Shown: one piece after another, positions 1-64,000 of the stretch | How the letters are laid out: each line of letters opens with the position of its first letter | How positions within the stretch are numbered: position 1 is the first letter of the stretch | Virus record (IMG/VR): IMGVR_UViG_3300015195_000006 | Location: 1 to 64,000 of that record | Source: a virus | DNA length: 64,000 nucleotides | Direction: 5' to 3' (one strand) | Translations under genes and position numbers: made by a program | Notes under the pieces: generated by a model | Seen by the model: only the letters and a program-made list of their open reading frames with translations | What the model was told of the DNA's origin: nothing | Database searches by the model: none

Positions 1-797
1 ATCCTGGCTCGACGCCCGCTCAAATCTTGGATTTGCTCGAGCGAACGGTCAAGCACCTGCCAGGATCGGCGAACGATATTGGCGAGGCGCTGGGGCGCGG
101 GGATGCGTTCGCGGCGTTTCAACTCGGACCCGTCTCGCCGCCCCCTCCCCCACCGCCTCCGGTCAAGCCGCCCAGTATCTGGGATGCTTGCTTGCCTAAA
201 GCCGTGGCTATGGTTGCGGTTCTGATCGCGCTGATCGTGGCTTTAGTGGCGTGCCTGGGCGATCCCGCACCGACGCCAGCACCAGGAATCACGGTGACTC
301 CTGCTGGTGGAGTTACTGTGCCTGCTCCGATCACACCGAGTGGATGCACCGTAGGCGATCAAATTCCCTACGTTTATCACGATTATCGCCTTGTAGTTCA
401 AGCGACTTGTATCGTGGTTATTGGGCGCGTTGAGGCGGTTCGCGGAGAAGCAGACGGAGATCGGCACGTGATGGTGCGACTCAACTCGCAATACCAGCAA
501 TACATCAATACTGGGAATACCGCGCATCAAAGCGGTGACTTGGTGGTAGAGCCAGTCTGTTTTTCAGTTCCCACCCAAGCTGATGCGATTGATCCGTGCA
601 GGATCGATCCTGACCCGATTAGAACATTGCCGAACGTGGGAGATTGCGCTCAATTCGAGGGACGCTACGTTTTAGACACGACCCATTTCTCTTGGGCAGA
701 AATCCATCCTCTCGGAAAATGGACTCCATCTAACGCGTGTTCAGCCGCATTGCGTTCGCTTGAACAGTTGCATTTCGAGGATCCACAGGACGATTAA
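1..797 (+). CDS. 3' portion of a subtilase (S8)-like membrane-anchored protein; 5' end lies outside the window
   Basis: Frame is open from nt 3, with no stop before the TTG at 27 used by the ORF track. First residues PGSTPAQILDLLERTVKHLPGSANDIGEALGRGDAFAAF resemble the stretch after the catalytic-Ser helix of subtilisins. An 8-Pro linker, one TM helix (AVAMVAVLIALIVALVA) and a ~170-aa Cys-containing domain follow. Confidence 0.5.
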   Translation, partial: PGSTPAQILDLLERTVKHLPGSANDIGEALGRGDAFAAFQLGPVSPPPPPPPPVKPPSIWDACLPKAVAMVAVLIALIVALVACLGDPAPTPAPGITVTPAGGVTVPAPITPSGCTVGDQIPYVYHDYRLVVQATCIVVIGRVEAVRGEADGDRHVMVRLNSQYQQYINTGNTAHQSGDLVVEPVCFSVPTQADAIDPCRIDPDPIRTLPNVGDCAQFEGRYVLDTTHFSWAEIHPLGKWTPSNACSAALRSLEQLHFEDPQDD

Positions 798-939
798 ATG
801 ATCGAACTGATTGCGGGCATCGTTATTTTCGTAGCGTTCCTACTTGAGCCAACGCTCGACGCGCTCAGCGGCAATTGGCTGGAATGGGTTGACACTCACA
901 TCTGGGAGCCGCAAAGAAGATTTTGGCATACGGTGTTTG

Positions 940-1176
940 ATGCCAAATAATCTGCAAGGTGCAGCGTTTCAGGCAGTCGCCGGCAAGCCAGAAGCTTTCA
1001 AAGACATCGAAGGTAGAACTTGCTACCGCCTACCATTTGTCACGCTCGACCAGGTTCCCGCGGAGATCGAAGGCAAGATACTGCAAGTCTTCGTGCTCGA
1101 TCAACCTATGCCGAGCATTAAAATCCTATCGGATTGGTATGACGACAAAGGACATCATTTCGCATTACTCGCCTAA
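940..1176 (+). CDS. hypothetical protein (78 aa)
   Basis: ATG at 940 inside track ORF 844..1176 (which starts at TTG). Same strand as neighbours. No recognisable motif. Confidence 0.4.
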   Translation: MPNNLQGAAFQAVAGKPEAFKDIEGRTCYRLPFVTLDQVPAEIEGKILQVFVLDQPMPSIKILSDWYDDKGHHFALLA

Positions 1177-1234
1177 TCCTGCTTTGGCGATTGCAGGAAC
1201 GGTGATATAATTAACGCAGAAGGGGGTGATATAA

Positions 1235-1429
1235 ATGGCATACGATCCAGAAAAGCAAGTTTCAGTTCGTGTCGTACAAGAAGATGGGACGCTCGGAGAT
1301 TCCCAGGACATGCGCGAAGAAGAGGCGTTTCCTCTCATCAACAGCTTCACTGCGTTCTTTACGAATCCAGTGGACTCTGATCGAAAGGATTTCAAGGAAT
1401 GGGGCGAAGCAGGTCCCGAAAAATCGTAA
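1235..1429 (+). CDS. hypothetical acidic protein (64 aa)
   Basis: Track ORF. ATG is preceded by the purine-rich AGAAGGGGGTGA. No motif. Confidence 0.5.
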   Translation: MAYDPEKQVSVRVVQEDGTLGDSQDMREEEAFPLINSFTAFFTNPVDSDRKDFKEWGEAGPEKS

Positions 1430-1481
1430 GACCGCCAGCCACGCGGTTCGTGGCTAGTTCAATTTTCAATGAGGTAACAAA

Positions 1482-1898
1482 GTGAAAAAGTTCATTCCGT
1501 TGTTCGTTGCTCTCGCAGTTTTCATCACCGTCACCAGCGCGTTCGCCCAGGGACCCCTTCCGGTCCCGGCTCCGTTTGTGGTGCCACCCGTGTTCATCGC
1601 GTTCGTCGCTGGCTTCTTCGCGTTTCTCGGAACTCAGGGTGTCAAAGCCATTCTTGCGTTGACCGGTATCGATCTTTCCGGTGGATTGGCTGTGATCGTC
1701 GCGGCAGTGGTTAATGTGGTCGTGGACTATCTTGGCAAGTTGATTGGAACACAAACTACCGATCAACAAGCGCTCATCGCGCAGGCATTAGTTCTGGTTG
1801 TATCGCTATTGGCGATGTACGGTGTCCACTATGCCTACCGCGGACTCAAGGGCGCATCTCCGTTTTCGCTCAATGCGAAAGCGACGTTCAAGAAATAA
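1482..1898 (+). CDS. multi-pass membrane protein with signal-like N-terminus (holin-like size)
   Basis: MKKFIPLFVALAVFITVTSAFA followed by at least three hydrophobic helices. Last gene before the convergent terminator. Confidence 0.6.
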   Translation: MKKFIPLFVALAVFITVTSAFAQGPLPVPAPFVVPPVFIAFVAGFFAFLGTQGVKAILALTGIDLSGGLAVIVAAVVNVVVDYLGKLIGTQTTDQQALIAQALVLVVSLLAMYGVHYAYRGLKGASPFSLNAKATFKK

Positions 1899-1915
1899 AG
1901 GAGACTCTGAAAACT

Positions 1916-1941
1916 AAATCCCCTCAACGTTGAGGGGATTT
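1916..1941. terminator. palindromic hairpin between convergent gene blocks (bidirectional terminator candidate)
   Basis: Perfect 26-nt palindrome AAATCCCCTCAAC/GTTGAGGGGATTT, located between the 3' ends of 1482..1898(+) and 1995..2663(-). Confidence 0.65.
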
Positions 1942-1994
1942 AGCCTGATAACCTGGTTTTCTTGGGCTGGTTGGGCTGGCAATCGGCCCCCAGC

Positions 1995-2663
1995 TTATCC
2001 AATTTGGTCTATCACGTCTGAAAGGGTAGGGTCGGAGGTGTCTCCCGACCGCCCTTTTCCTCGCCCAACGATCACGCCCATCTTCTCAAGCATCTCAACG
2101 ATCTGCTCATACTCTTTCCGATTGAGGCGCATCCCGTCTGAAAACTGAAAGTCATTGACCGCGCCGGCCTCTTTCAGCCACTGAGAACGCGCCACCCAGT
2201 TCTTCCGTCCCATTCCAAGCAACTGGTCTTTCCGCTTCATAAACTCCGTGACGTGTGAAACGAAAACCTGACGATGGATGACCGGGCTATCATCCGTGGT
2301 GTTTGCCGGAATTTCCAACACATCCCCAATCCCACCGCTTTTATTCCAATCCTTATTGGTCATAATCTCGATCCACGCCTCTGTTATGGCCGCAAGATGT
2401 TTCAATGGCTTGACACACAAAGCCAGCATCCTCGAAATAAACACAAAGAGAAATGGCAACGCGATAATCGAGAGCGTAATACGCCAATTCCGGTGAAGTG
2501 TTACTTCATCTCCAAATGCGAAAAAGAGCAAGATCGGAAATGAAATAAGCGCCGCAATCGCCGCGATCGAGGCGTGAACGAGTTCACTTTCGAGAACTTG
2601 GTCCCGAAAGGTTTTCCCGTTGTCGGGAACATAACGCGTCACTTCATTTAGATTTTGATTCAC
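1995..2663 (-). CDS. membrane protein (two N-terminal TM helices plus soluble C-terminal domain)
   Basis: Track ORF. Hydrophobic stretches IAAIAALISFPILLFFAF and ITLSIIALPFLFVFISRMLAL. Last gene of the leftward block. Confidence 0.55.
   Translation of the reverse strand: MNQNLNEVTRYVPDNGKTFRDQVLESELVHASIAAIAALISFPILLFFAFGDEVTLHRNWRITLSIIALPFLFVFISRMLALCVKPLKHLAAITEAWIEIMTNKDWNKSGGIGDVLEIPANTTDDSPVIHRQVFVSHVTEFMKRKDQLLGMGRKNWVARSQWLKEAGAVNDFQFSDGMRLNRKEYEQIVEMLEKMGVIVGRGKGRSGDTSDPTLSDVIDQIG
2614..2629. repeat. copy of 16-bp dyad motif TTMCCG-N4-CRGKRA
   Basis: TTCCCG TTGT CGGGAA. Inside CDS 1995..2663, where it encodes VPDNGK on the minus strand. Confidence 0.85.
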
Positions 2664-2755
2664 GAATCATCACCTGAATCAACTTGTAGAGCGCGAACAT
2701 CGTCAAACACGCCGCGATGAAAAAGAAGATCCAAATCAGAATCGCCGGCGGTGGA

Positions 2756-3049
2756 CTATCGAAGAACATTCCCTACAAACTCCTCGGATTCTTCTTTCGT
2801 CTTGAGCGTGACATACTCAACTCCGTTGGCTTCGCACATTGCCTTCATCAGGATTTCAGAAGGCGTGTAAGACCATCTTACCATAGGATTCTTGATTTCA
2901 ATAAAGTAGACTTTGCCTTTGACGAACCAGACAAAGTCACGCCCTTTGCCCGGACCTTCCAGCCAACCTTGCTTGCAATCCCGAATCGGCTGCATCACCT
3001 CATCAGCATTGTTGTCCGGCTTATTGCCCCAATGTTTGCCCGGCATCAT
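2756..3049 (-). CDS. VRR-NUC family nuclease
   Basis: PD-(D/E)xK-type signature GRDFVWFVKGKVYFIEIK, with the size (97 aa) typical of VRR-NUC domains. ATGA overlap with the upstream gene. Confidence 0.7.
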   Translation of the reverse strand: MMPGKHWGNKPDNNADEVMQPIRDCKQGWLEGPGKGRDFVWFVKGKVYFIEIKNPMVRWSYTPSEILMKAMCEANGVEYVTLKTKEESEEFVGNVLR

Positions 3050-3402
3050 TCACCTATCTTCTTCGGCAAAAGCGATTCTGCCAAGTCGAATATCTTTCGA
3101 CGATATTCCTCAGCTTTTCTTTCCCAGTATTGAAAATCCAAAACAGTAGGCGCCTTATGCGCATTCTCCATCGCCTGATCTTGAAGGGCTTTGTATTTCT
3201 TGGCGAGCTCTGAAAGTTCCATCATCGTCCTCCCAATTGGATTTGCAACCAAAGCGCGAACAACCATCCGAACAAAAATCCCAGCACAGTACCGTCCTTC
3301 GCCTTTGTCGCATGACCCAGCATCGCGACTCCAATCGTAACTGTAAATTGGAATCCCATAAACATCAAGAAAGCCGGGTCCAAGAACGATCTCATTTCTC
3401 AC
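3046..3402 (-). CDS. hypothetical protein (118 aa)
   Basis: Track ORF, coupled to both neighbours by short overlaps. Confidence 0.5.
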   Translation of the reverse strand: MRNEIVLGPGFLDVYGIPIYSYDWSRDAGSCDKGEGRYCAGIFVRMVVRALVANPIGRTMMELSELAKKYKALQDQAMENAHKAPTVLDFQYWERKAEEYRRKIFDLAESLLPKKIGE

Positions 3403-3823
3403 CCGCTAGAATTAAATCGGTGCGGTTGAAAAAATCCTTGAACTTTCCCACATATTTTACTGGATCGCGCGCAACGATAGAGATCCGGTGCGAACTAATT
3501 CCTAAAGACGGAATCACAAACACTCCGCGGAAAACATCCACAAGATTATCTGTGTCCAGTGTGTCAAAACAGAAAAGCAGGGTGAGATCACTCAATACAA
3601 CACGAGAGCTTGTTGAACGCTTGCGAATGAATTGATAGCCCTTAGTATCATGGTTGATGCGACCATACCCGGATCCCTTAACCTCAATCTTCAGGCTCCC
3701 AGTCTCAAGGTCATGCGCATGAATATCAATTCCATTGGCGGAATGACACGCCACTCCAAGTTCCAGGACGTAGTCCAATGCAAACTCTTCAACGGCTTTG
3801 CCGCGCTCGAAATTTGTTTTCAT
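3392..3823 (-). CDS. PD-(D/E)xK nuclease-fold protein (restriction-endonuclease-like)
   Basis: Start taken at the internal ATG 3823, which forms an ATGA overlap with the stop of 3820..4254. Motif IDIHAHD...LKIEVKG fits D...ExK. Confidence 0.45.
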   Translation of the reverse strand: MKTNFERGKAVEEFALDYVLELGVACHSANGIDIHAHDLETGSLKIEVKGSGYGRINHDTKGYQFIRKRSTSSRVVLSDLTLLFCFDTLDTDNLVDVFRGVFVIPSLGISSHRISIVARDPVKYVGKFKDFFNRTDLILAGEK

Positions 3824-4254
3824 TTCCTCATCCTCTTTCGTCGCGCTCGATTCTGACAATGCCTCGAATGAAACCGCCGACTGCGTAATTCCGTGATTCG
3901 ATGCTTCCCACAGTAACACGCCAAGTCATATCCTTGGATTTCTGTCCCTGGCACCAACGGAGTTTTGCTGAAGAACACGGCTCGATAACTGAACCCATTC
4001 AGTAAACCAATGATCTTCCACTTCATCTTTTGGGGAATGGGCTTGGACCCGGTTTCATATTGGCGCACCGTGCTTTCCGACGCCACCCCGAGCATCAGCA
4101 TCACGCGATAGACCGAAAAACGGTTTCCAACCCGCCACACTCGCAAATCCTCTCCCGATACGTCTGAAGCCATTGAGAGCGGTTTTGTAGATACGAGGGT
4201 CAGAACGCACGGTGAGCGCCGATCTCGCTTCTTTCGGCGCGATTTAGAAATCAT
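3820..4254 (-). CDS. helix-turn-helix DNA-binding protein with basic C-terminus
   Basis: Segment FSVYRVMLMLGVASESTVRQYETGSKPIP looks like an XRE-type HTH. Start is uncertain (4254, 4299 or 4173). Confidence 0.45.
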   Translation of the reverse strand: MISKSRRKKRDRRSPCVLTLVSTKPLSMASDVSGEDLRVWRVGNRFSVYRVMLMLGVASESTVRQYETGSKPIPQKMKWKIIGLLNGFSYRAVFFSKTPLVPGTEIQGYDLACYCGKHRITELRSRRFHSRHCQNRARRKRMRK

Positions 4255-4732
4255 AGCCCTTGCTCTTTCTCTCACCTTGAATGTAGATTTGCGCTTCATC
4301 TAACTCCTGGAAAATCTTGTCGCTCTTGATTCCATTACAAACTTGGCAGGCGGCAACGAAATTGCGTGAATAATTATTCCGTGAGAACGAGTATGGCAAT
4401 CTGTGATCCCAATTGATCGTGATGGTGAAACTCTTTCCGTTGCGTTTCCGTCTTTCACCAAATCGCATTTCGCAATACAAGCACCGATAGTCCTGTTCTT
4501 TGAGAATCCTCTTTTGATCTTTCGGTGATGGTCGTCTCCGACCTACCGTTGGTTCGCTTTCGCGTTTGAATCCGCTGGGCTTTGAATTAACGTCAATCCC
4601 GCAACAAGCCAGTCTTCCGTCTATGACGAATGCCATTGACTTGCAGTCTGGGCACCGTGCCTTTTCCATCGCCACATTCCCGAACAAAGCCGTATAGTGT
4701 TTCATAACAAATCGCCCCCGATAGAGTGTCAT
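4244..4732 (-). CDS. HNH endonuclease
   Basis: YRCLYCEMRF...INWDHRLPYS...ACQVCNGIKSDK is an HNH/zinc motif. N-terminal CxxC...CC zinc ribbon. Confidence 0.8.
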   Translation of the reverse strand: MTLYRGRFVMKHYTALFGNVAMEKARCPDCKSMAFVIDGRLACCGIDVNSKPSGFKRESEPTVGRRRPSPKDQKRILKEQDYRCLYCEMRFGERRKRNGKSFTITINWDHRLPYSFSRNNYSRNFVAACQVCNGIKSDKIFQELDEAQIYIQGERKSKGYDF

Positions 4733-4734
4733 CT

Positions 4735-4821
4735 TGCTTAGAGAATGACGGGACGTTTGTCCACTATCGGGGGCGATGCCGAACTCGCCAAATAAAGCGT
4801 CCCGATTTCATTCTCTAAGCA
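4735..4821 (-). promoter_or_regulatory. long leader hairpin abutting the HNH start codon
   Basis: TGCTTAGAGAATGA+CGGGACG (4735-4755) pairs with CGTCCCG+TCATTCTCTAAGCA (4798-4821). Its loop holds CTATCGGGGGCGAT (4764-4777), a perfect complement of 4711-4724 inside the first codons of the CDS. Confidence 0.5.
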
Positions 4822-4826
4822 TTTGT

Positions 4827-4855
4827 ATTATACGGGATGCGACTTGCTTTGTCAA
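4827..4855 (-). promoter_or_regulatory. sigma70-type promoter for the HNH gene 4244..4732
   Basis: Minus strand reads TTGACA (4855-4850), 17 nt, TATAAT (4832-4827), a perfect consensus. Confidence 0.55.
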
Positions 4856-4908
4856 TCACTGTGAGCCAACCAGAGCGGCGATACAATTTCGGCAAAGCGG
4901 CAAAAAGG

Positions 4909-4937
4909 TTGAAAACACTATGGTTTTTGAAAACACT
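4909..4937. repeat. 11-bp direct repeat TTGAAAACACT x2
   Basis: Copies at 4909-4919 and 4927-4937, plus a partial third (TTGAAAA at 4952), in a 374-bp non-coding spacer. Confidence 0.7.
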
Positions 4938-5106
4938 GTATGGCAATGCCTTTGAAAAAGTTTTGACGCCCTATTTTCTTGTGGCGCAATCGGCTACGGC
5001 TCTTCTTGGTATAACGTAGCATTTTCCGCTTTGATTTCATCTTGGATTTTCAATGGGTTTCTGGTATATGGCTCAAAATCAGTGAAATTGAGCCATACTC
5101 CGAACC

Positions 5107-5583
5107 TTAAGAAATATCGCGTGATTTCTTACCATCTTCGAGCAAGAATTGCTGAGACTCCAATTTCTCGAAAAGAGTCTTGCCGGTTTTTGGATTCCAC
5201 ATGTAAGACAGGAAAACTTGTTCGGGAGTAACTTGTTGGAGTTTCAGCCGCGTGATGTCGGCGGTCAACGAATCAAGAAGAATTCTCCAAGCCACTCGGT
5301 TTGCCTGTTCACGCACTCGCTTCTCGGTGCCACGCTGTGGTTTCTTAACTTCATCAAAAAGAACGGTGAACACCTTATCCACGTCGCAGGGCATTTTGAA
5401 AAACATTTCTCCATGTCCTGTGATGAGCGAAAAAACAAAGGCTGTAGTCTCACCGCCTCCGTTAAATTCCTTGTGAACCGACTTCACACCGGCTTTGGAA
5501 AGCAACCGTTCGATGTCAAGAATGCTTTTCTCGGCGGCAACCTCAGTCGTATAATTCATGATCTTAAACCTTTGAGCAGACAT
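5107..5583 (-). CDS. hypothetical protein (158 aa)
   Basis: Track ORF with AAGGA Shine-Dalgarno upstream of the ATG at 5583. Confidence 0.6.
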   Translation of the reverse strand: MSAQRFKIMNYTTEVAAEKSILDIERLLSKAGVKSVHKEFNGGGETTAFVFSLITGHGEMFFKMPCDVDKVFTVLFDEVKKPQRGTEKRVREQANRVAWRILLDSLTADITRLKLQQVTPEQVFLSYMWNPKTGKTLFEKLESQQFLLEDGKKSRDIS

Positions 5584-5587
5584 TCAT

Positions 5588-5827
5588 TTATCCTTTCGCG
5601 CAAAATAGCGCCACTGATTGAGCGTCAATCAAATCTTCGCTTTTGTTCTGCCGCAGAGGTTCGGCTTGAGTAAAAACCGCATACCGATCCTTGCGGTAGA
5701 AATAGACCACACTTTGACCCAATGGGGTGAGAACGTAGGGCACTTCATTCAACGTGTGTTTCAATTCGGATCCCGGAATGGCTTCTAGGACTTGTCGCAA
5801 CTTCTTGTCAATTTTACCGTGTTTCAC
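5588..5827 (-). CDS. hypothetical protein (79 aa)
   Basis: Track ORF. 4-nt overlap with the upstream gene. Confidence 0.5.
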   Translation of the reverse strand: MKHGKIDKKLRQVLEAIPGSELKHTLNEVPYVLTPLGQSVVYFYRKDRYAVFTQAEPLRQNKSEDLIDAQSVALFCAKG

Positions 5828-6297
5828 TTCATCCCATCCTTGAAATTCAAATAGGCAAACTCGCCGTGATATTTGAGCGCCATTTCGTCGTAGGCATGGG
5901 CGGCTTCTTCGGCGGATGCAAAACCACCTTTCCGTATACGAGTGCTAAGAACGTTAATCTGAGCTTGCCATTTCCCTCCTTGAAACACAACGCCCTTATA
6001 GCCGCTAGTATTATTACGAAACTTTCCTCGATTCATCCCATTTTGAGAGTTCGTCGCTATTCGTAGGTTCTCGCGTCGATTATCGAGTCCGTTCCCGTTG
6101 ACATGATCGACTTTCATGCCCTGGGGCGGTTTCATAAGGAAAACATGCATAGAATCATTTCCCCATCGGTGCGCAACGGCATAAAACTTTCCATTCTTAC
6201 CGCTTAAAGTGCGCCACTTGCATTGTGCGGTCACTTTCTCAAAGTCCACGTCGTCAACGATCGCAAATTTCCCGTGCGTTAGTGGAATTCGTTTCAT
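5824..6297 (-). CDS. HNH endonuclease with AP2-like DNA-binding domain
   Basis: HVDHVNGNGLDNRRENLRIATNSQN (HNH_3-type), followed by SGYKGV...WQAQI...FASAEEAAHAYDEMALKYHGEFA (AP2). Start at the internal ATG 6297, in ATGA overlap with the stop of 6294..6485. Confidence 0.8.
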   Translation of the reverse strand: MKRIPLTHGKFAIVDDVDFEKVTAQCKWRTLSGKNGKFYAVAHRWGNDSMHVFLMKPPQGMKVDHVNGNGLDNRRENLRIATNSQNGMNRGKFRNNTSGYKGVVFQGGKWQAQINVLSTRIRKGGFASAEEAAHAYDEMALKYHGEFAYLNFKDGMK

Positions 6298-6485
6298 TCG
6301 TATCTCACAACTTTCTTGAGACCCATCGCCTTGAGTATTTTCTTTCCTGGCTCGCGCCGCCCGCGAATAACATCGCTGAAGTAGGCGGGAGAAACATGCC
6401 ATTCCTTGGCGATCTTTTTCTGAGAATTCCCCCTTACAAGTTCCTTGATCGTCTCAATTACTTCCGCCTGTGTGAAAGACTTCAT
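6294..6485 (-). CDS. small helix-turn-helix regulator (63 aa)
   Basis: SQKKIAKEWHVSPAYFSDVIRGRR is HTH-like. First gene behind the promoter at 6509-6537. Confidence 0.6.
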   Translation of the reverse strand: MKSFTQAEVIETIKELVRGNSQKKIAKEWHVSPAYFSDVIRGRREPGKKILKAMGLKKVVRYE

Positions 6486-6508
6486 ATCTACTCCTTTACG
6501 CTGATTTG

Positions 6509-6537
6509 AGTATAAGCGGATTCCCGTTGAGTGTCAA
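6509..6537 (-). promoter_or_regulatory. sigma70-type promoter
   Basis: Minus strand reads TTGACA (6537-6532), 17 nt, TATACT (6514-6509). The -35 overlaps the stop codon of 6534..7367. Confidence 0.5.
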
Positions 6538-7367
6538 GCAGAATCTTTGTTCGCCAACTCCAATAGTACATCGGCGTGGCATGGTTCTCCCAATGGACAC
6601 CAGCACGCGAGATTCTTGCCGCGCAGATCACGCCATACATCCTCGGGCGTGACTCCAAGTATTCCGTATTCAAGGTCTTTTTTGAACATAATTACCGCCA
6701 CATCACTGCAACATGCATAGTGCCAGTTAATCATCTTGGCTGCCTTGAACTCGTTGACAAGGTAAGGATTTCCCCACTTGGTCGGTCTGCCCACATACAC
6801 CGTGTTCGCGGGCATCCTCCATCCGCGCGTCCGCTTTCGCTGAATTCGTTTTGGCATTTCTCTCCTTGACTTTTCCTCTGATTTTGTTATACTTTTGTCG
6901 TCCTGAGCAGACAGTTGAAGAGCGGGCTGATTCCACGTCAGTCCGTTCTTCATTCTTATCGAGGAATAACTAAAGCCACCAGTCACAATGTGATCCTCGA
7001 CCTCGATATTGAGCAACTCACCTGCCTTCTGAATTTCCCGCGTAATCGCAATATCCTCTGAACTCGGCTCCGAATCTCCACTTGGATGATTGTGCCCAAC
7101 GATGATAGACATTGCATTGTGCAAGATCGCGGGCTTGAAGATGTCCGCCATTCGGATCGTCGTCGAATTGAGCGTTCCGTGATTCACCGTCGTCAGACCG
7201 CAAATCTTCCTCCGCGTCGTCAGCGATAGCACGACTAAGTTCTCCTCCGGCTCGTCGTGAAGATAGCCGCTCAACAGTCGCCCTGCATCATCCACGTGAT
7301 TGATAAACATTGTCGGAATCTTCTTGAACCGCCTCATTCGCACCAACTTGATTCGATGGATCAGCAT
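6534..7367 (-). CDS. RadC-like JAB/MPN domain fused in frame to a DUF4326-like domain
   Basis: JAMM motif HNHPSGDSEPSSED. C-terminal GRPTKWGNPY...LRGKNLACWCP...CHADVLLELAN is DUF4326-like. Start taken at ATG 7367, just after the stop of 7361..7597. An internal AAGGAG-N4-ATG lies at 6857. Confidence 0.7.
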   Translation of the reverse strand: MLIHRIKLVRMRRFKKIPTMFINHVDDAGRLLSGYLHDEPEENLVVLSLTTRRKICGLTTVNHGTLNSTTIRMADIFKPAILHNAMSIIVGHNHPSGDSEPSSEDIAITREIQKAGELLNIEVEDHIVTGGFSYSSIRMKNGLTWNQPALQLSAQDDKSITKSEEKSRREMPKRIQRKRTRGWRMPANTVYVGRPTKWGNPYLVNEFKAAKMINWHYACCSDVAVIMFKKDLEYGILGVTPEDVWRDLRGKNLACWCPLGEPCHADVLLELANKDSA

Positions 7368-7597
7368 TTTACACTTTTCCCGGCAACAGTAAGAATATAC
7401 ATCTCGCCGTTCCTGACTATCAATCCCTTTCGCACTAAAGCATTGATCGTGCGGGAATGGACGCAGCGATAGAAAGTGTTCAAGCCATCGCACCGTTGCA
7501 TCCAAGCCCATTCTCCGCGAGATACCTCTCCGCGATAAATCATCCTTCCGTGAGAAAGATTCTCGATCGTTAGTTTCTCAATTGTGTCGAGTCGCAT
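7361..7597 (-). CDS. hypothetical protein (78 aa), possible winged-helix
   Basis: Track ORF. C-terminal INALVRKGLIVRNGEMYILT resembles a wHTH wing. Confidence 0.45.
   Translation of the reverse strand: MRLDTIEKLTIENLSHGRMIYRGEVSRGEWAWMQRCDGLNTFYRCVHSRTINALVRKGLIVRNGEMYILTVAGKSVKC
7377..7392. repeat. copy of 16-bp dyad motif
   Basis: TTCCCG GCAA CAGTAA. Inside CDS 7361..7597, where it encodes LTVAGK on the minus strand. Confidence 0.85.
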
Positions 7598-7603
7598 TGT
7601 CGC

Positions 7604-7795
7604 TTACTCCTTCCGGAACAATAGGTGCTTCATCGAAATATCCAGAATACGCTTCATCTCCAAGCCACTCTGCTTCTTGCTCGAATTCTCCATAAATCGC
7701 CTTATGGATTCGGTGCTTTCCGCCCACTTGGCAAAGAGTTCTGGATTGGTGTCCCGCTCCGTGAAAGATAACCGCCAAACATTGTTCCATATCAC
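7604..7795 (-). CDS. hypothetical protein (63 aa)
   Basis: GTG start in GTGA overlap with the dnaB stop. The alternative ORF 7578..7874 overlaps dnaB by 80 nt and was not preferred. Confidence 0.35.
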   Translation of the reverse strand: MIWNNVWRLSFTERDTNPELFAKWAESTESIRRFMENSSKKQSGLEMKRILDISMKHLLFRKE

Positions 7796-9120
7796 TCCTT
7801 CTGATGTGATGAATTGCCCCAGCGGACTCCATCGAAAAAAGCAGCAAAGCCATCACGTCCGGTTGCTGGACCATCGCGGTATTTCAAAACGGCGATTTTA
7901 GCAGCAAAATCTTTCCGCTTCTTGTCAAACCACGGTGATAAAACCACATCTGGGTTGTAGCGCATCGCCGCACTCCACGATAACTCGCTCAGCATTGGGA
8001 TTTGATCTTCACTGGTTGATCGCGTAAGCGTATGAATCAAAATCACCGCCAACTCAAACTCTTTGGCAACGTTCTTCAGGGCATTGGAAATATGCTCGAT
8101 ACGCAAATCCTCCTTCACATTTGAATCGGTCAGCAACTTGGAGTAATCCACCCCAATCACTCGGACCGGGTTTCTCTGCCTGAGCAGATACGCCCGAATC
8201 CCATCGGTAGAAATCGGCTTGTCCATAAACTCGAGCGCAAAGTCCTCGATCCTATTCATCGCGTCGATAATCGCATCCCGCTGTTGCTTCGTGATCTTGC
8301 CCTGTCGAATCAACCTGCCCTCAACTCCTGATAGGTCTTGAGCGAACCGCATCATCAGTTTGGCAACTGTCATTTCCAGCGTGAAGTAGGTCGCTCGGAT
8401 TCCTTGGCTTGCCACGTTGAGTAGAATCTTGTTCATCAGCGAGGTCTTGCCCATCCCTGGATCTGCGGCGATAATCCACAAATCGCCCGGTTGCAATCCG
8501 CCAAACCGCTGATCCATTTCCAACAACTTCGTCGGAATGCCCCAGGTGTCATTCGGATTCTCCATCCGTTCGGCGACGTGCTCAAGGAACGCTTCCGACG
8601 CTTGCTTCAACGTCACCGCGGCGCCCCCTTCGGATGGAATAATCACAGAGTCCAGAACCTTGTGCGAGGTCGCCAGGAGTTCTTCGCTCTCCAAGTCCTT
8701 ACCGTGATCTTTTCCGTCGTGTCCTATTCCTGCAATTACAGTCGCGGCATAAATCAACTGCCGTTGCACCGAACACCGTTTGATGATCTTGGCGTAAGCC
8801 ACTGCGTTCATTCCCGTTGGAACAGAGTTCAATATCCCGGTGAGATACGCAGAGCCGCCTACATCATTGAGTTTTCCCTGTGACTCTAATTCTGAGGTCA
8901 GAGTCACAAAGTCCACCGGAACTTGGCGCGCATAAAGCGAAAGCATTGCCTTGAATATCCAGCAATGCTTTTCAAGATAGAAGTCCGATCCTTCCGGTAG
9001 AATCAGTTTGACTTCCGCGATAAGATCCGGGTCGAGCAAGCAAGACCCGAGCACCGCTTGCTCCGCCTCGATGTTGCTTGGCATCGTCCTATTCGGCGCG
9101 TCAATGGTTTTTGGTGTCAC
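7792..9120 (-). CDS. dnaB: replicative DNA helicase DnaB
   Basis: N-terminal NIEAEQAVLGSCLLDP, Walker A GMGKTS, and a RecA-like C-terminal domain. 442 aa. Confidence 0.95.
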   Translation of the reverse strand: MTPKTIDAPNRTMPSNIEAEQAVLGSCLLDPDLIAEVKLILPEGSDFYLEKHCWIFKAMLSLYARQVPVDFVTLTSELESQGKLNDVGGSAYLTGILNSVPTGMNAVAYAKIIKRCSVQRQLIYAATVIAGIGHDGKDHGKDLESEELLATSHKVLDSVIIPSEGGAAVTLKQASEAFLEHVAERMENPNDTWGIPTKLLEMDQRFGGLQPGDLWIIAADPGMGKTSLMNKILLNVASQGIRATYFTLEMTVAKLMMRFAQDLSGVEGRLIRQGKITKQQRDAIIDAMNRIEDFALEFMDKPISTDGIRAYLLRQRNPVRVIGVDYSKLLTDSNVKEDLRIEHISNALKNVAKEFELAVILIHTLTRSTSEDQIPMLSELSWSAAMRYNPDVVLSPWFDKKRKDFAAKIAVLKYRDGPATGRDGFAAFFDGVRWGNSSHQKE

Positions 9121-9335
9121 AGCACCTTGTCCTTTCCCTTGGTTACAAGATGAACATTGTAGCCGCGACTCTTTGAGTCCAAGACCTGTTCAGTCGTGAC
9201 CTTCCACGTTTCTTTCACGGCATAGTTCCCTGCTTCAACCCAGTTATCAATTCCTTTCTCGATGACATAAAGCTGGGTAAAGCGGCTGGATTGCGTTTCG
9301 ATGATGGCTTGCGCCACGGCTTCGGTTTCAGTCAC
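9117..9335 (-). CDS. hypothetical protein (72 aa)
   Basis: Track ORF. GTGA overlaps at both ends. Confidence 0.5.
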   Translation of the reverse strand: MTETEAVAQAIIETQSSRFTQLYVIEKGIDNWVEAGNYAVKETWKVTTEQVLDSKSRGYNVHLVTKGKDKVL

Positions 9336-9559
9336 TGACCAACCTCCTTGTCCTTCCTGATTAGGACTTGCAAGCCACCTGATGGCTCAAAGAAATCAGC
9401 AATAGTTGTAAATGGAATTTGCTTAACCTCAGCCAGCGCGGTCTTGATTGCGCTCCGCAACTCAGGGTCAAACACCTTGCTCTCGGAATCCTTCTGCAGG
9501 GTTTCCTCCAAGAGCGCCCACGACTCACGCGGGATCTTCAGGTAAACGTAATTCGCCAT
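9332..9559 (-). CDS. hypothetical protein (75 aa)
   Basis: Track ORF with AAAGGAG Shine-Dalgarno. Confidence 0.5.
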   Translation of the reverse strand: MANYVYLKIPRESWALLEETLQKDSESKVFDPELRSAIKTALAEVKQIPFTTIADFFEPSGGLQVLIRKDKEVGQ

Positions 9560-9562
9560 TCT

Positions 9563-10327
9563 CTACTCCTTTCGTATCGCGACGATGCGCGTCTTTACGC
9601 CAGTGCCGCTTGACTTGAATGCACCCGCGTCTAGCTCGATCGTATCCGAACCTCCGCGACCAGCGCTGACCTTCTCAAGCCATTTGCGGAATGCAACAGC
9701 TTTGGCATCTTTGCGGTAAAACGCTCCTTCACTCATCACAGCGACCATCTCGCCATCGTGGGTCAAGAGGTCGTAAGCGTGACGGACATGCGCCATGTCC
9801 TGTCCTTCTTCAAAGGGTGGATTCATCACAATGGTTTCAAAGCGTGACATCGGATCGTACTGCAAAAAGTCCGTGCAGTTCACGGTGTAGCCCTTGGCGC
9901 GCAGGGCTTCGGCACGCTGGGGATTCTTTTCAACGCAAATCACCGCTGACTTAGCCAGTGGTATATGATCCGCGATTGCCCCCATTCCAGCAGACGGCTC
10001 TAGACAGTTAGCGCGGATGCGAATCATCTCCAACATTTGTTCGAGCACCTCCGACGATGTTTCAAAGAAACCATCGCGCTCAACGGTCAGGACGCCGCTT
10101 TCGAGCAAACCATCTACCTGCGGGCGAGGATCAGTTGGGAAAACGTGTGCCTTAGTCTTGCCGCTCACCCACTTGCCGCCCATCGCGGCAAGTGCCTTAT
10201 TGACCTTCTCATAACTGGGGCGATCCAACGGAGCAATCTTGCACTGCGTACCGTCATCATTCCAAGTTACCTTCGAGCGAAGAATATCCACCACATCCGC
10301 ATCAAATTTGATTGTTTTAGTTAGCAT
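9563..10327 (-). CDS. N6-adenine DNA methyltransferase
   Basis: SAM motif LEPSAGMGAI lies upstream of the catalytic NPPF (MNPPFEEG). Confidence 0.8.
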   Translation of the reverse strand: MLTKTIKFDADVVDILRSKVTWNDDGTQCKIAPLDRPSYEKVNKALAAMGGKWVSGKTKAHVFPTDPRPQVDGLLESGVLTVERDGFFETSSEVLEQMLEMIRIRANCLEPSAGMGAIADHIPLAKSAVICVEKNPQRAEALRAKGYTVNCTDFLQYDPMSRFETIVMNPPFEEGQDMAHVRHAYDLLTHDGEMVAVMSEGAFYRKDAKAVAFRKWLEKVSAGRGGSDTIELDAGAFKSSGTGVKTRIVAIRKE

Positions 10328-10469
10328 GTTTCCTCTTCTGGATTTGTTCCATCGCGATTTCCAGTCGCAAGTCTCTCAGCGCGTCTTGGATCTTGCGCCG
10401 TTCGGCTGGGTCTTTCGCGTGTTCGAGAAGCAGTTCCAAGTGACGCTTCTCTTCTTCGAGTTTCGTCAT
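10317..10469 (-). CDS. small coiled-coil protein (50 aa)
   Basis: Internal ATG 10469 forms an ATGA overlap with the stop of 10466..10813. Sequence begins MTKLEEEKRHLELLLEHAKD. Confidence 0.4.
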   Translation of the reverse strand: MTKLEEEKRHLELLLEHAKDPAERRKIQDALRDLRLEIAMEQIQKRKHAN

Positions 10470-10813
10470 CGCTTTTCCATGCTCTCCCAAGTCGTGCCCG
10501 GCTCGGGACGATCTGGTTTCACATACCCATACAGCGACTTCACAATTGCATTGATTACCGCATTCGGTGGGACGTGCTGAATCGCCCACTCCATTTTCTT
10601 CTTGATGGTTTCATCGGCATAGTCCTTTTCCATTTGCTCCCACTGCTCGCGCTCAGACTTGTTGTTGAAATAGCGCCAGCGAATATAGCGTTTGCCAAAG
10701 AACGATTTGGTTTCGAGATATTTCGCCATCGGCGTTCGCGCCCAAAACTGGCTTGGGTCTTTCGCTGGCATTTCATCCAGCTCGTCAATCTGATCGTCAA
10801 ATGATTTCTTCAC
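10466..10813 (-). CDS. hypothetical protein (115 aa)
   Basis: GTG 10813 is preceded by GGAGG and sits in GTGA overlap with the upstream stop. Confidence 0.5.
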   Translation of the reverse strand: MKKSFDDQIDELDEMPAKDPSQFWARTPMAKYLETKSFFGKRYIRWRYFNNKSEREQWEQMEKDYADETIKKKMEWAIQHVPPNAVINAIVKSLYGYVKPDRPEPGTTWESMEKR

Positions 10814-11106
10814 TTTGCCTCCGCATTCCAAGATTCAAGGCGCTTGCGTTCCTCTTCATTGATGCGCTTGCATTGCGGACATAGATTCGGGTCATTCGTG
10901 TCAATCTCCCAAACACCAATCTTCGCCTCGCCATATTCAGGAGAATTAAAGTCAACCACGTCAGTGCCGCAAGCTGTTTGGTCAGCTTCGTAATAATTGG
11001 GCGGAGGATTCTCAACTCCGTAATTATCTACAATATCCCAATCTTCGAGCGTAACGCGAATGACAAAGTGAATCCGGTTGTAAATCGGATCAATCAAGAG
11101 TTTCAC
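10810..11106 (-). CDS. hypothetical protein (98 aa)
   Basis: Track ORF. C-terminal CPQC motif. Confidence 0.55.
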   Translation of the reverse strand: MKLLIDPIYNRIHFVIRVTLEDWDIVDNYGVENPPPNYYEADQTACGTDVVDFNSPEYGEAKIGVWEIDTNDPNLCPQCKRINEEERKRLESWNAEAK

Positions 11107-11420
11107 ACAACCGCCTTCAATTGTCGCATTATCAAAACCACTTTTCCCAAAACCTTGATGTCACTGAGATTCTCCTTAATCTGCGGAGTCTTCGGATTCT
11201 CTGACTTGAGAAGAATCAAGTCTTTCACTCGGTAGAGTCTTCGCAGAAGCACCGGACCGCCCTTTATTTCCACGGCAACCATTTCACCGTTCTTGACATA
11301 CTTCTGCGGCTGGATCACAACTGTATCGCCTGGATTTACGAATGCATCTTTCATCGAGTCGCTGGCATCGAGCACAATCGTGTCGGGTCCAAAATTCATG
11401 CTGGCAAGGATGGATTTCAT
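11103..11420 (-). CDS. S24 (LexA/UmuD-type) peptidase domain protein without a DNA-binding domain
   Basis: DASDSMKDAFVNPGDTVVI matches the G-x-SM...GD block. LLRRLY...LLKSENP aligns with LexA VKRL...LLPEN. Confidence 0.6.
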   Translation of the reverse strand: MKSILASMNFGPDTIVLDASDSMKDAFVNPGDTVVIQPQKYVKNGEMVAVEIKGGPVLLRRLYRVKDLILLKSENPKTPQIKENLSDIKVLGKVVLIMRQLKAVV

Positions 11421-11587
11421 ACTCTATCCACCTGAACCGTGATACTCTCTATCCTGGAATGACCCGCCGCGTATGCGGGCAAATCTACCGCATCATATCC
11501 AATCTGGTCTGCGTAAACCTCCTTGTTTTCAATCTCGTCTGGAACTTGTACAACGATGACGATCGTTGCTCTCACTTCGAGTTTCAC
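11417..11587 (-). CDS. small ORF (56 aa), below the ORF-track cutoff
   Basis: GTG 11587 follows GGGAGG and sits in GTGA overlap with the upstream stop. Its own stop overlaps the ATG at 11420. Confidence 0.35.
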   Translation of the reverse strand: MKLEVRATIVIVVQVPDEIENKEVYADQIGYDAVDLPAYAAGHSRIESITVQVDRV

Positions 11588-11718
11588 TTCCACCTCCCAT
11601 TCTCAATCTCTTGCTTCTCATCGGTTGGATCGTAGGGCTCGGTTATCTCTTTCCACGCCAACCATCCACCCAAAAGAAAAGCGAGTACGATGCCACTCAA
11701 ACAGAGTAATGCAATCAT
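11584..11718 (-). CDS. small membrane protein (44 aa)
   Basis: ATG 11718 follows AGGAG. Hydrophobic MIALLCLSGIVLAFLLGGWLAW. Confidence 0.35.
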   Translation of the reverse strand: MIALLCLSGIVLAFLLGGWLAWKEITEPYDPTDEKQEIENGRWK

Positions 11719-11723
11719 ATCTC

Positions 11724-11897
11724 CTACTTTCCCATCGCCTTGAGCCATAGAAATCCAGGCACAATCGCGATGAACAGAGCGTACTTGATCGTAAACACAA
11801 AGTCGCCGGTATTGATCCACGCGCCATAGACCGGTGTTCCAAAGATGAATCCCACAAGCGCAATCGCCCACGCAATCTTAAACACGCGCCAAATCAT
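11724..11897 (-). CDS. small two-helix membrane protein (57 aa)
   Basis: ATG 11897 follows AAAGGAG. Hand translation: MIWRVFKIAWAIALVGFIFG...ALFIAIVPGFLWL. Confidence 0.4.
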   Translation of the reverse strand: MIWRVFKIAWAIALVGFIFGTPVYGAWINTGDFVFTIKYALFIAIVPGFLWLKAMGK

Positions 11898-11898
11898 C

Positions 11899-12054
11899 TC
11901 ACTCCTTTGTCATTGAATATTCGAACTGGGCATAAAGCCGTTCCCACTCTTCCGGAATATGTGAACAAAACTCCTTGTGCTCGACGAGCCACGACTGAAA
12001 TGCACCCTTGAGCATCTCGATCTGATGGCGCTGGCAGAATTCCTTGAAGGTCAT
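11899..12054 (-). CDS. small ORF (51 aa)
   Basis: ATG 12054 follows GAGAGG. Hand translation: MTFKEFCQRHQIEMLKG... Confidence 0.35.
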   Translation of the reverse strand: MTFKEFCQRHQIEMLKGAFQSWLVEHKEFCSHIPEEWERLYAQFEYSMTKE

Positions 12055-12134
12055 ACATTACCTCTCATCTGTTGGGCGATAAAGATCGGGCAACTCTCGC
12101 CGTGTTTTGATTCAATCAAATAGACACAACTGCA

Positions 12135-12278
12135 TCAGAATGATTCAATCTTTTTAGCGCATCGTTCGGTTGCCGCGCGCCATGCAATCCAAGCCGTGTC
12201 TTTTCCTGATTCGTCGGATTCCATCTCTGGATTCACTCCAGCGAATCGCTTCCACCATTTATCGAATTCAGCTCTCAT
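12135..12278 (-). CDS. small ORF (47 aa)
   Basis: ATG 12278 is in ATGA overlap with the stop of 12275..12529. Confidence 0.35.
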   Translation of the reverse strand: MRAEFDKWWKRFAGVNPEMESDESGKDTAWIAWRAATERCAKKIESF

Positions 12279-12529
12279 TTCGTCAAGTCCTTTCTTGTGA
12301 TTTCGAGATAAACGCTCTCTTTGTTGCGCATGTTCTCGAGTACCGATCGAATGTATTTCAACATTCCTTCCAAGTCGTCGTCCGTGGTGACCGCCCCCAC
12401 AACGACCTCATAAACCGTTGTAGTTTCGCTCGGCAACGACGCCGATATGAAATGCACCTTCTTCATGTGCTTGGTCAGCGATTCCGCGACCTTGAACTCT
12501 TGTCCGCAAACTTGGCATTTAGGAGGCAT
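12275..12529 (-). CDS. hypothetical protein with N-terminal C2H2-like zinc finger (84 aa)
   Basis: CQVCGQEFKVAESLTKHMKKVH. Confidence 0.5.
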   Translation of the reverse strand: MPPKCQVCGQEFKVAESLTKHMKKVHFISASLPSETTTVYEVVVGAVTTDDDLEGMLKYIRSVLENMRNKESVYLEITRKDLTK

Positions 12530-12731
12530 TCAGCTCCTTCTTTCCAAGAGCATAGAAATTACGCCGCGATGTCGCATTCAAGTGACACGCATTAAGGCAA
12601 ATACCGTCCTTCAGGTGTGCATCACAGACCGGGCAAATCTTGTCGTCAAATCCTAACCTCTCCCAAATACTGCCCTGGAACTTGGGGTCGGTTTTCTTCT
12701 CTGCTTTCATCCACGCTTGGTCAAACATCAT
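12519..12731 (-). CDS. hypothetical Cys-rich protein (70 aa)
   Basis: Track ORF. CPVCDAHLKDGICLNACH. Confidence 0.5.
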   Translation of the reverse strand: MMFDQAWMKAEKKTDPKFQGSIWERLGFDDKICPVCDAHLKDGICLNACHLNATSRRNFYALGKKELNAS

Positions 12732-12960
12732 TCTCCTTTTTCCCGTTAACGGGAACTTGTTTCCGATTGATCAATATCGTCTGCCACACCGGCGCGCCCA
12801 TCGTCCAATAGTGATAACCTCCGATCTCCAAGTAGCGAAACTTGTCGCCCTCCCAAGTCTCGTCAACTCCGTTCTCTCGGATGGCTCGGACCGCTCGACT
12901 AAAAAGAATGGGATTCTCCCACTCGCTTTTCAGCGAGTATTCGTGCGGATTGTCGGGCAT
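12721..12960 (-). CDS. hypothetical protein (79 aa)
   Basis: Track ORF, coupled to its neighbours. Confidence 0.55.
   Translation of the reverse strand: MPDNPHEYSLKSEWENPILFSRAVRAIRENGVDETWEGDKFRYLEIGGYHYWTMGAPVWQTILINRKQVPVNGKKENDV
12740..12755. repeat. copy of 16-bp dyad motif (perfect palindrome)
   Basis: TTCCCG TTAA CGGGAA. Encodes VPVNGK near the 3' end of CDS 12721..12960. Confidence 0.85.
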
Positions 12961-12986
12961 CGTAGATGCGACAATCCATTTGGCAC

Positions 12987-13202
12987 TTACTTACTTGACA
13001 CATATCTTGAGATTGCGGCAACTGCATTAACCTTGCACTCTGCCGCTTGAAGTATTAATGCGCGGACAGCATTTGCGACCGAAAGATTTATTGGCGGATT
13101 TTCCCATAACTTTGCTATGGATACCGCCTGATTTATGCAAACCCGCGCGCGCTGATTCCAAAAATCATGTTGACCCAATGGAGTCATTTCTGAAATTTCC
13201 AT
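12987..13202 (-). CDS. hypothetical protein (71 aa)
   Basis: Track ORF. Confidence 0.45.
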   Translation of the reverse strand: MEISEMTPLGQHDFWNQRARVCINQAVSIAKLWENPPINLSVANAVRALILQAAECKVNAVAAISRYVSSK

Positions 13203-13339
13203 TCACTCACTCCTTTATGTTTCAAATACATAAGTGCCATCCATTTCTTAGAGGCGAGAACAGATTGAAGCAAGTCCGGTGCAAGCGGCGCCCGGGCTTC
13301 GCGGTTCACGGTGAAGAGATACTTCTTGGATGGGTTCAT
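13184..13339 (-). CDS. small ORF (51 aa)
   Basis: ATG 13339 is in ATGA overlap with the stop of 13336..13518. Hand translation: MNPSKKYLFTVNREARAPL... Confidence 0.3.
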   Translation of the reverse strand: MNPSKKYLFTVNREARAPLAPDLLQSVLASKKWMALMYLKHKGVSEWKFQK

Positions 13340-13518
13340 TCCTCTAACGTCGTTTCAGAGTTCATCAGCGAGACTTCGTCCCACACTCCGCTAATCTCCA
13401 CGGCGACGATGTCTTTCGCGGACTGCTCGATTTGAGAGAATGGCAAGCCGACAATATCGGTAAATTCGATCTGACGGATAATGCTCAAGCGAACCTGACA
13501 AACATACTTGCATTCCAT
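13336..13518 (-). CDS. hypothetical protein (60 aa)
   Basis: Track ORF. Confidence 0.4.
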   Translation of the reverse strand: MECKYVCQVRLSIIRQIEFTDIVGLPFSQIEQSAKDIVAVEISGVWDEVSLMNSETTLEE

Positions 13519-13595
13519 CTTGTTCTCCTTTTGAGAAGCACTTCAACGCCCGATTTAGGGCGTATAAAATTGCCGCTTTTTGGCAATTTTATCTA

Positions 13596-13619
13596 TTTGT
13601 TTCTTTGTTTCTTTGTTTC
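13596..13619. repeat. three tandem 8-bp repeats (TTTGTTTC)x3, iteron-like
   Basis: Exact tandem copies at 13596, 13604 and 13612, in an AT-rich spacer. Two hairpins sit immediately upstream (13546-13563 and 13566-13590). Confidence 0.75.
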
Positions 13620-13670
13620 TATCTTCACCTCCCAGGATATTCCAGCGTTACCTAGTAGGATACGCCAGCC

Positions 13671-14126
13671 TCATCTGGTAGGTAGAGGGTTCTTTCGCGG
13701 TTTTGGTGGGAAACGGCTACCGCGAATACGGTTGATCTCCGTCCGTTCTTCAAGGCGTTTCTTCAGCCCCACGAAATCAATGCTCGTTGACTCGAAGTTG
13801 ATCTCATATAGAAGCCCATCGTGGGATGCCTTTGCATCAGGGTGGGCTTTGAGGATGCCAAACTGAACAAGGCTCGATAACGCGGCACTTACTGCGGCAA
13901 CCGACATTCCTGTTCCATTAGCTACTTTCCTCCCTCGGACCTCGTAACCCTTGGAAAACACGGAAAGGGAGATTCTTGCTTGGCGGGATTCTCTGCCTTC
14001 ATCCCATCCAAGGATCTGCCTTGCCGCAAAAAGCAAGACAGTATTCTCTCCGGGTGTCAGAAGATACATCACCTCGTCAACATAGATGTTTGGATATTGC
14101 AGGGTGTTCGGAATAAAGTTGCTCAT
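13671..14126 (-). CDS. winged-helix protein resembling the N-terminal domain of lambda O-type replication initiators
   Basis: LLTPGENTVLLFAARQILGWDEGR...ISLSVFSK...TGMSVAAVSAALSSLVQFGIL follows the Phage_rep_O pattern (L..E..VL..I.R.T.GW...). GGAGG Shine-Dalgarno. Confidence 0.5.
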   Translation of the reverse strand: MSNFIPNTLQYPNIYVDEVMYLLTPGENTVLLFAARQILGWDEGRESRQARISLSVFSKGYEVRGRKVANGTGMSVAAVSAALSSLVQFGILKAHPDAKASHDGLLYEINFESTSIDFVGLKKRLEERTEINRIRGSRFPPKPRKNPLPTR

Positions 14127-14147
14127 TGTTCCTCCGTGGAAATAAAA

Positions 14148-14239
14148 ATATCGCCCAAAAGTAGGGGCTGGTTGCTGAGGTAGAGATGTAACTACCTACG
14201 GTCATTTAGACCGTGCCAGCGCCCACTTCCGGGCGATAT
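14148..14239 (-). promoter_or_regulatory. structured 5' leader (three-way junction) of the initiator-like gene
   Basis: Nested pairings: ATATCGCCC (14148-14156) with GGGCGATAT (14231-14239); GGGGCTGG (14164) with CCAGCGCCC (14216); GGTAG/CTACC (14179, 14192); ACGGTC/GACCGT (14198, 14209). Confidence 0.4.
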
Positions 14240-14270
14240 TCACGTTCCATCTTTTGATTTCAGCAAAATC

Positions 14271-14299
14271 ACTCTACACCCGATTGGCTAGGGTGTCAA
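14271..14299 (-). promoter_or_regulatory. sigma70-type promoter
   Basis: Minus strand reads TTGACA (14299-14294), 17 nt, TAGAGT (14276-14271). Confidence 0.45.
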
Positions 14300-14304
14300 G
14301 ACTT

Positions 14305-14320
14305 TTACCGTCACCGGGAA
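14305..14320. repeat. copy of 16-bp dyad motif
   Basis: TTACCG TCAC CGGGAA. Its centre supplies the TGA stop of CDS 14311..14532. It lies 5 bp upstream of the -35 at 14294-14299. Confidence 0.85.
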
Positions 14321-14532
14321 AACTCGGTGCCCGGTACTTGTCGTTGCGCCATTTCTGCGCTCACAAAGTAGGTGTAGTAGCAGGCGCAGATATCCGGCTT
14401 GACAAACACCGTCCACGCGGTTGAATCGGCTGGCGGTGTTCGGACATTCAAGACCGTGACGCGGTGGTGAAGCGTAAGCGACGCGAGAATCATCGTGCTA
14501 AAGATGATCGCGTAAAGCAGTTTGGCTCTCAT
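14311..14532 (-). CDS. small secreted or membrane protein (73 aa)
   Basis: Signal-like MRAKLLYAIIFSTMILASLTL. GAGAGGAAG Shine-Dalgarno. Confidence 0.5.
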   Translation of the reverse strand: MRAKLLYAIIFSTMILASLTLHHRVTVLNVRTPPADSTAWTVFVKPDICACYYTYFVSAEMAQRQVPGTEFSR

Positions 14533-14812
14533 ACTTCCTCTCTAGGATTGCGTCATGCCTTGGGCGTGACGTTTTCAAATGGGCTTGCGCCTGTAAATGG
14601 TGATCGTGGCAGAGAAGAATTATTTTCGTTTCGTCGGTCAATCGGGCACCATCTCTGCCGTGAACGTGATGAGGGTCGGACCCGATTTTGTTACACCGCA
14701 CTCCATCAATCTCTTCCTCGCACCGTCCTTTAGCGCGGTTTATCACGGTGGGGCGAACGGTTTCACGATAAATCTGCTTGCGCTCTTCAGCGCGTAGGCG
14801 TTTGGGAGTCAT
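14498..14812 (-). CDS. small HNH-type endonuclease
   Basis: RAKGRCEEEIDGVRCNKIGSDPHHVHGR...IILLCHDHH. Start chosen at ATG 14812, 1 nt after the upstream stop; the track ORF extends to 14887. Confidence 0.55.
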   Translation of the reverse strand: MTPKRLRAEERKQIYRETVRPTVINRAKGRCEEEIDGVRCNKIGSDPHHVHGRDGARLTDETKIILLCHDHHLQAQAHLKTSRPRHDAILERKYESQTALRDHL

Positions 14813-14813
14813 G

Positions 14814-14999
14814 CTACCAATCCACCGCAACATCTTCTTTATTCCTACCTCGTAACCACGCATAGCGGTATGCCTCTGACAAACCAATCCTGCGTAAAAT
14901 CTCTACGTATTTCCAGTAGAACCTATCTGGTAACTCTACTGTCATTACGTGCATAAATGGTTTTGTAGAAGCCCAGGCAACCCATGTAACCGTGTGCAT
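14814..14999 (-). CDS. hypothetical protein (61 aa)
   Basis: ATG is preceded by GGAGGAAAG. Confidence 0.4.
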   Translation of the reverse strand: MHTVTWVAWASTKPFMHVMTVELPDRFYWKYVEILRRIGLSEAYRYAWLRGRNKEDVAVDW

Positions 15000-15017
15000 C
15001 TTTCCTCCGATAGATTA

Positions 15018-15040
15018 AGCCGCCTCGGATGAAGGCGGCT
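15018..15040. terminator. GC-rich hairpin in an intergenic gap (weak terminator or attenuator candidate)
   Basis: AGCCGCCT-cggatga-AGGCGGCT. The T-rich run follows on the plus strand only. Confidence 0.3.
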
Positions 15041-15061
15041 CTTTGTTCGTTGTCGAAGTGA

Positions 15062-15514
15062 TCAGTCTTGTTCTGGTCGAGGGCGATCCTCGGGATCGAG
15101 TTTCTGGAAAGCATCGTATTCGACTTGCGATGCCTTCATGCCCTTTACAGACTTGCACCATTCACCGTTCGTCTTGCCAGGACAGTTCCAGAAGAACATT
15201 CCGGGGTGTCCCTCCCAAGCCTTCGGATAAAGCTTGGTCTTGTGCTCTGGACACGATGGAACGTCAGCCCACGACTTGATGTCCTTCGGTGCATCTTGCG
15301 GCTTTCCACCGCCACCGAAAGAACGAACGGGCAAGGCTTTCCATTCCTTGAACACGCCGAGCATTTCGATCATCAGCGTCTTGTATTCCTCGTAAGAGGT
15401 GGCGCGCACGTTGACCATCCGAGTCAGTCCGTTCTTATCCAAACCCTGAATCGTATCTTGCACGATCCAGGTGTCGCCGCTCAAAAGCGCGGCTTGCTTT
15501 TTATCTTCAGACAT
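15062..15514 (-). CDS. hypothetical protein with C-terminal zinc-ribbon-like motif (150 aa)
   Basis: CPEHKTKL...WNCPGKTNGEWC. Confidence 0.55.
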   Translation of the reverse strand: MSEDKKQAALLSGDTWIVQDTIQGLDKNGLTRMVNVRATSYEEYKTLMIEMLGVFKEWKALPVRSFGGGGKPQDAPKDIKSWADVPSCPEHKTKLYPKAWEGHPGMFFWNCPGKTNGEWCKSVKGMKASQVEYDAFQKLDPEDRPRPEQD

Positions 15515-15532
15515 TCAATCCTTTTCAGCGCA

Positions 15533-15901
15533 TTATAGCGCGAGAGTATTTTGACCGTGAGACAACCGATATTGGGTTACTGCTTGTTCTCCTTCTAACC
15601 GAGCTGTCTCGGTTGTTGGACCGGCAACATAGCCATAAGTATTTCTATCGTCGGCAATTCTGATATAGCCGAGCCAGTCCAAGATGGCGCAGATTTGCGC
15701 GATTGAAAGGTCTTTCGTGGAGCCGCTTGTCTCGGGAAAGAGAGACTTGCAAACCTCGTGGCGGGTCGTCGGGAAACATTCTTCCAGGTGAATGACGAGC
15801 ACGGCGCGCAGACCCTTCTCGTTCTTGACGGTGCGATTGAACTCACGCACCTTGCGATTGAGCATGGCTCGAAGATTGTCGAGTGAGAGTGGTCTAATCA
15901 T
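15533..15901 (-). CDS. hypothetical protein (122 aa)
   Basis: Track ORF. Confidence 0.55.
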   Translation of the reverse strand: MIRPLSLDNLRAMLNRKVREFNRTVKNEKGLRAVLVIHLEECFPTTRHEVCKSLFPETSGSTKDLSIAQICAILDWLGYIRIADDRNTYGYVAGPTTETARLEGEQAVTQYRLSHGQNTLAL

Positions 15902-16500
15902 CGCTTGCCTTCTATCGCGTTGATAGCCGCGACAACTGGATTCTCTGCGTCGAGAATCTCAACTTTCCTGTTAACGGTAAAACTCTGATGACAGAACGGG
16001 CATTCAATCTTGGGTGGGTCAATGCCGCGTTCTTCTTTGGCTATTTTATTCCGCAGATGCATCGTTGGCATTTCGTTTTCAATCGCCATCTGCAAATACT
16101 TTTCTTGTTTGTCTGATGAGAGAGCCGCGACCTCGGCGTGTGCCGAAAAAGATATTTCTCCTATCCTGCGCTGGTCAGGCGCAACGTGGGCGGCGGTGTA
16201 TTTGATATTGGCAAGCGTTGAATAACTTAGCCCGGTCACCTCTATGGCTTGAGCATACATTTCGCCGTAATGCTGTTCGCCGTAAACAAGCGCGTCCCCA
16301 ATCCAGAATTGGAAGGGACGCACTATTTTCTCCTCGACCTGCTTGAGAATTTCCATACAGGCATACCACTCGGCATAGTCTGGTTTCCCGCGCACGGTCA
16401 TCCCGTTCTGTTCAAAGTGAAAAGAACCGATGACCAAACAGCCGTTTAAAGCCCATTTGAGTTTGGACTTGCGGGGTGTCAGAGCAGACATTGATTTCAT
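15898..16500 (-). CDS. putative DNA-binding protein (ParB-type HTH-like segment plus C-terminal zinc ribbon)
   Basis: FWIGDALVYGEQHYGEMYAQAIEVTGLSYSTLANIKYTAAHV...SFSAHAEVAAL. CPFCHQ near the C-terminus. The function call is tentative. Confidence 0.45.
   Translation of the reverse strand: MKSMSALTPRKSKLKWALNGCLVIGSFHFEQNGMTVRGKPDYAEWYACMEILKQVEEKIVRPFQFWIGDALVYGEQHYGEMYAQAIEVTGLSYSTLANIKYTAAHVAPDQRRIGEISFSAHAEVAALSSDKQEKYLQMAIENEMPTMHLRNKIAKEERGIDPPKIECPFCHQSFTVNRKVEILDAENPVVAAINAIEGKR
15965..15980. repeat. copy of 16-bp dyad motif
   Basis: Forward TTCCTG TTAA CGGTAA, which is reverse-complement TTACCG TTAA CAGGAA. Encodes FTVNRK in CDS 15898..16500. Confidence 0.85.
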
Positions 16501-16509
16501 TGTGACTCC

Positions 16510-16725
16510 TCAGCTCAAATGCTTCAGATATTCAATCGCTTCATCACACTTGTCTTGATACGCCCTGTAGCCATCGAGAATTTCTTGGCGGGTCTGTCCA
16601 CTCTCGCCGTGTTGCTCTTGCATCTCTTCTTTGGAGAGACCGCGAAATGCGAGTTTGGCTCGCTGAAAATCGTCACCTCTCGAAGCATATACCGCTTCGA
16701 TGGCTAGTTTGATATTTTGATTCAT
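16510..16725 (-). CDS. hypothetical protein (71 aa)
   Basis: Track ORF. Confidence 0.5.
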   Translation of the reverse strand: MNQNIKLAIEAVYASRGDDFQRAKLAFRGLSKEEMQEQHGESGQTRQEILDGYRAYQDKCDEAIEYLKHLS

Positions 16726-16728
16726 TGT

Positions 16729-17064
16729 TTACTCCTGCGGGGCTAACTCCCGAGCGCGTTTGCGAAAGTCCAACTCTCCGTCTTGGTGGCGGGCATCGTT
16801 CCACGCAATCACCAGATAGAGATACTTCTTGTTGATGCGCCAAACACTGCGTCCGCGATCGTTGAAATACTTGATCTCCGAGCGCGGGACCGGGAACGGA
16901 AAGTCGCGTTCCTTGGGGATAGTCGAGTGGGCGGTCCCGGTGGTCGTTTCCTTGATAACCCATCGGCGCAAAGTTGGGGCGATAATTGCGTTTTGAATCT
17001 TGCCTGCGAACTTCAGCCGCATCGCCTCGGTGCAAATTGCGCGAGAGCCGATAAATTGATTCAT
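16729..17064 (-). CDS. hypothetical protein (111 aa)
   Basis: Track ORF. TAGGAGGATAATG start context. Confidence 0.55.
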   Translation of the reverse strand: MNQFIGSRAICTEAMRLKFAGKIQNAIIAPTLRRWVIKETTTGTAHSTIPKERDFPFPVPRSEIKYFNDRGRSVWRINKKYLYLVIAWNDARHQDGELDFRKRARELAPQE

Positions 17065-17143
17065 TATCCTCCTAAACTATAGCGGCTCGGTTCGCCTTCG
17101 CCAGATGCAAGACCGATATTACAAAGCTGGACACCGCTATTCC

Positions 17144-17173
17144 GTTATATCACACTTCGTCTGATGATGTCAA
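17144..17173 (-). promoter_or_regulatory. sigma70-type promoter
   Basis: Minus strand reads TTGACA (17173-17168), 18 nt, TATAAC (17149-17144). Confidence 0.45.
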
Positions 17174-17182
17174 TACAGACGG

Positions 17183-17377
17183 TCAAACAACTAGGAATTT
17201 ACGCCAATCTCGGCGTAGTCGTTTCTTCTCAACAGGAAATTGCATACAGGTTGAGAATCCATTATGAAGCGGGTCAAAGAGTAACCACTTCGGATTACCC
17301 GTCATAAAGACTTGGAATTGTCCGCTACTGATTTGCAACTTCCCGATGTACTGCTTAACCATGTAGCGCGAATCCAT
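17183..17377 (-). CDS. hypothetical protein (64 aa)
   Basis: Internal ATG 17377 overlaps the upstream TAA (TAATG). Confidence 0.4.
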   Translation of the reverse strand: MDSRYMVKQYIGKLQISSGQFQVFMTGNPKWLLFDPLHNGFSTCMQFPVEKKRLRRDWRKFLVV

Positions 17378-17622
17378 TATCGCACGACTACCTTTTCCTT
17401 CTCGCCTTTCAGTCCGGTCTTGAGGAATCCGCGCCACGCATCGGCTTCGGCATAAAGCAGAGATCCGGCGAACGATTCCATATCGAGCATATCATAGGGC
17501 GATTGCTCGGTCGTGTGGGATGCATAGGTAATCCCGTCCACGATGGCGCCGATAGTCGGTTTTGTGCCCGCGCCGCCGTAGGTTTCCATCGCCTTGAGAG
17601 TTTGTTCGTCTTGAGCGTTCAT
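17377..17622 (-). CDS. hypothetical protein (81 aa)
   Basis: Track ORF. Confidence 0.5.
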   Translation of the reverse strand: MNAQDEQTLKAMETYGGAGTKPTIGAIVDGITYASHTTEQSPYDMLDMESFAGSLLYAEADAWRGFLKTGLKGEKEKVVVR

Positions 17623-17978
17623 GCTTTCTCCTTATGACAGTCGCATATGCAACCATCGCAGTAATTGTGCAAATCGGTTTCGCAGGCAACCGTCTTGGTA
17701 TATTGATAGAGCGAGATGCCTGACGTTGCGGGTGGACGAAGATCGCGCTCGTCGTACTCAGCCCGCCTTGGTTCTCTTGCAGACTTGCAGTAATCGCACT
17801 CACATTCGTGTTCTTGAACGAAGACATTCACTTTCAGGTTTGCTCGTTCGACGGCGCGCTCTGCAAGGAATTTCTTTTCGTAGCTATTCACCATGAGAGT
17901 GTCACCGTCAATCGACATCTTGATTGCCTCGGCAAGTTCGGTGTGCCAATTCTTTTCGGGAATGCGAATTGTTTTCAC
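17619..17978 (-). CDS. Cys-rich hypothetical protein (119 aa)
   Basis: Track ORF. CECDYC...CDGCICDC. Confidence 0.55.
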   Translation of the reverse strand: MKTIRIPEKNWHTELAEAIKMSIDGDTLMVNSYEKKFLAERAVERANLKVNVFVQEHECECDYCKSAREPRRAEYDERDLRPPATSGISLYQYTKTVACETDLHNYCDGCICDCHKEKA

Positions 17979-18109
17979 TCATCCTCCTTTGGAATCCACG
18001 TTCTGATTGCTTCGCAATTAGAGCATTTCCAAGAACCATTCGGTTGCTGGAAAAAGAGATGTGATGCGCCACAAGCGAAACAGTATAACCACTTCGTTAC
18101 TTGTTCCAT
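17975..18109 (-). CDS. small zinc-ribbon ORF (44 aa)
   Basis: ATG 18109 follows AGGAGG. CFACG...CSNC. Its stop overlaps the GTG at 17978. Confidence 0.35.
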   Translation of the reverse strand: MEQVTKWLYCFACGASHLFFQQPNGSWKCSNCEAIRTWIPKEDE

Positions 18110-18129
18110 TCTGACCTCCTTGTGAGATT

Positions 18130-18145
18130 TTACTGTTACCGGGAA
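18130..18145. repeat. copy of 16-bp dyad motif
   Basis: Forward TTACTG TTAC CGGGAA, which is reverse-complement TTCCCG GTAA CAGTAA. Its centre supplies the TAA stop of CDS 18136..18336. Confidence 0.85.
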
Positions 18146-18336
18146 GATTGCAGGAACTTTCGGTCAACCTTATCATCATTCTTCCAACTGCTGATGCACG
18201 CTTTGCATGTCACCGACCGAATTGTCGGGTCATAAAGCATCTTGGCACTTATTCCCTTGCCACAGTACGTTCGGCGTACATATCCGCCAATGTGGTTGTC
18301 CCATGTCATTGACCTTTGGAAATGTATTTTCATCAT
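18136..18336 (-). CDS. hypothetical protein (66 aa)
   Basis: Track ORF trimmed to the ATG at 18336, which follows GGAGGAA. Confidence 0.45.
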   Translation of the reverse strand: MMKIHFQRSMTWDNHIGGYVRRTYCGKGISAKMLYDPTIRSVTCKACISSWKNDDKVDRKFLQSSR

Positions 18337-18497
18337 TTCCTCCAAGTGCGCGGATCATTCTTGCAGTAGCCGCACGTGCATTGTGGCGGCTCTTTGTGGT
18401 CAACGCTTGTGAGAACGAATCGCGCCTTGCGTTCGCTTCCGTATTTCTCAACCCATTCCTCAATCTCGCGGGTTGCTGGCGATTCACTTCTTGCCAC
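18333..18497 (-). CDS. small ORF (54 aa)
   Basis: GTG 18497 follows AAGGAGG. Hand translation MARSESPATREIEEWVEKYGSERKARF...CTCGYC. The track ORF 18230..18487, in another frame, is Arg-rich and looks spurious. Confidence 0.4.
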   Translation of the reverse strand: MARSESPATREIEEWVEKYGSERKARFVLTSVDHKEPPQCTCGYCKNDPRTWRK

Positions 18498-18711
18498 TTT
18501 TCACCTCCTTCAGGGGAATTGCGGACTTTATTGTAATCCCTTTATCAATCGCCTCTTGCCAGCACACCTTACAAGCCGGTAGGGTCTCTTCCTTTTCTTG
18601 GACAACGGTTAAGTTGACTATTGCATTGTTATCGCATTGTTCCCAAGTAACCGGTCCAAGCGTAAACGTGCCGCCACGCCTTCTCCAACCCTCACATCTC
18701 GTTGCCATCAA
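18484..18711 (-). CDS. hypothetical protein (75 aa)
   Basis: Track ORF. Confidence 0.5.
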   Translation of the reverse strand: MMATRCEGWRRRGGTFTLGPVTWEQCDNNAIVNLTVVQEKEETLPACKVCWQEAIDKGITIKSAIPLKEVKSGKK

Positions 18712-19010
18712 TCATCCTCATTTCTGGAATAGTCGCCTTCTTCGTAACCAGGACATTCAGCGAGGCGACAAGCTGAGACGTGTCCCGTTCCTTTGCAGTC
18801 CGAACAATCAACCCAGGTAAATTCGTTCTTTTCTGGGGTAACGTCAACCTGACCGCCCACACAACCAAAACCCGGACAGTCAGTTGATTCGCGATGATCT
18901 TCGTAAGCGTAGCCGCAGTTCGCACAGGGAGCCATCGGTCTTTCTTCCGGTGGCTCGATGCTGCGCTCGGCGCGGCGGGTTGTGTAAATCTGATTTGGTT
19001 CCACGGTCAT
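18708..19010 (-). CDS. Cys-rich protein with DnaJ-type CxxCxGxG zinc finger (100 aa)
   Basis: CANCG...CPGFG...CSDCKGTG. Start at the internal ATG 19010, in ATGA overlap. Confidence 0.5.
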   Translation of the reverse strand: MTVEPNQIYTTRRAERSIEPPEERPMAPCANCGYAYEDHRESTDCPGFGCVGGQVDVTPEKNEFTWVDCSDCKGTGHVSACRLAECPGYEEGDYSRNEDD

Positions 19011-19177
19011 TCTCCTTTTAAGAGTAATTCGTGAATCTCTCGCCGCGCATCGCTGACAACTTTCCTTGCCGCGATCCACTCATCGGTGAAGAGGGCGAAG
19101 GTCTTGCCTTCAATGGCAGCAAGTTCGTTCTGTGCATCAATGAATCGGTTGAATAATTCGAGTAGTTTCTCGATCAT
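19007..19177 (-). CDS. small helical protein (56 aa)
   Basis: Internal ATG 19177 in ATGA overlap with the upstream stop. Confidence 0.45.
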   Translation of the reverse strand: MIEKLLELFNRFIDAQNELAAIEGKTFALFTDEWIAARKVVSDARREIHELLLKGE

Positions 19178-19431
19178 TGCGCCTCCGTGAATTGGTCCAG
19201 TTCTTTTCTGATTCGCATTTGGGTTCTGGTAATCTCGTCCTCTACGTCTGCAAACGTGCATACCACCGCAGACTCGAGCATAGACATCGGGATTAGTTCC
19301 GCTTTCTGGTTTTTGAAGACGTTTCGCACCCAGAGCACTTTCACGATTCGGTCGCCCATTACGGAAATGGCGTAGATGTCCAGAACCATTCCACACCCCA
19401 AAACGGTTTTGATGAAATCATTCACCTTCAT
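19174..19431 (-). CDS. hypothetical protein (85 aa)
   Basis: Track ORF trimmed to ATG 19431. Confidence 0.4.
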   Translation of the reverse strand: MKVNDFIKTVLGCGMVLDIYAISVMGDRIVKVLWVRNVFKNQKAELIPMSMLESAVVCTFADVEDEITRTQMRIRKELDQFTEAQ

Positions 19432-19624
19432 AGAGAATCCTCTCTGCCGTGTTTTCGGCTTGCTCGCTGCTTCGGGCATTGTAGCCCAAAAGTCCAAGGA
19501 GGTGAATCAGAATCATGTGCGATCCATCGCGCCAGCTTGAACCTTCATCGCGCTCTCGGCAATCTTGGTACGCATCGGCTAACTGATTGCGTTCATCCTG
19601 AGTCAGTTTCTTTGGCATCTTCAA
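19418..19624 (-). CDS. hypothetical protein (68 aa)
   Basis: Track ORF. Confidence 0.45.
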   Translation of the reverse strand: MKMPKKLTQDERNQLADAYQDCRERDEGSSWRDGSHMILIHLLGLLGYNARSSEQAENTAERILYEGE

Positions 19625-19790
19625 TCTCCTTGGAGATTTTCTCCCTAAGGATTTCTATGTAATCCTTATCAAGCGGCGCCAGCCCAATCGCCTTTAGGAT
19701 TGCTAGTCCTTGTGGCTTGTTGGGCGATGGCGAGGTGTATTCAAGATTGACCGTTGGTTGTTCCATTTTATCAGGAACTTTACGTCCCAT
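19593..19790 (-). CDS. hypothetical protein (65 aa)
   Basis: Track ORF. ATG lies immediately after the upstream TAG. Confidence 0.4.
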   Translation of the reverse strand: MGRKVPDKMEQPTVNLEYTSPSPNKPQGLAILKAIGLAPLDKDYIEILREKISKEIEDAKETDSG

Positions 19791-20021
19791 CTAACCCTCC
19801 CGTTTCAAGATTTCGTCAGCAGACTTTGGTGGGTGACGAGTTCCAAAGGTTGCCATCCAGTAAGACAGCACCTTGCCGGCTTGCTCTTTGGTCAGTTCTG
19901 GGAACTCATCCATCACGTAAGGACGCGCGCCGAACATGTTCGTTTCGCCTGACTCACGCAGTTCGTCCAGATATACGAGCATTTCATCAGTCAGATATTC
20001 GGGCTTAGTTTCGTTTGCCAT
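19791..20021 (-). CDS. hypothetical protein (76 aa)
   Basis: Track ORF with AAGGAG Shine-Dalgarno. Confidence 0.55.
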   Translation of the reverse strand: MANETKPEYLTDEMLVYLDELRESGETNMFGARPYVMDEFPELTKEQAGKVLSYWMATFGTRHPPKSADEILKREG

Positions 20022-20395
20022 TTCATTCTCCTTGTCGGTTTAAGGATGACCGCCAACCTGAATTATCCCACAAGTCTTGGGATTTCTGAGTAGCCCATCG
20101 ACGTCGCTCATACAGCGTGTCTGAGTCAATTCTGTTCTTGGCTCAACCTAACCCGGTGGGCTACTCACAAACCCCAAGTAGGGCAGATCCGTATAGGTTC
20201 TGCCCATTGGGTTTGTTTAACATTTGCTCAGCCATCGTTTGTGGCATCCGGGCAACGTTTCCTATTCCGTCTTAGGTCAGGAGAGTTACTGACTGCGTTT
20301 GCGAGGATCATTGTCACCGCGGAACCCCGTTGCTCATTTGATAATGAGTGGGATTTTGTGAGAGGATTCAGTTGGTAAGGAGCTACGAACGATTA
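20022..20395 (-). other. 374-nt non-coding, hairpin-dense spacer inside the leftward operon
   Basis: No ORF over 25 codons on either strand. Stems include GAGTAGCCCA/TGGGCTACTC (20089, 20157), CAAACCC..GGGCAGA/TCTGCCC..GGGTTTG (20168-20215), GTCAG/CTGAC (20276-20293) and CTCATT/AATGAG (20333-20348). Confidence 0.4.
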
Positions 20396-20617
20396 CTACA
20401 CTGAAAATATCCACGCATTATTTGGAAAACATGCGTGATTAAAATGCTTGCCGTCTTTTTGAAATTCTCTATAAGCGATGTCTTCAAGCCCACAGGTCAT
20501 ACAGGTGCAAAGTTCGTCTTGCTTGAATCCAGATATTCGGGGCTTGGCAGTTGCGATGTGTTTTACAAATTCTGCCTTAGCCCGCAAACTCTTGCTAGTC
20601 CGTCTTGTGGCTTTCAT
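20396..20617 (-). CDS. hypothetical Cys-containing protein (73 aa)
   Basis: Track ORF. Confidence 0.5.
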   Translation of the reverse strand: MKATRRTSKSLRAKAEFVKHIATAKPRISGFKQDELCTCMTCGLEDIAYREFQKDGKHFNHACFPNNAWIFSV

Positions 20618-20887
20618 CTATCTCTCCACGCGAGAGACACACACAACGCCTTGCTCTTGATATGCGCCGGTGGCAATTCCAACAAACTCAACCTTGACGT
20701 TTTTGGGAGCGGTGCACCAAAAAAGACCTTTTCCCCACTGTGCATTACTCATGGGCTTACCGTCTGCTGGGTTCATAAACCGAGCAGCTTTCTCATTTGG
20801 CGCCACCACGATGGCGGATTCAAAAGCACCCTGCTCGTTGTTTTCCTCTTGGCTTATGCGGTAGATTTTCATTTTATTTGCGCTCAT
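20618..20887 (-). CDS. hypothetical protein (89 aa), first gene of the leftward block
   Basis: Internal ATG 20887 follows AAAGGAG. The longer track ORF would run through the promoter region. Confidence 0.5.
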   Translation of the reverse strand: MSANKMKIYRISQEENNEQGAFESAIVVAPNEKAARFMNPADGKPMSNAQWGKGLFWCTAPKNVKVEFVGIATGAYQEQGVVCVSRVER

Positions 20888-20923
20888 TCTATTCTCCTTT
20901 GTCTGGATACTCGCTACAGACAC

Positions 20924-20952
20924 AATATAAATCATTTTGTCTGCAATGTCAA
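20924..20952 (-). promoter_or_regulatory. leftward sigma70-type promoter
   Basis: Minus strand reads TTGACA (20952-20947), 17 nt, TATATT (20929-20924). Confidence 0.55.
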
Positions 20953-20996
20953 TACCCAATATGGCAAATTCGGGCAAAATGGTATTAAAGTTTTGG

Positions 20997-21026
20997 TTGA
21001 CGGTATAGGGGTTTAGCGAGTATACT
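20997..21026 (+). promoter_or_regulatory. rightward sigma70-type promoter
   Basis: TTGACG (20997-21002), 18 nt, TATACT (21021-21026). Confidence 0.45.
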
Positions 21027-21260
21027 ATGGATTGTATGCAATCCCTGACACAGCAAATAGCCACGTTCTCACGGACGTTTTATGACTTGTGGATTCATCA
21101 GCATCAATTCAATGAGGAAGCAACGCGGGAAATAGCTTTGTTGAAGAAAGAGATTGCTGATCTTAGGGCGCTTCGCGAGCAAGACGGCAAGGACATTGCG
21201 ACCATCGGATTGGGGCTTGGCGATGCGGCGCAACAAGTTAAGAAGATGCGGAATGAGTAA
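21027..21260 (+). CDS. small coiled-coil protein (77 aa; may start at ATG 21036)
   Basis: Track ORF. No Shine-Dalgarno; the ATGs lie 1 and 10 nt after the -10 hexamer. Confidence 0.45.
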   Translation: MDCMQSLTQQIATFSRTFYDLWIHQHQFNEEATREIALLKKEIADLRALREQDGKDIATIGLGLGDAAQQVKKMRNE

Positions 21261-21828
21261 TTTACCCGTCAACGGGAAAACCGAGCCGATTCCTAAAGCC
21301 AAACGCAAATTGACCGATAGGCAGAAAGTATTCGTTTGGGAATATCTGCATTGTTGGAATGCCAGTGAAGCGGCAAGGCGTGCTGGCTACAAGACACGCT
21401 CCAATGAAGCGGGTCGTTTGGCTATGTCAAACCCTGACATACGTGCCGCGATAGATGTGCGGTTGGCAGAAATGGGTATGAGCGCGAATGAGGTTCTGTC
21501 TCGCCTATCCGAACACGCACGCGGCGATCTGGCTCCGTTTCTAAACCCCGAAGGCGTAATAGACCTAACGACCCCTCAAGCAAGAGAGCACCTTTATCTA
21601 ATCAAGAAAATAAAACAACACGAGGTTCGCGGGACCAATGCCGCCGGTGCCGATTTTGAGAACGTTGACACAGAGATAGAGCTTCATGATCCCCAGTCCG
21701 CCCTTGTGCATCTTGGGCGTCATCACAAATTGTTCACAGACAAAATTGAGCAAGGCGGTTCGTTCGTCTTGCGCGTGGTCTATGGCGATCCGAGCAACGC
21801 GGTCGAGGCTGGGTTAGATAAGAAGTAG
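21253..21828 (+). CDS. terS: terminase small subunit
   Basis: LTDRQKVFVWEYLHCWNASEAARRAGYKTRSNEAGRLAMSNPDIRAAI matches the Terminase_2 HTH pattern. Lies directly upstream of the large subunit. Confidence 0.8.
   Translation: MSNLPVNGKTEPIPKAKRKLTDRQKVFVWEYLHCWNASEAARRAGYKTRSNEAGRLAMSNPDIRAAIDVRLAEMGMSANEVLSRLSEHARGDLAPFLNPEGVIDLTTPQAREHLYLIKKIKQHEVRGTNAAGADFENVDTEIELHDPQSALVHLGRHHKLFTDKIEQGGSFVLRVVYGDPSNAVEAGLDKK
21263..21278. repeat. near-copy (one mismatch) of the 16-bp dyad motif
   Basis: TACCCG TCAA CGGGAA. Encodes LPVNGK at the N-terminus of TerS. Confidence 0.75.
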
Positions 21829-21858
21829 TTACATAAGATTATGAATAGTTACATAAGA
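21826..21858 (+). repeat. 13-bp direct repeat TAGTTACATAAGA x2
   Basis: Copies at 21826-21838 (overlapping the terS stop) and 21846-21858, in the terS-terL gap. Confidence 0.8.
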
Positions 21859-21914
21859 CAGTTTACGGCTTTTTGCGCGATGCCCTGCCCTCTCTCATAG
21901 TCCGTCATATCGCG

Positions 21915-23168
21915 ATGGTAAAAGAGCTTGTAGTTGCAATCCCAGAGCCGCATCCTAGCCAATTAGAATTTATACGGTCAAGTGTTAAGCGCAAAATAAT
22001 CCGCGCGGGACGCCGTTCCGGGAAAACAGTTGGCGTTGCGATCCTCGCTCTTGAACAATTCCTAAAGGGGCGTCGTGTCTTGTATGCCGCGCCGGTGCAA
22101 GACCAAGTAAATCGTTTTTGGTATGAAGTGACACGCGCTCTGGCTGAGCCAATTGACTCCCAGGTTCTTTACAAAAATGAAACAGAGCACCTCATTGAAG
22201 TGCCGAGAACGCTACAAGCCATCAGAGCAAAAACCGCTTGGAACGCCGACACCCTGAGAGGCGATTACGCTGACCTTCTCATTCTCGACGAATACCAACT
22301 AATGAATGAAGACACATGGGAAGTTGTTGGGGCACCCATGCTCTTGGATAACGATGGCGCGGCGGTTTTCGTCTACACACCGCCTTCTTTGCGGAAACTG
22401 GGCATCTCGAAAGCCAAAGACCCACAACACGCCGCCAAGATGTTCAACCGGGCGGCACTCGACAAGACGGGAAGATGGAAAGGGTTTCATTTCACAAGCC
22501 ACGACAATCCGCACATCAGCGAGATTGCGCTAGCCGAGATCACCGACGATATGACCGAGATGGCATATCGTCAAGAGATTATGGCAGAGGACATCGAGGA
22601 CAATCCACTTTCCTTGTTCAAACGAACCGACATTGAGAAGGGACGTGTTCTGCAAGTCCCGCAACTTTCTGAGATTGTCGTCGCTGTGGATCCAGCGGCA
22701 GACGGAGAAGGCGATGCCTGCGGCATTGTAGCCGCTGGACGCACCAGCGAAGGCGGTACCGGCAAAGACCATTACTATGTCTTAGAAGATGCAACGATGA
22801 ACGGATCGCCCGAACAGCAAGCGATTGCCGCAATCACGCTCTACAACAAATATCACGCCAACCGAATCGTCGCCGAAAAGAATCAAGGCGGCAAGTGGAT
22901 CACCGCAGTATTCCGTCAAGTAGACAAAGAAGTCCCAGTCAAACTGGTTTGGGCATCTGAAGGAAAAGAAGCACGCGCCGAGCCAATTGTGGTAATCTAT
23001 GAGCAAGGACGAGCGCATCACGTTGGAATGTGGAACGCGCTCGAAGATGAAATGTGTCTGTGGGCTCATGGATCACCCTCACCCAACAGACTCGACGCTC
23101 TAGTGTGGTCTGCTACTGACTTGATGCTTAAGAAAGGTCAGACCTGGGTGCCAAGGAGTAAAGAATGA
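21915..23168 (+). CDS. terL: terminase large subunit
   Basis: Walker A AGRRSGKTVGVA, Walker B-like LLILDEY, and a C-terminal nuclease-like region. Start taken at ATG 21915 rather than TTG 21873. Confidence 0.9.
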   Translation: MVKELVVAIPEPHPSQLEFIRSSVKRKIIRAGRRSGKTVGVAILALEQFLKGRRVLYAAPVQDQVNRFWYEVTRALAEPIDSQVLYKNETEHLIEVPRTLQAIRAKTAWNADTLRGDYADLLILDEYQLMNEDTWEVVGAPMLLDNDGAAVFVYTPPSLRKLGISKAKDPQHAAKMFNRAALDKTGRWKGFHFTSHDNPHISEIALAEITDDMTEMAYRQEIMAEDIEDNPLSLFKRTDIEKGRVLQVPQLSEIVVAVDPAADGEGDACGIVAAGRTSEGGTGKDHYYVLEDATMNGSPEQQAIAAITLYNKYHANRIVAEKNQGGKWITAVFRQVDKEVPVKLVWASEGKEARAEPIVVIYEQGRAHHVGMWNALEDEMCLWAHGSPSPNRLDALVWSATDLMLKKGQTWVPRSKE

Positions 23169-24757
23169 GCAACCAAGCGCGCAAAAGAGCACGATTAGAA
23201 CGGGAACTCGCCCGTCTGTCGTCGGCTAATGCGCCCATTCAACGAGAAGAAAGCGAAATCGAATCGAAGCAACCGCGCTTCAATCAGCCAGTCAGCATTT
23301 GGAATTCGATCTTTCGCTGGGTGATGACCGCGATCGATACCGAGCCCGACCCAGGACGCGGCTTTCGTGCAAGGGATGAGTGGATGCGCATCTTCATCCA
23401 GAAAGAACCCTTCCTGCAAGGCATCGTCAATTCGGTGGTGGACATTGACAAAAACCGCGGCTGGACGATTGAAGGCGGTCGCAACCAAGTCGCCAAATAC
23501 ACCGAGATGCTTCACGGCGCAGACGAAGGTGCCGGTTGGCGCAAGTTTATCGAATGGCAAGCCCAGTCCTATTACACCGCTCGAATGGGTTTCGTGACCG
23601 AACTGGGGCGTGAGGGCGAAGATGGTCCGTTACGCGCTATCTGGTCGGTTGATCCAGCACGCTGTCTCTTGACCGGCATCCCGGACAAACCCTTTCGGTA
23701 TTATCCGCTTTTGGGTGGCGAGCAAGAATGGCCAGCAAGTTCATTTTGCCGAGTCGCCAGTCTCGTTTCAACCGATGAAACCAAGTTGGGCTATGGCTTC
23801 CCAGCGGCAGAACGCTGTCTTTCACTTGCCAAGATTATGATTGGCGTTCTCTCTCAATTCAAACAACAGGTCTTGAGCGAAGCACCCGAAGGGTTGCTCA
23901 CGGGTAAGAACATCGGACAAGATCAATGGGACACCGCGCTCGAGCATTACGGCGAAGCCCTGCAATCCTATTCGGACAAGTTCGCTCGTTTGATGACACT
24001 GATGAGCGACGGACCGGATGCGCCTGAAGTCGCACTCACCTACTTCCGCAAACTACCGGAGGGTTTCGACCTGACCAAATGGACGGAAACGCTCATCGCC
24101 GGCTATGCCCTCTGCTTTGGCTACGATCCGAGAGAGTTCTGGCCGGTCAGCGGCGGACCATTAGGAACAGCAAGGGAGACTGACATTCAGCATCGCAAGG
24201 CATCAAGCAAGGGCGATCTCGACTTCTCGCTTGCCTTTCAAGAGCAACTGCAAAAAGTCCTTCCCGAATCGCTCTCCTTTGAGTTTCAGAACCGCGACGT
24301 GGATGGCGAGAAAGCCGATGCTGATTTACGCACTTCCAAAGCGCAAGTCTTCACTGCGCTAAATCAAATCGCCGTAGGCGGGCAACCTATTCTAACTAAA
24401 GTCCAACTCCTTGAAATGATGGCTGAGGATGGTTTGATTCCCGACGATTACACCATCTTCGAAGAACCCGCCAAGTCCACCGACACCGGTGAGGAATTGA
24501 AGAAGGAACTGGCAGACGAGAATATGGATGCGAGAGAGCCAAGCCCGGACGTTCAAACGATTGTTGACAAACCCGCCATTCAAGCGGCAATGCGCCGCTT
24601 CCCGGATGAACCCATTTATCGGTATGACTCACGCAAGAACCGAATGCGGAAGCTTTTCGACCCCTGGCGATTGCCGCGCAGTTTTCCCGTTAACAGTGAA
24701 AAGTCGGAATTCTATGCCGCGCTGGATGCCTACCATGCAATATCAAAACCAGTTTGA
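23165..24757 (+). CDS. portal protein
   Basis: 530 aa, ATGA-coupled to terL and followed by a head-morphogenesis gene. Called by position and size only. Confidence 0.7.
   Translation: MSNQARKRARLERELARLSSANAPIQREESEIESKQPRFNQPVSIWNSIFRWVMTAIDTEPDPGRGFRARDEWMRIFIQKEPFLQGIVNSVVDIDKNRGWTIEGGRNQVAKYTEMLHGADEGAGWRKFIEWQAQSYYTARMGFVTELGREGEDGPLRAIWSVDPARCLLTGIPDKPFRYYPLLGGEQEWPASSFCRVASLVSTDETKLGYGFPAAERCLSLAKIMIGVLSQFKQQVLSEAPEGLLTGKNIGQDQWDTALEHYGEALQSYSDKFARLMTLMSDGPDAPEVALTYFRKLPEGFDLTKWTETLIAGYALCFGYDPREFWPVSGGPLGTARETDIQHRKASSKGDLDFSLAFQEQLQKVLPESLSFEFQNRDVDGEKADADLRTSKAQVFTALNQIAVGGQPILTKVQLLEMMAEDGLIPDDYTIFEEPAKSTDTGEELKKELADENMDAREPSPDVQTIVDKPAIQAAMRRFPDEPIYRYDSRKNRMRKLFDPWRLPRSFPVNSEKSEFYAALDAYHAISKPV
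24684..24699. repeat. copy of 16-bp dyad motif
   Basis: TTCCCG TTAA CAGTGA. Encodes FPVNSE near the portal C-terminus. Confidence 0.85.
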
Positions 24758-25373
24758 CGTTCAGCAGGCACTCCGTAATTGGTCGGTTCGGCTTGGCGTG
24801 GACTTCAACCAAGCAATCATTGACCGCGCTCTCAAGGACTTTACCTACGAATACAGTCAGGCGCTCTACACGCTAGTGAATGAGAACATCGGCGGCAAGA
24901 TCGATTCTCAGGAAATGGCGAAGCGACATCGCGCCCTGATCCGTTCGATGGCGCCGCAAATCTACGAAGAGGGTCTTCGCCTCATTGGGATTGATGAACT
25001 GGATGAAGAAGACCAATCCCAAGTGCGGGGCTGGATCGCAGGGCAGCTTGGCTATGTAAACGATTTCGCCCGTTCTCCCAACACGAACAACATCGAAACA
25101 TGGACAAAGGCGCTCGGCAATCTCGGACAGCTAGCGAAAGCCAGCGCCGAACACAACACGATGGTCACCTGGCGCTTCAATCCTAACAAAGACCACTGCC
25201 GCACTGAAGGCGAACGGTTCGGCTGTGCCGATCTCAACGGCACGCGCCACCGCGTCAAATGGTTCATCTCGCGTGGACTCATTCCACAAGAGGTTGGATC
25301 TGAGACGATTGTCTGCGGAGGATGGGAATGTGGCTGTTCTTGCCGCGACGACAATGGAAAGAGGATTCTGTAA
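24726..25373 (+). CDS. minor head / head-morphogenesis protein (Mu F / SPP1 gp7-like)
   Basis: Position after the portal. C-terminal Cys/His block DHCRTEGERFGCADLNG...CGGWECGCSC. Start at 24726 or 24735. Confidence 0.5.
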   Translation: MPTMQYQNQFDVQQALRNWSVRLGVDFNQAIIDRALKDFTYEYSQALYTLVNENIGGKIDSQEMAKRHRALIRSMAPQIYEEGLRLIGIDELDEEDQSQVRGWIAGQLGYVNDFARSPNTNNIETWTKALGNLGQLAKASAEHNTMVTWRFNPNKDHCRTEGERFGCADLNGTRHRVKWFISRGLIPQEVGSETIVCGGWECGCSCRDDNGKRIL

Positions 25374-25388
25374 CCGAGGTAGTTACAA

Positions 25389-25580
25389 ATGAACAAAGAA
25401 CTATTGGAAGCCCAGGAAAACCTTGCATCCAACACCGAGATGATTGCGGTGCTGCTCACGTCGTATCGCCAGTCACTCATTGGGAAAGGCGTTGAATCAA
25501 AACTGGCTGATACACTGATGGCAGACTGTGCCTGGCTATATTGGAAGAACTTGTTCGAATCAACAACTAGACCAAAATAA
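25389..25580 (+). CDS. hypothetical protein (63 aa)
   Basis: Track ORF with GAGG upstream. Confidence 0.45.
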   Translation: MNKELLEAQENLASNTEMIAVLLTSYRQSLIGKGVESKLADTLMADCAWLYWKNLFESTTRPK

Positions 25581-25587
25581 GGAAAGT

Positions 25588-25815
25588 ATGCCAAACGAAA
25601 AAAGCGAACTCCGAATAACCTTCGATGGTCCTGCTTCGGCGGTCTTCAACATCGCGCTAGAAAACATCATTCCAGGACAACTCTTTGCCGCCGCCGCCTA
25701 TCTCCAATGGGTCGCGCAAGAAGAGGCGACTCGTATTGCCGCCGCTAAAAACAAGAAGACGGTAGCGGAAATGATCCAAGACACTCCAACGATTGCAATT
25801 CCATTTCAAAAATAG
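25588..25815 (+). CDS. hypothetical protein (75 aa)
   Basis: ATG 25588 follows AAGGAAAG. The track ORF starts earlier, at 25528. Confidence 0.5.
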   Translation: MPNEKSELRITFDGPASAVFNIALENIIPGQLFAAAAYLQWVAQEEATRIAAAKNKKTVAEMIQDTPTIAIPFQK

Positions 25816-25823
25816 GGGCTATC

Positions 25824-27035
25824 ATGGCAGACGATCAACAAGTAGGCTGGGCTGAAGGCGAAGCGGACCGAGAAGAAGACCAAGAACAAATTGACGCGGC
25901 AATAGCCAAACTTCCAACACCAGTTGTGTCGGTCAACAACCTTCCATCTGGTTCGGTGTTGCCCGCTGTCTTGCCCTATGGTCTCAAATCTCCCTGGACG
26001 CGCACGGTCATTGTGGACGCTGGCGGCAAGGGCGATTTCACTAGTATCGGGTCGGCGTGTGTCTATGTTGCGGCACAAACCCCAACTGCAACTGGACAGT
26101 GGAGAATTAAGGTAAACCCAGGGGTCTACACCGAAGACGCCTTTACGATACCAATATTTACATTGCTTGAAGGGTGTTTTCCCCAGGGAGTCTCTCCAGA
26201 TGGGCTTATTCCGATAGTTAAGATACTCCCCTCTGCTGGTTTTTGGGCTGGGGGAGGTGGATATTTTATCACTATGTCTAACGATTCGGCTCTGTACGGA
26301 GTGTATTGCAAAGCCGCACAGAATGTCACTAAAGACTCCGGAGTTGTCCTATCAGGTAATAACTGTCGGATTGTAGGTTGCTATCTCTACTTTGGTCTTT
26401 TCACTAGCACTGGGGCGTACAATGTATCGGCCGTCAAACACGCAGGGACTTCACTGGCTACTGAAATAATGTTTTCTACCCTGGCTACCTTTGACCCTTC
26501 TGGATTAAATCCAAAGACAAATGCCAGGACAGTATGGGATAGCTCTGGTCACGGAATATCAATGGGGTATTGCCAGATTGTTGCTGCGCTCCATGGTTGC
26601 GGATTTTGGGAAGATGCCGGTAACTCCAATCTCTATTTTGTCAGGATGGGAATCGGTAGCGGCGGCAGTGCCGCATATGATATTTATATCGCGGGTGGAA
26701 CCGTTATAGTCAGCAACACTCCATACCAGACTGCGTTTGGAACTCCAATTCATTTTGACAGATGGTTTCCAACTATTGCCGCAATCCGCCAAGCCCCAAC
26801 CGCTACCGATACGCCCACCATCAGCAAGGGCGCCGTAGCGCAAAGCGCAGACATTCAGCAAGTGCAAGGCAGCGACGCGGCGGTTTTGCACGCCATAGGG
26901 CCTACTGGACAAATTAAGACAAATCAATCGGCGAGCGCTGCTGTTTCGGTCGGAACGTTGGCGAACAAGATGCCGATTTACGACGCGGCGGGGACGCTAC
27001 TTGGATACATTCCGATTTACGCGACCATCACGTGA
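25824..27035 (+). CDS. right-handed beta-helix (pectin-lyase-fold) protein
   Basis: TVIVDAGGKGDFTSIGSA...WRIKVNPGVYTE resembles the pectinesterase/pectate-lyase N-terminal signature. Acidic N-terminus. Confidence 0.5.
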   Translation: MADDQQVGWAEGEADREEDQEQIDAAIAKLPTPVVSVNNLPSGSVLPAVLPYGLKSPWTRTVIVDAGGKGDFTSIGSACVYVAAQTPTATGQWRIKVNPGVYTEDAFTIPIFTLLEGCFPQGVSPDGLIPIVKILPSAGFWAGGGGYFITMSNDSALYGVYCKAAQNVTKDSGVVLSGNNCRIVGCYLYFGLFTSTGAYNVSAVKHAGTSLATEIMFSTLATFDPSGLNPKTNARTVWDSSGHGISMGYCQIVAALHGCGFWEDAGNSNLYFVRMGIGSGGSAAYDIYIAGGTVIVSNTPYQTAFGTPIHFDRWFPTIAAIRQAPTATDTPTISKGAVAQSADIQQVQGSDAAVLHAIGPTGQIKTNQSASAAVSVGTLANKMPIYDAAGTLLGYIPIYATIT

Positions 27036-27706
27036 AGCTCAGCATCGTCTTCGCCACACTCAACCGAATCCAATACTTGCCGCGCTGTCTGGACAGCGTT
27101 TATCGCACAGTCAGCGGGCTCGATTACGAAGTGATCGTTGCCGATGGCGGCTCAACCGATGGCACACTCGGCTATCTCAGAGAAGAGCAAAAGCAAAACG
27201 GATTACGATTGATCGAGCAGGGCAAGCCACTGGGCTGTGTTCGCGCTTTCAACGAGTGCTTCGCTTTAGCGAAAGGCGAATACGTCTTCAACTTCAACGA
27301 CGATGCCGAACTCGTTGGAGATGCCCTTGTAAGCGCGTGCAATATCCTTGACCAACGCAATGACATCGGACAGATTGCCATTCCTTACGCCTTCCCGCAA
27401 TTACCGCCTGAAGTCTCGATGATGAAGATTGGCGGCAGACTTGTCCCATACGCCAACTTCGCTGTAACGACCAAATGCCTTGGGGATAAAGTTGGATGGT
27501 GGGGCGGTCCCGAAATCAATCTCTACCGATACGCTGGCGACAACCAACTCTCGATGAACGTGTGGGCGAGCGGGTGCAAGGTTTTACCGTTACCGGTAAA
27601 AATGGGCTCGATCATCCACTATGCCGCCGAGGACGCGACACGACTAAATTCTCCTGACGACACGACCAAATTCTATTCCTACTGGAAAGACTTCAAATGG
27701 GACTGA
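27032..27706 (+). CDS. family 2 glycosyltransferase
   Basis: LSIVFATLNRIQYLPRCLDSV...YEVIVADGGSTDGT is the GT2 N-terminal signature. Confidence 0.8.
   Translation: MKLSIVFATLNRIQYLPRCLDSVYRTVSGLDYEVIVADGGSTDGTLGYLREEQKQNGLRLIEQGKPLGCVRAFNECFALAKGEYVFNFNDDAELVGDALVSACNILDQRNDIGQIAIPYAFPQLPPEVSMMKIGGRLVPYANFAVTTKCLGDKVGWWGGPEINLYRYAGDNQLSMNVWASGCKVLPLPVKMGSIIHYAAEDATRLNSPDDTTKFYSYWKDFKWD
27584..27599. repeat. copy of 16-bp dyad motif
   Basis: TTACCG TTAC CGGTAA. Encodes LPLPVK in the GT2 gene. Confidence 0.85.
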
Positions 27707-28317
27707 CACCGCAACTCTACGACGAAGGCGAAGAATCCTGGAAACTCAAGGTGCACGTGGGCTGTGGCAACATCTATCTCAATGGCTACTGGAACGTCGA
27801 TCTCGCCGGCTTTCTGGAAAAAGACCAAGGCCCGCATATCAAGCAGATGAACGAAACCTCCGTCGAGGATTACTACGCTCGGCTCAATGGAACGATCTTG
27901 GAACTCCCGCAGCGCCGCGTAACCATCGTAGATGAGTTTATGGACATGACCGACCTTCAGTTCGAGCGCGGCTCAGTTCAAAAGATTGTGGCGATTCAAT
28001 GCTTCGAGCACCTTTCGCCTGTCAAGGCGCTGAATACTCTTGTCAATTGGTGGGGCGTTCTCGCTCAAAATGGCATGGCGATTGTCTCCGTTCCGGATAT
28101 GAGACCAACGATCGCTTGGCTCAGCGATGAATCGGACGTGCGTCAGTTCGCCATCCGACACTTGCTTGGCTCTCAGCGCGACGACCTGAATTGGCATCAA
28201 GCATGGTATACGCCTGAAACACTCACCGAACTGCTGTCGAGTGTTGGATTCCAGGTTGAACCGCTAGAGAATCCACACATCTACCCAGCAATTTGTGTGA
28301 GGTGTCATAAGGTTTGA
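27697..28317 (+). CDS. class I SAM-dependent methyltransferase
   Basis: VHVGCGNIYLNGYWNVDL...IVAIQCFEHL is the Methyltransf_11/23-like pattern. Confidence 0.65.
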   Translation: MGLTPQLYDEGEESWKLKVHVGCGNIYLNGYWNVDLAGFLEKDQGPHIKQMNETSVEDYYARLNGTILELPQRRVTIVDEFMDMTDLQFERGSVQKIVAIQCFEHLSPVKALNTLVNWWGVLAQNGMAIVSVPDMRPTIAWLSDESDVRQFAIRHLLGSQRDDLNWHQAWYTPETLTELLSSVGFQVEPLENPHIYPAICVRCHKV

Positions 28318-28342
28318 CAGAAGAGACGGTACGGCTAATAAT
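28314..28342 (+). promoter_or_regulatory. promoter placed for a leaderless GIY-YIG transcript
   Basis: TTGACA (28314-28319), 17 nt, AATAAT (28337-28342), 6 nt, ATG 28349. No Shine-Dalgarno. Confidence 0.45.
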
Positions 28343-28348
28343 AAGAAC

Positions 28349-29035
28349 ATGGATAAAAACAAACCTGGGATTTACGCGATTCGATGCACCGCCGACGGTA
28401 AGAACTCTACGTACATAGGGCAGGCAGGCAACACAATCAAGGGAAGGTGGGGGAAACACAAAGCCGAGTTGAGAGGCAACCGTCACGGTAACGCGCATCT
28501 ACAAAACGCATGGAACAAATACGGAGAACGCGCCTTTGAATTCATAATACTAGAAAACTCCGAGGTTCGATATTTGACTGAACGAGAACAGTACTGGCTT
28601 GATCGAACCAAAGAAACAACCCCAATCTACAACATCTCACACAAGGTTAGATCGTCGTGCATTGGTACTACCTTTTCAGATGAACACAGACAAAGACTAT
28701 CCAGTAGCTTGATGGGGCATTCTGTTTCTGAGGCAACTCGTCAAGCCGTTTCAAAAAGATGGGAAACACGAGAAAGTGATTCCTGGATAACTCGCTGGCT
28801 AAAGGGTTCTGGGTTTCGCGGAAAGAAATTTACAAAAGAACATTCAGATCAGATTAGTTTAAGTGAGGCACGCCCGTATCCTTCATTTATCAATAAATCC
28901 ACTGACGAGATAATTCCAAGCGGCACTGGACTAAATCGGCTTTGTAAGGCGAGGGGATTGAGTATCTCTAAAATGTCAGAGGTAAAGAACGGAAAGCGTG
29001 CACACCACAAGGGATGGAGATTGTTCGGTGGTTAA
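28349..29035 (+). CDS. GIY-YIG homing endonuclease (copy 1)
   Basis: GIYAIRC...YIGQAGNTIKGRWGKHKAELR...NAWNKYGERAFEFIILE, followed by repeated helical NUMOD-like modules (SDEHRQRLSSSLMG...). Confidence 0.85.
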   Translation: MDKNKPGIYAIRCTADGKNSTYIGQAGNTIKGRWGKHKAELRGNRHGNAHLQNAWNKYGERAFEFIILENSEVRYLTEREQYWLDRTKETTPIYNISHKVRSSCIGTTFSDEHRQRLSSSLMGHSVSEATRQAVSKRWETRESDSWITRWLKGSGFRGKKFTKEHSDQISLSEARPYPSFINKSTDEIIPSGTGLNRLCKARGLSISKMSEVKNGKRAHHKGWRLFGG

Positions 29036-29882
29036 GATTTGCTTTCAAATGGTTGTTTGGCAAAGTGATTATTTCCTTGAGCCGTGCCTGAAAAGCATAT
29101 CTCCTTATGGTCAGATTGTTGTAACAGAGGGTCCGGTATCGTTCTGGACTAAGCGCGGAATGGGAACCTCTACTGACAAGACCAATGGAATTCTACGCAA
29201 GTTAGTTGGCAATAAAAGTGTGATTCATGGGGTTTGGTCTGAGAAAGACGAAATGATGAGAGCGGCAGAGCATTTGATTCCTGCTGATACTGATTTTGTT
29301 TGGATGGTCGATTCGGATGAAATCTATAAGGCAGAGATGGTGGAGAGAGTAATCGCCGCATTGGATACCGGGATGTATGACAGCATCGAATTCACCCCGT
29401 TCAGCTTCTTTGGCGGTTTCTCCAGATATATGACTGGATTCGAGGAGCATCCGCCCTTTGGTTGGCATAGAATCCAAAGATGGTATCCTGGGGCTACCTG
29501 GGAAACACATCGCCCGCCGACTGTGGTCGCACCGGACGGAAAGCCATGGAGAGAGCATCGGCACGTTGGCGCAATCCAATCAGAATCTTTGTTTGGTAGA
29601 TATTTCCATTATTCATACGTCTTCCCGTCCCAAATCAAAGCCAAGACCGAATATTACGCCAACAAGCGAACCATCCCGGACTACTTCAATCAGGTCTATC
29701 GTCCGTGGGTCTTGGGCGAGCGAAAAACGATCGAGGATCAATTCGAGGGCGTTCACGATTGGCTACCGGAAATCCGCGGTGCTTGTCGGACTCGAAAATT
29801 CATCGGCAGCCATCCAGAGGAAATCCAGCGGGTTCTGCCGCAACTCAGAGAACGGTTCGCCAAAGAGATTGCTGAACTATGA
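29028..29882 (+). CDS. putative glycosyltransferase (GT-A-like, DxD motif)
   Basis: FVWMVDSDEIY is a DxD motif within a ~280-aa protein sitting inside the glycan gene cluster. Start at GTG 29028 or ATG 29049. Confidence 0.45.
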   Translation: MVKICFQMVVWQSDYFLEPCLKSISPYGQIVVTEGPVSFWTKRGMGTSTDKTNGILRKLVGNKSVIHGVWSEKDEMMRAAEHLIPADTDFVWMVDSDEIYKAEMVERVIAALDTGMYDSIEFTPFSFFGGFSRYMTGFEEHPPFGWHRIQRWYPGATWETHRPPTVVAPDGKPWREHRHVGAIQSESLFGRYFHYSYVFPSQIKAKTEYYANKRTIPDYFNQVYRPWVLGERKTIEDQFEGVHDWLPEIRGACRTRKFIGSHPEEIQRVLPQLRERFAKEIAEL

Positions 29883-29937
29883 AGACCGCGCTCGTCACAA
29901 TGGCATTCACCAAGGATCGGCAAAAGTGGGCAGAACT

Positions 29938-31959
29938 ATGACCTATCCCGACTATATTGACCGCATAATTTGCGGCAATACGCTCGACTCATTGCGAACG
30001 CTGCCCGATGAATCCGTCCATTGCATCGTCACGAGTCCGCCGTACTGGGGCTTGCGCGATTATGGCACGCCGCCACAAATTTGGCGCAACGGCAAAGAGC
30101 CGTGCGAGAATCACGAGTGGGTTGAACGTGCGGAACGAACCGACGAAACGGGATACCAGCGCAATCGCAAGGGGCTGAATCACGCGGCATTGGCGAGTGA
30201 TGGAAACGAACGCACAGCAGAAGCGCGGGTCAATAACATCGTCAAAAAGTCTGACACCTGTCTCGTCTGCGGATCGTGGCGCGGTCACTTGGGACTGGAG
30301 CCGACGCCAGAACTCTACGTTGAGCATCTAGTTGAGATATTCAGAGAGGCGCGGCGTGTGTTGCGGGATGATGGGACGCTGTGGCTGAACCTGGGAGATA
30401 GTTATTGGGGCGGGAAAGGGCAAAGCGCGCAGGCGTGGTCAACCGAAAACACCGACCGCGATACGCTAGAGAAACCGCAACATCAAATAACTGGCAAAGG
30501 CGAGACGCGCCCGCAAGATGGCAAGCATTCAATCTTGAAACCCAAAGACCTCGTCGGCATCCCTTGGCGCGTGGCGTTCGCATTGCAAGCGGACGGCTGG
30601 TATCTGCGAAGCGACATTATTTGGCACAAGCCGAACCCGATGCCAGAGAGCGTGCGCGATAGACCGACGAAGGCGCACGAATACATTTTCCTGATGAGCA
30701 AGTCGCAGAAGTATTACTACGACTATCAAGCGATTCTCGAACCCGCAAATTACGACGGGCGCAAGAAAACGTTTATGCCTGGATCGCCAAAATATCAGAA
30801 CGGCTTTGCGCCAACAAACGGGTCAGAACAAACACTGCGGGCAAAAGGACATGAACGCTGGTCGAATAAAATCGTGGGACGCACTGAAAAGAAAATGGAA
30901 GGCACGGGTTACGGAGGAGATGGAACTGGGTTGCACGGACATAGCGGTTATTATGACGGCGACGGCAAATTGAGAATGAACGTGGATGCAAACGGCATTC
31001 CCGCGCGCAACAAACGAAGCGTCTGGACGGTCACAACGAAGCCGTTTAGCGGCGCGAAACTGATGGCTGATTATGTTGGCGACGATGGCAAGCCCTACAC
31101 AGCGTCAAAAGATTGTCCTCTGCATGGGCATCTTGCGCGTCCTGAAACGTCTGATACTCTTTCAGGTGGTGAACGACAAGTGGAGAACGAGAGCCGCATT
31201 TCTGACAAGCGTGATGATCGCGGTCAAGAATCTTTTTCCGAATCGAGAGCCAAGACTTTCCATAGCCACGCGGAAGGGTTAGGCGAAAATGCTCTCGCGC
31301 AAATTCCTGAAAGCAGGGGCGACCACAAAACTTCAACTGACCAGAGCGAACATACTTTGCCCGTTCAAAGTCTTTCCCGCACCACGCGCAATTTAGAATC
31401 TCATGGCGATGTGGGCGATAAAAAGGATTCAAGCGACCCAGCACATTCTTTGATTGCCAAGTCCCATAGCAAGCGAAAGAGCAGAACTGACCGCGCTCTC
31501 CTGACATCGCAACGTGATAGCGTTTCCGTACAAACTCTTTTTGGCACACCGAACAACGAATCGTCTGACGTGCGTACTGATTCGGATGTCCGCATTGGCG
31601 AGAGCAATAACGCGGCGGATTACGTTTTAAGTGCGACGGAGCAGAGTCCTTCGGCTGAAATGATTTACCGCACCTTTCACAACGATATTCCATCTGACAC
31701 CTCTACGTCTATTATATGCAAATGCGCGAAAGTGTCAATAGACCATTTCGCCACCTTCCCGCCTGACCTGATTGAGCCATGTATCTTGGCGGGCTGCCCG
31801 AAAGATGGCGTGGTACTTGATCCGTTCTTTGGAAGCGGCACAACGGGCGCGGTAGCGAAGAAACACGGGCGGCATTATCTCGGGCTAGAATTGAAGCCAG
31901 AATATATTGAGATGGCAGAGCGCAGAATCGCAGACGTGCAACCGCAATTGACTTTATGA
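29938..31959 (+). CDS. beta-class N4/N6 DNA methyltransferase carrying a 229-codon in-frame insertion
   Basis: Motif IV IVTSPPYWGLRDYG lies near the N-terminus. RSVWTVTTKPFSGA is separated by 229 codons from HFATFPPDL...VLDPFFGSGTTGAVA (motif I). Start at ATG 29938; the upstream part of the 833-aa track ORF overlaps the preceding gene. Confidence 0.8.
   Translation: MTYPDYIDRIICGNTLDSLRTLPDESVHCIVTSPPYWGLRDYGTPPQIWRNGKEPCENHEWVERAERTDETGYQRNRKGLNHAALASDGNERTAEARVNNIVKKSDTCLVCGSWRGHLGLEPTPELYVEHLVEIFREARRVLRDDGTLWLNLGDSYWGGKGQSAQAWSTENTDRDTLEKPQHQITGKGETRPQDGKHSILKPKDLVGIPWRVAFALQADGWYLRSDIIWHKPNPMPESVRDRPTKAHEYIFLMSKSQKYYYDYQAILEPANYDGRKKTFMPGSPKYQNGFAPTNGSEQTLRAKGHERWSNKIVGRTEKKMEGTGYGGDGTGLHGHSGYYDGDGKLRMNVDANGIPARNKRSVWTVTTKPFSGAKLMADYVGDDGKPYTASKDCPLHGHLARPETSDTLSGGERQVENESRISDKRDDRGQESFSESRAKTFHSHAEGLGENALAQIPESRGDHKTSTDQSEHTLPVQSLSRTTRNLESHGDVGDKKDSSDPAHSLIAKSHSKRKSRTDRALLTSQRDSVSVQTLFGTPNNESSDVRTDSDVRIGESNNAADYVLSATEQSPSAEMIYRTFHNDIPSDTSTSIICKCAKVSIDHFATFPPDLIEPCILAGCPKDGVVLDPFFGSGTTGAVAKKHGRHYLGLELKPEYIEMAERRIADVQPQLTL
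31046..31693 (-). CDS. HNH endonuclease encoded antisense inside the methylase insertion
   Basis: ACQKCGSRSPLVVHHL...NLLTLCRACHRRQH, plus several CxxC zinc-ribbon units. GAGGTG Shine-Dalgarno at 31698-31703. Confidence 0.8.
   Translation of the reverse strand: MEYRCERCGKSFQPKDSAPSHLKRNPPRYCSRQCGHPNQYARQTIRCSVCQKEFVRKRYHVAMSGERGQFCSFACYGTWQSKNVLGRLNPFYRPHRHEILNCAWCGKDFERAKYVRSGQLKFCGRPCFQEFAREHFRLTLPRGYGKSWLSIRKKILDRDHHACQKCGSRSPLVVHHLKEYQTFQDAQDAHAEDNLLTLCRACHRRQHNQPSVSRR
31711..31738 (-). promoter_or_regulatory. sigma70 consensus promoter for the antisense HNH gene
   Basis: Minus strand reads TTGACA (31738-31733), 16 nt, TATAAT (31716-31711). Confidence 0.55.
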
Positions 31960-31975
31960 ATCACCCGCATAGAAT
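31948..31975 (+). promoter_or_regulatory. promoter placed for a leaderless GIY-YIG transcript
   Basis: TTGACT (31948-31953), 16 nt, TAGAAT (31970-31975), 6 nt, ATG 31982. Overlaps the methylase stop codon. Confidence 0.5.
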
Positions 31976-31981
31976 TCGAGT

Positions 31982-32647
31982 ATGCCAAAAAGTAATTTGC
32001 CTGGAATCTATGCGATTGTTAATCTTGCAAACGGGAAGATGACAACCTATGTTGGCTCTACGGGCAACGCAATCGGATTGAGATGGACAGAGCATAGAAC
32101 GAAATTGCGAAGCAATAAGCATTTCAATCGCTATCTTCAAAGCTCTTGGAACAAACACGGCGAAAGCGCGTTTAGATTCGAGGCATTGGAGAACGTGCTT
32201 GAATCGGGTTGGCTGCCAGAGCGAGAACAATTCTGGCTAGATGAGATTAGATCACATAGACCAGTTTACAATACTGGAAAGTGTGCGGCGAATCCGTTAT
32301 TAGATAAACCGATGTCTGATGCCACGAAAAAGAAATTGTCAGAAGCGCGCCTGTCTTTTTCGGATGACGTAAAGAAACGGTTAGCCGCGATGGTTTCAAA
32401 GGTGCATAAGGGCAAGGAAATCTCGAACGCGCAAAGAGAATTTATGCACTTTAGGATGCTAGGAAATAATAATCATCCGCCCGCCAAGCCGTATCCCGCA
32501 TTTGTAAATCAAGTAACGGGTAAAGTCATACCTAGCGGCATGGGTCTTAGAACGATGTGTCGGCAACAGAATCTAAACCAAGCGGCAATGTGGCGCGTGA
32601 TGAAGGGAATCTGCAAACAACACCTTGGGTGGGAGGTTCTAAAGTGA
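31982..32647 (+). CDS. GIY-YIG homing endonuclease (copy 2, paralog of copy 1)
   Basis: GIYAIVNLANGKMTTYVGSTGNAIGLRWTEHRTKLR...SSWNKHGESAFRFEALE. C-terminal PYPAFVNQVTGKVIPSGMGL parallels copy 1. Confidence 0.85.
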   Translation: MPKSNLPGIYAIVNLANGKMTTYVGSTGNAIGLRWTEHRTKLRSNKHFNRYLQSSWNKHGESAFRFEALENVLESGWLPEREQFWLDEIRSHRPVYNTGKCAANPLLDKPMSDATKKKLSEARLSFSDDVKKRLAAMVSKVHKGKEISNAQREFMHFRMLGNNNHPPAKPYPAFVNQVTGKVIPSGMGLRTMCRQQNLNQAAMWRVMKGICKQHLGWEVLK

Positions 32648-33330
32648 AGGACATTGCCCTGGTGACAATGGCTCTGACGCCAGACAGATTGAAAATGGGA
32701 GAGGAGTTGACATTTCCGCGAATGAGAGTCTATGCCAAGAAATACGGCATGGACTTTATCATAATCAAGAAATGTAAACGAAGTCCAACTCTGGGAGACA
32801 TATTTGACTGGGAAAGAGCTGACTGGCTGTATGATCTTTTGTTTCAGTATCGGAGGCTGATCCACATGGACGACGATGTAATCGTCCGCCAAGACGCCGA
32901 AGATATCAGCGACCTTCCTTTCGGCACGTTCTACGGCTTTGACAACGCGCCCTTCAATCCCGCCGAAGTAAGACGGTGCTGGCACCAAGCTCAATCCACC
33001 TGGCACGAATTCCGAGACTTCCCGCCAATGCAACACCTCTACAACAACGGAATGTTCGTCGTGGATTCATCCCTGCAACTTTTATTCGCACCCACTGATG
33101 CTGAACCCTACAACGTCAATTCGGATCAAACGCGCGAGTCTCACTATAAAGGAATGGGAATTCTTAATGCGCGACTCCATGCCTTGGGATATTCGTCTTC
33201 GTATCGCCCTGATTTATTTGGTGTATCTTATCAGCATCCAAAACCGTCCCCAAGTTTCCTGCACGTCCTTTGGCAAGACGGATCGAAGCAAGAAGCAGTA
33301 AAACACTTCATCGAGGAAATGGACAAATGA
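32644..33330 (+). CDS. putative glycosyltransferase (nucleotide-diphospho-sugar transferase fold)
   Basis: IHMDDDVIV is a DxD motif. GTG 32644 is in GTGA overlap with the upstream stop. Confidence 0.5.
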
Positions 33331-34232
33331 AACGGCTACTTCTAACCGGCGGCAACGGCTTCTTGGGAAAACACCTCGCCAAGCGACTCACCGACTACAA
33401 GGTCACCATCCCTGAATACGACCTGAGGAATTGGGAGAACTGCCAGCGCGTCACGCACAATCAGGACATTGTGATCCACCTCGCCGGACGAGTGGGCGGA
33501 ATTGGCTACAATCAAAAGAATCCTGGAACTCTCTTTTACGACAACGCCATTATGGGGATTCAACTGATAGAATCGGCTCGACTCAACGGCGTTTCAAAGT
33601 TTGTCACCGTAGGAACGGTCTGCGCCTATCCCAAACTCACAAACATCCCTTTCAAAGAAACCGACCTTTGGAACGGCTATCCCGAAGAAACCAACGCACC
33701 TTATGGTTTAGCAAAAAAGATGCTTTTGGTCCAAGGGCAAGCCTATCGGCAGCAGTACGGCTTCAACGCCATCTATCTCTTGCCGACCAATCTCTACGGA
33801 CCCGGCGACAACTTTGATCCATCCTCAAGCCACGTCATTCCTGCCATCATCCGCAAGATTCACGAAGCCCAAGTCGCAGGGCGCGACCAAGTTGAAGTGT
33901 GGGGAAGCGGGCTAGCCACGCGTGAATTCCTCTATGTCGAAGATGCCGCCGAAGGAATCTTGCTTGCCGCGGAAAACTACAACGAACCCAAACCGGTCAA
34001 CCTCGGCGGCTATAGTTTCATCTCGATCTCCGGACTTACAACGCTGATTGCAAAACTGATGCATTTCAACGGCGAAATCGTTTGGGATAAATCCCAACCC
34101 AACGGGCAACCGATGCGCACTCTAGATAAAACCAAAGCACTTGAATTTGGATTCAGAGCCAAAACCGAACTCAGCCAAGGACTTCAGGCAACGATCGAAT
34201 GGTATCATGCTCAACTTCTGCACCCTCTTTGA
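33327..34232 (+). CDS. fcl: GDP-L-fucose synthase (GDP-4-keto-6-deoxymannose epimerase/reductase)
   Basis: [13 protein letters not shown] Rossmann motif; [16 protein letters not shown]; catalytic YGLAKK; [22 protein letters not shown]; [16 protein letters not shown]. This is the characteristic Fcl/WcaG pattern. Confidence 0.85.
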
Positions 34233-35016
34233 TAAGGCGTACACGCCCAAGGGAATGGCTTTGCTGGCATCCATCAAACGCTGGATGCCGGATGCCAAGT
34301 GCTATGTGCTCTACCTTGGATCTGAATCGCCGCAGTTCGAGGAAGTGACCTTCCTACGAGATGTCATTACCGATGAACTCATTGAAGCCTCGGAAAACCG
34401 ATCCTACAAAGAATTCGTCTGGACACTCAGCGCTTGGTGGGTCTGGTATCTCTTGAAAACCCTAGACTCTGTCATTTACGTAGACGCCGACATGTTCTTT
34501 TTCAACCCGCTCGAACTACCTAAAACCGACATCGCCATCTGTCCGCATCGCTGGACTCCTCGGCACAAAGATAATTTGGTTGCCAATGGAATCTACAACG
34601 TTGGACTCATATCATTTCGCAATACACGAGCAAGCAAACGCTGTGCCAAGGATTGGAAAGACCAATGCCTTGAGTGGTGCTACGAAAAGCATGATGGTGA
34701 ACGATTCGGCGATCAGGGCTATCTCGATAACTGGGTCGAAACCTATGGGGCGTTTGTCATCAATCACTTGGGAATCGATCTCGCGCCCTGGAATCAGGAG
34801 CAATACCGCTACTGTCTGGAGAACGGACATTTATTCATTGACGATGGAAAGAACTGCGATCCGCTGGTGCTCTATCACTTTTCCGAGTTTGGCACTCTCC
34901 GACACGGCAAGCCCGTTTGGACCAACTACAAACTACACCCGATGGTCGCCAGTTACATCTACCCGACCTATCAAGCCGAGGTTGCAAAGTGGACGTTTGG
35001 CTCAAGCCTGAAGTAG
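34207..35016 (+). CDS. putative glycosyltransferase (GT8-like, DxD)
   Basis: [13 protein letters not shown] is a DxD motif. Start at ATG 34207 or 34255. Confidence 0.5.
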
Positions 35017-35579
35017 CCGAGGCACAAAGGCAACTCGTGCTCACCGAACTAAAGAATCCCAGCAAGACCCCAGCGCTCTCCTACTTTCTGCGAGTAATGG
35101 AGTCTTTGCCGAAAAAGGGCGGCACGTTTCTCGACGTGGGTTGCGGATGCGGTCACTACGGTTATCTCATCGATTTAAACTTCCCCCAATGGGACTACAT
35201 CGGCACCGACTATTCACCGGCTATGATCGAACGCGCCAAAAACATTGTGCCTCTGGAAACCTTTCGGGTCTGCGAATTCCTCGACAACAAATTCGAGCAG
35301 TATGACGCGGTGCTCATATCCCAAGTGATGGAACAAGCGCCCGACCCTTGGGACTGGCTCGATTATGCCGTTCAAAGAACACGCGGCTATTTGATCCTGC
35401 ACCGCCTCCGCCTCATCAAAGGATATTCTCGGCGGATCTCCGAACCCACTTATCTAGGACTTCCTTGCAAAAATTACGAGTGGAATTACAAACAGATGCT
35501 CAGACACCTCAGCCCGGACGCACTGGTGCTTCCGTGGCTCGATCAAAGACAATACACCATCGTACTGCCGCCAGTATGA
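34989..35579 (+). CDS. class I SAM-dependent methyltransferase
   Basis: GGTFLDVGCGCGHYG is SAM motif I. Start is uncertain (GTG 34989). Confidence 0.65.
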   Translation: MDVWLKPEVAEAQRQLVLTELKNPSKTPALSYFLRVMESLPKKGGTFLDVGCGCGHYGYLIDLNFPQWDYIGTDYSPAMIERAKNIVPLETFRVCEFLDNKFEQYDAVLISQVMEQAPDPWDWLDYAVQRTRGYLILHRLRLIKGYSRRISEPTYLGLPCKNYEWNYKQMLRHLSPDALVLPWLDQRQYTIVLPPV

Positions 35580-35626
35580 AAACTTGACCCACCCAGAAGC
35601 AGAAGCAGAAAAAGGAGCATACGGAA

Positions 35627-35884
35627 ATGTTGACACTTCGACACGTCGAAAAGAATGGGTACGAAAGCGTTCAGCAAGTGGCATCGGTATCACTCGAAAT
35701 GCCCGCTGAACACAATGAATATCACCCAACGCTAAATCGCCACAACGAAAACGGGCAAGTACTCGACGGTGGCTATGGCGATGGCAAGGTCTATGTAATG
35801 AACGAAAACGGCAAAACGGTTGCAGTCTACGATTTGGATGAATTGCAACTAGCCGCGAAAATCTCGAAAGAGAAGAAAAAGTAA
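35627..35884 (+). CDS. small conserved protein (85 aa), paralog of 50732..50953
   Basis: MLTLRHVEKNGYE...KVYVMNENGKTVAVYDL compared with VLTVRWLNNTGEF...DLFVMNEAGKTVADYHL. Confidence 0.55.
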   Translation: MLTLRHVEKNGYESVQQVASVSLEMPAEHNEYHPTLNRHNENGQVLDGGYGDGKVYVMNENGKTVAVYDLDELQLAAKISKEKKK

Positions 35885-35906
35885 TTGACCCTGGGTGGGT
35901 CAAGCC

Positions 35907-36656
35907 ATGAAAGTTCATCCACTCGACATCTCTTATCTCACGGAGCAGTTAGAACGCAAACAGCCCTTCTCGCTTGTGCGCTATGGCGACGGAGAGTTTT
36001 ACTCCATCCTCGGCGCATCAGGCGCAAACTGCGACGGCGCTGAATACAATCTGCCAAAACTCCGTGAATCGCTAGCACATACTCTCACCGAACCGAGAGA
36101 CTATCTCTACTGCATTGGTCCCAAAGTGATGAACCGCAAAAACGGCATCACGGAAAAGTCTGTCGAATGGATTGAGCAGAACGCACCTTCAATTCGCTGG
36201 CACACCTCCGAAACCATCCTTGAGGCATCGCTTGCTGGCAACCTAAAACCACTCACTCAGGCACTTGGAAAGGTGATGATCGTCGGACCGGTACATCTTC
36301 GTGGTCTTCCCATTCCTTTCAAAACTTTCGTCCAAGTCCCAACCATCAACGCATGGCTTCATTACGATATGATTCTCTACCTCATTCGCAGAGAACTCTA
36401 TCAAGTGGACACCATTCTTTTCTCGGCAGGGTTTGTGAGCAAGTGTGCGATATGGTCTCTCTTTCCGTCCGTAGGAGAAACCCACAATCTAATTGACATC
36501 GGGAGTTCCTTCGACAGTGCGGTGGGGGTTGACTCAAGGTCTTATTCTAGAAAACTAACACTGGAACAAAAGATTAGGCTTTCTGTTTTGAATTTCGGTA
36601 TCTCCGAAGAAACGGCACGCCAGTTATTGACAAGTGATAAGTCTGTATTAAAATAG
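35907..36656 (+). CDS. putative GT-D type glycosyltransferase (DUF1792-like)
   Basis: FSLVRYGDGEFYSILG matches the RxGDGE N-terminal motif of DUF1792/GT-D proteins. Confidence 0.5.
   Translation: MKVHPLDISYLTEQLERKQPFSLVRYGDGEFYSILGASGANCDGAEYNLPKLRESLAHTLTEPRDYLYCIGPKVMNRKNGITEKSVEWIEQNAPSIRWHTSETILEASLAGNLKPLTQALGKVMIVGPVHLRGLPIPFKTFVQVPTINAWLHYDMILYLIRRELYQVDTILFSAGFVSKCAIWSLFPSVGETHNLIDIGSSFDSAVGVDSRSYSRKLTLEQKIRLSVLNFGISEETARQLLTSDKSVLK
36627..36654 (+). promoter_or_regulatory. promoter placed for a leaderless GIY-YIG transcript
   Basis: TTGACA (36627-36632), 16 nt, TAAAAT (36649-36654), 6 nt, ATG 36661. Confidence 0.5.
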
Positions 36657-36660
36657 GATC

Positions 36661-37371
36661 ATGGGAAAATTCTACGTCTATGCACTCTCTTATCCTGACG
36701 GTACTGTTTTCTACGTTGGCAAGGGAAGCGATAAAACGCAGCGTCTTCGCAAACATGAGTTCAATGCAAGGCGTGGGCACAAATGTCATAGATGTAGTGT
36801 GATAAGGAAAATCTGGAGAGAGGGCGGGGCAGTTGGCTTTGAAAAGATATTTCAAACTGACAATGAAGATGTGGCTCTTTCAGAAGAAGTCCGCTTAATT
36901 GCTCACTATAGGTCTATTGGAGTTTGTCTAACAAACGAGACAAACGGTGGCGATGGCAAGTCCGGCTATATTGCATCGGCGGCAACCCGGTTAAAGCATA
37001 GATTGGCAATGCTAGGAAATAAGCATTCCCTTGGAAAACTTCTTTCCGAGGAACACAAAGCCGCCATTTCTGCTGCGTTACGCGACAAACCGAAGTCAGA
37101 AGAAGCTCGCAAAAGAATGAGCGACGCACAAAAGGGGAATAAGCACTGCCTCGGTCGGAAATGGACTCCTGAATTTCACGCAAAGTTTATTGCAAAAAGG
37201 AAGAATCATCCCGTGTCTAATAGCACTCGTGCCAAAATAAGTGCATCTCTAGCGGGTCATATCCCTTGGAATAAGGGATTAAAAACAGGGAAAGGTCTTA
37301 AACAGTCACCCGAAACAATCAAGAAAAGAACTGAAACCAGAAGGAAGAATCACCCAAACTGGTTCGATTAG
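36661..37371 (+). CDS. GIY-YIG homing endonuclease (copy 3) with NUMOD3-like repeats
   Basis: FYVYALSYPDGTVFYVGKGS...RLRKHEF, followed by repeated units of the xxHxxKISxxLxG type (EEHKAAISAAL, ARKRMSDAQKG, TRAKISASLAG). Confidence 0.8.
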   Translation: MGKFYVYALSYPDGTVFYVGKGSDKTQRLRKHEFNARRGHKCHRCSVIRKIWREGGAVGFEKIFQTDNEDVALSEEVRLIAHYRSIGVCLTNETNGGDGKSGYIASAATRLKHRLAMLGNKHSLGKLLSEEHKAAISAALRDKPKSEEARKRMSDAQKGNKHCLGRKWTPEFHAKFIAKRKNHPVSNSTRAKISASLAGHIPWNKGLKTGKGLKQSPETIKKRTETRRKNHPNWFD

Positions 37372-37409
37372 CCCTGAAAGCCCCTAACTTTTGAGTTTTA
37401 CGTTTCTAC

Positions 37410-37438
37410 TTGAAATCGCCTTACAAATTTGATATATT
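37410..37438 (+). promoter_or_regulatory. sigma70-type promoter
   Basis: TTGAAA (37410-37415), 17 nt, TATATT (37433-37438), 7 nt, ATG 37446. Confidence 0.45.
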
Positions 37439-37445
37439 AGGATTG

Positions 37446-37637
37446 ATGACGCCAATTCAAACGGACGCATTTCTGGCGATGCTTTGCGGGATGCGCGTTG
37501 CCTTGCTAGGCATCGTGGATTCGCTAGAAGTATTCCTGATTGCGAACGGCAAACTGAAAGAGCGCACCAGCGAGATACGGCGCGAATCAAAGGCACACTG
37601 TAGGAATTGCGAAGCAGCGAACGAAGTGATACAATAG
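37446..37637 (+). CDS. small ORF (63 aa), possibly leaderless
   Basis: The ATG lies 8 nt after the -10 hexamer. The track ORF's TTG start at 37410 coincides with the -35 hexamer. Confidence 0.35.
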   Translation: MTPIQTDAFLAMLCGMRVALLGIVDSLEVFLIANGKLKERTSEIRRESKAHCRNCEAANEVIQ

Positions 37638-37707
37638 TGGCAGTCGAGTAACCCGAAATAGGCAGTCCTCACGGAACGCCACTTTAATCGTAGCCGCCGC
37701 GCAAGCG

Positions 37708-37741
37708 AGCGCCACGAATGAAGTGGCGTTCTTTTTATTTT
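37708..37741 (+). terminator. intrinsic terminator
   Basis: AGCGCCAC-gaatgaa-GTGGCGTT followed by CTTTTTATTTT. The same 3' arm can also pair perfectly (11 bp) with GAACGCCACTT at 37674-37684. Confidence 0.6.
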
Positions 37742-37796
37742 ACCGAGGTGTCAAATTCCATATCCGGGGATCAGCGACCAAGCGACGATTGATAAG

Positions 37797-40700
37797 ATGG
37801 ATTCCTGTGTCAAGCAAGTAATGGCGCAAGGGAAGGACAAATCATCAGCGATCGCGATCTGCATGTCATCTATCGTCAAGCGCGACGGTCTCCCGCGTTA
37901 CATGGCATACATTGACAATGACTTTCCGAAGATCGCCTACAACGTCATTGACACGATCACCGGCGAGAAGCAATTCTTTACGTATGGCGTGGGGCATAAA
38001 CGATTCCAAACCCAGGAAGCCGCACAACACGCGGCAGACCAATTGAATGCTAAAGAGGCAAAGATAACCCAACGCGCCGATAGCGGCTTCTTCGTCGGGC
38101 TAAAAGTCCCATCGAATATTGCTCAAGATTACGAACTCGATGGAAACTCCGCAACCTGTCCTTATCAGCAAGAGGGCAGAAACGCCAACCCACAGGGATA
38201 CGAAGATTGGTGGGATGGATTCCTAGCCGCCAAGCATCACGCGGAGTGGCCCAATGTCGCAGGCGCGCAAGACCCATATCGCGAGACACGCCAAACCAAC
38301 TTCACTCGCATTCTCTTTCTGGTCAATCTCGAAAACGATGCCAACGACGACCCTGCTCTTATCGAGGAAGCTCGATCCGTCAAGACAATCCTTGAGACTC
38401 GCTTACCGACTGAACTTGTTTTCATCCGGACACCGCAAGATATCGAAGTCGCTTTAGCCAAGTTCGATCCAAGCGACACGTTCATTTACAACTGGGCTGA
38501 AAATCTACCGGGCTGGATTGAAGGCGGCGAAACCGCCACCTCGATTGTCGATGATGATTGGGCACACAGCGCCAGTGCCGCCGGGGTTCAGCGGCTCATC
38601 TTTGACCGAGCGCAGACCTACTTATTTTTACAGGAATGGGGTATTCCCATTCCCAAATTCTTGCTCATCTATGGGCTTGCGGACATTGGACAATGGGAAG
38701 ATTATCCCGCCTTTTTAGGACCGAACAACGTCCATGGCTCAGAATCTTTAGCCCTCGTCAATGATACCGAGGAAGCGCAGAAGCACATTGAGACACTGCA
38801 AACGAAACACCAACCGCCCTGGCTCTTTCGAGAGTATATTGGCGGAGAGCGACCTGCCCGTGAATTCTCGGTTGCCCTTCTCAGTGATGGAACGACGACA
38901 ACGGTTCTCCCGGTTGCTGAAACGAATTTTGAGGTCCTGCCGCACGATTACAAAACGGAACAGGATAAAGGCGTGGCAGGTCCGAGCGTTCAAGAACTCA
39001 ATACCTGTCCGGCGGTCTTAGACCCAGCCCTACAAGAGAAACTCACCGAGTGGTCACGCGAGATATTCCACAATGTGGGAATCAAGATTTATGGACGAGT
39101 GGACTGGCGACTTTACGAAGATGAATCAGACCCGATCTGCATCGACATCAATCCGGAACCGGAAACCTGTCACGACTCGCTCATGGAACAAATCGGACTT
39201 GCCGCGGGAATGTCGTTCGACCAACTCATTTTGAAGATTCTCGACAATGGAATTGCCTACGAAAAACGGCTTGAAGCCAGCGAGGAAAATATGCCACAAA
39301 GAGCGCAGATAATTGATGTCCGAGCGAAACCGCGTCAGATGAATCCACGTCCAATGAAACTCGTCGCGGCAAAGCAACGCGCTCTCTCCACCGGCGATGT
39401 ATTCCGCGCAAGTGGCTCAGCCGGGGGCGTGACTCTCGGAAAAGAGTATGCAATTATCTTTGTTGCTTCCAATATGGTAACCGTCCAACCAACGAGCGGA
39501 GGCGGCGGAACGATTGACTTGAGCGATTCAGAGTTTCAACAAGTGACGGGCGAAACGATAGCGAGAGCCAGTGAATACACCGTCAAGAAACAACCCGGCG
39601 GCAAATTTGTTGTGGTAGACAGCGCGGGCAAAGTTCACGGAGAGACATTTGACGACGAACTCACCGCGAAGAATAGTGCGGCATATCTAAACACCGCATT
39701 AGCAATGGGGCAAGAGATTCATCCAGGTCAGCGCGCCACTCTTCCCGTCAACAGTAAAAACCCCATCGCGCAACTCTTCAACTCCATCAAGCGAGCGTTT
39801 GAGCCCTACATCAAAGAGCAAGCCACCAACGGCGTGCCTGATTACGTCCCCACTGAATCAAAGGCAACGTGGATCCAAACCTACAACGATGCGATTGCCA
39901 AGTCTCGTACCCACGATGAGGCAGCGATGCTGGCAGATAAAGCCGCAGGGATTCAACGCGCAATGACCGCTCAGCGTCTTGTCTCTCAAATCCTCCAACG
40001 ATTCGATGAGATGAAGCGCGGTTACACCACAACTGGCACTTCTATTTTCTTCGACGACGGTAGCGAATATTCTGCCGCAGTCGAGAAACTTCAGGGACAA
40101 TTTTTATCGAACGACGCCAGCGTTCTCCAGATAAAATTCAAAGATGCGGAACAAATGCAGACCGCTATTGCTAGTCTCAGCGGTCAGCGCGACTCCGACA
40201 TCAAAGCGCCGATGAAGAACGGCGAGACCCTGCCGCAGATGCGCGCTCTCGACCCGCTTGACATCTACTTCGACAAAGGGCGCATGTTCGTCCTCGCTAC
40301 TGGCGACGGAAGGCTCTATCGCTTTGCGGTGAACGTCAAAAATGGAAACGTCAGTCTGTCAGAACGGACAGAGATTACCGAAGAACGCGCTACCCAATCC
40401 TTTCAAATCATCCGCGAGAACGGCAAAGTCCGTTGGCTTGCTATCGCTGCCTCAAGCGTCCTCAACCGTTCGGGCGAGATTGACTCCACGAAACTCTTTG
40501 ACTCATTTGTGGACTTTATCGATCGGTCCGGGATTTATCCCGTCCTCGACTTCTTCCACACCCGCGATGAAGTGAGACTCGGACAATCCGATTTCGTCGC
40601 TCGGGACGGCAATCTCTACATCTCGGCGGGCACGTTTGACGACACCGAGATCGCAAGAGCCGCGATTGAAACGCTCGAAAAGACACCCGACGACTGGGGC

Positions 40701-41678
40701 TTGTCCATCTCCTATCTAAAAACCCAGGAACCCGTGATGACACGGGTTGCTGATGGAATTGATATTCCCGTTTACACCGAAGGAATCAACGATTTTATCT
40801 CAGTCTTGCCAAAGACGCGCGCTTGCAATCTGTTCACCGTCATTGGCACACAAGGAGTTGAACGTATGAAGAAGGAAGTTTTCGACGCTTTGGTGTCATT
40901 GGTCGGACCTGAACGCGCCAAGACATTCTCAGCAAACGTCGACCAAACCAACCGCGTGATTGACGAGCAACGTCTTATCACACGCGCCGCGAAAGTCATT
41001 CGCCAGGGTGCGGCGTACGAGGAAGGCAAAGCGGCGGCGGTCGCTGATCCAAACTCGACCAATCCCTACCCCGCCGGTTCACCGGAAAACGCTGAATGGC
41101 AGAAGGGCTTCGATGAAGCGGCAAAGGGTGCTTCTGCACCCGCGGCGGATGCGCCTCCCGCTACTCAGCAACAGGCAGCGCCATCGCCCGATCCAACTCA
41201 AATGCAACCAGACTTGGGAGCCACCGGTACAGGTGCGGCTCAATTCTGTCCCCAGTGCGGACAACCCGTTCCGCCTGAAGCTACAGTTTGTCCCAACTGC
41301 GGCTATGACCTCACGCAACCGCAAGAGGTGCAAGTGGATCCGGCGTTGCAAGACCAAATCGTCGAACAGGCAGCTAGTCTCGCCGTTCGGCAGATTGGCA
41401 AACCGATCGCTGACCTTGCGAAAAGCGTGGAAGATCTGACCAAACTCGTCGCAGAATCCGTCAAGACACGGGCAACAGATGACGAGCGAATCAAGGCGCT
41501 TGAGAAAGATGAAGTAATCAAGCGACAAGAGTGGTCGGCTGACCTCCCAAAAGGGAAGCGTCCGCAAATCATCGTGCGCCCGCGAGCGGTTGAACGTGAA
41601 GCCGCGCCTCTCACGCCCGATGAGATTGCCAAAGCAACGATCGCGAAACTCAGCAATCAAACGAAACTGAATCCATAA
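37797..41678 (+). CDS. 1293-aa head polyprotein: ATP-grasp (D-Ala-D-Ala-ligase-like) domain, HK97-type prohead protease domain, zinc ribbon and scaffold-like coiled coil
   Basis: ATP-grasp, about nt 38300-39260: FREYIGGERPAREFSVALL and GRVDWRLYEDESDPICIDINPEPE...GMSFDQLILKIL. Protease, about nt 40400-40900: DFFHTRDEVRLGQSDFVARDGNLYISG..DDWGLSISYL. CPQCG...CPNCG at about 41245-41310. Helical C-terminus directly precedes the capsid gene. Confidence 0.75.
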   Translation: MDSCVKQVMAQGKDKSSAIAICMSSIVKRDGLPRYMAYIDNDFPKIAYNVIDTITGEKQFFTYGVGHKRFQTQEAAQHAADQLNAKEAKITQRADSGFFVGLKVPSNIAQDYELDGNSATCPYQQEGRNANPQGYEDWWDGFLAAKHHAEWPNVAGAQDPYRETRQTNFTRILFLVNLENDANDDPALIEEARSVKTILETRLPTELVFIRTPQDIEVALAKFDPSDTFIYNWAENLPGWIEGGETATSIVDDDWAHSASAAGVQRLIFDRAQTYLFLQEWGIPIPKFLLIYGLADIGQWEDYPAFLGPNNVHGSESLALVNDTEEAQKHIETLQTKHQPPWLFREYIGGERPAREFSVALLSDGTTTTVLPVAETNFEVLPHDYKTEQDKGVAGPSVQELNTCPAVLDPALQEKLTEWSREIFHNVGIKIYGRVDWRLYEDESDPICIDINPEPETCHDSLMEQIGLAAGMSFDQLILKILDNGIAYEKRLEASEENMPQRAQIIDVRAKPRQMNPRPMKLVAAKQRALSTGDVFRASGSAGGVTLGKEYAIIFVASNMVTVQPTSGGGGTIDLSDSEFQQVTGETIARASEYTVKKQPGGKFVVVDSAGKVHGETFDDELTAKNSAAYLNTALAMGQEIHPGQRATLPVNSKNPIAQLFNSIKRAFEPYIKEQATNGVPDYVPTESKATWIQTYNDAIAKSRTHDEAAMLADKAAGIQRAMTAQRLVSQILQRFDEMKRGYTTTGTSIFFDDGSEYSAAVEKLQGQFLSNDASVLQIKFKDAEQMQTAIASLSGQRDSDIKAPMKNGETLPQMRALDPLDIYFDKGRMFVLATGDGRLYRFAVNVKNGNVSLSERTEITEERATQSFQIIRENGKVRWLAIAASSVLNRSGEIDSTKLFDSFVDFIDRSGIYPVLDFFHTRDEVRLGQSDFVARDGNLYISAGTFDDTEIARAAIETLEKTPDDWGLSISYLKTQEPVMTRVADGIDIPVYTEGINDFISVLPKTRACNLFTVIGTQGVERMKKEVFDALVSLVGPERAKTFSANVDQTNRVIDEQRLITRAAKVIRQGAAYEEGKAAAVADPNSTNPYPAGSPENAEWQKGFDEAAKGASAPAADAPPATQQQAAPSPDPTQMQPDLGATGTGAAQFCPQCGQPVPPEATVCPNCGYDLTQPQEVQVDPALQDQIVEQAASLAVRQIGKPIADLAKSVEDLTKLVAESVKTRATDDERIKALEKDEVIKRQEWSADLPKGKRPQIIVRPRAVEREAAPLTPDEIAKATIAKLSNQTKLNP
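39742..39757. repeat. copy of 16-bp dyad motif
   Basis: TTCCCG TCAA CAGTAA. Encodes LPVNSK in the polyprotein. Confidence 0.85.
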
Positions 41679-41686
41679 GGAGCATT

Positions 41687-43123
41687 ATGCCTTTACCAAA
41701 ACGCGCGAAGCAGACTGACGCGCAATTCCTTCAGTCGCTTCGCCAAACAATCGAACGAGCCGAGGGACCCGGTGAATCAAATCTCTCGGTGTCCACTGGC
41801 GGCACGATCTACGGCTGTTGCGGATTGTTCGACCTCTGCGGCGACCAAGATCTGATGTCGCTCTCCCTCGAAGGAACAAACAAGTTCCTCGACTGGATCG
41901 GCTGGGAAATGACCGATGTCTGCCGCATCCGCAAGAACTTCGTCGCGTGGGTTGCGCCCGCGCAAACCGAAAGCGGCTACACCGCCGGTTACATCTCCGA
42001 TCCCTGCGCTGACGCTGAAGCGGTTGACTGGGGTGTGTGTGATTTCACCCTGGAAGACTTTGGGCGTTTGCGCCGCAAGACTCCCGTCCGCGATATCACG
42101 AAGGTTGGCGTTCGCCTGTGCGAAGCGCAACCGCGCTATCGCCTCGACGGTTCTCCGATCACCGACGACCTCGAATATGATATGCGCATCGTGTCGGAAG
42201 GCATCGTCCAAGACATGAAACGCTACATCATTTCGGGCGCGAAAACAACCGCCGGTCTGTTCGACGGATTCCAAGCCTTGATCAACACAGGCTACAAGAA
42301 TTCAGACGGGCATCTCTGCCAGTTGATGGACTCGATCGTCATCGATTGGAACGCGAACACCCTGAACGGTGGCGCGGGAATGACCTGGAACAGCGCGGCA
42401 ATCGGCTCATCCTACAACTTCATCGATGTTTTGATGGCGGCGTATCGTCGCGTGCGCCAGCGCATCTCCTGGGCTCCGGCTCTCGCGGCAATGGATATGA
42501 AGCCCGGCGATATGGTCATCGTCGGAACGACAAACTTTATCCAGTGCTTGCTCGATGCGTTCACCTGTTGGTCGGTCTGTCCGCAAGTGGGCTCGCTGAT
42601 TGACCTGCAAGCGGCATTGATGACGCTGGACGTGCACGAAGCGCGCCAGTTCCGCGATGCTTTGAATGGCGGGATGTTCGGCGCGGGTCAAATCACGCTC
42701 GATGGCTTCACCATCCCTTGTGTCGCGTACGACTGGGGTCTGACGACAGGAACGCTGGACGATGTGTATCTCTTGACCGGGCAAGTCGGAAACGTCAAAC
42801 TCTTGCAAGGTCAGTTGAACGACATGCGTCCTGCTGCAACGCACGAAGCCACCGGTGGGAAATATGCTTACACCGATGGCGGACGCTTCCTGACGTGGAG
42901 TGAGTTCGATGGAACTTGTTTGCAGCGCTACGTCGAACAACAGCCGCGCCTCTTGGCGTGGGCGCCTTGGTGTCAGGTAAGATTTGAGGACGTAAAATGT
43001 ACTCGACCGGGTGGACGAATTTCACCTGATCCTACCTCCTCGTTCTTTCCCGAGACATCGTTCCGCGGAACGATTTGCCCTCCCGAATTGGGACAAGCAA
43101 ACTCCGGACCGCTACTCGGTTAG
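41687..43123 (+). CDS. major capsid protein
   Basis: 478 aa, immediately downstream of the protease/scaffold gene and followed by a strong hairpin. Called by position. Confidence 0.65.
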   Translation: MPLPKRAKQTDAQFLQSLRQTIERAEGPGESNLSVSTGGTIYGCCGLFDLCGDQDLMSLSLEGTNKFLDWIGWEMTDVCRIRKNFVAWVAPAQTESGYTAGYISDPCADAEAVDWGVCDFTLEDFGRLRRKTPVRDITKVGVRLCEAQPRYRLDGSPITDDLEYDMRIVSEGIVQDMKRYIISGAKTTAGLFDGFQALINTGYKNSDGHLCQLMDSIVIDWNANTLNGGAGMTWNSAAIGSSYNFIDVLMAAYRRVRQRISWAPALAAMDMKPGDMVIVGTTNFIQCLLDAFTCWSVCPQVGSLIDLQAALMTLDVHEARQFRDALNGGMFGAGQITLDGFTIPCVAYDWGLTTGTLDDVYLLTGQVGNVKLLQGQLNDMRPAATHEATGGKYAYTDGGRFLTWSEFDGTCLQRYVEQQPRLLAWAPWCQVRFEDVKCTRPGGRISPDPTSSFFPETSFRGTICPPELGQANSGPLLG

Positions 43124-43141
43124 GTTCGTAGTAAATAGAAA

Positions 43142-43169
43142 CTGGGTGCGGATTGAAATCCGCACCCAG
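43142..43169. terminator. strong GC-rich hairpin after the capsid gene (bidirectional)
   Basis: CTGGGTGCGGAT-tgaa-ATCCGCACCCAG, extended by GTTCGTA (43124)/TACGAAC (43170). Lies between convergent 41687..43123(+) and 43186..43854(-). Confidence 0.75.
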
Positions 43170-43185
43170 TACGAACTTTAACAAT

Positions 43186-43854
43186 CTAATCGGATTCCCA
43201 CAATTCCTTAAAGCGTTGCGCGGCGCTACTGATTTTAATTTGCCAGTCGCTCGGAAGTTCGGACAAGTCCTTGTCCCGTTTGGCTGAATTACAGGATTTG
43301 CAAAGAATCACCGCATTTCCCGGTTTCAATTCATACCCTTTTGACACAGGGAATACGTGATCAATCGCCAATCTCTCGGTTGAACCGCAAACAACGCAGG
43401 CGGTTTGAGTTTTGAAAAGAAATTCCTGCATTTCAAGCGTCCAATTGCGATCCGCATTCCTTCTTTGATGCTTACTCCATCTCCAATAAAAAGGAGTGTG
43501 GCTAAGTCCGTGTTTAGTAAACAGCCGTTTTGCTTTGGCGACATTGACTTCTTTGGAGTAACAACCGCAACTTTTACTGGCACCATTAGTAAGACTATTT
43601 TGTCCGATGGTTTTCTCATTGCCGCAATCGCAATGGCACAACCATAAAGAACCGTGTTCGTCACTGCCGTTTTGTTTGATGGCGACCCATCGCCCAAATC
43701 GCTTACCAGACAGGTCTCGTGTGCGCGCCTTGTTTCGAGCAACGGTAGCACAGTAGTTGCCGCAAAACTTACTTCTGTGTTCCTGACTTGGCTTGACCGG
43801 ATATTCCGTTCCGCACTCTTCACAAATCTTTTTGACTTTCATTTTAAGACTCAT
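43186..43854 (-). CDS. HNH endonuclease
   Basis: ACVVCGSTERLAIDHVFPVSKG...VILCKSCNSAKRDK, plus N-terminal Cys-rich modules. Confidence 0.8.
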   Translation of the reverse strand: MSLKMKVKKICEECGTEYPVKPSQEHRSKFCGNYCATVARNKARTRDLSGKRFGRWVAIKQNGSDEHGSLWLCHCDCGNEKTIGQNSLTNGASKSCGCYSKEVNVAKAKRLFTKHGLSHTPFYWRWSKHQRRNADRNWTLEMQEFLFKTQTACVVCGSTERLAIDHVFPVSKGYELKPGNAVILCKSCNSAKRDKDLSELPSDWQIKISSAAQRFKELWESD

Positions 43855-44086
43855 CGTCAGGATCGATATGCAGGTCTCGGCGCAAAATAACCAATAGGCA
43901 ACCGGGATTATGGTCTACTTTCCAGTAGTAATCGCGGTTCCCGTAAACATCGGCTTTCCCGCGGCTCAATTCGTAAGCATCCGCATTGCAGATATTGCAA
44001 AAAGAATTATCGCAATCAAGTCCGCCCGTGCCGATGAAGTATTTTGTTTTGGACAGCAGTTTTGCAACATCATTCATTATTGCCAT
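43844..44086 (-). CDS. hypothetical Cys-rich protein (80 aa)
   Basis: Track ORF with AAGGAG Shine-Dalgarno. Co-oriented with the HNH gene. Confidence 0.5.
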   Translation of the reverse strand: MAIMNDVAKLLSKTKYFIGTGGLDCDNSFCNICNADAYELSRGKADVYGNRDYYWKVDHNPGCLLVILRRDLHIDPDDES

Positions 44087-44199
44087 TTTGCTCCTTAAAA
44101 CAGTTCGCCCCGCCTCCCACTAGTGCAAGTAGCAGGAAACAGGGCGATGGCTGGAAATAGAAATGCCCGCTTGCACCGGACATGATAATTGCTGAATTC

Positions 44200-44228
44200 A
44201 ATATAAGATAGAAAGTGATTAAAGTCAA
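44200..44228 (-). promoter_or_regulatory. sigma70-type promoter of the antisense two-gene cassette
   Basis: Minus strand reads TTGACT (44228-44223), 17 nt, TATATT (44205-44200). Confidence 0.5.
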
Positions 44229-44230
44229 GA

Positions 44231-45973
44231 GTGGATAATCTCACAGTAATCATTCCATTCCGCGATGGACAAGCGACGATCCTTAAACTGCTTGCTTCGC
44301 TACCAAAACTCCCGGTCATTATCGTGGATGACCAATCGAAAGAACCTTACCAATCAAATAAACATCAAGTCATTCGGCTTGACCAACGCGGCTACTTCTC
44401 CGGTGCGGTCAACAAAGGGATTCAGTCCTGTGACACCGATGTTCTGATCCTCAATCAAGACGTATGGCTTGAGGATTTCAACTGGGAGGATCTGGACACC
44501 CAGCGTAAGACCTTCGCAATGATCGGCGATGGAGTCTTCGGGCATCCTGCTTTCCCTCAAGGATATGTGCAAGGCACATTCATGTTCCTCCGTCGAGACG
44601 CGATCGAGAAGGTCGGGCTTCTCAACGAGAAAGATTACCCGCTGTGGGGCTCAACGTGCGAATACCAGACCCGTCTTTGCCGCCTGGGATTCGAGGCACT
44701 CCCCCTAAAGATTGGCGCTCTCCATCACGAGCGCAAAGGGAATTACGGCAGTTCCATCAAACAGGCACTCAAAGATGAACCTAACAAGCAATCGCTCTTG
44801 GTCCGAACGCCACCGGAGATTTCAGTCATTATCACCTGTCACAACTACGGCAGATTCCTGAACGATGCGGTCAATTCCTTAATCGGCGGAAATACGATTC
44901 TTGGTGAGATGGCGCCACAGACCTTTCAGTCTTTTGAAGTGATCATCGTCGACGATGCCAGCACCGACGAAACGCCCGAAATTGGCAAGTCCTTGGCAAA
45001 CGACTGGAAAGGAATTCACTACCTTCGGCTTGATAAACTGGGCGGCTCAGCAAGAGCAATGAACGCAGGGATCAAGGCATCTTTCGGAAAAGTGATTGCA
45101 CCGCTCGATGCCGACGATATGATGGAGTCGAATCGGCTCGAAACCTTGTATAATGTGCTCAAAGAGAATCCGCACAGTTGCGTGTATGACGATGTGATGT
45201 GGGTCGAGCGAAACAAACGCAGTCGCGTGGATCGGTTGCCTGATTACGAATTTGAAGAACTGGTCCAAAAGAACGGCATCCACAAGGGCGTGATGTATTC
45301 AAGACAAGCTTGGATTGATACCGGTGGCTATCCCGAATCCATGCAACACGGTCGTGAGGACTGGGCATTCAATATCGCCCTCGGATTCAAGGGCTACTGC
45401 GGCAAGCACATCGAACAACCGCTCTATCTTTACCGAAGGCACGAACTCAATCGCACGAATCAGCAAGAAAAAGACATGCTGAAAGGCTCGGTCAACTGGC
45501 GCCGAGTTTTCTACGAACAAATTCACGCTCTCTATCCAATGCTACAGACAGGAGAAAGACCTATGGGTTGCTGCGGAGGCGGCAGAGCCGCTAACCAAAC
45601 CATTCAAACAGGAAGGACGCAAGGTGCATTTATGACACAACTCGGTCAGCAAGGTATGGTGATGCTTCAATACCTTGGCAACAAGGCAGGCACGATCTCG
45701 TTCTACGGCTCGGTCACCAAAACGCGCTATCTCTTCGGCGGTCAACGCACCGTCGGCTATGTGGACTCAAGAGATGTTGAAGGCTTTGTCAAACTCTACG
45801 AAGGCAAAAGCCCACTCTTCCAGGTCCAACAAACTGAAGAGCCGAAAGTTTACAAAGCGGCGCAGTCTACTTCACCAGAAAGAATCACTCGAGATATGGC
45901 TACCTCGGCTCCCGGCGACTCTGCGCTTGTAGCCAAGTCGCGCAAGCCTCGCAAAGTCAAAGATGTGGCTTGA
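44231..45973 (+). CDS. two-domain family 2 glycosyltransferase (580 aa)
   Basis: Two GT2 N-terminal signatures: TVIIPFRDGQ...VIIVDDQS and ISVIITCHNYGRFLNDAVNS...VIIVDDASTDET...DADD. Confidence 0.8.
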   Translation: MDNLTVIIPFRDGQATILKLLASLPKLPVIIVDDQSKEPYQSNKHQVIRLDQRGYFSGAVNKGIQSCDTDVLILNQDVWLEDFNWEDLDTQRKTFAMIGDGVFGHPAFPQGYVQGTFMFLRRDAIEKVGLLNEKDYPLWGSTCEYQTRLCRLGFEALPLKIGALHHERKGNYGSSIKQALKDEPNKQSLLVRTPPEISVIITCHNYGRFLNDAVNSLIGGNTILGEMAPQTFQSFEVIIVDDASTDETPEIGKSLANDWKGIHYLRLDKLGGSARAMNAGIKASFGKVIAPLDADDMMESNRLETLYNVLKENPHSCVYDDVMWVERNKRSRVDRLPDYEFEELVQKNGIHKGVMYSRQAWIDTGGYPESMQHGREDWAFNIALGFKGYCGKHIEQPLYLYRRHELNRTNQQEKDMLKGSVNWRRVFYEQIHALYPMLQTGERPMGCCGGGRAANQTIQTGRTQGAFMTQLGQQGMVMLQYLGNKAGTISFYGSVTKTRYLFGGQRTVGYVDSRDVEGFVKLYEGKSPLFQVQQTEEPKVYKAAQSTSPERITRDMATSAPGDSALVAKSRKPRKVKDVA

Positions 45974-46274
45974 ACTCGTCCTAAGCGCGTTCGCGTGCTA
46001 CCGCTTGTCCGAAATGATCGCCACGGATGATGGATTATTCGATTGTTTCCTTAGACTCCGCATCCTCTCCGGAGTTTATGACTTGGGCAAGGACGGACGA
46101 CCGCGAACGAACTTAGGACGCCTGATGCAATGTCCGTATTGCGTCGGGGTATGGCTAGCAGGACTCATCACCCTGCTAGTTTTCCCGGTAACAGTAAATT
46201 CAGTTCTCTACTGGCTAGCCATCTCAGGCAGTCAGGCATTTCTACAAACGATTGGAGGTCGAAGTGGTTCTTAA
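45963..46274 (+). CDS. small membrane protein (DUF1360-like)
   Basis: MWLELVLSAFACYRLSEMIATDDGLFD...CPYCVGVWLAGLITLLVF. Confidence 0.45.
   Translation: MWLELVLSAFACYRLSEMIATDDGLFDCFLRLRILSGVYDLGKDGRPRTNLGRLMQCPYCVGVWLAGLITLLVFPVTVNSVLYWLAISGSQAFLQTIGGRSGS
46182..46197. repeat. copy of 16-bp dyad motif
   Basis: TTCCCG GTAA CAGTAA. Encodes FPVTVN in 45963..46274. Confidence 0.85.
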
Positions 46275-46536
46275 CACGGCAAAGCGAGACGTTGAGAGGG
46301 CGGTTGCGATGGTTCGCGCCGATCCCTACGTCGCCAAGATCGCACAAGCCATCCAGAGTTACATTGACAGCCAATTGACCGATGGGACTGTTTCGATGTC
46401 AAAAGCGAACCTGAAACAGACGGTCTCGCCCCCATCGGGCGGACCAAGCGGAACAAACGCGCAATACATCTACGGGCAGATGTTCGATGAAGCAATTCAA
46501 TCCTTGACGGGAAAGTATAAAAAGTTTGTCCAATGA
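46264..46536 (+). CDS. hypothetical protein (90 aa)
   Basis: GTG 46264 follows GGAGG. Confidence 0.45.
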   Translation: MVLNTAKRDVERAVAMVRADPYVAKIAQAIQSYIDSQLTDGTVSMSKANLKQTVSPPSGGPSGTNAQYIYGQMFDEAIQSLTGKYKKFVQ

Positions 46537-47606
46537 CCGTCGTCCCTTCCCTTTCTGTTCTCGATGAATCGCTCTCCGCTGTAAAGCTGGCGCGTTACGC
46601 GGCAATCGTCGGCTTGCACGAATGCAATCTATTCGGCGTGAACTTTGGCGATTCAAGCCAATGCGAACCGCTCTGGTCGCTTCAACAGCGAGCCATGCTC
46701 TTGCGCTATCTCATCGAAGCACAGAGCGAGATCGAGCAAGTTGCCGGGTTTTTCCTGATGCCAAAGTATGTCATCGGTGAGCAACACCCCTATCGCTATC
46801 CACTCGTTTCAAAGTGGATGAAAGTTATCGCGATGGGTGTCAAAGCGATCAGCAACATCTCGCTTGGAAAGACAGTAGATTACACCAACGACCCGTGTGA
46901 GATAACTGTAACCACCGCTGTTACGAATGACGAGATTCGGATTTATCACGCAGGAACGGACATTGAGATTACGCCAAGTTCAATGGTCAACGTCGCTGGA
47001 ACGCTCACGATCGAAGTGCCTCGCTGTCGGATGGTTGAGATTGCAGCGCAGGACACGCCGCAGGGTGGGTTAGACTACAACGATGTGCCGCCCAGCGGAT
47101 CCAGCCCGTTCGTTTTTACCGTTGACGTGAAAAGAGTCTATACCGACACGACTGATACCGGGGATTTGGTTTATCCACATTCCAAGAGCGATGGGCTGTC
47201 TTGTTCTTGCCAAGTCACCTGTTCGGAGTTTCTGCACGAAGCCTGCGCGTATTTGAAAGTGCCTAAAACAGGCGTCATTGACGTATTAAAAACCAACAAC
47301 GGAATCCCGTCGAATGCTTGTGGCTGTTTTTCGAGACGCGCGAGTTATGCACGGATCAACTATCTTTCAGGGATGGATCCGCTGACGAGCCAAGCCGAGG
47401 ACACAATTATACGGCTCGCTCATTCAAAAATGGCGCTTAAACCTTGTGGCTGTGACATTGCAAATTCCGTGTGGGAGCGTGACCGTCACATTCCAGATCA
47501 ACTTGATTCGCAGAGATTAGGCAATCCGTTCGGGGTTTCCGATGGCGCGTGGGTTGCTTGGAAATTTGCCAATGCTTTGAAGATTTGGCGCGCCGGGGTT
47601 CTCTAA
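46533..47606 (+). CDS. hypothetical virion-module protein (357 aa)
   Basis: Track ORF in the head-to-tail joining region. No motif recognised. Confidence 0.6.
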   Translation: MTVVPSLSVLDESLSAVKLARYAAIVGLHECNLFGVNFGDSSQCEPLWSLQQRAMLLRYLIEAQSEIEQVAGFFLMPKYVIGEQHPYRYPLVSKWMKVIAMGVKAISNISLGKTVDYTNDPCEITVTTAVTNDEIRIYHAGTDIEITPSSMVNVAGTLTIEVPRCRMVEIAAQDTPQGGLDYNDVPPSGSSPFVFTVDVKRVYTDTTDTGDLVYPHSKSDGLSCSCQVTCSEFLHEACAYLKVPKTGVIDVLKTNNGIPSNACGCFSRRASYARINYLSGMDPLTSQAEDTIIRLAHSKMALKPCGCDIANSVWERDRHIPDQLDSQRLGNPFGVSDGAWVAWKFANALKIWRAGVL

Positions 47607-47613
47607 TCAAGAG

Positions 47614-47629
47614 TTCCCGGTGACAGGAA
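47614..47629. repeat. copy of 16-bp dyad motif, intergenic
   Basis: TTCCCG GTGA CAGGAA. Lies between the stop at 47606 and the GTGGAG Shine-Dalgarno of 47643..48428. Confidence 0.85.
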
Positions 47630-47642
47630 AAGTGGAGACACA

Positions 47643-48428
47643 ATGAAACGTGCAATCTATACCAACGACAAATTCAACCTGACGACCCAAGAGCAAGAAG
47701 CGGCTCTGACAGCCGCGGGTATTCCGCTTGATTCTTCCCAATGGGATGATGCGATGATGGCGAAAGCCGAGGAGGTTTTGCAAGCGGCAGTAGACGCAAA
47801 GACCGGCAATCGCGCTGACACCGCAGAGTACGTTGGATACGTTGATGGGAAGGAATATGATGTATTGAAAGTTTCCCCAACCGATCCCACTGTTGGTTAT
47901 TGTGCCGTAGAGGGAATGACATCGCCGCAATGGTGCAGCTTTGATAGGATTGAGAAAAAGCAACGCGCCGACACTGGCAACTATGCGCGCATGACCTATC
48001 AAGGTGGAAGCAATGAAATCACATTCCAAGATACTGCTACCATTACACAGGCACTTGGAGTGTTAGCGACACAGGGCTTGAATTATGAATCGGATGGCTA
48101 TTTGACCGTCACATTCCAAAGTCCTGATGATGCAAGCAAGGCATTCAAGATTCTACAGGGAAAGTTGCGCGTGAGTGAGGGTGACTTGTCAGATGGCGTT
48201 TTGGTCGTCAACATCGCTCATCCCGAATGGGGGACGTGGAAAGTCTCGGAAGCCGGTGGGGGTCAGTGGACAGTGACCGGCGCAAGCGGCACGAAGGCAT
48301 TGCTAAATCCGGAGGAATGGGAAATAAAGCGATCCGTAACTCCGATGGGAGCACAGCGTGAAGTGTGGAGATCAATCACTCGGGCGCGTGAGATTCAGGC
48401 GCAGATGCAAAGGCAACGCGGCAGATGA
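47643..48428 (+). CDS. hypothetical virion-module protein (261 aa)
   Basis: Track ORF. Confidence 0.6.
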   Translation: MKRAIYTNDKFNLTTQEQEAALTAAGIPLDSSQWDDAMMAKAEEVLQAAVDAKTGNRADTAEYVGYVDGKEYDVLKVSPTDPTVGYCAVEGMTSPQWCSFDRIEKKQRADTGNYARMTYQGGSNEITFQDTATITQALGVLATQGLNYESDGYLTVTFQSPDDASKAFKILQGKLRVSEGDLSDGVLVVNIAHPEWGTWKVSEAGGGQWTVTGASGTKALLNPEEWEIKRSVTPMGAQREVWRSITRAREIQAQMQRQRGR

Positions 48429-48913
48429 TCGTTGTCCGTTCCTTCTCAACCTTCAAGCCATTGAAAGAAAGCGTCTTTCGCGAAGAATCCAAGAAAGCAC
48501 TCCAACGGCTTGAGAAGAATGTCCTGGATGACTTCCGTCGCACGACCAAAACCTGGAAACGGCAACCGAAGTTCACCAGCAAGATCGTCGTAGATCGGGC
48601 GCAGATCGCGCTCTTTGTCGGGACCGATGACAAGATTTACGGTTATGTGGATAAAGGCACGAAGCCGCACATCATCCGAGCGAAAACGAAAAAGGGCTTG
48701 ATCTTCCTAACCGGTGGAACACCCAAGACGACACCCAACGTGATTCAGGCGTTTCCATCGAAGCCCGGAACAAAGTGGAATCGCAAGATGCAGGTGAAGA
48801 ATCCCGGAACGAAAGCAAGGAACTTCACCGCCATCATCACCAAGACGTTAAATAAGGAATTTCAAAACGAAATGAGACTAGCAATGGAACGATTTGCTCG
48901 AAGGTCTAAATGA
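48425..48913 (+). CDS. possible HK97 gp10-like neck / tail-completion protein
   Basis: Size, position, and IYGYVDKGTKPHII resembling the gp10-family (Y)VExGT block. Tentative. Confidence 0.4.
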   Translation: MIVVRSFSTFKPLKESVFREESKKALQRLEKNVLDDFRRTTKTWKRQPKFTSKIVVDRAQIALFVGTDDKIYGYVDKGTKPHIIRAKTKKGLIFLTGGTPKTTPNVIQAFPSKPGTKWNRKMQVKNPGTKARNFTAIITKTLNKEFQNEMRLAMERFARRSK

Positions 48914-49239
48914 AAATCACCATCCTTGAGGAAAACACTAAAACCGCGCTGGTCGAATGGTCGGATGCCAACGGATTGCATCGTGGCTATCTGCCACGCG
49001 GTATCATCAAAGACGACCTTTCGGCAGTAGTTCTCCGAACCGCCGTTCCTTTTGGGCTCAATTTCGAGGATTTCCCGGTAACGGTAAATTTGGCTAAAGC
49101 CCTGCACGATCGGGGCATTTGGACCATCAACGATATGAACGATATTGCGAACGTGAAAGCCGCGATTCAAGACGCGCTGGGAATCCAGCTCGAATCGCTA
49201 CTCAATTATGCGCGCAGAGCGCGTCAGGAGGCACCATGA
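48910..49239 (+). CDS. hypothetical protein (109 aa)
   Basis: Track ORF. Confidence 0.55.
   Translation: MKITILEENTKTALVEWSDANGLHRGYLPRGIIKDDLSAVVLRTAVPFGLNFEDFPVTVNLAKALHDRGIWTINDMNDIANVKAAIQDALGIQLESLLNYARRARQEAP
49072..49087. repeat. copy of 16-bp dyad motif
   Basis: TTCCCG GTAA CGGTAA. Encodes FPVTVN in 48910..49239. Confidence 0.85.
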
Positions 49240-50723
49240 GTTCAACCCCACTAAAGGGCAGTAACGGCAGTCTGTTCATTCAGACCACGCCCGGTAAAAC
49301 CGCCCAGTATATCGGCTGTCTCGACCTCGACCCATTGGTCGAACCCGCCGGCGACCAAACGCTAATCCACTGTCGCAACCGCGATGGCGTCCTTGAAACC
49401 ATCGGCGTTTCGCAGGGTATTCCTGCCGCGGTGACGACTGGACTCAAGGGTCCAGTTTTCCCCGAAGGCGATATCCTGGACACACTAACGCGTTGCGACT
49501 TCGCACTCTACGCACTCCTGCGAGACTGCGGACGCGCCGGACTATTCTCGAACTTTGTGCGCGCTGAGATCGTGCAACACGCTCGCATCACGTCACGTCA
49601 GGTCGAGAACGCAGTTATGCGCGAGTCAGACGATATGACTCTCCGCACACTAGCGATCAGCGGCTACAATCCAATCTTCCGTCCACGCAATGTCTCGGTG
49701 GTACGCGAGGCGATTGCCGAGACCGGGAACTTGGATGCCGTGACCTTCTACGACACGCTTCAATGCGCATCGAACTGCGGCGCGTTCCAACTCCCCGGTT
49801 TGCGCGGTGCGGTGGCAGGTGTCGCAGCGGCTGGCTCACCCACTACGCTTTCCGATGTGTGGTGGACGCTCACCGGCGGTGGACTGTGGACGCCTGGTAC
49901 CGGCGGCGCGGCTCATCCCTTCGGCGGTGGTGTCGATGTGATGGCGCTCGGCGGGTTCTATCTCGATGCGACCACGATTCGGATGATCGCGGTTCGCAAG
50001 CAAGTCAACGCCGAACCTCTCAAAATCGCATACTCCGACGATCTCGGTGCCACCTGGACACTCGTCACCTTGGGCGCAACCAACAATGAAGGTTGTGCCA
50101 ATGCCAAAGCTCTCTATATCGCAGACCGCGACCATCTCTGGTTGGCGACCACGGCCGGGAACATCTACTTCTCGTCCAACGCGGGCGCATCTTGGACCGC
50201 GCAATCAAGTGCTCTAAGTGCCTCCGGTGGGTCGTCCTTGAAAGCCATTTCCTTCAGTGACTATTCGAATGGCTGGGCGGGTGGCGCGGCTTCCGCGCTC
50301 ATCAAAACCACCGATGGCGGCGCAACGTGGGCGGCAGTCACACCTCCTGTCGCAATGAACATCACCTCCCTGCACGCTTTCAGCAAACTGCGTGTGATCA
50401 TCGGGTCAGATTCTGGAAAACTTTACGAAACGTGGGATGGTTTTGTCTCGGACTTTGAAGCCAAGACCTTCTCCGGGCAAACCGCGTCGAGCACCATCAA
50501 GGCGCTCACCTTCGTGAATGACCACGTTGGCTTTATGATCACCAACACCGCCTCTCCGGTGGGAACGATTCACCGCAGTATTGATGGCGGTGACCAATGG
50601 GAATTGCTCGTCACACCTTCCAACCTTGGACTGAACGACATCTTCCAAGTGAACGAAAACTTGGCATATGCCGTTGGCAATGTCCAGGGCGGAACGAGCG
50701 TTGTCCTGAAAGTGTCCGCGTAA
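49236..50723 (+). CDS. major tail (tube) protein candidate fused to a BNR/Asp-box beta-propeller
   Basis: Lies upstream of the chaperone and tape-measure genes. Four Asp-box repeats (SDDLGATW, SSNAGASW, TTDGGATW, SIDGGDQW). ATG 49236 is in ATGA overlap with the upstream stop. Confidence 0.55.
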   Translation: MSSTPLKGSNGSLFIQTTPGKTAQYIGCLDLDPLVEPAGDQTLIHCRNRDGVLETIGVSQGIPAAVTTGLKGPVFPEGDILDTLTRCDFALYALLRDCGRAGLFSNFVRAEIVQHARITSRQVENAVMRESDDMTLRTLAISGYNPIFRPRNVSVVREAIAETGNLDAVTFYDTLQCASNCGAFQLPGLRGAVAGVAAAGSPTTLSDVWWTLTGGGLWTPGTGGAAHPFGGGVDVMALGGFYLDATTIRMIAVRKQVNAEPLKIAYSDDLGATWTLVTLGATNNEGCANAKALYIADRDHLWLATTAGNIYFSSNAGASWTAQSSALSASGGSSLKAISFSDYSNGWAGGAASALIKTTDGGATWAAVTPPVAMNITSLHAFSKLRVIIGSDSGKLYETWDGFVSDFEAKTFSGQTASSTIKALTFVNDHVGFMITNTASPVGTIHRSIDGGDQWELLVTPSNLGLNDIFQVNENLAYAVGNVQGGTSVVLKVSA

Positions 50724-50731
50724 GAGCAGAA

Positions 50732-50953
50732 GTGTTGACGGTTAGGTGGCTCAATAACACTGGTGAATTCCTGTGGGAAACCAGATCGGTTGAAATGCGA
50801 CGCAATGACGGTGACAAAGAAGTCATCGTCACGCGTTCGGACGGCATTATTGAGCAAGTCACCTCCGGTGATCTCTTCGTGATGAACGAAGCCGGTAAGA
50901 CCGTCGCAGACTATCACCTGTCTGTAGGTAGAAGCAAACAAGGAGCAAAATGA
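50732..50953 (+). CDS. small conserved protein (73 aa), paralog of 35627..35884
   Basis: The GTG 50732 start is supported by N-terminal alignment with the paralog (VLTVRW / MLTLRH). Confidence 0.5.
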   Translation: MLTVRWLNNTGEFLWETRSVEMRRNDGDKEVIVTRSDGIIEQVTSGDLFVMNEAGKTVADYHLSVGRSKQGAK

Positions 50954-51603
50954 AAGGTTTCACGACCAGTCGTGGAATTGAAGTTACGTTCCACGGAATC
51001 GCAACAATGCTTGATTCGTTGCGAGCGGCATATCCAGAACCCGAAGCACCAACCTATGAAGTCGAGTTACCGGGGACTTTGGATCCACAAACCGAAAAGC
51101 CACGCACTGAAACGCATTACCACGATGATACCACTGTAGCGACTCCCGAAGAAAAGGAAGCCATGCGGTTGTATCACGAAGCAGTTCAGGAAAACACCGC
51201 CCAATACGAAGCCGCGATAGAACGCTTAACCTACCTGCGCGGCATCAAATTCCCTCGCCCTACAAACGAAGACTGGATTGCTCTCCAGCACGAAATCTCT
51301 CCAAAGATCATGGTTCCCGACGACCCAGCCGAACGCCTCGTCTACTACGTCAAGACCGAAGTGATTGGTTCGCTTGACGATGCCCAGAAAATAATGACCG
51401 GTGTCATGGAAGCCAGTGGGGTTTCGGAAAAGGCGGTGACTGCTATGCAGGATGCCTTTCGGCGTCCGATGGAAGAGCCCAACGGGAACGGCGCTCATGG
51501 ATCTCCCAATCCCCTCGGGACCGATGGGTTGGTACACCTCTCAACGGTTCGAGCAGGTCAAGATAGCCCTCCTGAAACTGCAAATTCCGGTAAGCCAGTT
51601 TGA
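50950..51603 (+). CDS. tail assembly chaperone candidate
   Basis: Position immediately upstream of the tape measure. The C-terminal ~45 residues are low-complexity, while an overlapping frame looks protein-like. Confidence 0.45.
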   Translation: MKGFTTSRGIEVTFHGIATMLDSLRAAYPEPEAPTYEVELPGTLDPQTEKPRTETHYHDDTTVATPEEKEAMRLYHEAVQENTAQYEAAIERLTYLRGIKFPRPTNEDWIALQHEISPKIMVPDDPAERLVYYVKTEVIGSLDDAQKIMTGVMEASGVSEKAVTAMQDAFRRPMEEPNGNGAHGSPNPLGTDGLVHLSTVRAGQDSPPETANSGKPV

Positions 51604-51718
51604 TGCGTGGGACGAAGACGACAAGTACTATGCGATTGCTTTATTCAGAACACTCGACCGAATGACCGCATGGGAGTCCAAGATTCAACAGGACGAAGCA
51701 CGTAAACCAGTGAAATAA
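51452..51718 (+). CDS. overlapping +1-frame ORF (possible frameshift extension of the chaperone)
   Basis: Open in the +1 frame relative to 50950..51603. Ends in a TAATG overlap with the tape-measure start. Confidence 0.35.
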   Translation: MPFGVRWKSPTGTALMDLPIPSGPMGWYTSQRFEQVKIALLKLQIPVSQFDAWDEDDKYYAIALFRTLDRMTAWESKIQQDEARKPVK

Positions 51719-54339
51719 TGGTAGACAAACCCAATCAGACCGGGCTTGAAGCGATTTTTGAGACAAAAGCATTCCAGGCCGGTCTCAAAATTTACAACGA
51801 AGGTTTAGCCCTTGCCGAAGCAGGTGCTAAAAAGGCAGCGAGCGCAATCTCGTCTGCGTTTTCTGGGTTGGGCGAAAAGGTCGGCGGAACCCTCAGTTCT
51901 CTTAAACAATCCCTCGGAAATATAATTGGCGGATTAGGGAACACTTTAGGACTGGGTGGACTATTCGGAATTGCTGGCGGCATCGGTAGTATTATCGGGC
52001 TGGATGCCGCCGTTAGTACCTTAACCAAGTATCACGAATCTATAAATCAAGTAAACTCCGCGATGCACGAGGGCATACAAGTCGCGGCAGATTACGTCTT
52101 TGGCGCAAAATCGATCGGACTAGGCATCGGCACAATGACCAGTGCCTTTCAATCCTTTACCGATACAATACGACAGGCAAATTATGCCCAGGAAGACCTA
52201 ATTCACAACGCGGCAATCACCTTCCGCGACAATTCACGCGCGCTAATGCTCAATGCACGTGACCTTGCGGAAGGACTAGCAAATCTCGACCGTGAAATCG
52301 CTCGGTCGGCTGAGGACCGGGCAAGAACCCTGCAACGCGCCAACGACGATTACGCGCTCTCCGTTTACCGAACCAATCGTGATAATCTTGAATCTCTACG
52401 CGGGGTGCACGGACGCGAACGGCGCCTGATGATCATGCACCAAAAGGAAGCGCGAGAAGACCAGGAGAAAGCGCGCGCGCGTGAGGCTGAAGATCGAGCG
52501 ATTGCTGATAAACGGCGTATCGAGGACAACGCGAGAACGGAAATGCTCTTGCGCCGCAGTTCGGCAGAATCATTGATGTTACTGAAACAAGGGATGGCGG
52601 AAGTGGCGCGTTCGTTAAGGGTTTCGGCGGAGCGCAACCCGCTACTTGTCTTCCTAGAAAAATCAGGTCTCAGCATGAAATATCTCTCCGATATTTCGGT
52701 GCCACTGTCTGACCGAATTAAACTAGTCGGGGATGCGCTCAACAAGATGCCGGAAGGCGCGGAAAAGTCCAACGCCATCTTTGCGCTCTTCGGAACGCGC
52801 GACCAGAAATTCCTCGATTTTCTTGAAGCCGGTCCTACTCAGATTGACAGCATTACCAAGCAACTGAAGGGACTTGGGATTGTCTTCGACAAAAAGATGA
52901 TTGACGAATACACCCGCACGATGGCTGGGCTGGGGATTCAATTTGACATCTTGGGAATCGTCATTGCAAAGAACGTGATACCGGTTATCGTTCCTCTGGT
53001 GAAGATGTTCACACAGTTTATCGCAAATAACATGCCTCTCATCAAGAATTTTATCGATGGAGTAGGGGACTTTACAAAGAAAATTGCCGAGGGGTTTAAG
53101 AGTAATGGGTTACAGGGTGCGTTCGACGCGATGCAATTATGGATTACCGGGCATAAGGCTGACATTGAGCGAACAATGAAGACACTCGGTGATGCGCTGG
53201 GCGAGGGATTGAGGATTGTCATCGAAAACGCCAAGTGGGTCGGAGCACGTACTTCGGAATTGGTTGCGAAAATCAAGACGTGGTCTGAAACTCCAGAAGG
53301 CAAAGCGCAGATCAAAACCTCGATGGACAGCATCGGGAATACGCTGAGTTGGGCATTAGATGAGTTCATCAAGGGAACAAAGTGGATAGACACTATCATG
53401 GGGGACCTAGTAAAGGCAATTAGGAAGTGGGCAACTGAAGGAGAAGGCAAGAAGCAATTGAACGACACCGGTAAAGCGATCCAAGACTCTATCCTACAGG
53501 GACTTGGATTCACAGATAGCAAGGGAAATATTGACTGGAACAAAATCCTATTCGGGTCAGCGCACTTTGATCCGTCCCTTATCGGCGGCGGACTCTTTGA
53601 TTGGAAAAACTTCTTCAAGTCGAAGGGAAATGAAGTTGACTCAACCATCGTTGGAATGCTCATCAACGGAATCAAGAACGGATTCAAGGACGTGGATTTC
53701 TCGCAAGCGGCGGACGATCTATTGAACAATCTCAAAAAGGCATTCGGAATTCAGTCACCCAGTAAACTCTCAAGAGACCAGGTAGGAATGCCGCTCAGCC
53801 AGGGAATCATCACTGGAATTTCTGCGTGGATTGAGCAAGACGAGGGGAAAAAGCAGATCTCGGATATGATTCAAGAGTTGCTGGCGGCGCTCTTAGACCG
53901 CATCGGTAGTCTCATGGGGACTTTTCAATGGGGCGCGGAAATCCTCAGCGGGATTGCCAAGTCATTCGTCAGCGAACTGGATTCCTGGACGGCTTCAATG
54001 GCGAGTTATTTCGAATACTCTCTTTTTACCGCAATCGCGAAATTGGACTGGCAAAGTCTAGGCGTTTACATTATGCAGGGCATTGGCGCTGGCATGATGA
54101 GCCAACTATCTCTTCTACAGGGAATCGTTGGCGCAATCTCGCAGCCAGGTGGGGGATACGCTTTGGGCGGGTCAGTTCAGATGCTTGCTCCGGCTACTGT
54201 AGGGGTTAGCGGTGGTAACACCTATCAATTCAATCACAATTGGACTGGCGCGCCCGCAAATCTGGATAGAGCGACAATCGAGCAGGTCGTGCAAGACGCA
54301 ACCTATGCCGCGATGCGGAAAGTTATTCCAGGTGTTTGA
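51718..54339 (+). CDS. tape measure protein
   Basis: 873 aa. Gly-rich N-terminal hydrophobic segment, long helical repeats, canonical position. Confidence 0.85.
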   Translation: MVDKPNQTGLEAIFETKAFQAGLKIYNEGLALAEAGAKKAASAISSAFSGLGEKVGGTLSSLKQSLGNIIGGLGNTLGLGGLFGIAGGIGSIIGLDAAVSTLTKYHESINQVNSAMHEGIQVAADYVFGAKSIGLGIGTMTSAFQSFTDTIRQANYAQEDLIHNAAITFRDNSRALMLNARDLAEGLANLDREIARSAEDRARTLQRANDDYALSVYRTNRDNLESLRGVHGRERRLMIMHQKEAREDQEKARAREAEDRAIADKRRIEDNARTEMLLRRSSAESLMLLKQGMAEVARSLRVSAERNPLLVFLEKSGLSMKYLSDISVPLSDRIKLVGDALNKMPEGAEKSNAIFALFGTRDQKFLDFLEAGPTQIDSITKQLKGLGIVFDKKMIDEYTRTMAGLGIQFDILGIVIAKNVIPVIVPLVKMFTQFIANNMPLIKNFIDGVGDFTKKIAEGFKSNGLQGAFDAMQLWITGHKADIERTMKTLGDALGEGLRIVIENAKWVGARTSELVAKIKTWSETPEGKAQIKTSMDSIGNTLSWALDEFIKGTKWIDTIMGDLVKAIRKWATEGEGKKQLNDTGKAIQDSILQGLGFTDSKGNIDWNKILFGSAHFDPSLIGGGLFDWKNFFKSKGNEVDSTIVGMLINGIKNGFKDVDFSQAADDLLNNLKKAFGIQSPSKLSRDQVGMPLSQGIITGISAWIEQDEGKKQISDMIQELLAALLDRIGSLMGTFQWGAEILSGIAKSFVSELDSWTASMASYFEYSLFTAIAKLDWQSLGVYIMQGIGAGMMSQLSLLQGIVGAISQPGGGYALGGSVQMLAPATVGVSGGNTYQFNHNWTGAPANLDRATIEQVVQDATYAAMRKVIPGV

Positions 54340-54716
54340 TGGAACGACATAAACTAGGGACTTCACTCGGAACGCTAAAGCCAATCTGCGAACTCATTCG
54401 GGTTGGCAAGGACCCCGTTTCCACACCGGTTATTTTCCAAACAGTTGGAACGGATCTAAACGGCATTCCAATCGAGGCTGGCTTTGGCTCTGCCGTTTGG
54501 ACGTGGGACACCCTTCCGCAGGAGGACTATGACTTTCTCCTAGAATTACAGGGTGATGTTCCGGGCGTGGCGATGGAGGTCTATACCTCGAAACGAAGCG
54601 GCGCAAGTGGGATTGATTTCGACAACTTTGCCTGCATTATGGGAAGACCAGTAATGGAGAGTCGCGAAGGACTCATCTGCCGAAACGTCAAGATTGAATT
54701 TACGAGGATGATCTAG
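54339..54716 (+). CDS. minor tail protein (125 aa)
   Basis: ATG 54339 overlaps the tape-measure stop. Called by position only. Confidence 0.45.
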   Translation: MERHKLGTSLGTLKPICELIRVGKDPVSTPVIFQTVGTDLNGIPIEAGFGSAVWTWDTLPQEDYDFLLELQGDVPGVAMEVYTSKRSGASGIDFDNFACIMGRPVMESREGLICRNVKIEFTRMI

Positions 54717-57700
54717 TGCCGGTAGTCCCTGCGCCCAATCTCGCCCTTTTACGCACCAAGCAACACGTCACGGACTTGTCGCTGAATGTTTACGTTCCTC
54801 CCACGATTTGGAGTGCGCAGGTAAACGGTGCTCAAGCAAACGGCTCTACCTCGATCGCGGTGGATAATGTCGTCAATGTTCGGACTCCTGCCAAAAACAT
54901 GCAAGTCTTCTTTGGTACAACTCCCGGTGCTTCGGACCTTGGCGAGGCGCGCTGGCGGTCTTATGCAGCACCAACTCTCAACGTTAGCATCCACAATTCC
55001 GATCTGGGCGACGATGTTTACATCACGGTCAAAGAGGTCATTCAGCCCCAGTCCATTCACGTTGGGATAGTTTATGGAGTTGGATTTGGGCTCGATCATC
55101 TCTTTGAAGACAATGACATTCCGTACACGGACGACAATACTAACTATCCTCCGTTAGCTCGGTGCGGAACGCATTGCGTCATTTATCTCGACCCCAACAC
55201 TTTACTGGCAACGGGAAAATTCTATTCACGTTCAACCGGGATTGCTGGCGCAACAATTTCAAGTGTCCTCTGGTCATGGCGCGGCGGAACAGTTACCGCC
55301 GGCTCTACGGTTACCGCTGGGACTTCAGGGGCACCGAATCAGGTCACTTGGAACGCGCCAGGAGATTATTACTGCTCCCTTACTGTGACGGACAATCACG
55401 GCAAGACGCACACCCGCTTTTTCGTCGTGATGGTGCGAAATCCCAACTCATTTCTCGATACTATTTCCTACCGCAAATTAGAGATCAGCACGCTTGAAGG
55501 TGATGAAGCCGGTGTCTGGTCTGGAACGATTACTGTTCGTTCCATCGCCGCCATCTCTGAGTTTCCAAAAAATGCGTTGTGTGTTCTTTCAGCGGTTGAT
55601 CGCTACGGTGCGACCCAGCAGTCTATTGGAAACGAACTCTATCGCGAGAACATCGTGATGGTCGGGTACATCAAAAGCGGCTCGGTAAAACAGGACTGGA
55701 TCAAAGGAACAGTTACCTTCTCGCTTTGGAATATCGCGGGTGTACTTTCAACCTTGGGGGAACTAGCGGGAGATTTGGAAACTCCCAACCCACCAAATGC
55801 AGTAGATCCGTGGCATCTCTTGAACGGAATGACCTACAACCTAGCCGTACACCATCTCTTGGTTTGGCACTCGACGGTTTCCCAACTTGCAGATGTCTAT
55901 CTCAATCTGACAAATTTCACCGCGGAGTTTGTCACACTTCCCGAAGGCGCGATGAGCGAGCAACTGACACCGATTTGCAATTCAGTTTCAGGTCGCTGGG
56001 GCGGGACTGCGCTGGGTCATTTGTATTTCGAGCCACATCCGCAACTTCAGCCAGTCTCAACTCGCTCAACGTCCTATATCCTAGCTCAGAATCTCACAGA
56101 CCTTCGAGATGAGGTAGATTTCGGAGATGAACCGCAGAATAAGATCGTTTCAAGGATTGACTTTTGGGGTGAAGATGCAGCGGGAACTCCGTTCGGCTCT
56201 TGGGCACCACCAACTCCTTGGTCATCTGGCTCTCCGCTAACACTCAACGGAATCAGAATTGTTGACCAAGCCAACTGCAACGTCTTGGCGGGACTTTACG
56301 AGGCATACAAGAATCTTGGCTTCAAACAAGTCATTCTTCCGTGGAGAGGAAACTATCGAATCTTCGATGTCTTTCCAGCAGAACCTATTTCAGTTACCGC
56401 TCCGCCAAATAAAAGAAACATTGCTTGGGCTGGGATGAGGTTTTGGATCAATCATGTCACATACGATTTTTCGAAGATCGGAAGCGGAGTTTTGCTGGTT
56501 TCAACGACCGTGGAGATGGACATCAAGGGAAGCCTAGCCATCGGACAGCCTGAACCACCGCCGGGGACTGTGCCACCTTATCCGACGGTCATTCCGCCGC
56601 CGGGGACTTTGCCTCCGGTTATATGGCCGGGTCCAACTCCATTCCCTCCACCGCCGCCGAATCCGCCGCCGAACCCCACTACAGTTCCAGGACGCGGGAA
56701 TTTGCTCTATGTCTCAACGCACAAAGGGCTTGCGTGTTGCAAGGGCGCATACGGAACCACCGGGCTTAACGGTGCGCCAATTTGGACGAATCTAAGTGCG
56801 CAACAAATCACGGCAACCGTTGGAACGATCACGCAAGCTGGATTTACAATCACGGGAAGCGGCACTCAATTCCTGTCTCAAGTTGCAGTTGGAGATCGAA
56901 TTATCGCGGTTGGAATTGACGCCACAGTAACCGTCATCGGCGGAGACACTAGTCTCACGGTTGATGTTTCTGCAACAGTTGGAGTTGGGGCAACGTTTAC
57001 GCTCTACCACCCCAATCCGGTCTTGGCGGCAAATGTATTGTCCTTGGTTATCCGCAAATTCGTTGTAGATCCATTCAGTTTGTCAGGAGATCACTTTACC
57101 GCTGCTTGGGCGATGACCGACGGTGGGCTGTATCGCATCACAGGTCTTCCCAATACACCTGTTTGGACGCTACAATTAAATTTGGCGACTGCGTATGCTC
57201 TTGCAGGTAGTCCTGGAATCGCAGGAACTCAGCAACTTACATACAGTTTATCCGCAAACGCAATGATACCAGGTTTTATAGCAACCCAACTTTGTGTGAG
57301 CAATGATTATTTTTCACCGCGTCCATTCGTTTATGGGGCAGATGTTTGGACTATTTATTCGCTTGATTATGGGGCAACGTGGCACTGCGATTCCGCAAAG
57401 TATTTACATTTTGGCGGCGTAATCGGTTCTGGGAACGTTAGCCCTTGGCTCTACATCGCGCCATCAACCCATCTCGGAGGTGTCTATTATGTCGGAGGTA
57501 ATGCGCCATCTGGCGATCAAGCAAGCGGCTATTATGCCGCTCCATATCCGAGCATCGCGCGAGTTCCAGGCAATCGCGGAGGTGCGTTTCCTGATTTTTC
57601 GGCGGGCATGTCCATAGATGTTACCCCAGTATTCGACATCTATAGATATTTTCTAATACCCTACAGCGACAAATCTGGTGTCATTTATGCTAACGACAAT

Positions 57701-58807
57701 CGGATCTATGTTTTTAATGGCACGCCCCACTCTCCAGGTGTTGCTGAAATTAGGCGGTTTGACCAAGCATTCAATCCAATCTACTCGAACGGCTACACTC
57801 CCCCAACCGGAATAAATATTGGTGATGCGGGGATGGGGAATATAAATCACCTCCTAACCAATATGTTCAATGAGGACTATGGAGTCGGTATTGCGCAACT
57901 TCAGATCTGGTTCACCAAAGACCTAACGGCAAGTCCTCCAACCTGGAACGGCTGGACGCCTCCTGCCGTTGGCGCACGCGCCTTAAACCCGATTAATCTA
58001 TTCTGCGTACCGATTGACAAAAATCTAGTTTATTTTACCGGTGCTCCGGTCGGCGGTGGATTTGGTCTGCCGTGTTTCACAACTGATTTCGGAGTCGCGG
58101 TTTTCAATGACATATCGAAGCAGGGTCTTCCAGATTCCTTCGACCAAGTAATGGGTTTGTCCTCTACATCGCAGATGGACGACTCGGAAATCTTCATTGA
58201 CTTTAACTACACCGATGGAAGTCCAGTCGTCCCACCGAATCCCCTCGGAAGTCAGGGAATAGATATTTCGCATTATCAAGGTGCAATGGACTGGGCAAAA
58301 GCAAAAGCAAACGGAGTGACCTTTGCCTTCATCAAAGCAAGCGAAGGAACCGGCGTTACGGACGCTCAGTTCGCGGCAAATTGGGCTGGTGCAAAAGCGC
58401 AGGGGATTTCCCGCGGAGCGTATCACTACTTCATCAACAATCTGAATCCTACGACCCAGGCGAATCATTTTCTCTCAGTCTTGGGGTCTGATCACGGTGA
58501 ATTGAAGATGGCATTGGATTGCGAGGACACCGGCTCTGCGGTTTCTGCGGCAAATATCCAAACATTCCTTACAGTAGTAGAAGCGGCACTCGGGTACAAG
58601 CCGATTATCTACACCGGTTCTTGGTGGTGGAATAATACTAGGTTTGGTGGAGCGCAGGCGTGGGCGAAGAATCATGAACTTTGGCTAGCAGGCTCTTCCA
58701 TCCCTACCGACTGGTCGGATTGGAAGTATAATCAGTACAGCACTCACGGAGTCGGGGCTAATTACGGCGCAACTCCCGGTGATATTGATCTCGATAAAAC
58801 GAAATGA
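54716..58807 (+). CDS. 1363-aa tail tip protein with PKD domain, Pro-rich linker and C-terminal GH25 muramidase
   Basis: PKD: VTWNAPGDYYCSLTVTDNHGKTHT (about 55330-55440). Pro-rich linker at about 56550-56690. GH25: GIDISHYQGAMDWAKAKANGVTFAFIKASEGTGVTDAQF...GAYHYF...LDCE...IYTG (about 58250-58800). Confidence 0.8.
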   Translation: MPVVPAPNLALLRTKQHVTDLSLNVYVPPTIWSAQVNGAQANGSTSIAVDNVVNVRTPAKNMQVFFGTTPGASDLGEARWRSYAAPTLNVSIHNSDLGDDVYITVKEVIQPQSIHVGIVYGVGFGLDHLFEDNDIPYTDDNTNYPPLARCGTHCVIYLDPNTLLATGKFYSRSTGIAGATISSVLWSWRGGTVTAGSTVTAGTSGAPNQVTWNAPGDYYCSLTVTDNHGKTHTRFFVVMVRNPNSFLDTISYRKLEISTLEGDEAGVWSGTITVRSIAAISEFPKNALCVLSAVDRYGATQQSIGNELYRENIVMVGYIKSGSVKQDWIKGTVTFSLWNIAGVLSTLGELAGDLETPNPPNAVDPWHLLNGMTYNLAVHHLLVWHSTVSQLADVYLNLTNFTAEFVTLPEGAMSEQLTPICNSVSGRWGGTALGHLYFEPHPQLQPVSTRSTSYILAQNLTDLRDEVDFGDEPQNKIVSRIDFWGEDAAGTPFGSWAPPTPWSSGSPLTLNGIRIVDQANCNVLAGLYEAYKNLGFKQVILPWRGNYRIFDVFPAEPISVTAPPNKRNIAWAGMRFWINHVTYDFSKIGSGVLLVSTTVEMDIKGSLAIGQPEPPPGTVPPYPTVIPPPGTLPPVIWPGPTPFPPPPPNPPPNPTTVPGRGNLLYVSTHKGLACCKGAYGTTGLNGAPIWTNLSAQQITATVGTITQAGFTITGSGTQFLSQVAVGDRIIAVGIDATVTVIGGDTSLTVDVSATVGVGATFTLYHPNPVLAANVLSLVIRKFVVDPFSLSGDHFTAAWAMTDGGLYRITGLPNTPVWTLQLNLATAYALAGSPGIAGTQQLTYSLSANAMIPGFIATQLCVSNDYFSPRPFVYGADVWTIYSLDYGATWHCDSAKYLHFGGVIGSGNVSPWLYIAPSTHLGGVYYVGGNAPSGDQASGYYAAPYPSIARVPGNRGGAFPDFSAGMSIDVTPVFDIYRYFLIPYSDKSGVIYANDNRIYVFNGTPHSPGVAEIRRFDQAFNPIYSNGYTPPTGINIGDAGMGNINHLLTNMFNEDYGVGIAQLQIWFTKDLTASPPTWNGWTPPAVGARALNPINLFCVPIDKNLVYFTGAPVGGGFGLPCFTTDFGVAVFNDISKQGLPDSFDQVMGLSSTSQMDDSEIFIDFNYTDGSPVVPPNPLGSQGIDISHYQGAMDWAKAKANGVTFAFIKASEGTGVTDAQFAANWAGAKAQGISRGAYHYFINNLNPTTQANHFLSVLGSDHGELKMALDCEDTGSAVSAANIQTFLTVVEAALGYKPIIYTGSWWWNNTRFGGAQAWAKNHELWLAGSSIPTDWSDWKYNQYSTHGVGANYGATPGDIDLDKTK

Positions 58808-61800
58808 GCCGAAACCAACTACAGACCGCGAATCAGTTTGACTCCTTCAAGTCCCGCGAGAGAAAACGGCTTGAGGGCATTGACGCGACCCTCGGCAATG
58901 GACACGGACTGGTTGACATTGGAGATTCGGGTTTCGTTTGGGCGAGACTCTATGGCGATGGTCGGCGCCTGATTCGCGTACGAGACGTGGCTGAAACGCT
59001 GAAGATAGACAACACCCCTATTCTCGTCGAGCGCGTCAACGAGAGCCAGAAAGCACTCTATCGCTTTGTGGGGAGAAATTCAGACCGCGCTTATTCTTCA
59101 GACCCACAGTCAAATACCGTAGCCAAACACGCGCTTCAGCACGAAGATGCCGATCGGGGAACTGGCGGGTTCGACAAAGTAAGAATATTCAACCGCGCCC
59201 TTGCCGAGGTTAAGGCAGTCGCCTTCGCTAATCCAGGGATGAGCGTCTTTGTCACACCGGGACCTTTTACCGTTAACGGGAACTGGAATTATTGGGCCGG
59301 GGGGAATACACCGGTCTTCGTCGCGCCTGCCTTGACTCGGATGGATCTGATTTATCTTGGGGCTGATCTCGCCCTTCACGTTCTCGCAGGATCGGATATG
59401 GCTTCGCCACCGACTCCGCCCGTCGTCCCAGACAATGTCTTTCCGATTGCGTGGGTCTTTCTAACTTCAGCTACGACAGCGATCAGTGAAACAGAACTCG
59501 CCAATGCTAAAATTATTGGGTCGCAAACTTTCCCTCCCGCTGTTGTCATACCGCCGTATTCAAACCCGATGACGACTCTTGGGGATATGGTTTATGAAGA
59601 TATATCTGGGGCGAACCTTGTGCGCTTTCCTGCAGGTGGGGTTGCTAGTTACAGCGCAGTCAATTCTTATAGCGGATCTTATTTGCCCGATAAAGCAGCA
59701 GACGGAGATATTACAACCGATTGGGTCGCATCTGGTTTACCTCATCCTTGTTGGTGGCGCGTAGATTTCACGGTCGCCCAAATTGTTGGCAGGGTTATTT
59801 TACGAAATCGAAACAATGGAGTAGACCAGTTTGGATCCACCGGAACTATAACTTTCAGCGATGGCTCGTCTGTTCCTTTTTCAGGACTGGCTCTTGGTGG
59901 CGCACCGCTCACGATTGATTTTCCGGTTAAAAGCGGGATCACCTGGATTCAGGCAAACGGTGACGCACTGGCTGGAGCAAACGCGGGTCTAGCTGAGGTC
60001 GAAGCATATGCGGAATCTGCTACACGGCTACCCATCGGTACTGTCGGACAAGTCTTGCAGGTAGTCAGCGGCTTACCCGCGTGGGGTAGTTTAACAACTC
60101 CAATCCACGCCGCCACATCCAAAGTCACACCCGTTGACGCAGACGAGATTCCTCTCGCTGATTCTGCTGCGTCCTGGGGACTGAAAAAACTAACGTGGGC
60201 AAATATCAAAGCCACGTTGAAAACTTATTTTGATGGATTTTATTCCCTCATAGGTCATACTCATTCCTATCTTTCGTCAGCATTAACTTCCGCGCATATC
60301 TTTGTGGGCAACGGCTCGAACGTCGCCACTGACGTTGCAATGAGTGGCGATGCGACGATTAGCAATACGGGTGCATTGACGCTGGCAACGGCTAATGCTA
60401 ATGTCGGCACATTCGGTAGCGCAACCCAGGTCGGACAATTCACGGTTGATGCAAAGGGCAGAATCACAGCCGCAAGCAATGTGGCGATTGCGGCGGGTGG
60501 AACTCCAGGCGGATCAAACACGCAGGTTCAATATAACGATTCGGGCGTGTTTGGCGGGGATGCGGGATTAGTTTGGGATAAGACCAACAAGGTTTTGACC
60601 ATCGCGCACACCGCGCCCAAGTTTGTAATGACCAACACCACAGGCGGGGCGAAATCACTGACTATCGCCGTTGGTGCAACTGCGAACATTGCCGATTTTC
60701 GAGAATCAGCGGGGGCGAGTGGAAGCTTGCTAGCGCTGGATTTAGCGAATAAACGAGTGGGAATTGGAACGAATGCGCCGTCATTTGATTTTGAGATTTA
60801 TGGAACAAACTCGCCATCTATTAAAGTTAATAACGGAAGCACAACTGGCTATAGCCAGGTTTTGCTTTCAAACACCACTGGCAACGTCTGTCAGTTTTTT
60901 GTGAATGGGTCAGCGCAAGCAACTTACGGCGGAGCAAATTCATTTAACATTCTAACGGCGGGAAACTACCCAATCACATTCAATACCAATAACGTTGCCA
61001 GGGCAATCATTCTAGGAAACGGGAATGTTGGTATTGTCACGCTGAACCCAGTTGTGCCGTTTCAGGTCAAAGGTGTGTCCAGCTTCTTCGTTAGCGACAC
61101 TGGGCGTGGATTGACGATAGATCCGGGGCTGACAACTGGGGTAGTGAATATCTACACAGACTACCTAGGCGGGAGTCAACCCAATCTGCATCTTGCGTCT
61201 TATTCTGATCGCGCTGGGGCAAACGGAATTACTATTATCAATGGCGGGAGCGTTGGGATTGGCACATCTTCGCCAACCAACCTTCTCTCTCTCGGCGGCA
61301 ACTCTGCCCGCACGATCTGGATGGAACGCCACACCGTAAGCAATTCAGTTGGCAACCCTTTGACCGTTCAAGCGGGCGGAGCAACAAGTGGGGCAACAAA
61401 CAAATTAGGCGGTGATGCGATCTTTGCAGCTGGACTTGGAACTGGTAACGCCGGAAGTGGGAAAGTAAGATTACAAGTTGCTCCGCCAGGTTCGTCTGGC
61501 ACAGCCGATAATACGCTGGCAGACGGATTGGTGATTGACAATTATGGAAATGCTTCGCTTGGCGCAGCAACGACCACTGGGAAAAACAGATTGTTCATTC
61601 CTGGCGGAACGGCGATTGCGGTTGGCGACGTTGTGCTAGGAGCGGGTTGGGGCGCGAACGCGGTTGTCACGGCAGTATCGGGCAACGATATGCGCGGGAC
61701 GATCACGGTGACGACCAGTGCGCTTGATACGCCTCTGGCGACTCCATCTCTGACTCTGACATTCAAAGATGGAACGTGGACATCCGTGCCACTAGCGATT

Positions 61801-61944
61801 GCCAACATCAATGATCAAAGCACAGGGACACTTGCGGCGGCATCGTGTCATTGCACCGCGACAACACTTGTGATATCATACGATGGAACACCAACTGCAC
61901 TATTGTCCCGCACCTATGTATTCAATTACGTTTGCCTAGGATAG
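58804..61944 (+). CDS. tail fibre with discoidin / F5/8-type-C-like carbohydrate-binding domain
   Basis: 1046 aa. YLPDKAADGDITTDWVASGLPHPCWWRVDF...VILRNR (about 59640-59950). Gly/Thr/Asn-rich repetitive C-terminal half. Confidence 0.7.
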   Translation: MSRNQLQTANQFDSFKSRERKRLEGIDATLGNGHGLVDIGDSGFVWARLYGDGRRLIRVRDVAETLKIDNTPILVERVNESQKALYRFVGRNSDRAYSSDPQSNTVAKHALQHEDADRGTGGFDKVRIFNRALAEVKAVAFANPGMSVFVTPGPFTVNGNWNYWAGGNTPVFVAPALTRMDLIYLGADLALHVLAGSDMASPPTPPVVPDNVFPIAWVFLTSATTAISETELANAKIIGSQTFPPAVVIPPYSNPMTTLGDMVYEDISGANLVRFPAGGVASYSAVNSYSGSYLPDKAADGDITTDWVASGLPHPCWWRVDFTVAQIVGRVILRNRNNGVDQFGSTGTITFSDGSSVPFSGLALGGAPLTIDFPVKSGITWIQANGDALAGANAGLAEVEAYAESATRLPIGTVGQVLQVVSGLPAWGSLTTPIHAATSKVTPVDADEIPLADSAASWGLKKLTWANIKATLKTYFDGFYSLIGHTHSYLSSALTSAHIFVGNGSNVATDVAMSGDATISNTGALTLATANANVGTFGSATQVGQFTVDAKGRITAASNVAIAAGGTPGGSNTQVQYNDSGVFGGDAGLVWDKTNKVLTIAHTAPKFVMTNTTGGAKSLTIAVGATANIADFRESAGASGSLLALDLANKRVGIGTNAPSFDFEIYGTNSPSIKVNNGSTTGYSQVLLSNTTGNVCQFFVNGSAQATYGGANSFNILTAGNYPITFNTNNVARAIILGNGNVGIVTLNPVVPFQVKGVSSFFVSDTGRGLTIDPGLTTGVVNIYTDYLGGSQPNLHLASYSDRAGANGITIINGGSVGIGTSSPTNLLSLGGNSARTIWMERHTVSNSVGNPLTVQAGGATSGATNKLGGDAIFAAGLGTGNAGSGKVRLQVAPPGSSGTADNTLADGLVIDNYGNASLGAATTTGKNRLFIPGGTAIAVGDVVLGAGWGANAVVTAVSGNDMRGTITVTTSALDTPLATPSLTLTFKDGTWTSVPLAIANINDQSTGTLAAASCHCTATTLVISYDGTPTALLSRTYVFNYVCLG
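59267..59282. repeat. copy of 16-bp dyad motif
   Basis: TTACCG TTAA CGGGAA. Encodes FTVNGN in the tail fibre gene. Confidence 0.85.
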
Positions 61945-61951
61945 GAGAACT

Positions 61952-62441
61952 ATGTTACCCAATCTTGACCGATACGCCAAACTCAAAGCAAAAGGCAGAA
62001 TAACGCTGGCGAAAATCCCCGGTACACCCGTAACTTATACGCTGACGCGACAGACGATTGATCCTGATACTGGGGGATAATTTTACACAGGAAGTCGAAG
62101 GTCCAATCACACTTGCCGAGATTGACGCAGCGATTGCTGCGCACAATGCCGCGCGAACTCAACTCAACAATTTCAAAGCCGACCTAGTGGCTTTGGGATA
62201 GAAAGATAAAATAAAAAATCCACTCAATAGTCGAACTGTTCAGAAATCGCCCGAACAGAAATTCGCGGATGAGTACGATGCACTGTGTAGAAAGCATGGC
62301 TTGCAAGTCGTTGCAATTCCAAACTGGGTCGTGACAAATCATGGCACGTTTGAACTGGCAATGCAATACTCGGTGGGGCGATTGCCGAATGTCCCAGTTC
62401 AAGCAAGCCCCGAACCTGCGCCAATGCCAGATAAAGAATGA
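61952..62441 (+). pseudogene. interrupted coding region (three consecutive open segments)
   Basis: Segment 1 (61952..62080) ends just after a G5 run at 62072-62076. Segment 2 continues in the +1 frame to TAG 62199-62201. Segment 3 stays open in that same frame to 62441 but has no start codon before 62301. Confidence 0.35.
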
Positions 62442-62563
62442 ATGACGACATCTATACCTGGCAAGACGCGTTGATCGCGTTCATCGTTTGGGGACTGGGA
62501 GGCACCGCCATCGTTGTGGGGTTCGCGGGGATGCTGATTCAACTCTTTTATAGGATTCAATAA
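62438..62563 (+). CDS. small single-TM protein (41 aa), holin-like
   Basis: Hand translation MNDDIYTWQDALIAFIVWGLGGTAIVVGFAGMLIQLFYRIQ. TAATG overlap with the next gene. Confidence 0.4.
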   Translation: MNDDIYTWQDALIAFIVWGLGGTAIVVGFAGMLIQLFYRIQ

Positions 62564-63132
62564 TGGGCGAGACACCTCCAAACGGCAAAGGCATCACAAC
62601 CCAGGAATGGGTGCGCGACATCCTGAACTTTCTCATCAAACTTGTTGAAGCAAATGACAAGCGTTATGAGGAACGCTACCAGGCGCAAAAAGAAGCGATC
62701 ACCAAAGCCGAGGTTGCCCAAGCGGGTTACAATATTGGACACAATAATTTGCTGGCAGACAACCGCAAGCAAGCCGATGAGTTCTCCAGGAAATTCGAGG
62801 GTCTTACAACCAAGGATGAAACGACCCTCCGCATCGCGGCAATCACGGATAGAATCAACGTCATAGACAAGGCGCACATTGAATTAGTTTCCCAGGTTAC
62901 CAATCATTTGCAAATGCCCATTCATCCTGGGGCGCATAGTCAGTTAGACAGTATTAGGGCAAGCGTCAAAGAACTCCAGGACACCCAACTCAAAGTAATT
63001 GGCGCACAGTCACAGAAAACAGAAACGAAGATTGACACTCGCTGGATTGCCGCATTTGTAGTAACTCTGTTTTTCTCGCTGGCAGGATTCCTCATCGCGA
63101 TATTCAATCTATTGCGGAGTCTGGTCAAGTGA
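62563..63132 (+). CDS. coiled-coil protein with C-terminal TM anchor (189 aa), lysis-associated candidate
   Basis: Long helical region, then WIAAFVVTLFFSLAGFLIAIFNLL. Confidence 0.5.
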   Translation: MGETPPNGKGITTQEWVRDILNFLIKLVEANDKRYEERYQAQKEAITKAEVAQAGYNIGHNNLLADNRKQADEFSRKFEGLTTKDETTLRIAAITDRINVIDKAHIELVSQVTNHLQMPIHPGAHSQLDSIRASVKELQDTQLKVIGAQSQKTETKIDTRWIAAFVVTLFFSLAGFLIAIFNLLRSLVK

Positions 63133-63341
63133 ACGAGCCGTTCATCGTCCCGCGCCGCCAGTTCGAGGGTTGCCGCGAGTGGACGTGGCGCGTGATCGAA
63201 TGCCAAAGGGCAGAAGGATTTTTTGATGATTCTACAAAATATGAACCAGGGAGACTTATTCCTAGTGCTGATCTTCGCGTCCCTGCTCTTGACCTGGTGG
63301 GTTGTGAGCGAGTGGAGGAAATAAATGCAAACGTCTTCTGA
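63129..63341 (+). CDS. hypothetical ORF (70 aa); alternative to 63241..63324
   Basis: GTG in GTGA overlap with the upstream stop. Overlaps the subtilase start by 17 nt. Confidence 0.3.
   Translation: MNEPFIVPRRQFEGCREWTWRVIECQRAEGFFDDSTKYEPGRLIPSADLRVPALDLVGCERVEEINANVF
63241..63324 (+). CDS. mini membrane ORF (27 aa)
   Basis: MNQGDLFLVLIFASLLLTWWVVSEWRK. Its TAA abuts the subtilase ATG at 63325. Confidence 0.3.
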   Translation: MNQGDLFLVLIFASLLLTWWVVSEWRK

Positions 63342-64000
63342 TCTGTACCAACAAAAGGTTCACCCGACTCTGATCGCGTATCTCGAAGGCGTTCACGCCG
63401 AAAACGCACTCGTTCCCGTGATCGTCACGAAGGTTCCACGCTTTGCGGTTCCGCTGTGGATGCCGCGCGCTACGTTCGTCTCGCATCTGACGATGCACTA
63501 CGCGCTCAAACTCACGTCCCAGCAAATCCGCGCTCTCGCGGAGCACGGCTCGTCCGAACGGATCGAGCTAGACAAGATCGTGCATACGCGCCTGAGCGAT
63601 TCGGCGCCGCTGATCGGTGCGCCGCAGGTCTGGGCGCAAGGCGATACAGGCGTTGGGATCAAGGTTGCGGTTGTGGACACAGGCATCGACGACACGCATC
63701 CCGATCTCCAGGGTCGCGTGATCGCGAGCAAAGATTTCACGGGAAGCGGCTCGACCGAAGACGGATTCGGGCATTCCACTCACGTCGCCAGTATCATCGG
63801 TGGCACGGGCGCGGCGAGCGGCGGCAAGTGTCGCGGCATCGCGCCGGGCGTATCGTTTCTCAATGCGCGCGTGCTGGATTCGTCTGGGTCAGGATCGGAC
63901 TCCTGGGTAATGGAGGGTGTACAGTGGTCAGTGGACAACGGCGCGCAGATCATCAACCTCTCGCTGGGGAGCGACGGTCAGAACGATGGCACCGATGCTC
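63325..64000 (+). CDS. subtilase (S8) peptidase, N-terminal part; runs off the window
   Basis: Hand translation: propeptide-like region, then VAVVDTGIDDTHPDL (Asp), GHSTHVASIIGG (His) and IINLSLG. GGAGGAAATAAATG start context. No stop before nt 64000, which is why it is absent from the ORF track. Confidence 0.8.
   Translation, partial: MQTSSDLYQQKVHPTLIAYLEGVHAENALVPVIVTKVPRFAVPLWMPRATFVSHLTMHYALKLTSQQIRALAEHGSSERIELDKIVHTRLSDSAPLIGAPQVWAQGDTGVGIKVAVVDTGIDDTHPDLQGRVIASKDFTGSGSTEDGFGHSTHVASIIGGTGAASGGKCRGIAPGVSFLNARVLDSSGSGSDSWVMEGVQWSVDNGAQIINLSLGSDGQNDGTDA

Follow-up and report, generated by a model that had tools for sequence, protein, structure and literature searches.

A palindromic site dispersed across the genome of an uncultivated phage, and an LmbU/ParB-like protein as its candidate binder

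Operator networks that span a whole genome have, to our knowledge, been described in just a handful of phages and plasmids, namely the cluster A mycobacteriophages, phiC31 and RK2. In phiC31, a temperate phage, the conserved inverted repeats (CIRs) are ~17 bp long, occur at many loci of the phage chromosome and are read by one phage repressor, encoded by gene c, whose family differs from that of the candidate binder described below. In the cluster A mycobacteriophages, one phage-encoded protein (L5 gp71, the TipsytheTRex repressor) blocks both initiation and elongation at stoperators, of which more than 20 copies are found in a genome of 50-kb scale, at promoters, in short intergenic spaces and at start and stop codons (PMC9283540). 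The sites that we describe here resemble stoperators in being many copies of one short sequence spread across a phage genome. However, stoperators are asymmetric, 13 bp long, read by a two-domain monomer and strictly oriented with transcription, whereas the sites in our window (the whole 64,000-nt stretch analysed, positions 1 to 64,000 of IMG/VR virus record IMGVR_UViG_3300015195_000006, from an uncultivated phage) are palindromes of 16-20 bp without orientation bias and have a candidate protein of another family. In addition, no lysogeny module (integrase) was found among the ~80 ORFs scanned, and about half of the copies lie deep in, or near the ends of, genes. KorB of the IncP plasmid RK2 is a global repressor with a ParB-type DNA-binding domain that recognizes the palindromic OB site TTTAGCGGCTAAA (PMC11790492). 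Like the motif in the window, OB is a palindrome dispersed over a replicon of ~60 kb, with some copies adjacent to promoters and others promoter-distant or intragenic. RK2 carries 12 OB sites, which have been sorted into classes. KorB differs in its ParB N-terminal CTPase domain, its action as a sliding clamp and its partners, KorA/TrbA and the ParA homologue IncC; in the window protein the CTPase domain is missing, and no partner was found for it in the window.

A third point of comparison is the Noc-binding site (NBS), in which the half-site core is TTTCCC and two cores abut at the dyad. NBS and parS resemble the sites in the window in that they are 16-bp palindromes, many of them intragenic, bound by a dimer of ParB-type DNA-binding domains, and the NBS core is identical to that of the motif's strong half-site. 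An earlier note on this DNA had likened the half-site to those of ParB/Noc-type palindromes; the likeness holds for the core but not for the geometry, since each core of the window motif lies 3 bp further out, with 6 bp more between the cores than in NBS. The window also differs from Noc in its phage context and in a candidate protein that has neither the CTPase domain nor the membrane-targeting helix. NBS and parS have been discussed against each other before (PMC7383237). LmbU of Streptomyces lincolnensis is a homodimer with a central helix-turn-helix that binds the palindrome CGCCGGCG (PMC6510168). By sequence, no family is closer to the candidate binder than that of LmbU (NF038070, with a match below the cut-off), but LmbU itself is a chromosomal activator of an actinomycete antibiotic gene cluster with a few 8-bp targets, and the LmbU literature describes neither a phage member nor a genome-wide set of sites.

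The window contains a non-random, palindromic site that is a feature of the DNA and is conserved within its lineage. The exact pattern TTMCCGNNNNCRGKRA occurs at 14 distinct positions (20 strand matches) in the 64 kb, whereas dinucleotide shuffles of the window yielded 0.11 ± 0.31 sites with a maximum of 1, which corresponds to an enrichment of more than 100-fold. The 14 coordinates and sequences reported in the earlier note were all correct, as was its flagging of 21263 as a copy with one mismatch, but its list was not the complete set: the exact pattern takes in 55202 and leaves out 21263, and a symmetrised weight matrix brings in 47116 as well, giving 16 sites. These score 21.3-31.2 against 8.9 for the next position in the window, a bimodal distribution, and the highest score in 100 Markov-1 random sequences was 19.6. 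The worry that the pattern had been defined after seeing the data was removed by a de novo comparison of all 16-mers against all others on both strands (counting those with at least 13/16 bases in common on either strand), in which these same 16 sites, and no others, take the first 16 places, and which revealed no other repeat family in the window. The consensus is tTTTMCYG-KYRM-CRGKAAAa, a palindrome of 16-20 bp, and the extension by a 5' T-run and a 3' A-run noted previously is real. The spacer is strict (13 dyads with 4 nt, none with 0-3 or 5-8 and one stray with 9), and the four central bases are restricted to K-Y-R-M across the 16 sites. A perfect TTCCCG half is combined with a weaker partner half in 13 of the 16, a pairing that is typical of dimer operators and cannot be reconciled with selection for a hairpin. 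The density is ~1 site per 4 kb, with roughly even spacing. The features are listed below, the palindromic ones without a strand.

2614..2629, dyad site TTCCCGTTGTCGGGAA (score 23.0), 34 nt within the longest-ORF call of gene 1995-2663(-)
7377..7392, dyad site found by both the exact pattern and the weight matrix, with the start of a RadC/DUF4326 gene (Pfam) downstream; it begins 2 nt 3' of the -10 of a minus-strand sigma-70-like promoter, TTGATA-18-TATATT (7423-7394), and ends 9 nt 5' of ATG 7367 of that gene
12740..12755, perfect palindrome TTCCCGTTAACGGGAA that overlaps gene 12721-12960(-) at its 3' end; further along the minus strand come AAAGGAGA and then ATG 12731 of a 70-aa Cys-rich protein
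14305..14320, dyad site with the TGA stop of ORF 14311-14532(-) in its centre and its end 5 nt 5' of a -35 box; this box belongs to the minus-strand promoter TTGACA-17-TAGAGT (14299-14271), which precedes the O-like winged-helix gene 13671-14126(-) (PHROG)
15965..15980, dyad site in codons SFTVNRK, within the 3'-terminal part of the candidate binder gene, 63 nt 5' of the next start, ATG 15901
18130..18145, dyad site with the TAA stop of ORF 18136-18345(-) in its centre, followed by AAGGAGG and ATG 18109 of a 44-aa zinc-ribbon protein
21263..21278, dyad site TACCCGTCAACGGGAA (score 28.4) at the TerS start, 10 nt after ATG 21253 (TerS) and 3 nt past the stop of 21027-21260
24684..24699, dyad site that lies within the final 60 nt of the portal gene and ends 14 nt 5' of ATG 24714, a start codon in the frame of ORF 24528-25373
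27584..27599, symmetric dyad TTACCGTTACCGGTAA, 97 nt 5' of ATG 27697 and close to where the GT2 gene 27032-27706 ends
39742..39757, dyad site deep within the gene of a 1293-aa polyprotein (peptide LPVNSK)
46182..46197, dyad site in the DUF1360 gene 45963-46274, 66 nt 5' of GTG 46264
47116..47131, dyad site TTACCGTTGACGTGAA (score 21.3) within gene 46533-47606, absent from the earlier list
47614..47629, intergenic dyad site with its start 8 nt past the stop at 47606 and its end 13 nt short of ATG 47643; GGAG stands between site and ATG
49072..49087, dyad site in ORF 48910-49239, 31 nt 5' of TTG 49119, the longest start of a BNR-repeat protein gene
55202..55217, dyad site (minus-strand TTCCCGTTGCCAGTAA) within the gene of a 1363-aa tail/lysin protein, absent from the earlier list
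59267..59282, dyad site within the gene of a 1046-aa tail-fibre-like protein
36462..36477, degenerate remnant or precursor TTTCCGTCCGTAGGAG at the position of a full site in the relative L197
15898..16500, minus strand, candidate binder of 200 aa, an LmbU-family-like helix-turn-helix protein (NCBIfam, AF2 model, Foldseek)

The coding copies are spread over all three reading frames. When codons were shuffled synonymously, 0.22 new sites arose per genome and each coding site was kept in 1-20% of the shuffles, so that ~1.5 coding sites would be expected against the 12 observed; peptides and codon usage do not account for the sites. The three frames, the non-coding copies and the codon shuffles together bear out the previous claim that it is the DNA, rather than a peptide, that is under selection. 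Likewise, 47614 is indeed intergenic, and the centres of 14305 and 18130 contain, as had been described, stop codons (TGA and TAA) of upstream ORFs.

With refined starts, the centres of 5 of the 16 sites lie within 30 nt of a start codon, where 7% would be expected (P ~0.004 in a post hoc comparison); with unrefined gene calls the association is not significant. Four of the five (7377, 12740, 18130 and 47614) end 8-20 nt upstream of an ATG, and the fifth, 21263, follows its ATG instead of preceding it. Site 24684 is likewise upstream of an ATG, at a start outside the refined set, and the same arrangement recurs in the relatives L190 (position 2156) and L321 (position 73). This tendency of the sites to lie close to start codons had been overlooked in the earlier note. 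Two of the 16 sites, 7377 and 14305, are located at sigma-70-like promoters, and the placement of 7377 looks operator-like, over the predicted transcription start. There is no general tie of the 16 sites to such promoters (Mann-Whitney P = 0.15), the divergent early/late promoter region at ~20.9-21.03 kb contains no site, and the strong half-site shows no orientation bias with respect to transcription (upstream in 7, downstream in 4). Four sites lie deep within large genes.

The motif was also present in the few close relatives identified and is enriched in the closest of them, a comparison that the earlier note had called for: L197 (~75% nucleotide identity) has 4 sites in 11.3 kb, L190 has 2 in 4.7 kb and L321 has 1, with 1 weak site in L189. 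Two of the L197 sites are positional homologues, of 46182 and 47116, with all 8 invariant positions kept (background chance 0.13 each, joint ~0.02). Site 46182 and its counterpart (L197 9326) share the 66-nt distance and differ by three substitutions, all at degenerate motif positions, and L321 carries a site at the same gene junction. Site 47116 is identical in L197 (10587); the two genes concerned are 73% identical, the two longest of their unbroken stretches of identity measure 29 nt each, and one of these contains the site. At the position of 15965, the site is kept in L190 (4171) and is present in degenerate form in L189 (778). At the junction of 18130, the 23 bases that hold the site in the window are replaced in L190 by 5 unrelated bases. 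For 39742, L197 has a site in the similar peptide context LPVNGK, with uncertain positional homology. The counterpart of the degenerate sequence at 36462 is the full L197 site TTCCCGTCGACGGGAA (L197 2250) within the conserved peptide LFPSxGxTH, a pair that illustrates the apparent turnover of sites through point substitutions. Outside these close relatives, no match scoring at least 12 was obtained in 184 kb of loci from more distant ones, and the motif was not found in L198, L323/L325 or MetMV. The L193 contig, which encodes a more distant homologue of the candidate binder (39% identity), has no comparable repeated palindrome. The alternative raised previously, that the motif is simply an abundant word of host genomes, finds no counterpart in at least 120 sampled bacterial genome loci from many phyla, which showed only single or locally clustered copies among the matches listed.

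The most likely binder would be the product of 15898-16500(-), which carries a C-terminal CPFC motif. It matches the NCBIfam model NF038070 (E 8.8e-23, 81.1 bits, model positions 25-124 of 171) below the cut-off of 125 bits, and by this comparison it appears to be related to the LmbU family without being a certified member. When its AF2 model (pLDDT 82) was submitted to Foldseek, the top 26 PDB matches were all ParB/Spo0J/Noc proteins, with a probability of ~1 and target-normalised TM-scores of up to 0.66, and with weak E-values (9e-3 to 0.4, none ≤1e-3); at the sequence level it has no PDB or Pfam match. The model thus predicts a ParB/Noc-type DNA-binding domain. Only residues 1-60, a small beta-sheet, precede this domain, the N-terminal ParB/Srx CTPase domain is absent (no Pfam ParBc match), and no ParA-type or Walker partition ATPase was detected by Pfam among the ~80 ORFs scanned. 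Of the earlier proposal of a ParB-like binder that contains a copy of the site itself, the domain fold and the in-gene copy therefore stand, but the CTPase domain and ParA are missing. Orthologues are encoded on the motif-bearing fragments L189 and L190, where the in-gene site is retained. What ties the protein to the motif is this co-occurrence, which, being seen on short syntenic fragments, does not discriminate among neighbouring genes. Alternative candidates for the binder include the O-like winged-helix protein (13671-14126), a C2H2 zinc finger (12275-12529) and the small zinc-ribbon proteins.

We consider it probable that the sites are dispersed operators for one homodimeric double-stranded DNA binder, likely the 15898-16500(-) product, that controls transcription genome-wide; binding, the identity of the binder and the regulatory outcome are what we infer. 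Each half of the dimer would read TTMCYG (strong form TTCCCG) across the fixed 4-bp centre, and the binder's own gene would carry one of its sites. The network would be phage-specific and held by selection, with sites that come and go by point substitutions where the peptide permits (FPxxGK, LPVNGK, FTVNRK) and, at one gene junction, a site gained or lost with a small indel relative to a relative. Binding at the sites that overlap or abut promoters (7377, 14305) could cause repression or activation, and at many gene junctions and intragenic positions it could act as a roadblock or in polarity control, in a mode similar to that of the cluster A stoperators or the dispersed KorB OB sites of RK2. 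Such a network would add an independent example, from an uncultivated lineage, in which a palindromic site is combined with a probable binder of the LmbU/ParB-domain family, on which very little work exists. The protein-DNA pair lends itself to a clean test, with one 20-bp duplex and one 200-aa protein, and there is also a natural series of strong and weak half-sites; the relatives of the phage reveal gain and loss of sites inside coding sequence via point substitutions where the peptide (e.g., FPxxGK) allows. If the binder is confirmed, ParB-type DNA-binding domains would prove to be reused as plain regulators, and there would be a handle on gene timing in a phage in which nearly all other genes are of unknown function. 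More speculatively, and with a low probability in our estimate, an apparently lytic phage might have taken over a ParB-type domain that has lost its CTPase clamp module as an 'address reader' for its whole genome, with the sixteen parS/NBS-like palindromes letting one small protein mark, compact or time-switch the chromosome, for example through joint silencing of early and late operons or through shielding of the phage DNA. If so, it would represent a KorB/Noc-like system for organising the chromosome that is carried by a phage and belongs to a family not described before, and the first function assigned to LmbU-like proteins outside actinomycete antibiotic clusters.

Alternatively, the sites may be bound by a host protein (nucleoid-associated, a global regulator or Noc/ParB-like) that is recruited or evaded by the phage, in which case the phage's own LmbU-like protein would have no connection with them. 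The TTTCCC core is that of the Noc-binding half-site, and palindromes of this kind (TTTTMCCG-N4-CGGKAAAA) are present, singly or as local copies, in numerous phage and bacterial contigs that are unrelated; therefore, proteins that read them may be widespread. We nevertheless regard this as unlikely, given that the motif is limited to a narrow phage clade, that syntenic relatives at 50-65% protein identity, probably with similar hosts, lack it, and that none of the bacterial genomes sampled, among the at least 120 loci listed, has dispersed copies. Another alternative to gene-by-gene regulation is that the sites serve as ParB/KorB/Noc-type centromere or loading sites to organise, compact, segregate or tether the phage genome, for which N15 with its dispersed SopB centromeres and the Noc-NBS system are the models. 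The ParB/Noc-type fold predicted for the 15898-16500 product, the roughly even spacing and the 16-bp palindromes, many of them intragenic and one in the binder's own gene as with chromosomal parS, would all fit. However, the protein lacks the N-terminal CTPase domain needed for clamping and spreading, neither a partition ATPase nor an integrase turned up among the ~80 ORFs scanned, and there is no sign of a plasmid-prophage lifestyle, which makes this quite unlikely in our view. We hold it very unlikely that the motif is the recognition site of a DNA enzyme, be it a nickase or homing endonuclease, the terminase small subunit (pac-like) or a site-specific recombinase. The phage does encode HNH-AP2, HNH and GIY-YIG nucleases, 21263 is located at the start of the TerS gene, and homing endonucleases typically recognize 16-20 bp; yet 16 conserved self-sites would be self-destructive for a nuclease, a palindrome would yield double-strand cuts, the degeneracy of the half-sites resembles the tuning of operator strength, and no recombinase was detected. 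Moreover, phage nick sites are asymmetric in all cases known to us, and pac sites are single loci.

Almost no weight can be given to the reading of the motif as an RNA hairpin (a terminator, a processing site or a translational operator beside the Shine-Dalgarno sequence), which is largely refuted: five sites end 8-20 nt 5' of start codons and the perfect copies 12740 and 27584 fold (-8.1 and -7.6 kcal/mol), but covariation between the arms is absent (pairing in 75.6% of cells, compared with 77.5 ± 1.7 in shuffles), 13/22 and 8/22 sequences are unpaired at the two variable pairs, 5 of the 10 transcribed copies reach only 0 to -1.1 kcal/mol, the flanking 5' U-run and 3' A-run are the opposite of an intrinsic terminator, and Rfam gave no match. 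Because the arms lack covariation and half of the transcribed copies are left unfolded, the motif is not an RNA hairpin, and a dimeric binder of double-stranded DNA, as the earlier note had favoured, appears to fit this independent variation of the arms better.

The degenerate pattern described in the earlier note occurs at 14 distinct positions of the window, where 0.11 would be expected. A symmetrised weight matrix retrieved 16 sites (each named by its start coordinate) with scores of 21.3–31.2, the next position scoring 8.9 and the maximum over 100 random sequences being 19.6; the excess claimed earlier was thus upheld, but the list of sites was incomplete, lacking 47116 and 55202. Because the pattern had been set post hoc, we also ran an unbiased count, in which we scored each 16-mer by the other 16-mers on either strand with at least 13 bases in common. 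The best 16 positions of this de novo count are exactly the 16 sites, and it revealed no other repeat families in the window. Inverted half-site pairs are spaced by 4 nt in 13 cases, never by 0–3 or 5–8 nt, and by 9 nt in one stray case. The four central bases are limited to K-Y-R-M and two more T or A are preferred on each side, so that the full consensus is a 20-bp palindrome, tTTTMCYG-KYRM-CRGKAAAa (written out as a duplex, TTTTCCCGTTAACGGGAAAA). Pattern counts, weight matrix and de novo count together rule out chance or base composition as the source of the motif, which is real and strongly non-random.

The coding copies occupy all three reading frames, and at least three copies lie outside called genes. 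As a codon control, we permuted synonymous codons genome-wide, which created 0.22 new sites per replicate and kept each original coding site in only 1–20% of cases. Observed sites therefore far exceed the shuffle controls proposed in the earlier note, both overall (14 against 0.11) and within coding sequence (12 against an expected ∼1.5), which rules out a peptide or codon artefact and bears out the earlier view that selection acts on the DNA. An RNA or cruciform hairpin would be expected to have covarying arms. When 22 sites of the window and its relatives were aligned, pairing was seen in 75.6% of cells, compared with 77.5 ± 1.7 in shuffles, and the two variable pairs are unpaired in 13 and 8 of the 22 sequences, respectively. 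Half of ten transcribed copies fold at only 0 to −1.1 kcal/mol, and the window contains neither an Rfam family nor a tRNA. An RNA hairpin, a terminator and a known RNA family are ruled out by the missing covariation, the weak folding and the absence of an Rfam family. In 13 of the 16 sites a perfect TTCCCG stands opposite a weaker half, and TTACTG always faces TTCCCG. A strong and a weak half-site at fixed spacing are the signature of a homodimeric protein binding double-stranded DNA, in line with the earlier argument from non-compensatory half-sites. We conclude that the motif is maintained by selection.

The window, 64,000 nt of a JGI metagenome contig 64,475 nt long, is a tailed-phage genome, organised as follows.

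About 2–20 kb, minus strand: early genes (DnaB helicase, RadC/DUF4326, HNH-AP2, methyltransferase, O-like winged-helix protein)
From about 21 kb, plus strand: late genes (TerS, TerL, portal, glycosyltransferases, DNA methylase, 1293-aa polyprotein, tail genes with GH25 lysin)

Among the window ORFs scanned, we detected neither a ParA nor an integrase or recombinase, nor any genes for lysogeny or partition. Its TerL (21915–23168) is 100% identical to P0001, whose cluster has no second member; the best isolated-virus match is Methanosarcina virus MetMV (MK170447.1 9155–10252, 60% identity), which by tblastx has nothing beyond TerL in common with the window. TerL proteins of this type are very widespread in metagenomes (5,999 matches below 1e-20). 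Its consensus σ70-like promoters and its Shine-Dalgarno sequences of GGAG type suggest a bacterial host.

Five sites (12740, 7377, 47614, 24684 and 18130) end 8–20 nt upstream of an ATG opening a substantial ORF, with a clear GGAG-type Shine-Dalgarno sequence in between in three of the five. Further placements are these.

21263: dyad site at the TerS start
14305 and 18130: dyad sites that overlap the upstream ORF's stop codon
15965, 46182 and 27584: dyad sites with the next start 63–97 nt downstream
39742, 47116, 55202 and 59267: dyad sites deep within large genes

Once gene starts had been adjusted using Shine-Dalgarno sequence and homology, 5 of the 16 site centres fell no more than 30 nt from a start (7% expected; P ∼0.004). 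The association is not significant when raw longest-ORF calls are used, and it is therefore only suggestive. The preference for junctions may in part reflect that these are the cheapest places for holding a site. Site 7377 starts 2 nt past the −10 element of TTGATA-18-TATATT, and 14305 ends 5 nt ahead of the −35 element of TTGACA-17-TAGAGT; strong promoter-like sequences lie near only these 2 of the 16 sites, ruling out a general σ70 promoter element, and the divergent promoter region at ∼20.9–21.03 kb has no site. The only long site-free stretch of the window, the 12 kb from 27.6 to 39.7 kb, coincides with a sugar-modifying and methylating island (27000–36700) that encodes two GT2, a GT8, an NAD-dependent epimerase, a nucleotide-diphospho-sugar transferase, SAM methyltransferases, an 833-aa N6/N4 DNA methylase and two GIY-YIG endonucleases, and that has its own σ70-like promoters (28314, 31948 and 36627). 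Perfect 12/12 σ70 consensus promoters (TTGACA, 16–17 nt, TATAAT) occur twice on the minus strand, at 31738–31711 and, between genes of the early region, at 4855–4827.

TerL relatives are many but distant (≤65% identity). Neither the motif nor an analogous dispersed repeat occurs in 16 IMG/VR TerL-relative loci, in two Logan contigs (L195/L196), in the P0003 group (L323/L325) or in MetMV, and L198, a 50% relative with the structural gene order of the window, has no copy of the motif. A motif common to the wider TerL family is thereby ruled out. Closer relatives were found via other genes: L197 (Logan SRR9952630), L190 (Logan ERR13950625; L190–L192, ERR13950625/-630/-650), L189 (ERZ841149) and L321 (ERZ27248201). 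The 11.3-kb L197, with ∼75% nucleotide identity to window 32998–47602, has four sites (scores 23.7–28.1) that rank top in its own de novo 16-mer analysis, and two of them are homologous in position to sites of the window. One matches 47116 base for base, within a 29-nt identical run between genes of 73% identity; the other departs from 46182 at three positions, each of them motif-degenerate, and its 66-nt gap to the next start codon is kept. For a random frame in this alignment, the probability that all eight invariant positions are conserved is 0.13; for both sites jointly it is ∼0.02. A full site at L197 2250 faces a decayed version at window 36462–36477, inside the conserved peptide LFPSxGxTH. 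The 4.7-kb L190, syntenic with window 19615–15946 at up to 83% amino-acid identity, has two sites: the first is intergenic and followed by a Shine-Dalgarno sequence and ATG, and the second lies at the 3′ end of the 15898–16500 orthologue, at the position of window 15965, where the 3-kb L189 has a degenerate copy. In L321 (54% relative), a site lies 9 nt ahead of the ATG at the very gene junction that goes with 46182 in the window. At 18130, 23 site-holding bases in the window correspond to 5 unrelated bases in L190 between conserved flanks. The search of related phages suggested in the earlier note thus finds the motif again in the closer ones. The motif is therefore both maintained and evolving within a narrow clade, and is tied neither to the proteins nor to the wider family.

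Two further observations concern these relatives. Site-bearing junction cassettes at 18115–18150(−) and L190 2145–2196 have similar flanks at different genes, in the order CAATC, site, A(A)TCT..CAAGGAG, ATG, with AATC bracketing the 18130 16-mer on both sides; this hints that a module of site and ribosome-binding site may move between gene junctions. The 1293-aa ORF at 37797–41678 joins an ATP-grasp (D-Ala-D-Ala ligase C-terminal) domain, zinc ribbons and structural-protein regions, and its L197 counterpart consists of two shorter genes, of 360 and 677 aa, neither of which has the ATP-grasp part.

As for the binder, the 200-aa product of 15898–16500(−) has no Pfam, PHROG or PDB sequence match, and its core matches the NCBIfam LmbU-family model (E 8.8e-23) at 81 bits, below the cut-off of 125. 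LmbU, a homodimeric regulator, recognises the palindrome CGCCGGCG through its central helix-turn-helix domain (PMC6510168). An AlphaFold2 model from 23 homologues (pLDDT 82) was compared with the PDB by Foldseek, and the best 26 matches are all ParB/Spo0J/Noc, including Noc-NBS and ParB-parS DNA complexes, with probabilities of ∼1 but E-values of only 9e-3 to 0.4. The ParB-like helix-turn-helix proposed earlier thus stands as a predicted fold resemblance, although the ParB N-terminal CTPase domain is not present. Similarly, the proposed likeness of the half-site to ParB/Noc palindromes holds for the core, which is TTTCCC in the strong half-site as in the NBS, with the difference that the window cores are each set 3 bp further out from the dyad. 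The parS and NBS sites are discussed in PMC7383237. Orthologues with 56–62% identity are encoded on the motif-bearing L189 and L190. The contig of a 39% homologue (L193) has no repeated palindrome, so a link between protein family and dispersed palindrome does not generalise on present data; no homologues were found in 50,697 isolated phage genomes or in IMG/VR. It is plausible that this product is the motif's binder, and the O-like winged-helix protein (13671–14126), a C2H2 zinc-finger protein (12275–12529) and small zinc-ribbon proteins remain alternatives. The 11103–11420(−) product, a stand-alone 105-aa S24 (LexA/UmuD-type) peptidase domain with Ser-Lys dyad motifs, is ruled out as a CI/LexA-like repressor, as no DNA-binding domain is attached; the ORF upstream (58 aa) is not HTH-like. 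The candidate binder ends in a conserved CPFC motif (CxxC, residues 166–170), common to its closest homologues (alignment A4) and with no second cysteine pair nearby, which could be an intermolecular zinc site for dimerisation. The in-gene motif copy encodes the residues just past it.

The best-supported reading, inferred as to mechanism, is that the sites would serve as dispersed operators for one phage-encoded homodimeric DNA-binding protein, acting at a few promoters and many gene junctions. Among the functionally closest systems are the operators/stoperators of cluster A mycobacteriophages, more than 20 13-mers at promoters and in short intergenic spaces that stop initiation and elongation (PMC9283540), and likewise RK2's palindromic OB sites, which are bound by KorB, a global repressor of ParB type (PMC11790492). 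The network belongs to neither system: its site has dyad symmetry and no orientation, the candidate protein lacks the CTPase clamp module, and the ORFs scanned include no genes for lysogeny or partition. Recruitment of a host protein to the sites has a small probability, and that of a ParB-like, non-transcriptional organising role is similarly small. Use of the sites as an enzyme recognition sequence is unlikely, and an RNA element, with no arm covariation over the 22 aligned sites and barely folding transcripts, is essentially refuted.

Beyond the clade, exact-pattern scans of viral, metagenome and genome collections yielded no other dispersed-copy element among the matches listed. Nor is any bacterial genome among those matches rich in the motif word. 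A bacterial genome (L309) gave a false multi-copy match: the word TTTTACCGGCAACGGTAAA recurs every 340 nt (2458, 2797 and 3139) as the FTVAGK coding sequence of a tandemly repeated surface-protein domain. An unrelated 24-bp palindrome (CATTTTCCCGGCGCCGGGAAAATG, CATTTTCCCGGCAACGGGAAAAAG or CATTTTACCGGCACCGGTAAAATG), identical to the window motif in half-site and 4-bp centre, occurs locally, 1–3 copies at a time, in many phage contigs that are unrelated and mostly from the gut (L057 at 7926, 9201 and 9244; L165; L130; L134; and ∼34 gut IMG/VR loci among L017–L068). Its copies in L057 precede small Xis/HTH-like genes (MEEWVTMEEAMAIIGCS...), and the window has no homologue of the Xis-like proteins beside this palindrome. 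Finally, the contig end of a TerL relative (L012 19–130) carries a local cluster of four palindromes, TTACCCCNNGGGGTAA, resembling a clustered operator or origin-like array, in contrast to the dispersed copies of the window.

Follow-up and report, generated by a model that had tools for sequence, protein, structure and literature searches.

Why should a tailed phage carry a cluster of glycan genes among the genes that build its head, and on what would the encoded enzymes act? The window, that is, the whole stretch of 64,000 nt that was analysed, covers nearly the whole of a metagenomic contig (64.5 kb) that belongs to an uncultured tailed phage. TerS and TerL were confirmed upstream; for a portal, and for the protease named in the preliminary description, domain and family searches gave no support. 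Within positions 25824-36656, described earlier as a glycan gene set, eight of the 13 + strand ORFs are glycan-related, the set being interrupted by homing-endonuclease cassettes and a DNA methyltransferase. The glycan genes proved genuine, but the island is a mosaic, about 34% of its 10.8 kb being taken up by ORFs without a glycan function (two GIY-YIG genes, the DNA methyltransferase with its antisense HNH gene, and an 85-aa ORF). These had been overlooked, as had a GIY-YIG and an HNH gene just outside the interval. The coordinates of all features are collected below.

Table. Features of the island and the adjoining head genes, with the evidence for each assignment.
Feature	Position	Strand	Evidence
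403-aa orphan protein, putatively fibre-like	25824..27035	+	no family match
GT2-family glycosyltransferase, 224 aa, soluble	27032..27706	+	PF00535 2.7e-20, 73 bits vs cutoff 23.3
Class I SAM-methyltransferase-like, 206 aa, weak	27697..28317	+	PF13489 (Methyltransf_23) E 0.0044
GIY-YIG homing endonuclease cassette	28349..29035	+	PF01541 7e-10, phrog_314 5.7e-23
GT-A/GT2-like protein, 277 aa, borderline	29049..29882	+	PF00535 22.9 bits vs cutoff 23.3
N4/N6 DNA methyltransferase	29938..31959	+	PF01555 7.9e-49, phrog_67 1.2e-69
HNH endonuclease, antisense within methyltransferase insertion	31046..31693	-	phrog_1271 4.6e-34
Second GIY-YIG homing endonuclease	31982..32647	+	phrog_314 1.7e-16
GT8-like GT-A protein, DDD motif, 228 aa, borderline	32644..33330	+	PF01501 23.4 bits vs cutoff 24.3
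GDP-L-fucose synthase (GDP-4-keto-6-deoxymannose 3,5-epimerase/4-reductase)	33327..34232	+	PF01370 4.9e-54
Nucleotide-diphospho-sugar transferase-like, DAD motif, 269 aa, borderline	34207..35016	+	PF03407 (Nucleotid_trans) 21.5 bits vs cutoff 22
Class I SAM methyltransferase, 196 aa, GTG start	34989..35579	+	PF08242 4.8e-13, 50 bits
GT-D (DUF1792-type) glycosyltransferase	35907..36656	+	63-homologue profile matches PDB
85-aa ORF	within 25824-36656		counted among non-glycan ORFs
Third GIY-YIG/NUMOD3 homing endonuclease, just outside island	36661..37371	+	PF07460 8.4e-12, PF01541 8.5e-7
Terminator-like hairpin	37707..37731	+	9-bp stem, 6 GC pairs, then TTTTTATTTT
1293-aa protein, scaffold-like C-terminal part	37797..41678	+	residues ~815-1293 family-conserved
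Major capsid protein, 478 aa, HK97 fold	41687..43123	+	AF2 model + Foldseek
Capsid C-terminal tail, aa 445-478	43019..43120	+	consensus 'SPDPxETSFFPETSF..CP'
HNH endonuclease cassette between capsid gene and two-domain GT2	43186..43854	-	phrog_374 2.1e-27
Two-domain GT2, core enzyme	44231..45973	+	PF00535 8.3e-37, 127 bits, two stretches
DUF1360 small membrane protein, CxxC motif	45963..46274	+	PF07098 7.4e-12

Four glycan genes of the island are well supported, and their previously proposed identities were confirmed: the GT2, the GDP-L-fucose synthase, the downstream SAM methyltransferase and the GT-D enzyme. Homologues of the GT2 stand directly after the portal-like gene in seven relatives, and the one in L007 is fused to a GT-B-like domain (the sole one of the seven scanned against Pfam). 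The top PDB matches of the fucose synthase are all GDP-L-fucose synthases (3.6e-57); equivalents of the catalytic Cys109, His179, Tyr136 and Lys140 are retained, and the NCBIfam Fcl score of 254 bits lies under the cutoff of 500. In agreement with the preliminary description, GMD was not found, neither tblastn nor the scanned ORFs yielding a second extended SDR. L001, the closest relative, lacks the fucose synthase gene, and fucosylation appears to be optional within the lineage. The downstream SAM methyltransferase scores above cutoff for four further methyltransferase families and has an orthologue in L001. As a single sequence, the GT-D enzyme is weak (Pfam 16.7 bits vs cutoff 27). Its 63-homologue profile matches PDB 4phr (GalT1, 9e-9) and 5v4a (DUF1792, 5e-8), PF22882 is matched by 29 of the 63, and homologues occur in L001, L017 (two copies) and L027.

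The remaining four calls, three GT-A-like proteins and the upstream methyltransferase, are borderline, each falling under its Pfam gathering score. For the methyltransferase, a Methyltransf_23 score of 17.2 against a threshold of 27 is accompanied by a match to the phrog_6636 methyltransferase (2.6e-4); in L041 its 40%-identical homologue adjoins a homologue of the GT-A/GT2-like protein. The latter matches phrog_13126, a beta-1,4-glycosyltransferase (3.7e-5), and is kept in L001 and L041, while L001 orthologues of the GT8-like and DAD-motif proteins show 77% and 80% identity. The former count of six transferases is retained only in part, with three passing curated thresholds, singly or as a profile, and the others lying below with near-cutoff matches. 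A TM scan revealed no TM-like segment in any island enzyme or in the two-domain GT2. Likewise, a Pfam scan of the window ORFs found no flippase, polymerase, initiating phosphoglycosyl transferase or GT-C enzyme.

The first gene of the island had been read as a beta-helix member of the pathway, which was not borne out. Its 403-aa product has no match in Pfam, PHROGs, NCBIfam or PDB, and only two partial homologues, which have in common with it the C-terminal 78 aa (58% identity). Both are fibre-repeat proteins with 'QTANLQEWQD..G' repeats, and the product is probably structural and fibre-like, not a glycan enzyme. The first GIY-YIG gene has its own promoter-like site (28314-28342, TTGACA-17-AATAAT) and is missing in L041 between homologues of its flanking genes; it is a mobile insertion outside the glycan pathway. 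The DNA methyltransferase, likewise outside that pathway, contains a 229-codon in-frame insertion at 31057-31743 (mapped against the Burkholderia phage KL4 methyltransferase). The antisense HNH gene has a perfect sigma70-like promoter (31738-31711), and of 5000 synonymous resamplings only 3 left the methyltransferase frame opposite it open. L001 is without the entire DNA methyltransferase gene, the second and third GIY-YIG genes (promoter-like sites 31948-31975 and 36627-36654) and the HNH cassette downstream of the capsid gene, which has hairpins on its flanks and a promoter-like site. Taken together, the homing endonucleases of the island and its DNA methyltransferase appear to be selfish or unrelated insertions. 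Furthermore, the strongest + strand terminator-like hairpin separates the island from the scaffold-like gene, which leaves the proposed co-transcription with the capsid genes uncertain.

The most constant element of the system lies beyond the island. The two-domain GT2, whose assignment was upheld, has at least 780 homologues. In 26 of the 27 non-redundant loci compared from relatives, one with 31-76% identity follows the capsid gene and precedes the next conserved head gene. In alignment A2, the protein comprises two GT-A (GT2) domains, an invariant 'MGCCG' linker, a beta-rich domain of ~65 aa and a basic C-terminal tail. The ~65-aa domain was modelled by AF2 with a pLDDT of ~96, a structure search of the model gave no fold match, and the domain is predicted to be novel. 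As we read the same alignment, the C-terminal tail is K/R-rich, helix-hairpin-helix (PF14520) or HeH/SAP-like in ~31 of 37 homologues, and such tails look nucleic-acid-binding. A DUF1360 protein, with a TM-like segment and a CxxC motif conserved in 24 sequences, follows directly in most relatives. In L028, the catalytic GT2 domains are gone and the C-terminal domain persists as two stand-alone ORFs, suggesting an independent, possibly structural role.

The head-module genes around this enzyme vary across the lineage and include glycosyltransferases, methyltransferases, sulfotransferases and an aminotransferase. The accessory set comprised 112 + strand ORFs, taken from at most 7 kb upstream of the capsid gene through the next conserved head gene and, in loci with a recognized portal-like gene, starting no earlier than that gene. 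Pfam assigned nine of them to GT2, nine to sulfotransferases, seven to GT-B-like enzymes, seven to methyltransferases and two to GT1/4, with one DegT aminotransferase, one epimerase and one UDP-glucose dehydrogenase. Glycan-tailoring genes frequently occupy the space from the capsid gene to the two-domain GT2, as in L003 and L033. No relatives were found among GenBank phages, and host hints are weak, coming only from Chloroflexota MAGs.

The HK97 fold of the capsid protein was verified (AF2 pLDDT 74.5; best Foldseek PDB E 1e-8), the best 50 Foldseek PDB matches being phage/GTA capsid proteins, encapsulins and other capsid-assembly entries. Its more than 600 homologues are all uncultured, and alignment A1 shows ~10 invariant Cys. 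The Ser/Thr-rich C-terminal tail is predicted to be disordered (pLDDT <50), yet it is conserved, with Ser/Phe/Pro columns that are invariant or nearly so in A1, and its motif occurs nowhere else in the window. The tail is retained in almost all loci and degenerate in L028, which is without GT domains, a co-variation seen in that one locus only. It is a plausible candidate for the glycan acceptor. The scaffold-like protein upstream has an N-terminal part of ~800 aa that, in the comparison of loci, is found only in this window and includes an ATP-grasp domain (PF07478 6.6e-12 at aa 296-482); a zinc ribbon lies at aa 1150, and no protease domain was found in the protein.

Known systems offer partial parallels. 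According to PMC12363180, Corndog gp38 is essential for capsid glycosylation. Its gene is located in the interval from gene 34 to the genes for the capsid maturation protease and the capsid, and the glycosylation genes of Corndog occupy the same topological slot (portal-region gene 34 to protease/capsid) as the island. Che8, Corndog and Myrna (Freeman et al. 2023, Cell Host Microbe 31:1216, as cited in PMC12363180) similarly encode soluble glycosyltransferases and methyltransferase-like genes within the structural operon. Sequence comparison detected no similarity to Corndog gp35-38, gp41 or gp49; the layout resembles that of Corndog, apparently without homology. In mycobacteriophage virion O-glycosylation, the acceptor is reportedly the C-terminus of capsid and tail-tube subunits, matching the conserved capsid tail proposed here. 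In contrast to the mycobacteriophages, the present phage belongs to another lineage with probably another host, its core enzyme is a capsid-linked two-domain GT2 with a putatively novel C-terminal module and mostly DUF1360 after it, and its relatives carry sulfotransferases and aminotransferases. PBCV-1 is a eukaryotic giant virus whose capsid is of the double-jelly-roll type and whose glycans are N-linked. It also encodes GDP-fucose pathway enzymes, both GMD and GMER, whereas only the second is present in this phage, and the enzymes are not orthologous. In chloroviruses, the major capsid protein is glycosylated in the cytoplasm by virus-encoded multidomain transferases, independently of cellular organelles (A064R and A111/114R in PBCV-1), and the glycans are fucose-containing and methylated (PMC7826918); for our phage, organelle-independent capsid glycosylation is proposed from its genes. 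The Streptococcus parasanguinis enzyme dGT1/GalT1 (4phr, 5v4a), which serves the glycosylation of serine-rich-repeat adhesins, and the GT-D profile have an N-terminal R-x-G-D-G-E motif in common, but identity is low and the gene here is found among phage head genes instead of in an accessory Sec locus. Structurally solved GT-D enzymes act on serine-rich-repeat glycoprotein, and the profile match was counted in favor of virion glycosylation.

Phage-encoded cytoplasmic glycosylation of virion proteins is the best reading of these data, with middling confidence. What the analysis shows directly is the identity of the genes, the fold of the capsid protein, synteny and variability across the family, and a lack of membrane segments or lipid-carrier machinery. 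A glycan pathway in the virion head module, as first described, is evident from the island genes and the capsid-adjacent GT2, and the idea is strengthened by the conserved place of this GT2 in relatives and by the variable tailoring genes of their head modules. We infer its action on virion proteins, and also which acceptor and sugars are used and in what order the steps occur. In this large uncultured lineage, the head-gene module would carry its own cytoplasmic glycosylation system, with the soluble two-domain GT2 as the fixed core and the 25.8-36.7 kb island (GT2, GT-D, three GT-A-like proteins, two methyltransferases and GDP-L-fucose synthase) as the variable accessory part. The core enzyme would start or extend a glycan on a virion protein, the capsid C-terminal tail being the best candidate. 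Accessory enzymes would elongate it and then cap it with O-methyl groups and a 6-deoxyhexose, for which the fucose synthase would complete host-made GDP-4-keto-6-deoxymannose. Relatives may use sulfate, amino or acetyl groups instead. Counted against this reading were the four enzyme calls below curated thresholds, the hairpin before the scaffold/capsid genes, the lack of sequence similarity to the mycobacteriophage proteins, the single locus (L028) behind the tail co-variation, and the membrane-protein neighbour and nucleic-acid-binding-like tail of the core GT2, neither obviously needed for capsid modification.

Alternatively, the enzymes could remodel a host envelope glycopolymer (wall teichoic acid, S-layer glycan or exopolysaccharide) during infection or lysogeny, blocking superinfection or altering receptors in the manner of prophage TarP or Gtr systems. 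Loci for envelope polysaccharides typically contain GT2, GT8-like and methyltransferase genes. EPS, teichuronic-acid and GtrB-like enzymes are the nearest NCBIfam/PHROG matches that carry a name, and TarP (6h1j), a WTA transferase encoded by a prophage, is among the PDB matches of the core GT2. A membrane protein mostly follows the core gene, and one relative is embedded in a 213-kb MAG contig and may therefore be a prophage. However, we consider this fairly unlikely, as the lipid-carrier and polymerization functions searched for above were not found, GtrA and GtrC are lacking, DUF1360 is not GtrA-like, and the GT2 enzymes have no TM helices. Moreover, the genes belong to the late head module and are tied to the capsid gene nearly throughout the lineage, unlike an accessory moron. 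Conversion genes usually lie near the attachment site, and no integrase was found among window ORFs of at least 150 aa.

A virion-associated glycan might instead be placed on a head fibre or decoration protein, or on a particle-anchored C-terminal module of the core GT2, whose persistence alone in L028 would fit. Candidates include the 403-aa protein, first in the island and with a fibre-type C-terminal module, and the beta-helix, lectin-like (Laminin_G_3) and collagen-repeat proteins that recur in relatives' cassettes. These differ between genomes, whereas the core GT2 and capsid tail are near-universal, and none of the related loci compared has a homologue of the 403-aa protein, making another acceptor quite improbable. 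We see only a slight chance that DNA is the substrate or partner of the core GT2, which would then either glycosylate modified bases or be DNA-tethered, packaged and injected as an effector that glycosylates host targets. The tails of its homologues and the DNA methyltransferase within the island would suit such a role, but that methyltransferase belongs to a mobile cassette, and the ORFs scanned include no hydroxymethylase, DNA kinase or other enzyme of hypermodification. The combination of methyl-, sulfo- and aminotransferases with GT-D and fucose synthase speaks for a complex glycan, not a one-sugar base or toxin-type modification.

To our knowledge, the coating of a phage's own particle with glycan has so far been shown only in mycobacteriophages. 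Given soluble glycan enzymes among its head genes and the capsid-adjacent two-domain GT2 in more than 25 of its relatives, it is probable that this phage covers its particle with a variable glycan, and the outcome across the lineage would be particles with a strain-variable glycan coat.

Of 27 non-redundant related loci, onto each of which the proteins of the window were mapped, 26 carry a homologue (31-76% identity) of the two-domain glycosyltransferase encoded after the capsid gene (the core GT2), in the stretch that starts after the capsid gene and ends at the next conserved head gene; the truncated locus L035 is counted among the 26. The exception is L028. A DUF1360 protein follows the core GT2 homologue in most loci. 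In one sub-clade, the post-capsid enzyme carries the second GT2 domain only, and a homologue of the 224-aa GT2 lies directly after the portal-like gene; in L007, the sole one scanned against Pfam, this homologue is fused to a GT-B-like domain. To survey the surrounding genes, a census was taken of 112 plus-strand accessory ORFs. The region counted began at most 7 kb upstream of the capsid gene, never ahead of the portal-like gene in loci where this was recognised, and ran as far as the next conserved head gene. Pfam assigned nine GT2, nine sulfotransferase, seven GT-B-like, seven methyltransferase and two GT1/4 members, along with a single DegT aminotransferase, epimerase and UDP-glucose dehydrogenase. 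Comparative synteny and the census, both read directly from the contigs, thus identify the glycan genes of the window as the local form of a glycan-tailoring cassette that occurs across the lineage and changes fast. As judged from gene order, the cassette is organised around a core enzyme whose place beside the capsid gene is fixed. Clustered at 90% identity, the capsid proteins of the lineage form at least 600 groups.

Relatives differ in the genes that stand after the capsid gene and ahead of the core GT2. L014 has a methyltransferase fused to a sulfotransferase, L026 a GT4-like enzyme together with a sulfotransferase, L003 a methyltransferase accompanied by an aminotransferase and an acetyltransferase, and L033 a sulfotransferase. 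Sulfotransferases recur in the head modules of relatives, often in this position (L014:11329-12834, L026:12292-13059 and L033:9241-9996, among others).

Features of the window, in order of position
Feature	Position	Strand	Support or remark
Two further HNH genes, left arm	4244-4732, 5824-6402	-	
Small terminase	opens the gene run	+	phrog_51, 2.9e-26
Large terminase	start of the gene run	+	phrog_2, 6.4e-33
Conserved 530-aa protein	after the terminases, portal position	+	"portal" by position only
403-aa protein	25824-27035		
GT2	27032-27706	+	PF00535, 73 bits, above gathering score
Methyltransferase-like	27697-28317	+	slightly below Pfam threshold
GIY-YIG homing endonuclease 1	28349-29035	+	inside 25824-36656
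GT2-like	29049-29882	+	PF00535, 22.9 vs 23.3 cutoff, borderline
N4/N6 DNA methyltransferase	29938-31959	+	inside 25824-36656
HNH gene	31046-31693	-	nested antisense in the methyltransferase insertion
GIY-YIG homing endonuclease 2	31982-32647	+	inside 25824-36656
GT8-like	32644-33330	+	slightly below Pfam threshold
GDP-L-fucose synthase	33327-34232	+	top PDB matches all GDP-L-fucose synthases, 3.6e-57
Nucleotid_trans-like	34207-35016	+	slightly below Pfam threshold
SAM methyltransferase	34989-35579	+	well-supported call
GT-D (DUF1792) enzyme	35907-36656	+	weak as single sequence (below Pfam cutoff), strong as profile
85-aa ORF	inside 25824-36656	+	non-glycan
GIY-YIG/NUMOD3 gene 3	36661-37371	+	abuts 25824-36656
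Terminator-like hairpin	37707-37731	+	strongest on this strand
1293-aa protein	37797-41678		upstream of capsid gene
HNH gene	43186-43854	-	separates capsid gene from core GT2
Core GT2	44231-45973	+	PF00535, 127 bits, two domains
DUF1360 membrane protein	45963-46274	+	follows core GT2
Tape-measure-like protein	downstream of capsid/GT2 region		
1363-aa protein	54716-58807		tail region; C-terminal GH25 muramidase
1046-aa protein	58804-61944		F5/8 type C (discoidin) and DUF7402

The 478-aa protein encoded at 41687-43123 is the major capsid protein: the 50 best PDB matches of its AlphaFold2 model (pLDDT 74.5) are phage or GTA capsid proteins, encapsulins and other capsid-assembly entries. More than 600 homologues were found at E 0.001 or better, none bearing an informative name. 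Searches of the capsid protein by tblastn against INPHARED and of 21-46 kb by megablast yielded no GenBank phage relatives, the sole INPHARED match for this stretch being 167 bp of a methyltransferase. Neither an exact-match query with the capsid protein nor a scan of IMG/VR for close relatives returned anything, and the relatives were recovered by an alignment-based scan. From GTDB, a scan recovered just three MAG contigs, all short (Ardenticatenia, Chloroflexota and a Methanomassiliicoccales bin). The short capsid-bearing MAG contigs L035 and L037, labelled Ardenticatenia and Chloroflexota, offer a weak hint of the host, and L033 (GCA_048499255.1, contig JASOAE010000004.1, 112.9-134.7 kb) may be a prophage owing to its location in the middle of a 213-kb MAG contig. 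Capsid residues 445-478 are disordered in the model, yet conserved family-wide as a Ser/Thr-rich segment with the consensus SPDPxETSFFPETSF..CP. This motif occurs in no other protein of the window, and the tail is a candidate glycan acceptor. In L028, the only locus devoid of GT catalytic domains, the capsid tail is degenerate, which is a single case; the C-terminal domain of the core GT2 survives there as two small stand-alone ORFs without GT domains. The L028 capsid gene (L028:2054-3553) matches in two pieces about 240 nt apart, which could reflect an intron, an insertion or a frameshift.

The core GT2 had been recognized in the preliminary description as a two-domain enzyme, and this was confirmed by Pfam. 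Its second domain contains an invariant D295-D296 within "DADD", and the first has "NQD" where DxD is expected. An invariant MGCCG linker leads to a beta-rich domain of about 65 residues (pLDDT about 96), for which fold searches of PDB and BFVD returned nothing below E 0.01; the C-terminal 139 aa of the protein correspond to 45554-45970. On our reading of an alignment of core GT2 homologues, approximately 31 of 37 end in a tail that is K/R-rich, helix-hairpin-helix or HeH/SAP-like, which suggests nucleic-acid binding. Such tails are interchangeable among the relatives' homologues. The adjacent DUF1360 protein is the sole membrane protein among the head-module ORFs; in each of the 24 sequences aligned, its second TM helix begins with a conserved CxxC. 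About 10 cysteines are invariant in the capsid protein; together with this CxxC and the "GCCG" of the core GT2, they may be a hint that head assembly involves a thiol/disulfide step encoded by the phage.

Within 25824-36656, where a glycan gene set had been described, 13 plus-strand ORFs were found. The glycan genes are indeed present, but roughly a third of the interval is taken up by genes that do not belong to that set and had been overlooked, namely two GIY-YIG endonucleases, a DNA methyltransferase and an 85-aa ORF. The GT2 near the left end was confirmed by its match to PF00535; its similarity to the core GT2 domains is only family-level (E 0.003), and a paralogous relationship was rejected. 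The GDP-L-fucose synthase likewise held up. When it was aligned to E. coli GMER (1bws), equivalents of C109, Y136, K140 and H179 were conserved, thereby retaining the catalytic Cys/His and Tyr/Lys, and Thr occupies the S107 equivalent; its N-terminal GGNGFLG fits the GxxGxxG of extended SDRs. The NCBIfam Fcl model NF047922 scores 254 bits, under the equivalog cutoff of 500, while remaining the best family by far (2.1e-75), and the product could be a related GDP-6-deoxyhexose instead of GDP-L-fucose. No second SDR that might serve as a GDP-mannose 4,6-dehydratase was found by tblastn with two SDR queries or among the ORFs scanned in the window. The enzyme would therefore need an intermediate made by the host, as previously suggested. 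The SAM methyltransferase also ranks among four well-supported glycan calls. The DUF1792/GT-D assignment was borne out by a profile built from 63 of 997 homologues, although not by the single sequence: the profile matched 4phr/4pfx at 9e-9 and 5v4a (DUF1792) at 5e-8, and PF22882 and PF08759 matched 29 and 24 of the 63 homologues, respectively. The remaining transferases and methylase proposed earlier (GT2-like, GT8-like, Nucleotid_trans-like and methyltransferase-like) all fall narrowly under Pfam thresholds, and single-sequence PDB searches with the GT8-like, Nucleotid_trans-like and GT-D-like proteins gave no meaningful match. The 403-aa protein at the start of the interval, previously called a beta-helix, has no match in Pfam, PHROG, NCBIfam or PDB, and a search of 5.8 billion proteins turned up no homologue over its full length. 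Two otherwise unrelated proteins, both built of "QTANLQEWQD..G" fibre-type repeats (see L038:397-2091), end in a stretch that shares 58% identity with the last 78 residues of the 403-aa protein. This shared C-terminus looks like an exchangeable fibre-tip module, and the 403-aa protein is a probable structural fibre.

At least seven homing-endonuclease genes occur in the 64-kb window, making the island a dense example of homing-endonuclease traffic. Near-consensus sigma70-type (TTGACA/TATAAT) promoter-like sites lie directly upstream of the GIY-YIG genes (28314-28342, 31948-31975 and 36627-36654), and a perfect TTGACA-16-TATAAT site (31738-31711) precedes the nested HNH gene; for the HNH gene behind the capsid gene, the only promoter-like site is about 350 nt upstream. 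Compared with the Burkholderia phage KL4 enzyme, the 673-aa DNA methyltransferase contains an exact in-frame insertion of 229 codons (687 nt), which splits a conserved motif between GA and HFATFP and encodes the HNH protein on the opposite strand. The methyltransferase frame is open through the insert. When the HNH codons were resampled synonymously 5000 times, it stayed open just 3 times; both strands are thus apparently kept open and seem to be under selection. Membership of this methyltransferase in the glycan pathway was rejected, given its absence from the closest relative and the endonuclease cassettes on either side. That relative (L001, capsid identity 86%) lacks the DNA methyltransferase, GIY-YIG genes 2 and 3, the HNH gene, the 85-aa ORF and the fucose synthase in the part of the island covered by its contig, and its remaining island enzymes keep the same order at 62-80% identity. 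In the more distant L041, the methyltransferase-like and GT2-like homologues lie close together, the first GIY-YIG homologue being absent between them. These two comparisons indicate a conserved enzyme string interspersed with mobile cassettes, in which fucose synthesis is optional.

The plus strand from about 21.2 to 54 kb forms one long same-strand gene run opened by the terminases. For the 530-aa protein that follows, portal identity found no library support, and a single-sequence PDB search returned nothing meaningful. The 1293-aa protein is conserved in relatives only over residues ~815-1293, its N-terminal ~800 residues being peculiar to the window. Within that N-terminal part, aa 296-482 form an ATP-grasp domain of the D-Ala-D-Ala-ligase type, and a zinc ribbon lies near aa 1150 of the protein. 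Scans of the protein turned up no protease domain, and a PDB search with its scaffold-like C-terminal part gave nothing meaningful. Consequently, "portal" and "protease" are positional guesses. The hairpin separates the island from this scaffold-like gene. Further downstream, the 1363-aa and 1046-aa proteins are probably the tail lysin and receptor-binding apparatus. No tRNAs were found.

GT genes occupy two places in the head region: the interval from the TerL/portal-like genes to the capsid gene, and the position immediately downstream of the capsid gene. They share one strand, and neighbouring genes overlap or are separated by small gaps. No TM-like segment was detected in any enzyme of the island or in the core GT2, and Pfam identified no GtrA-type flippase, GT-C, Wzx/Wzy or initiating phosphoglycosyl transferase family among the head-module ORFs, so the chemistry should be cytoplasmic and use nucleotide sugars directly. 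In mycobacteriophages, glycans are reportedly carried on the C-termini of capsid and tail-tube subunits, according to Freeman and colleagues in 2023. Drawing on this precedent, the conserved disordered tail and the position of Corndog gp38, we infer an acceptor, sugars and an order of steps in which the core GT2 would glycosylate the capsid C-terminal tail and the island enzymes would extend and then cap the glycan. In mycobacteriophage Corndog, gp38, reported as a glycosylation gene (PMC12363180), lies between a portal-region gene and the protease and capsid genes, the same slot as the island here. Homology to the Corndog glycosylation proteins was rejected: when all proteins of the window were compared by tblastn with Corndog 14-44 kb, no match fell below E 0.02, and the GT8-like protein reached only E 0.21 against gp36 in BLASTP. 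The proposed system would work in a similar way to mycobacteriophage virion glycosylation and chlorovirus capsid glycosylation (PMC7826918), but it is not homologous to either.

We tentatively propose, as a possibility short of probable, that the whole uncultured lineage builds a genome-encoded capsid "glycocalyx", in which the core GT2 would recognise the conserved tail and fast-swapping cassettes would add fucose, O-methyl groups, sulfate and amino sugars. Such a trait would be lineage-defining outside the actinobacteriophages and would include the first sulfated phage glycans. Because the novel domain of the core GT2, its nucleic-acid-like tails, the DUF1360 protein and the hairpin do not sit easily with glycosylation of the capsid tail by this enzyme, three alternatives stay alive. 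Modification of host wall polymers is unlikely, as the defining features of Gtr-type conversion, namely the membrane-anchored GT2, flippase and GT-C of GtrABC/lipid-carrier envelope glycosylation, were not found among the head-module ORFs. A virion acceptor other than the capsid tail appears somewhat less likely still. The DNA-binding-like tails of the core GT2 homologues would suit a DNA-linked role for this enzyme, but we consider such a role highly improbable: no thymidylate-synthase-like or DNA-kinase family was present in the scanned ORFs of at least 150 aa, and DNA glycosylation ranks low because these ORFs contain no base pre-modification enzyme of the kind used in T4-type DNA glucosylation.

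To our knowledge, a few mycobacteriophages are the only phages whose own enzymes have been shown to glycosylate the virion, and Freeman and colleagues reportedly saw, in 2023, few indications of this among phages at large. The window points to a large environmental lineage with a glycosyltransferase as conserved and position-fixed as its capsid gene, and with hypervariable tailoring cassettes around it. The main interest of this purely genomic claim lies in an apparently lineage-defining trait and in the sulfotransferases of the relatives, as sulfated phage-made glycans would be unusual. The proposal is readily testable, offering one core enzyme, one candidate acceptor peptide (ISPDPTSSFFPETSFRGTICPPELG) and, in its accessory cassettes, a set of naturally occurring variants. 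Should the particle be the acceptor, strain-specific surface glycans, including methylated, fucosylated and possibly sulfated ones, would be possible, with a bearing on adsorption to matrices or mucus, evasion of binding proteins and phage engineering.
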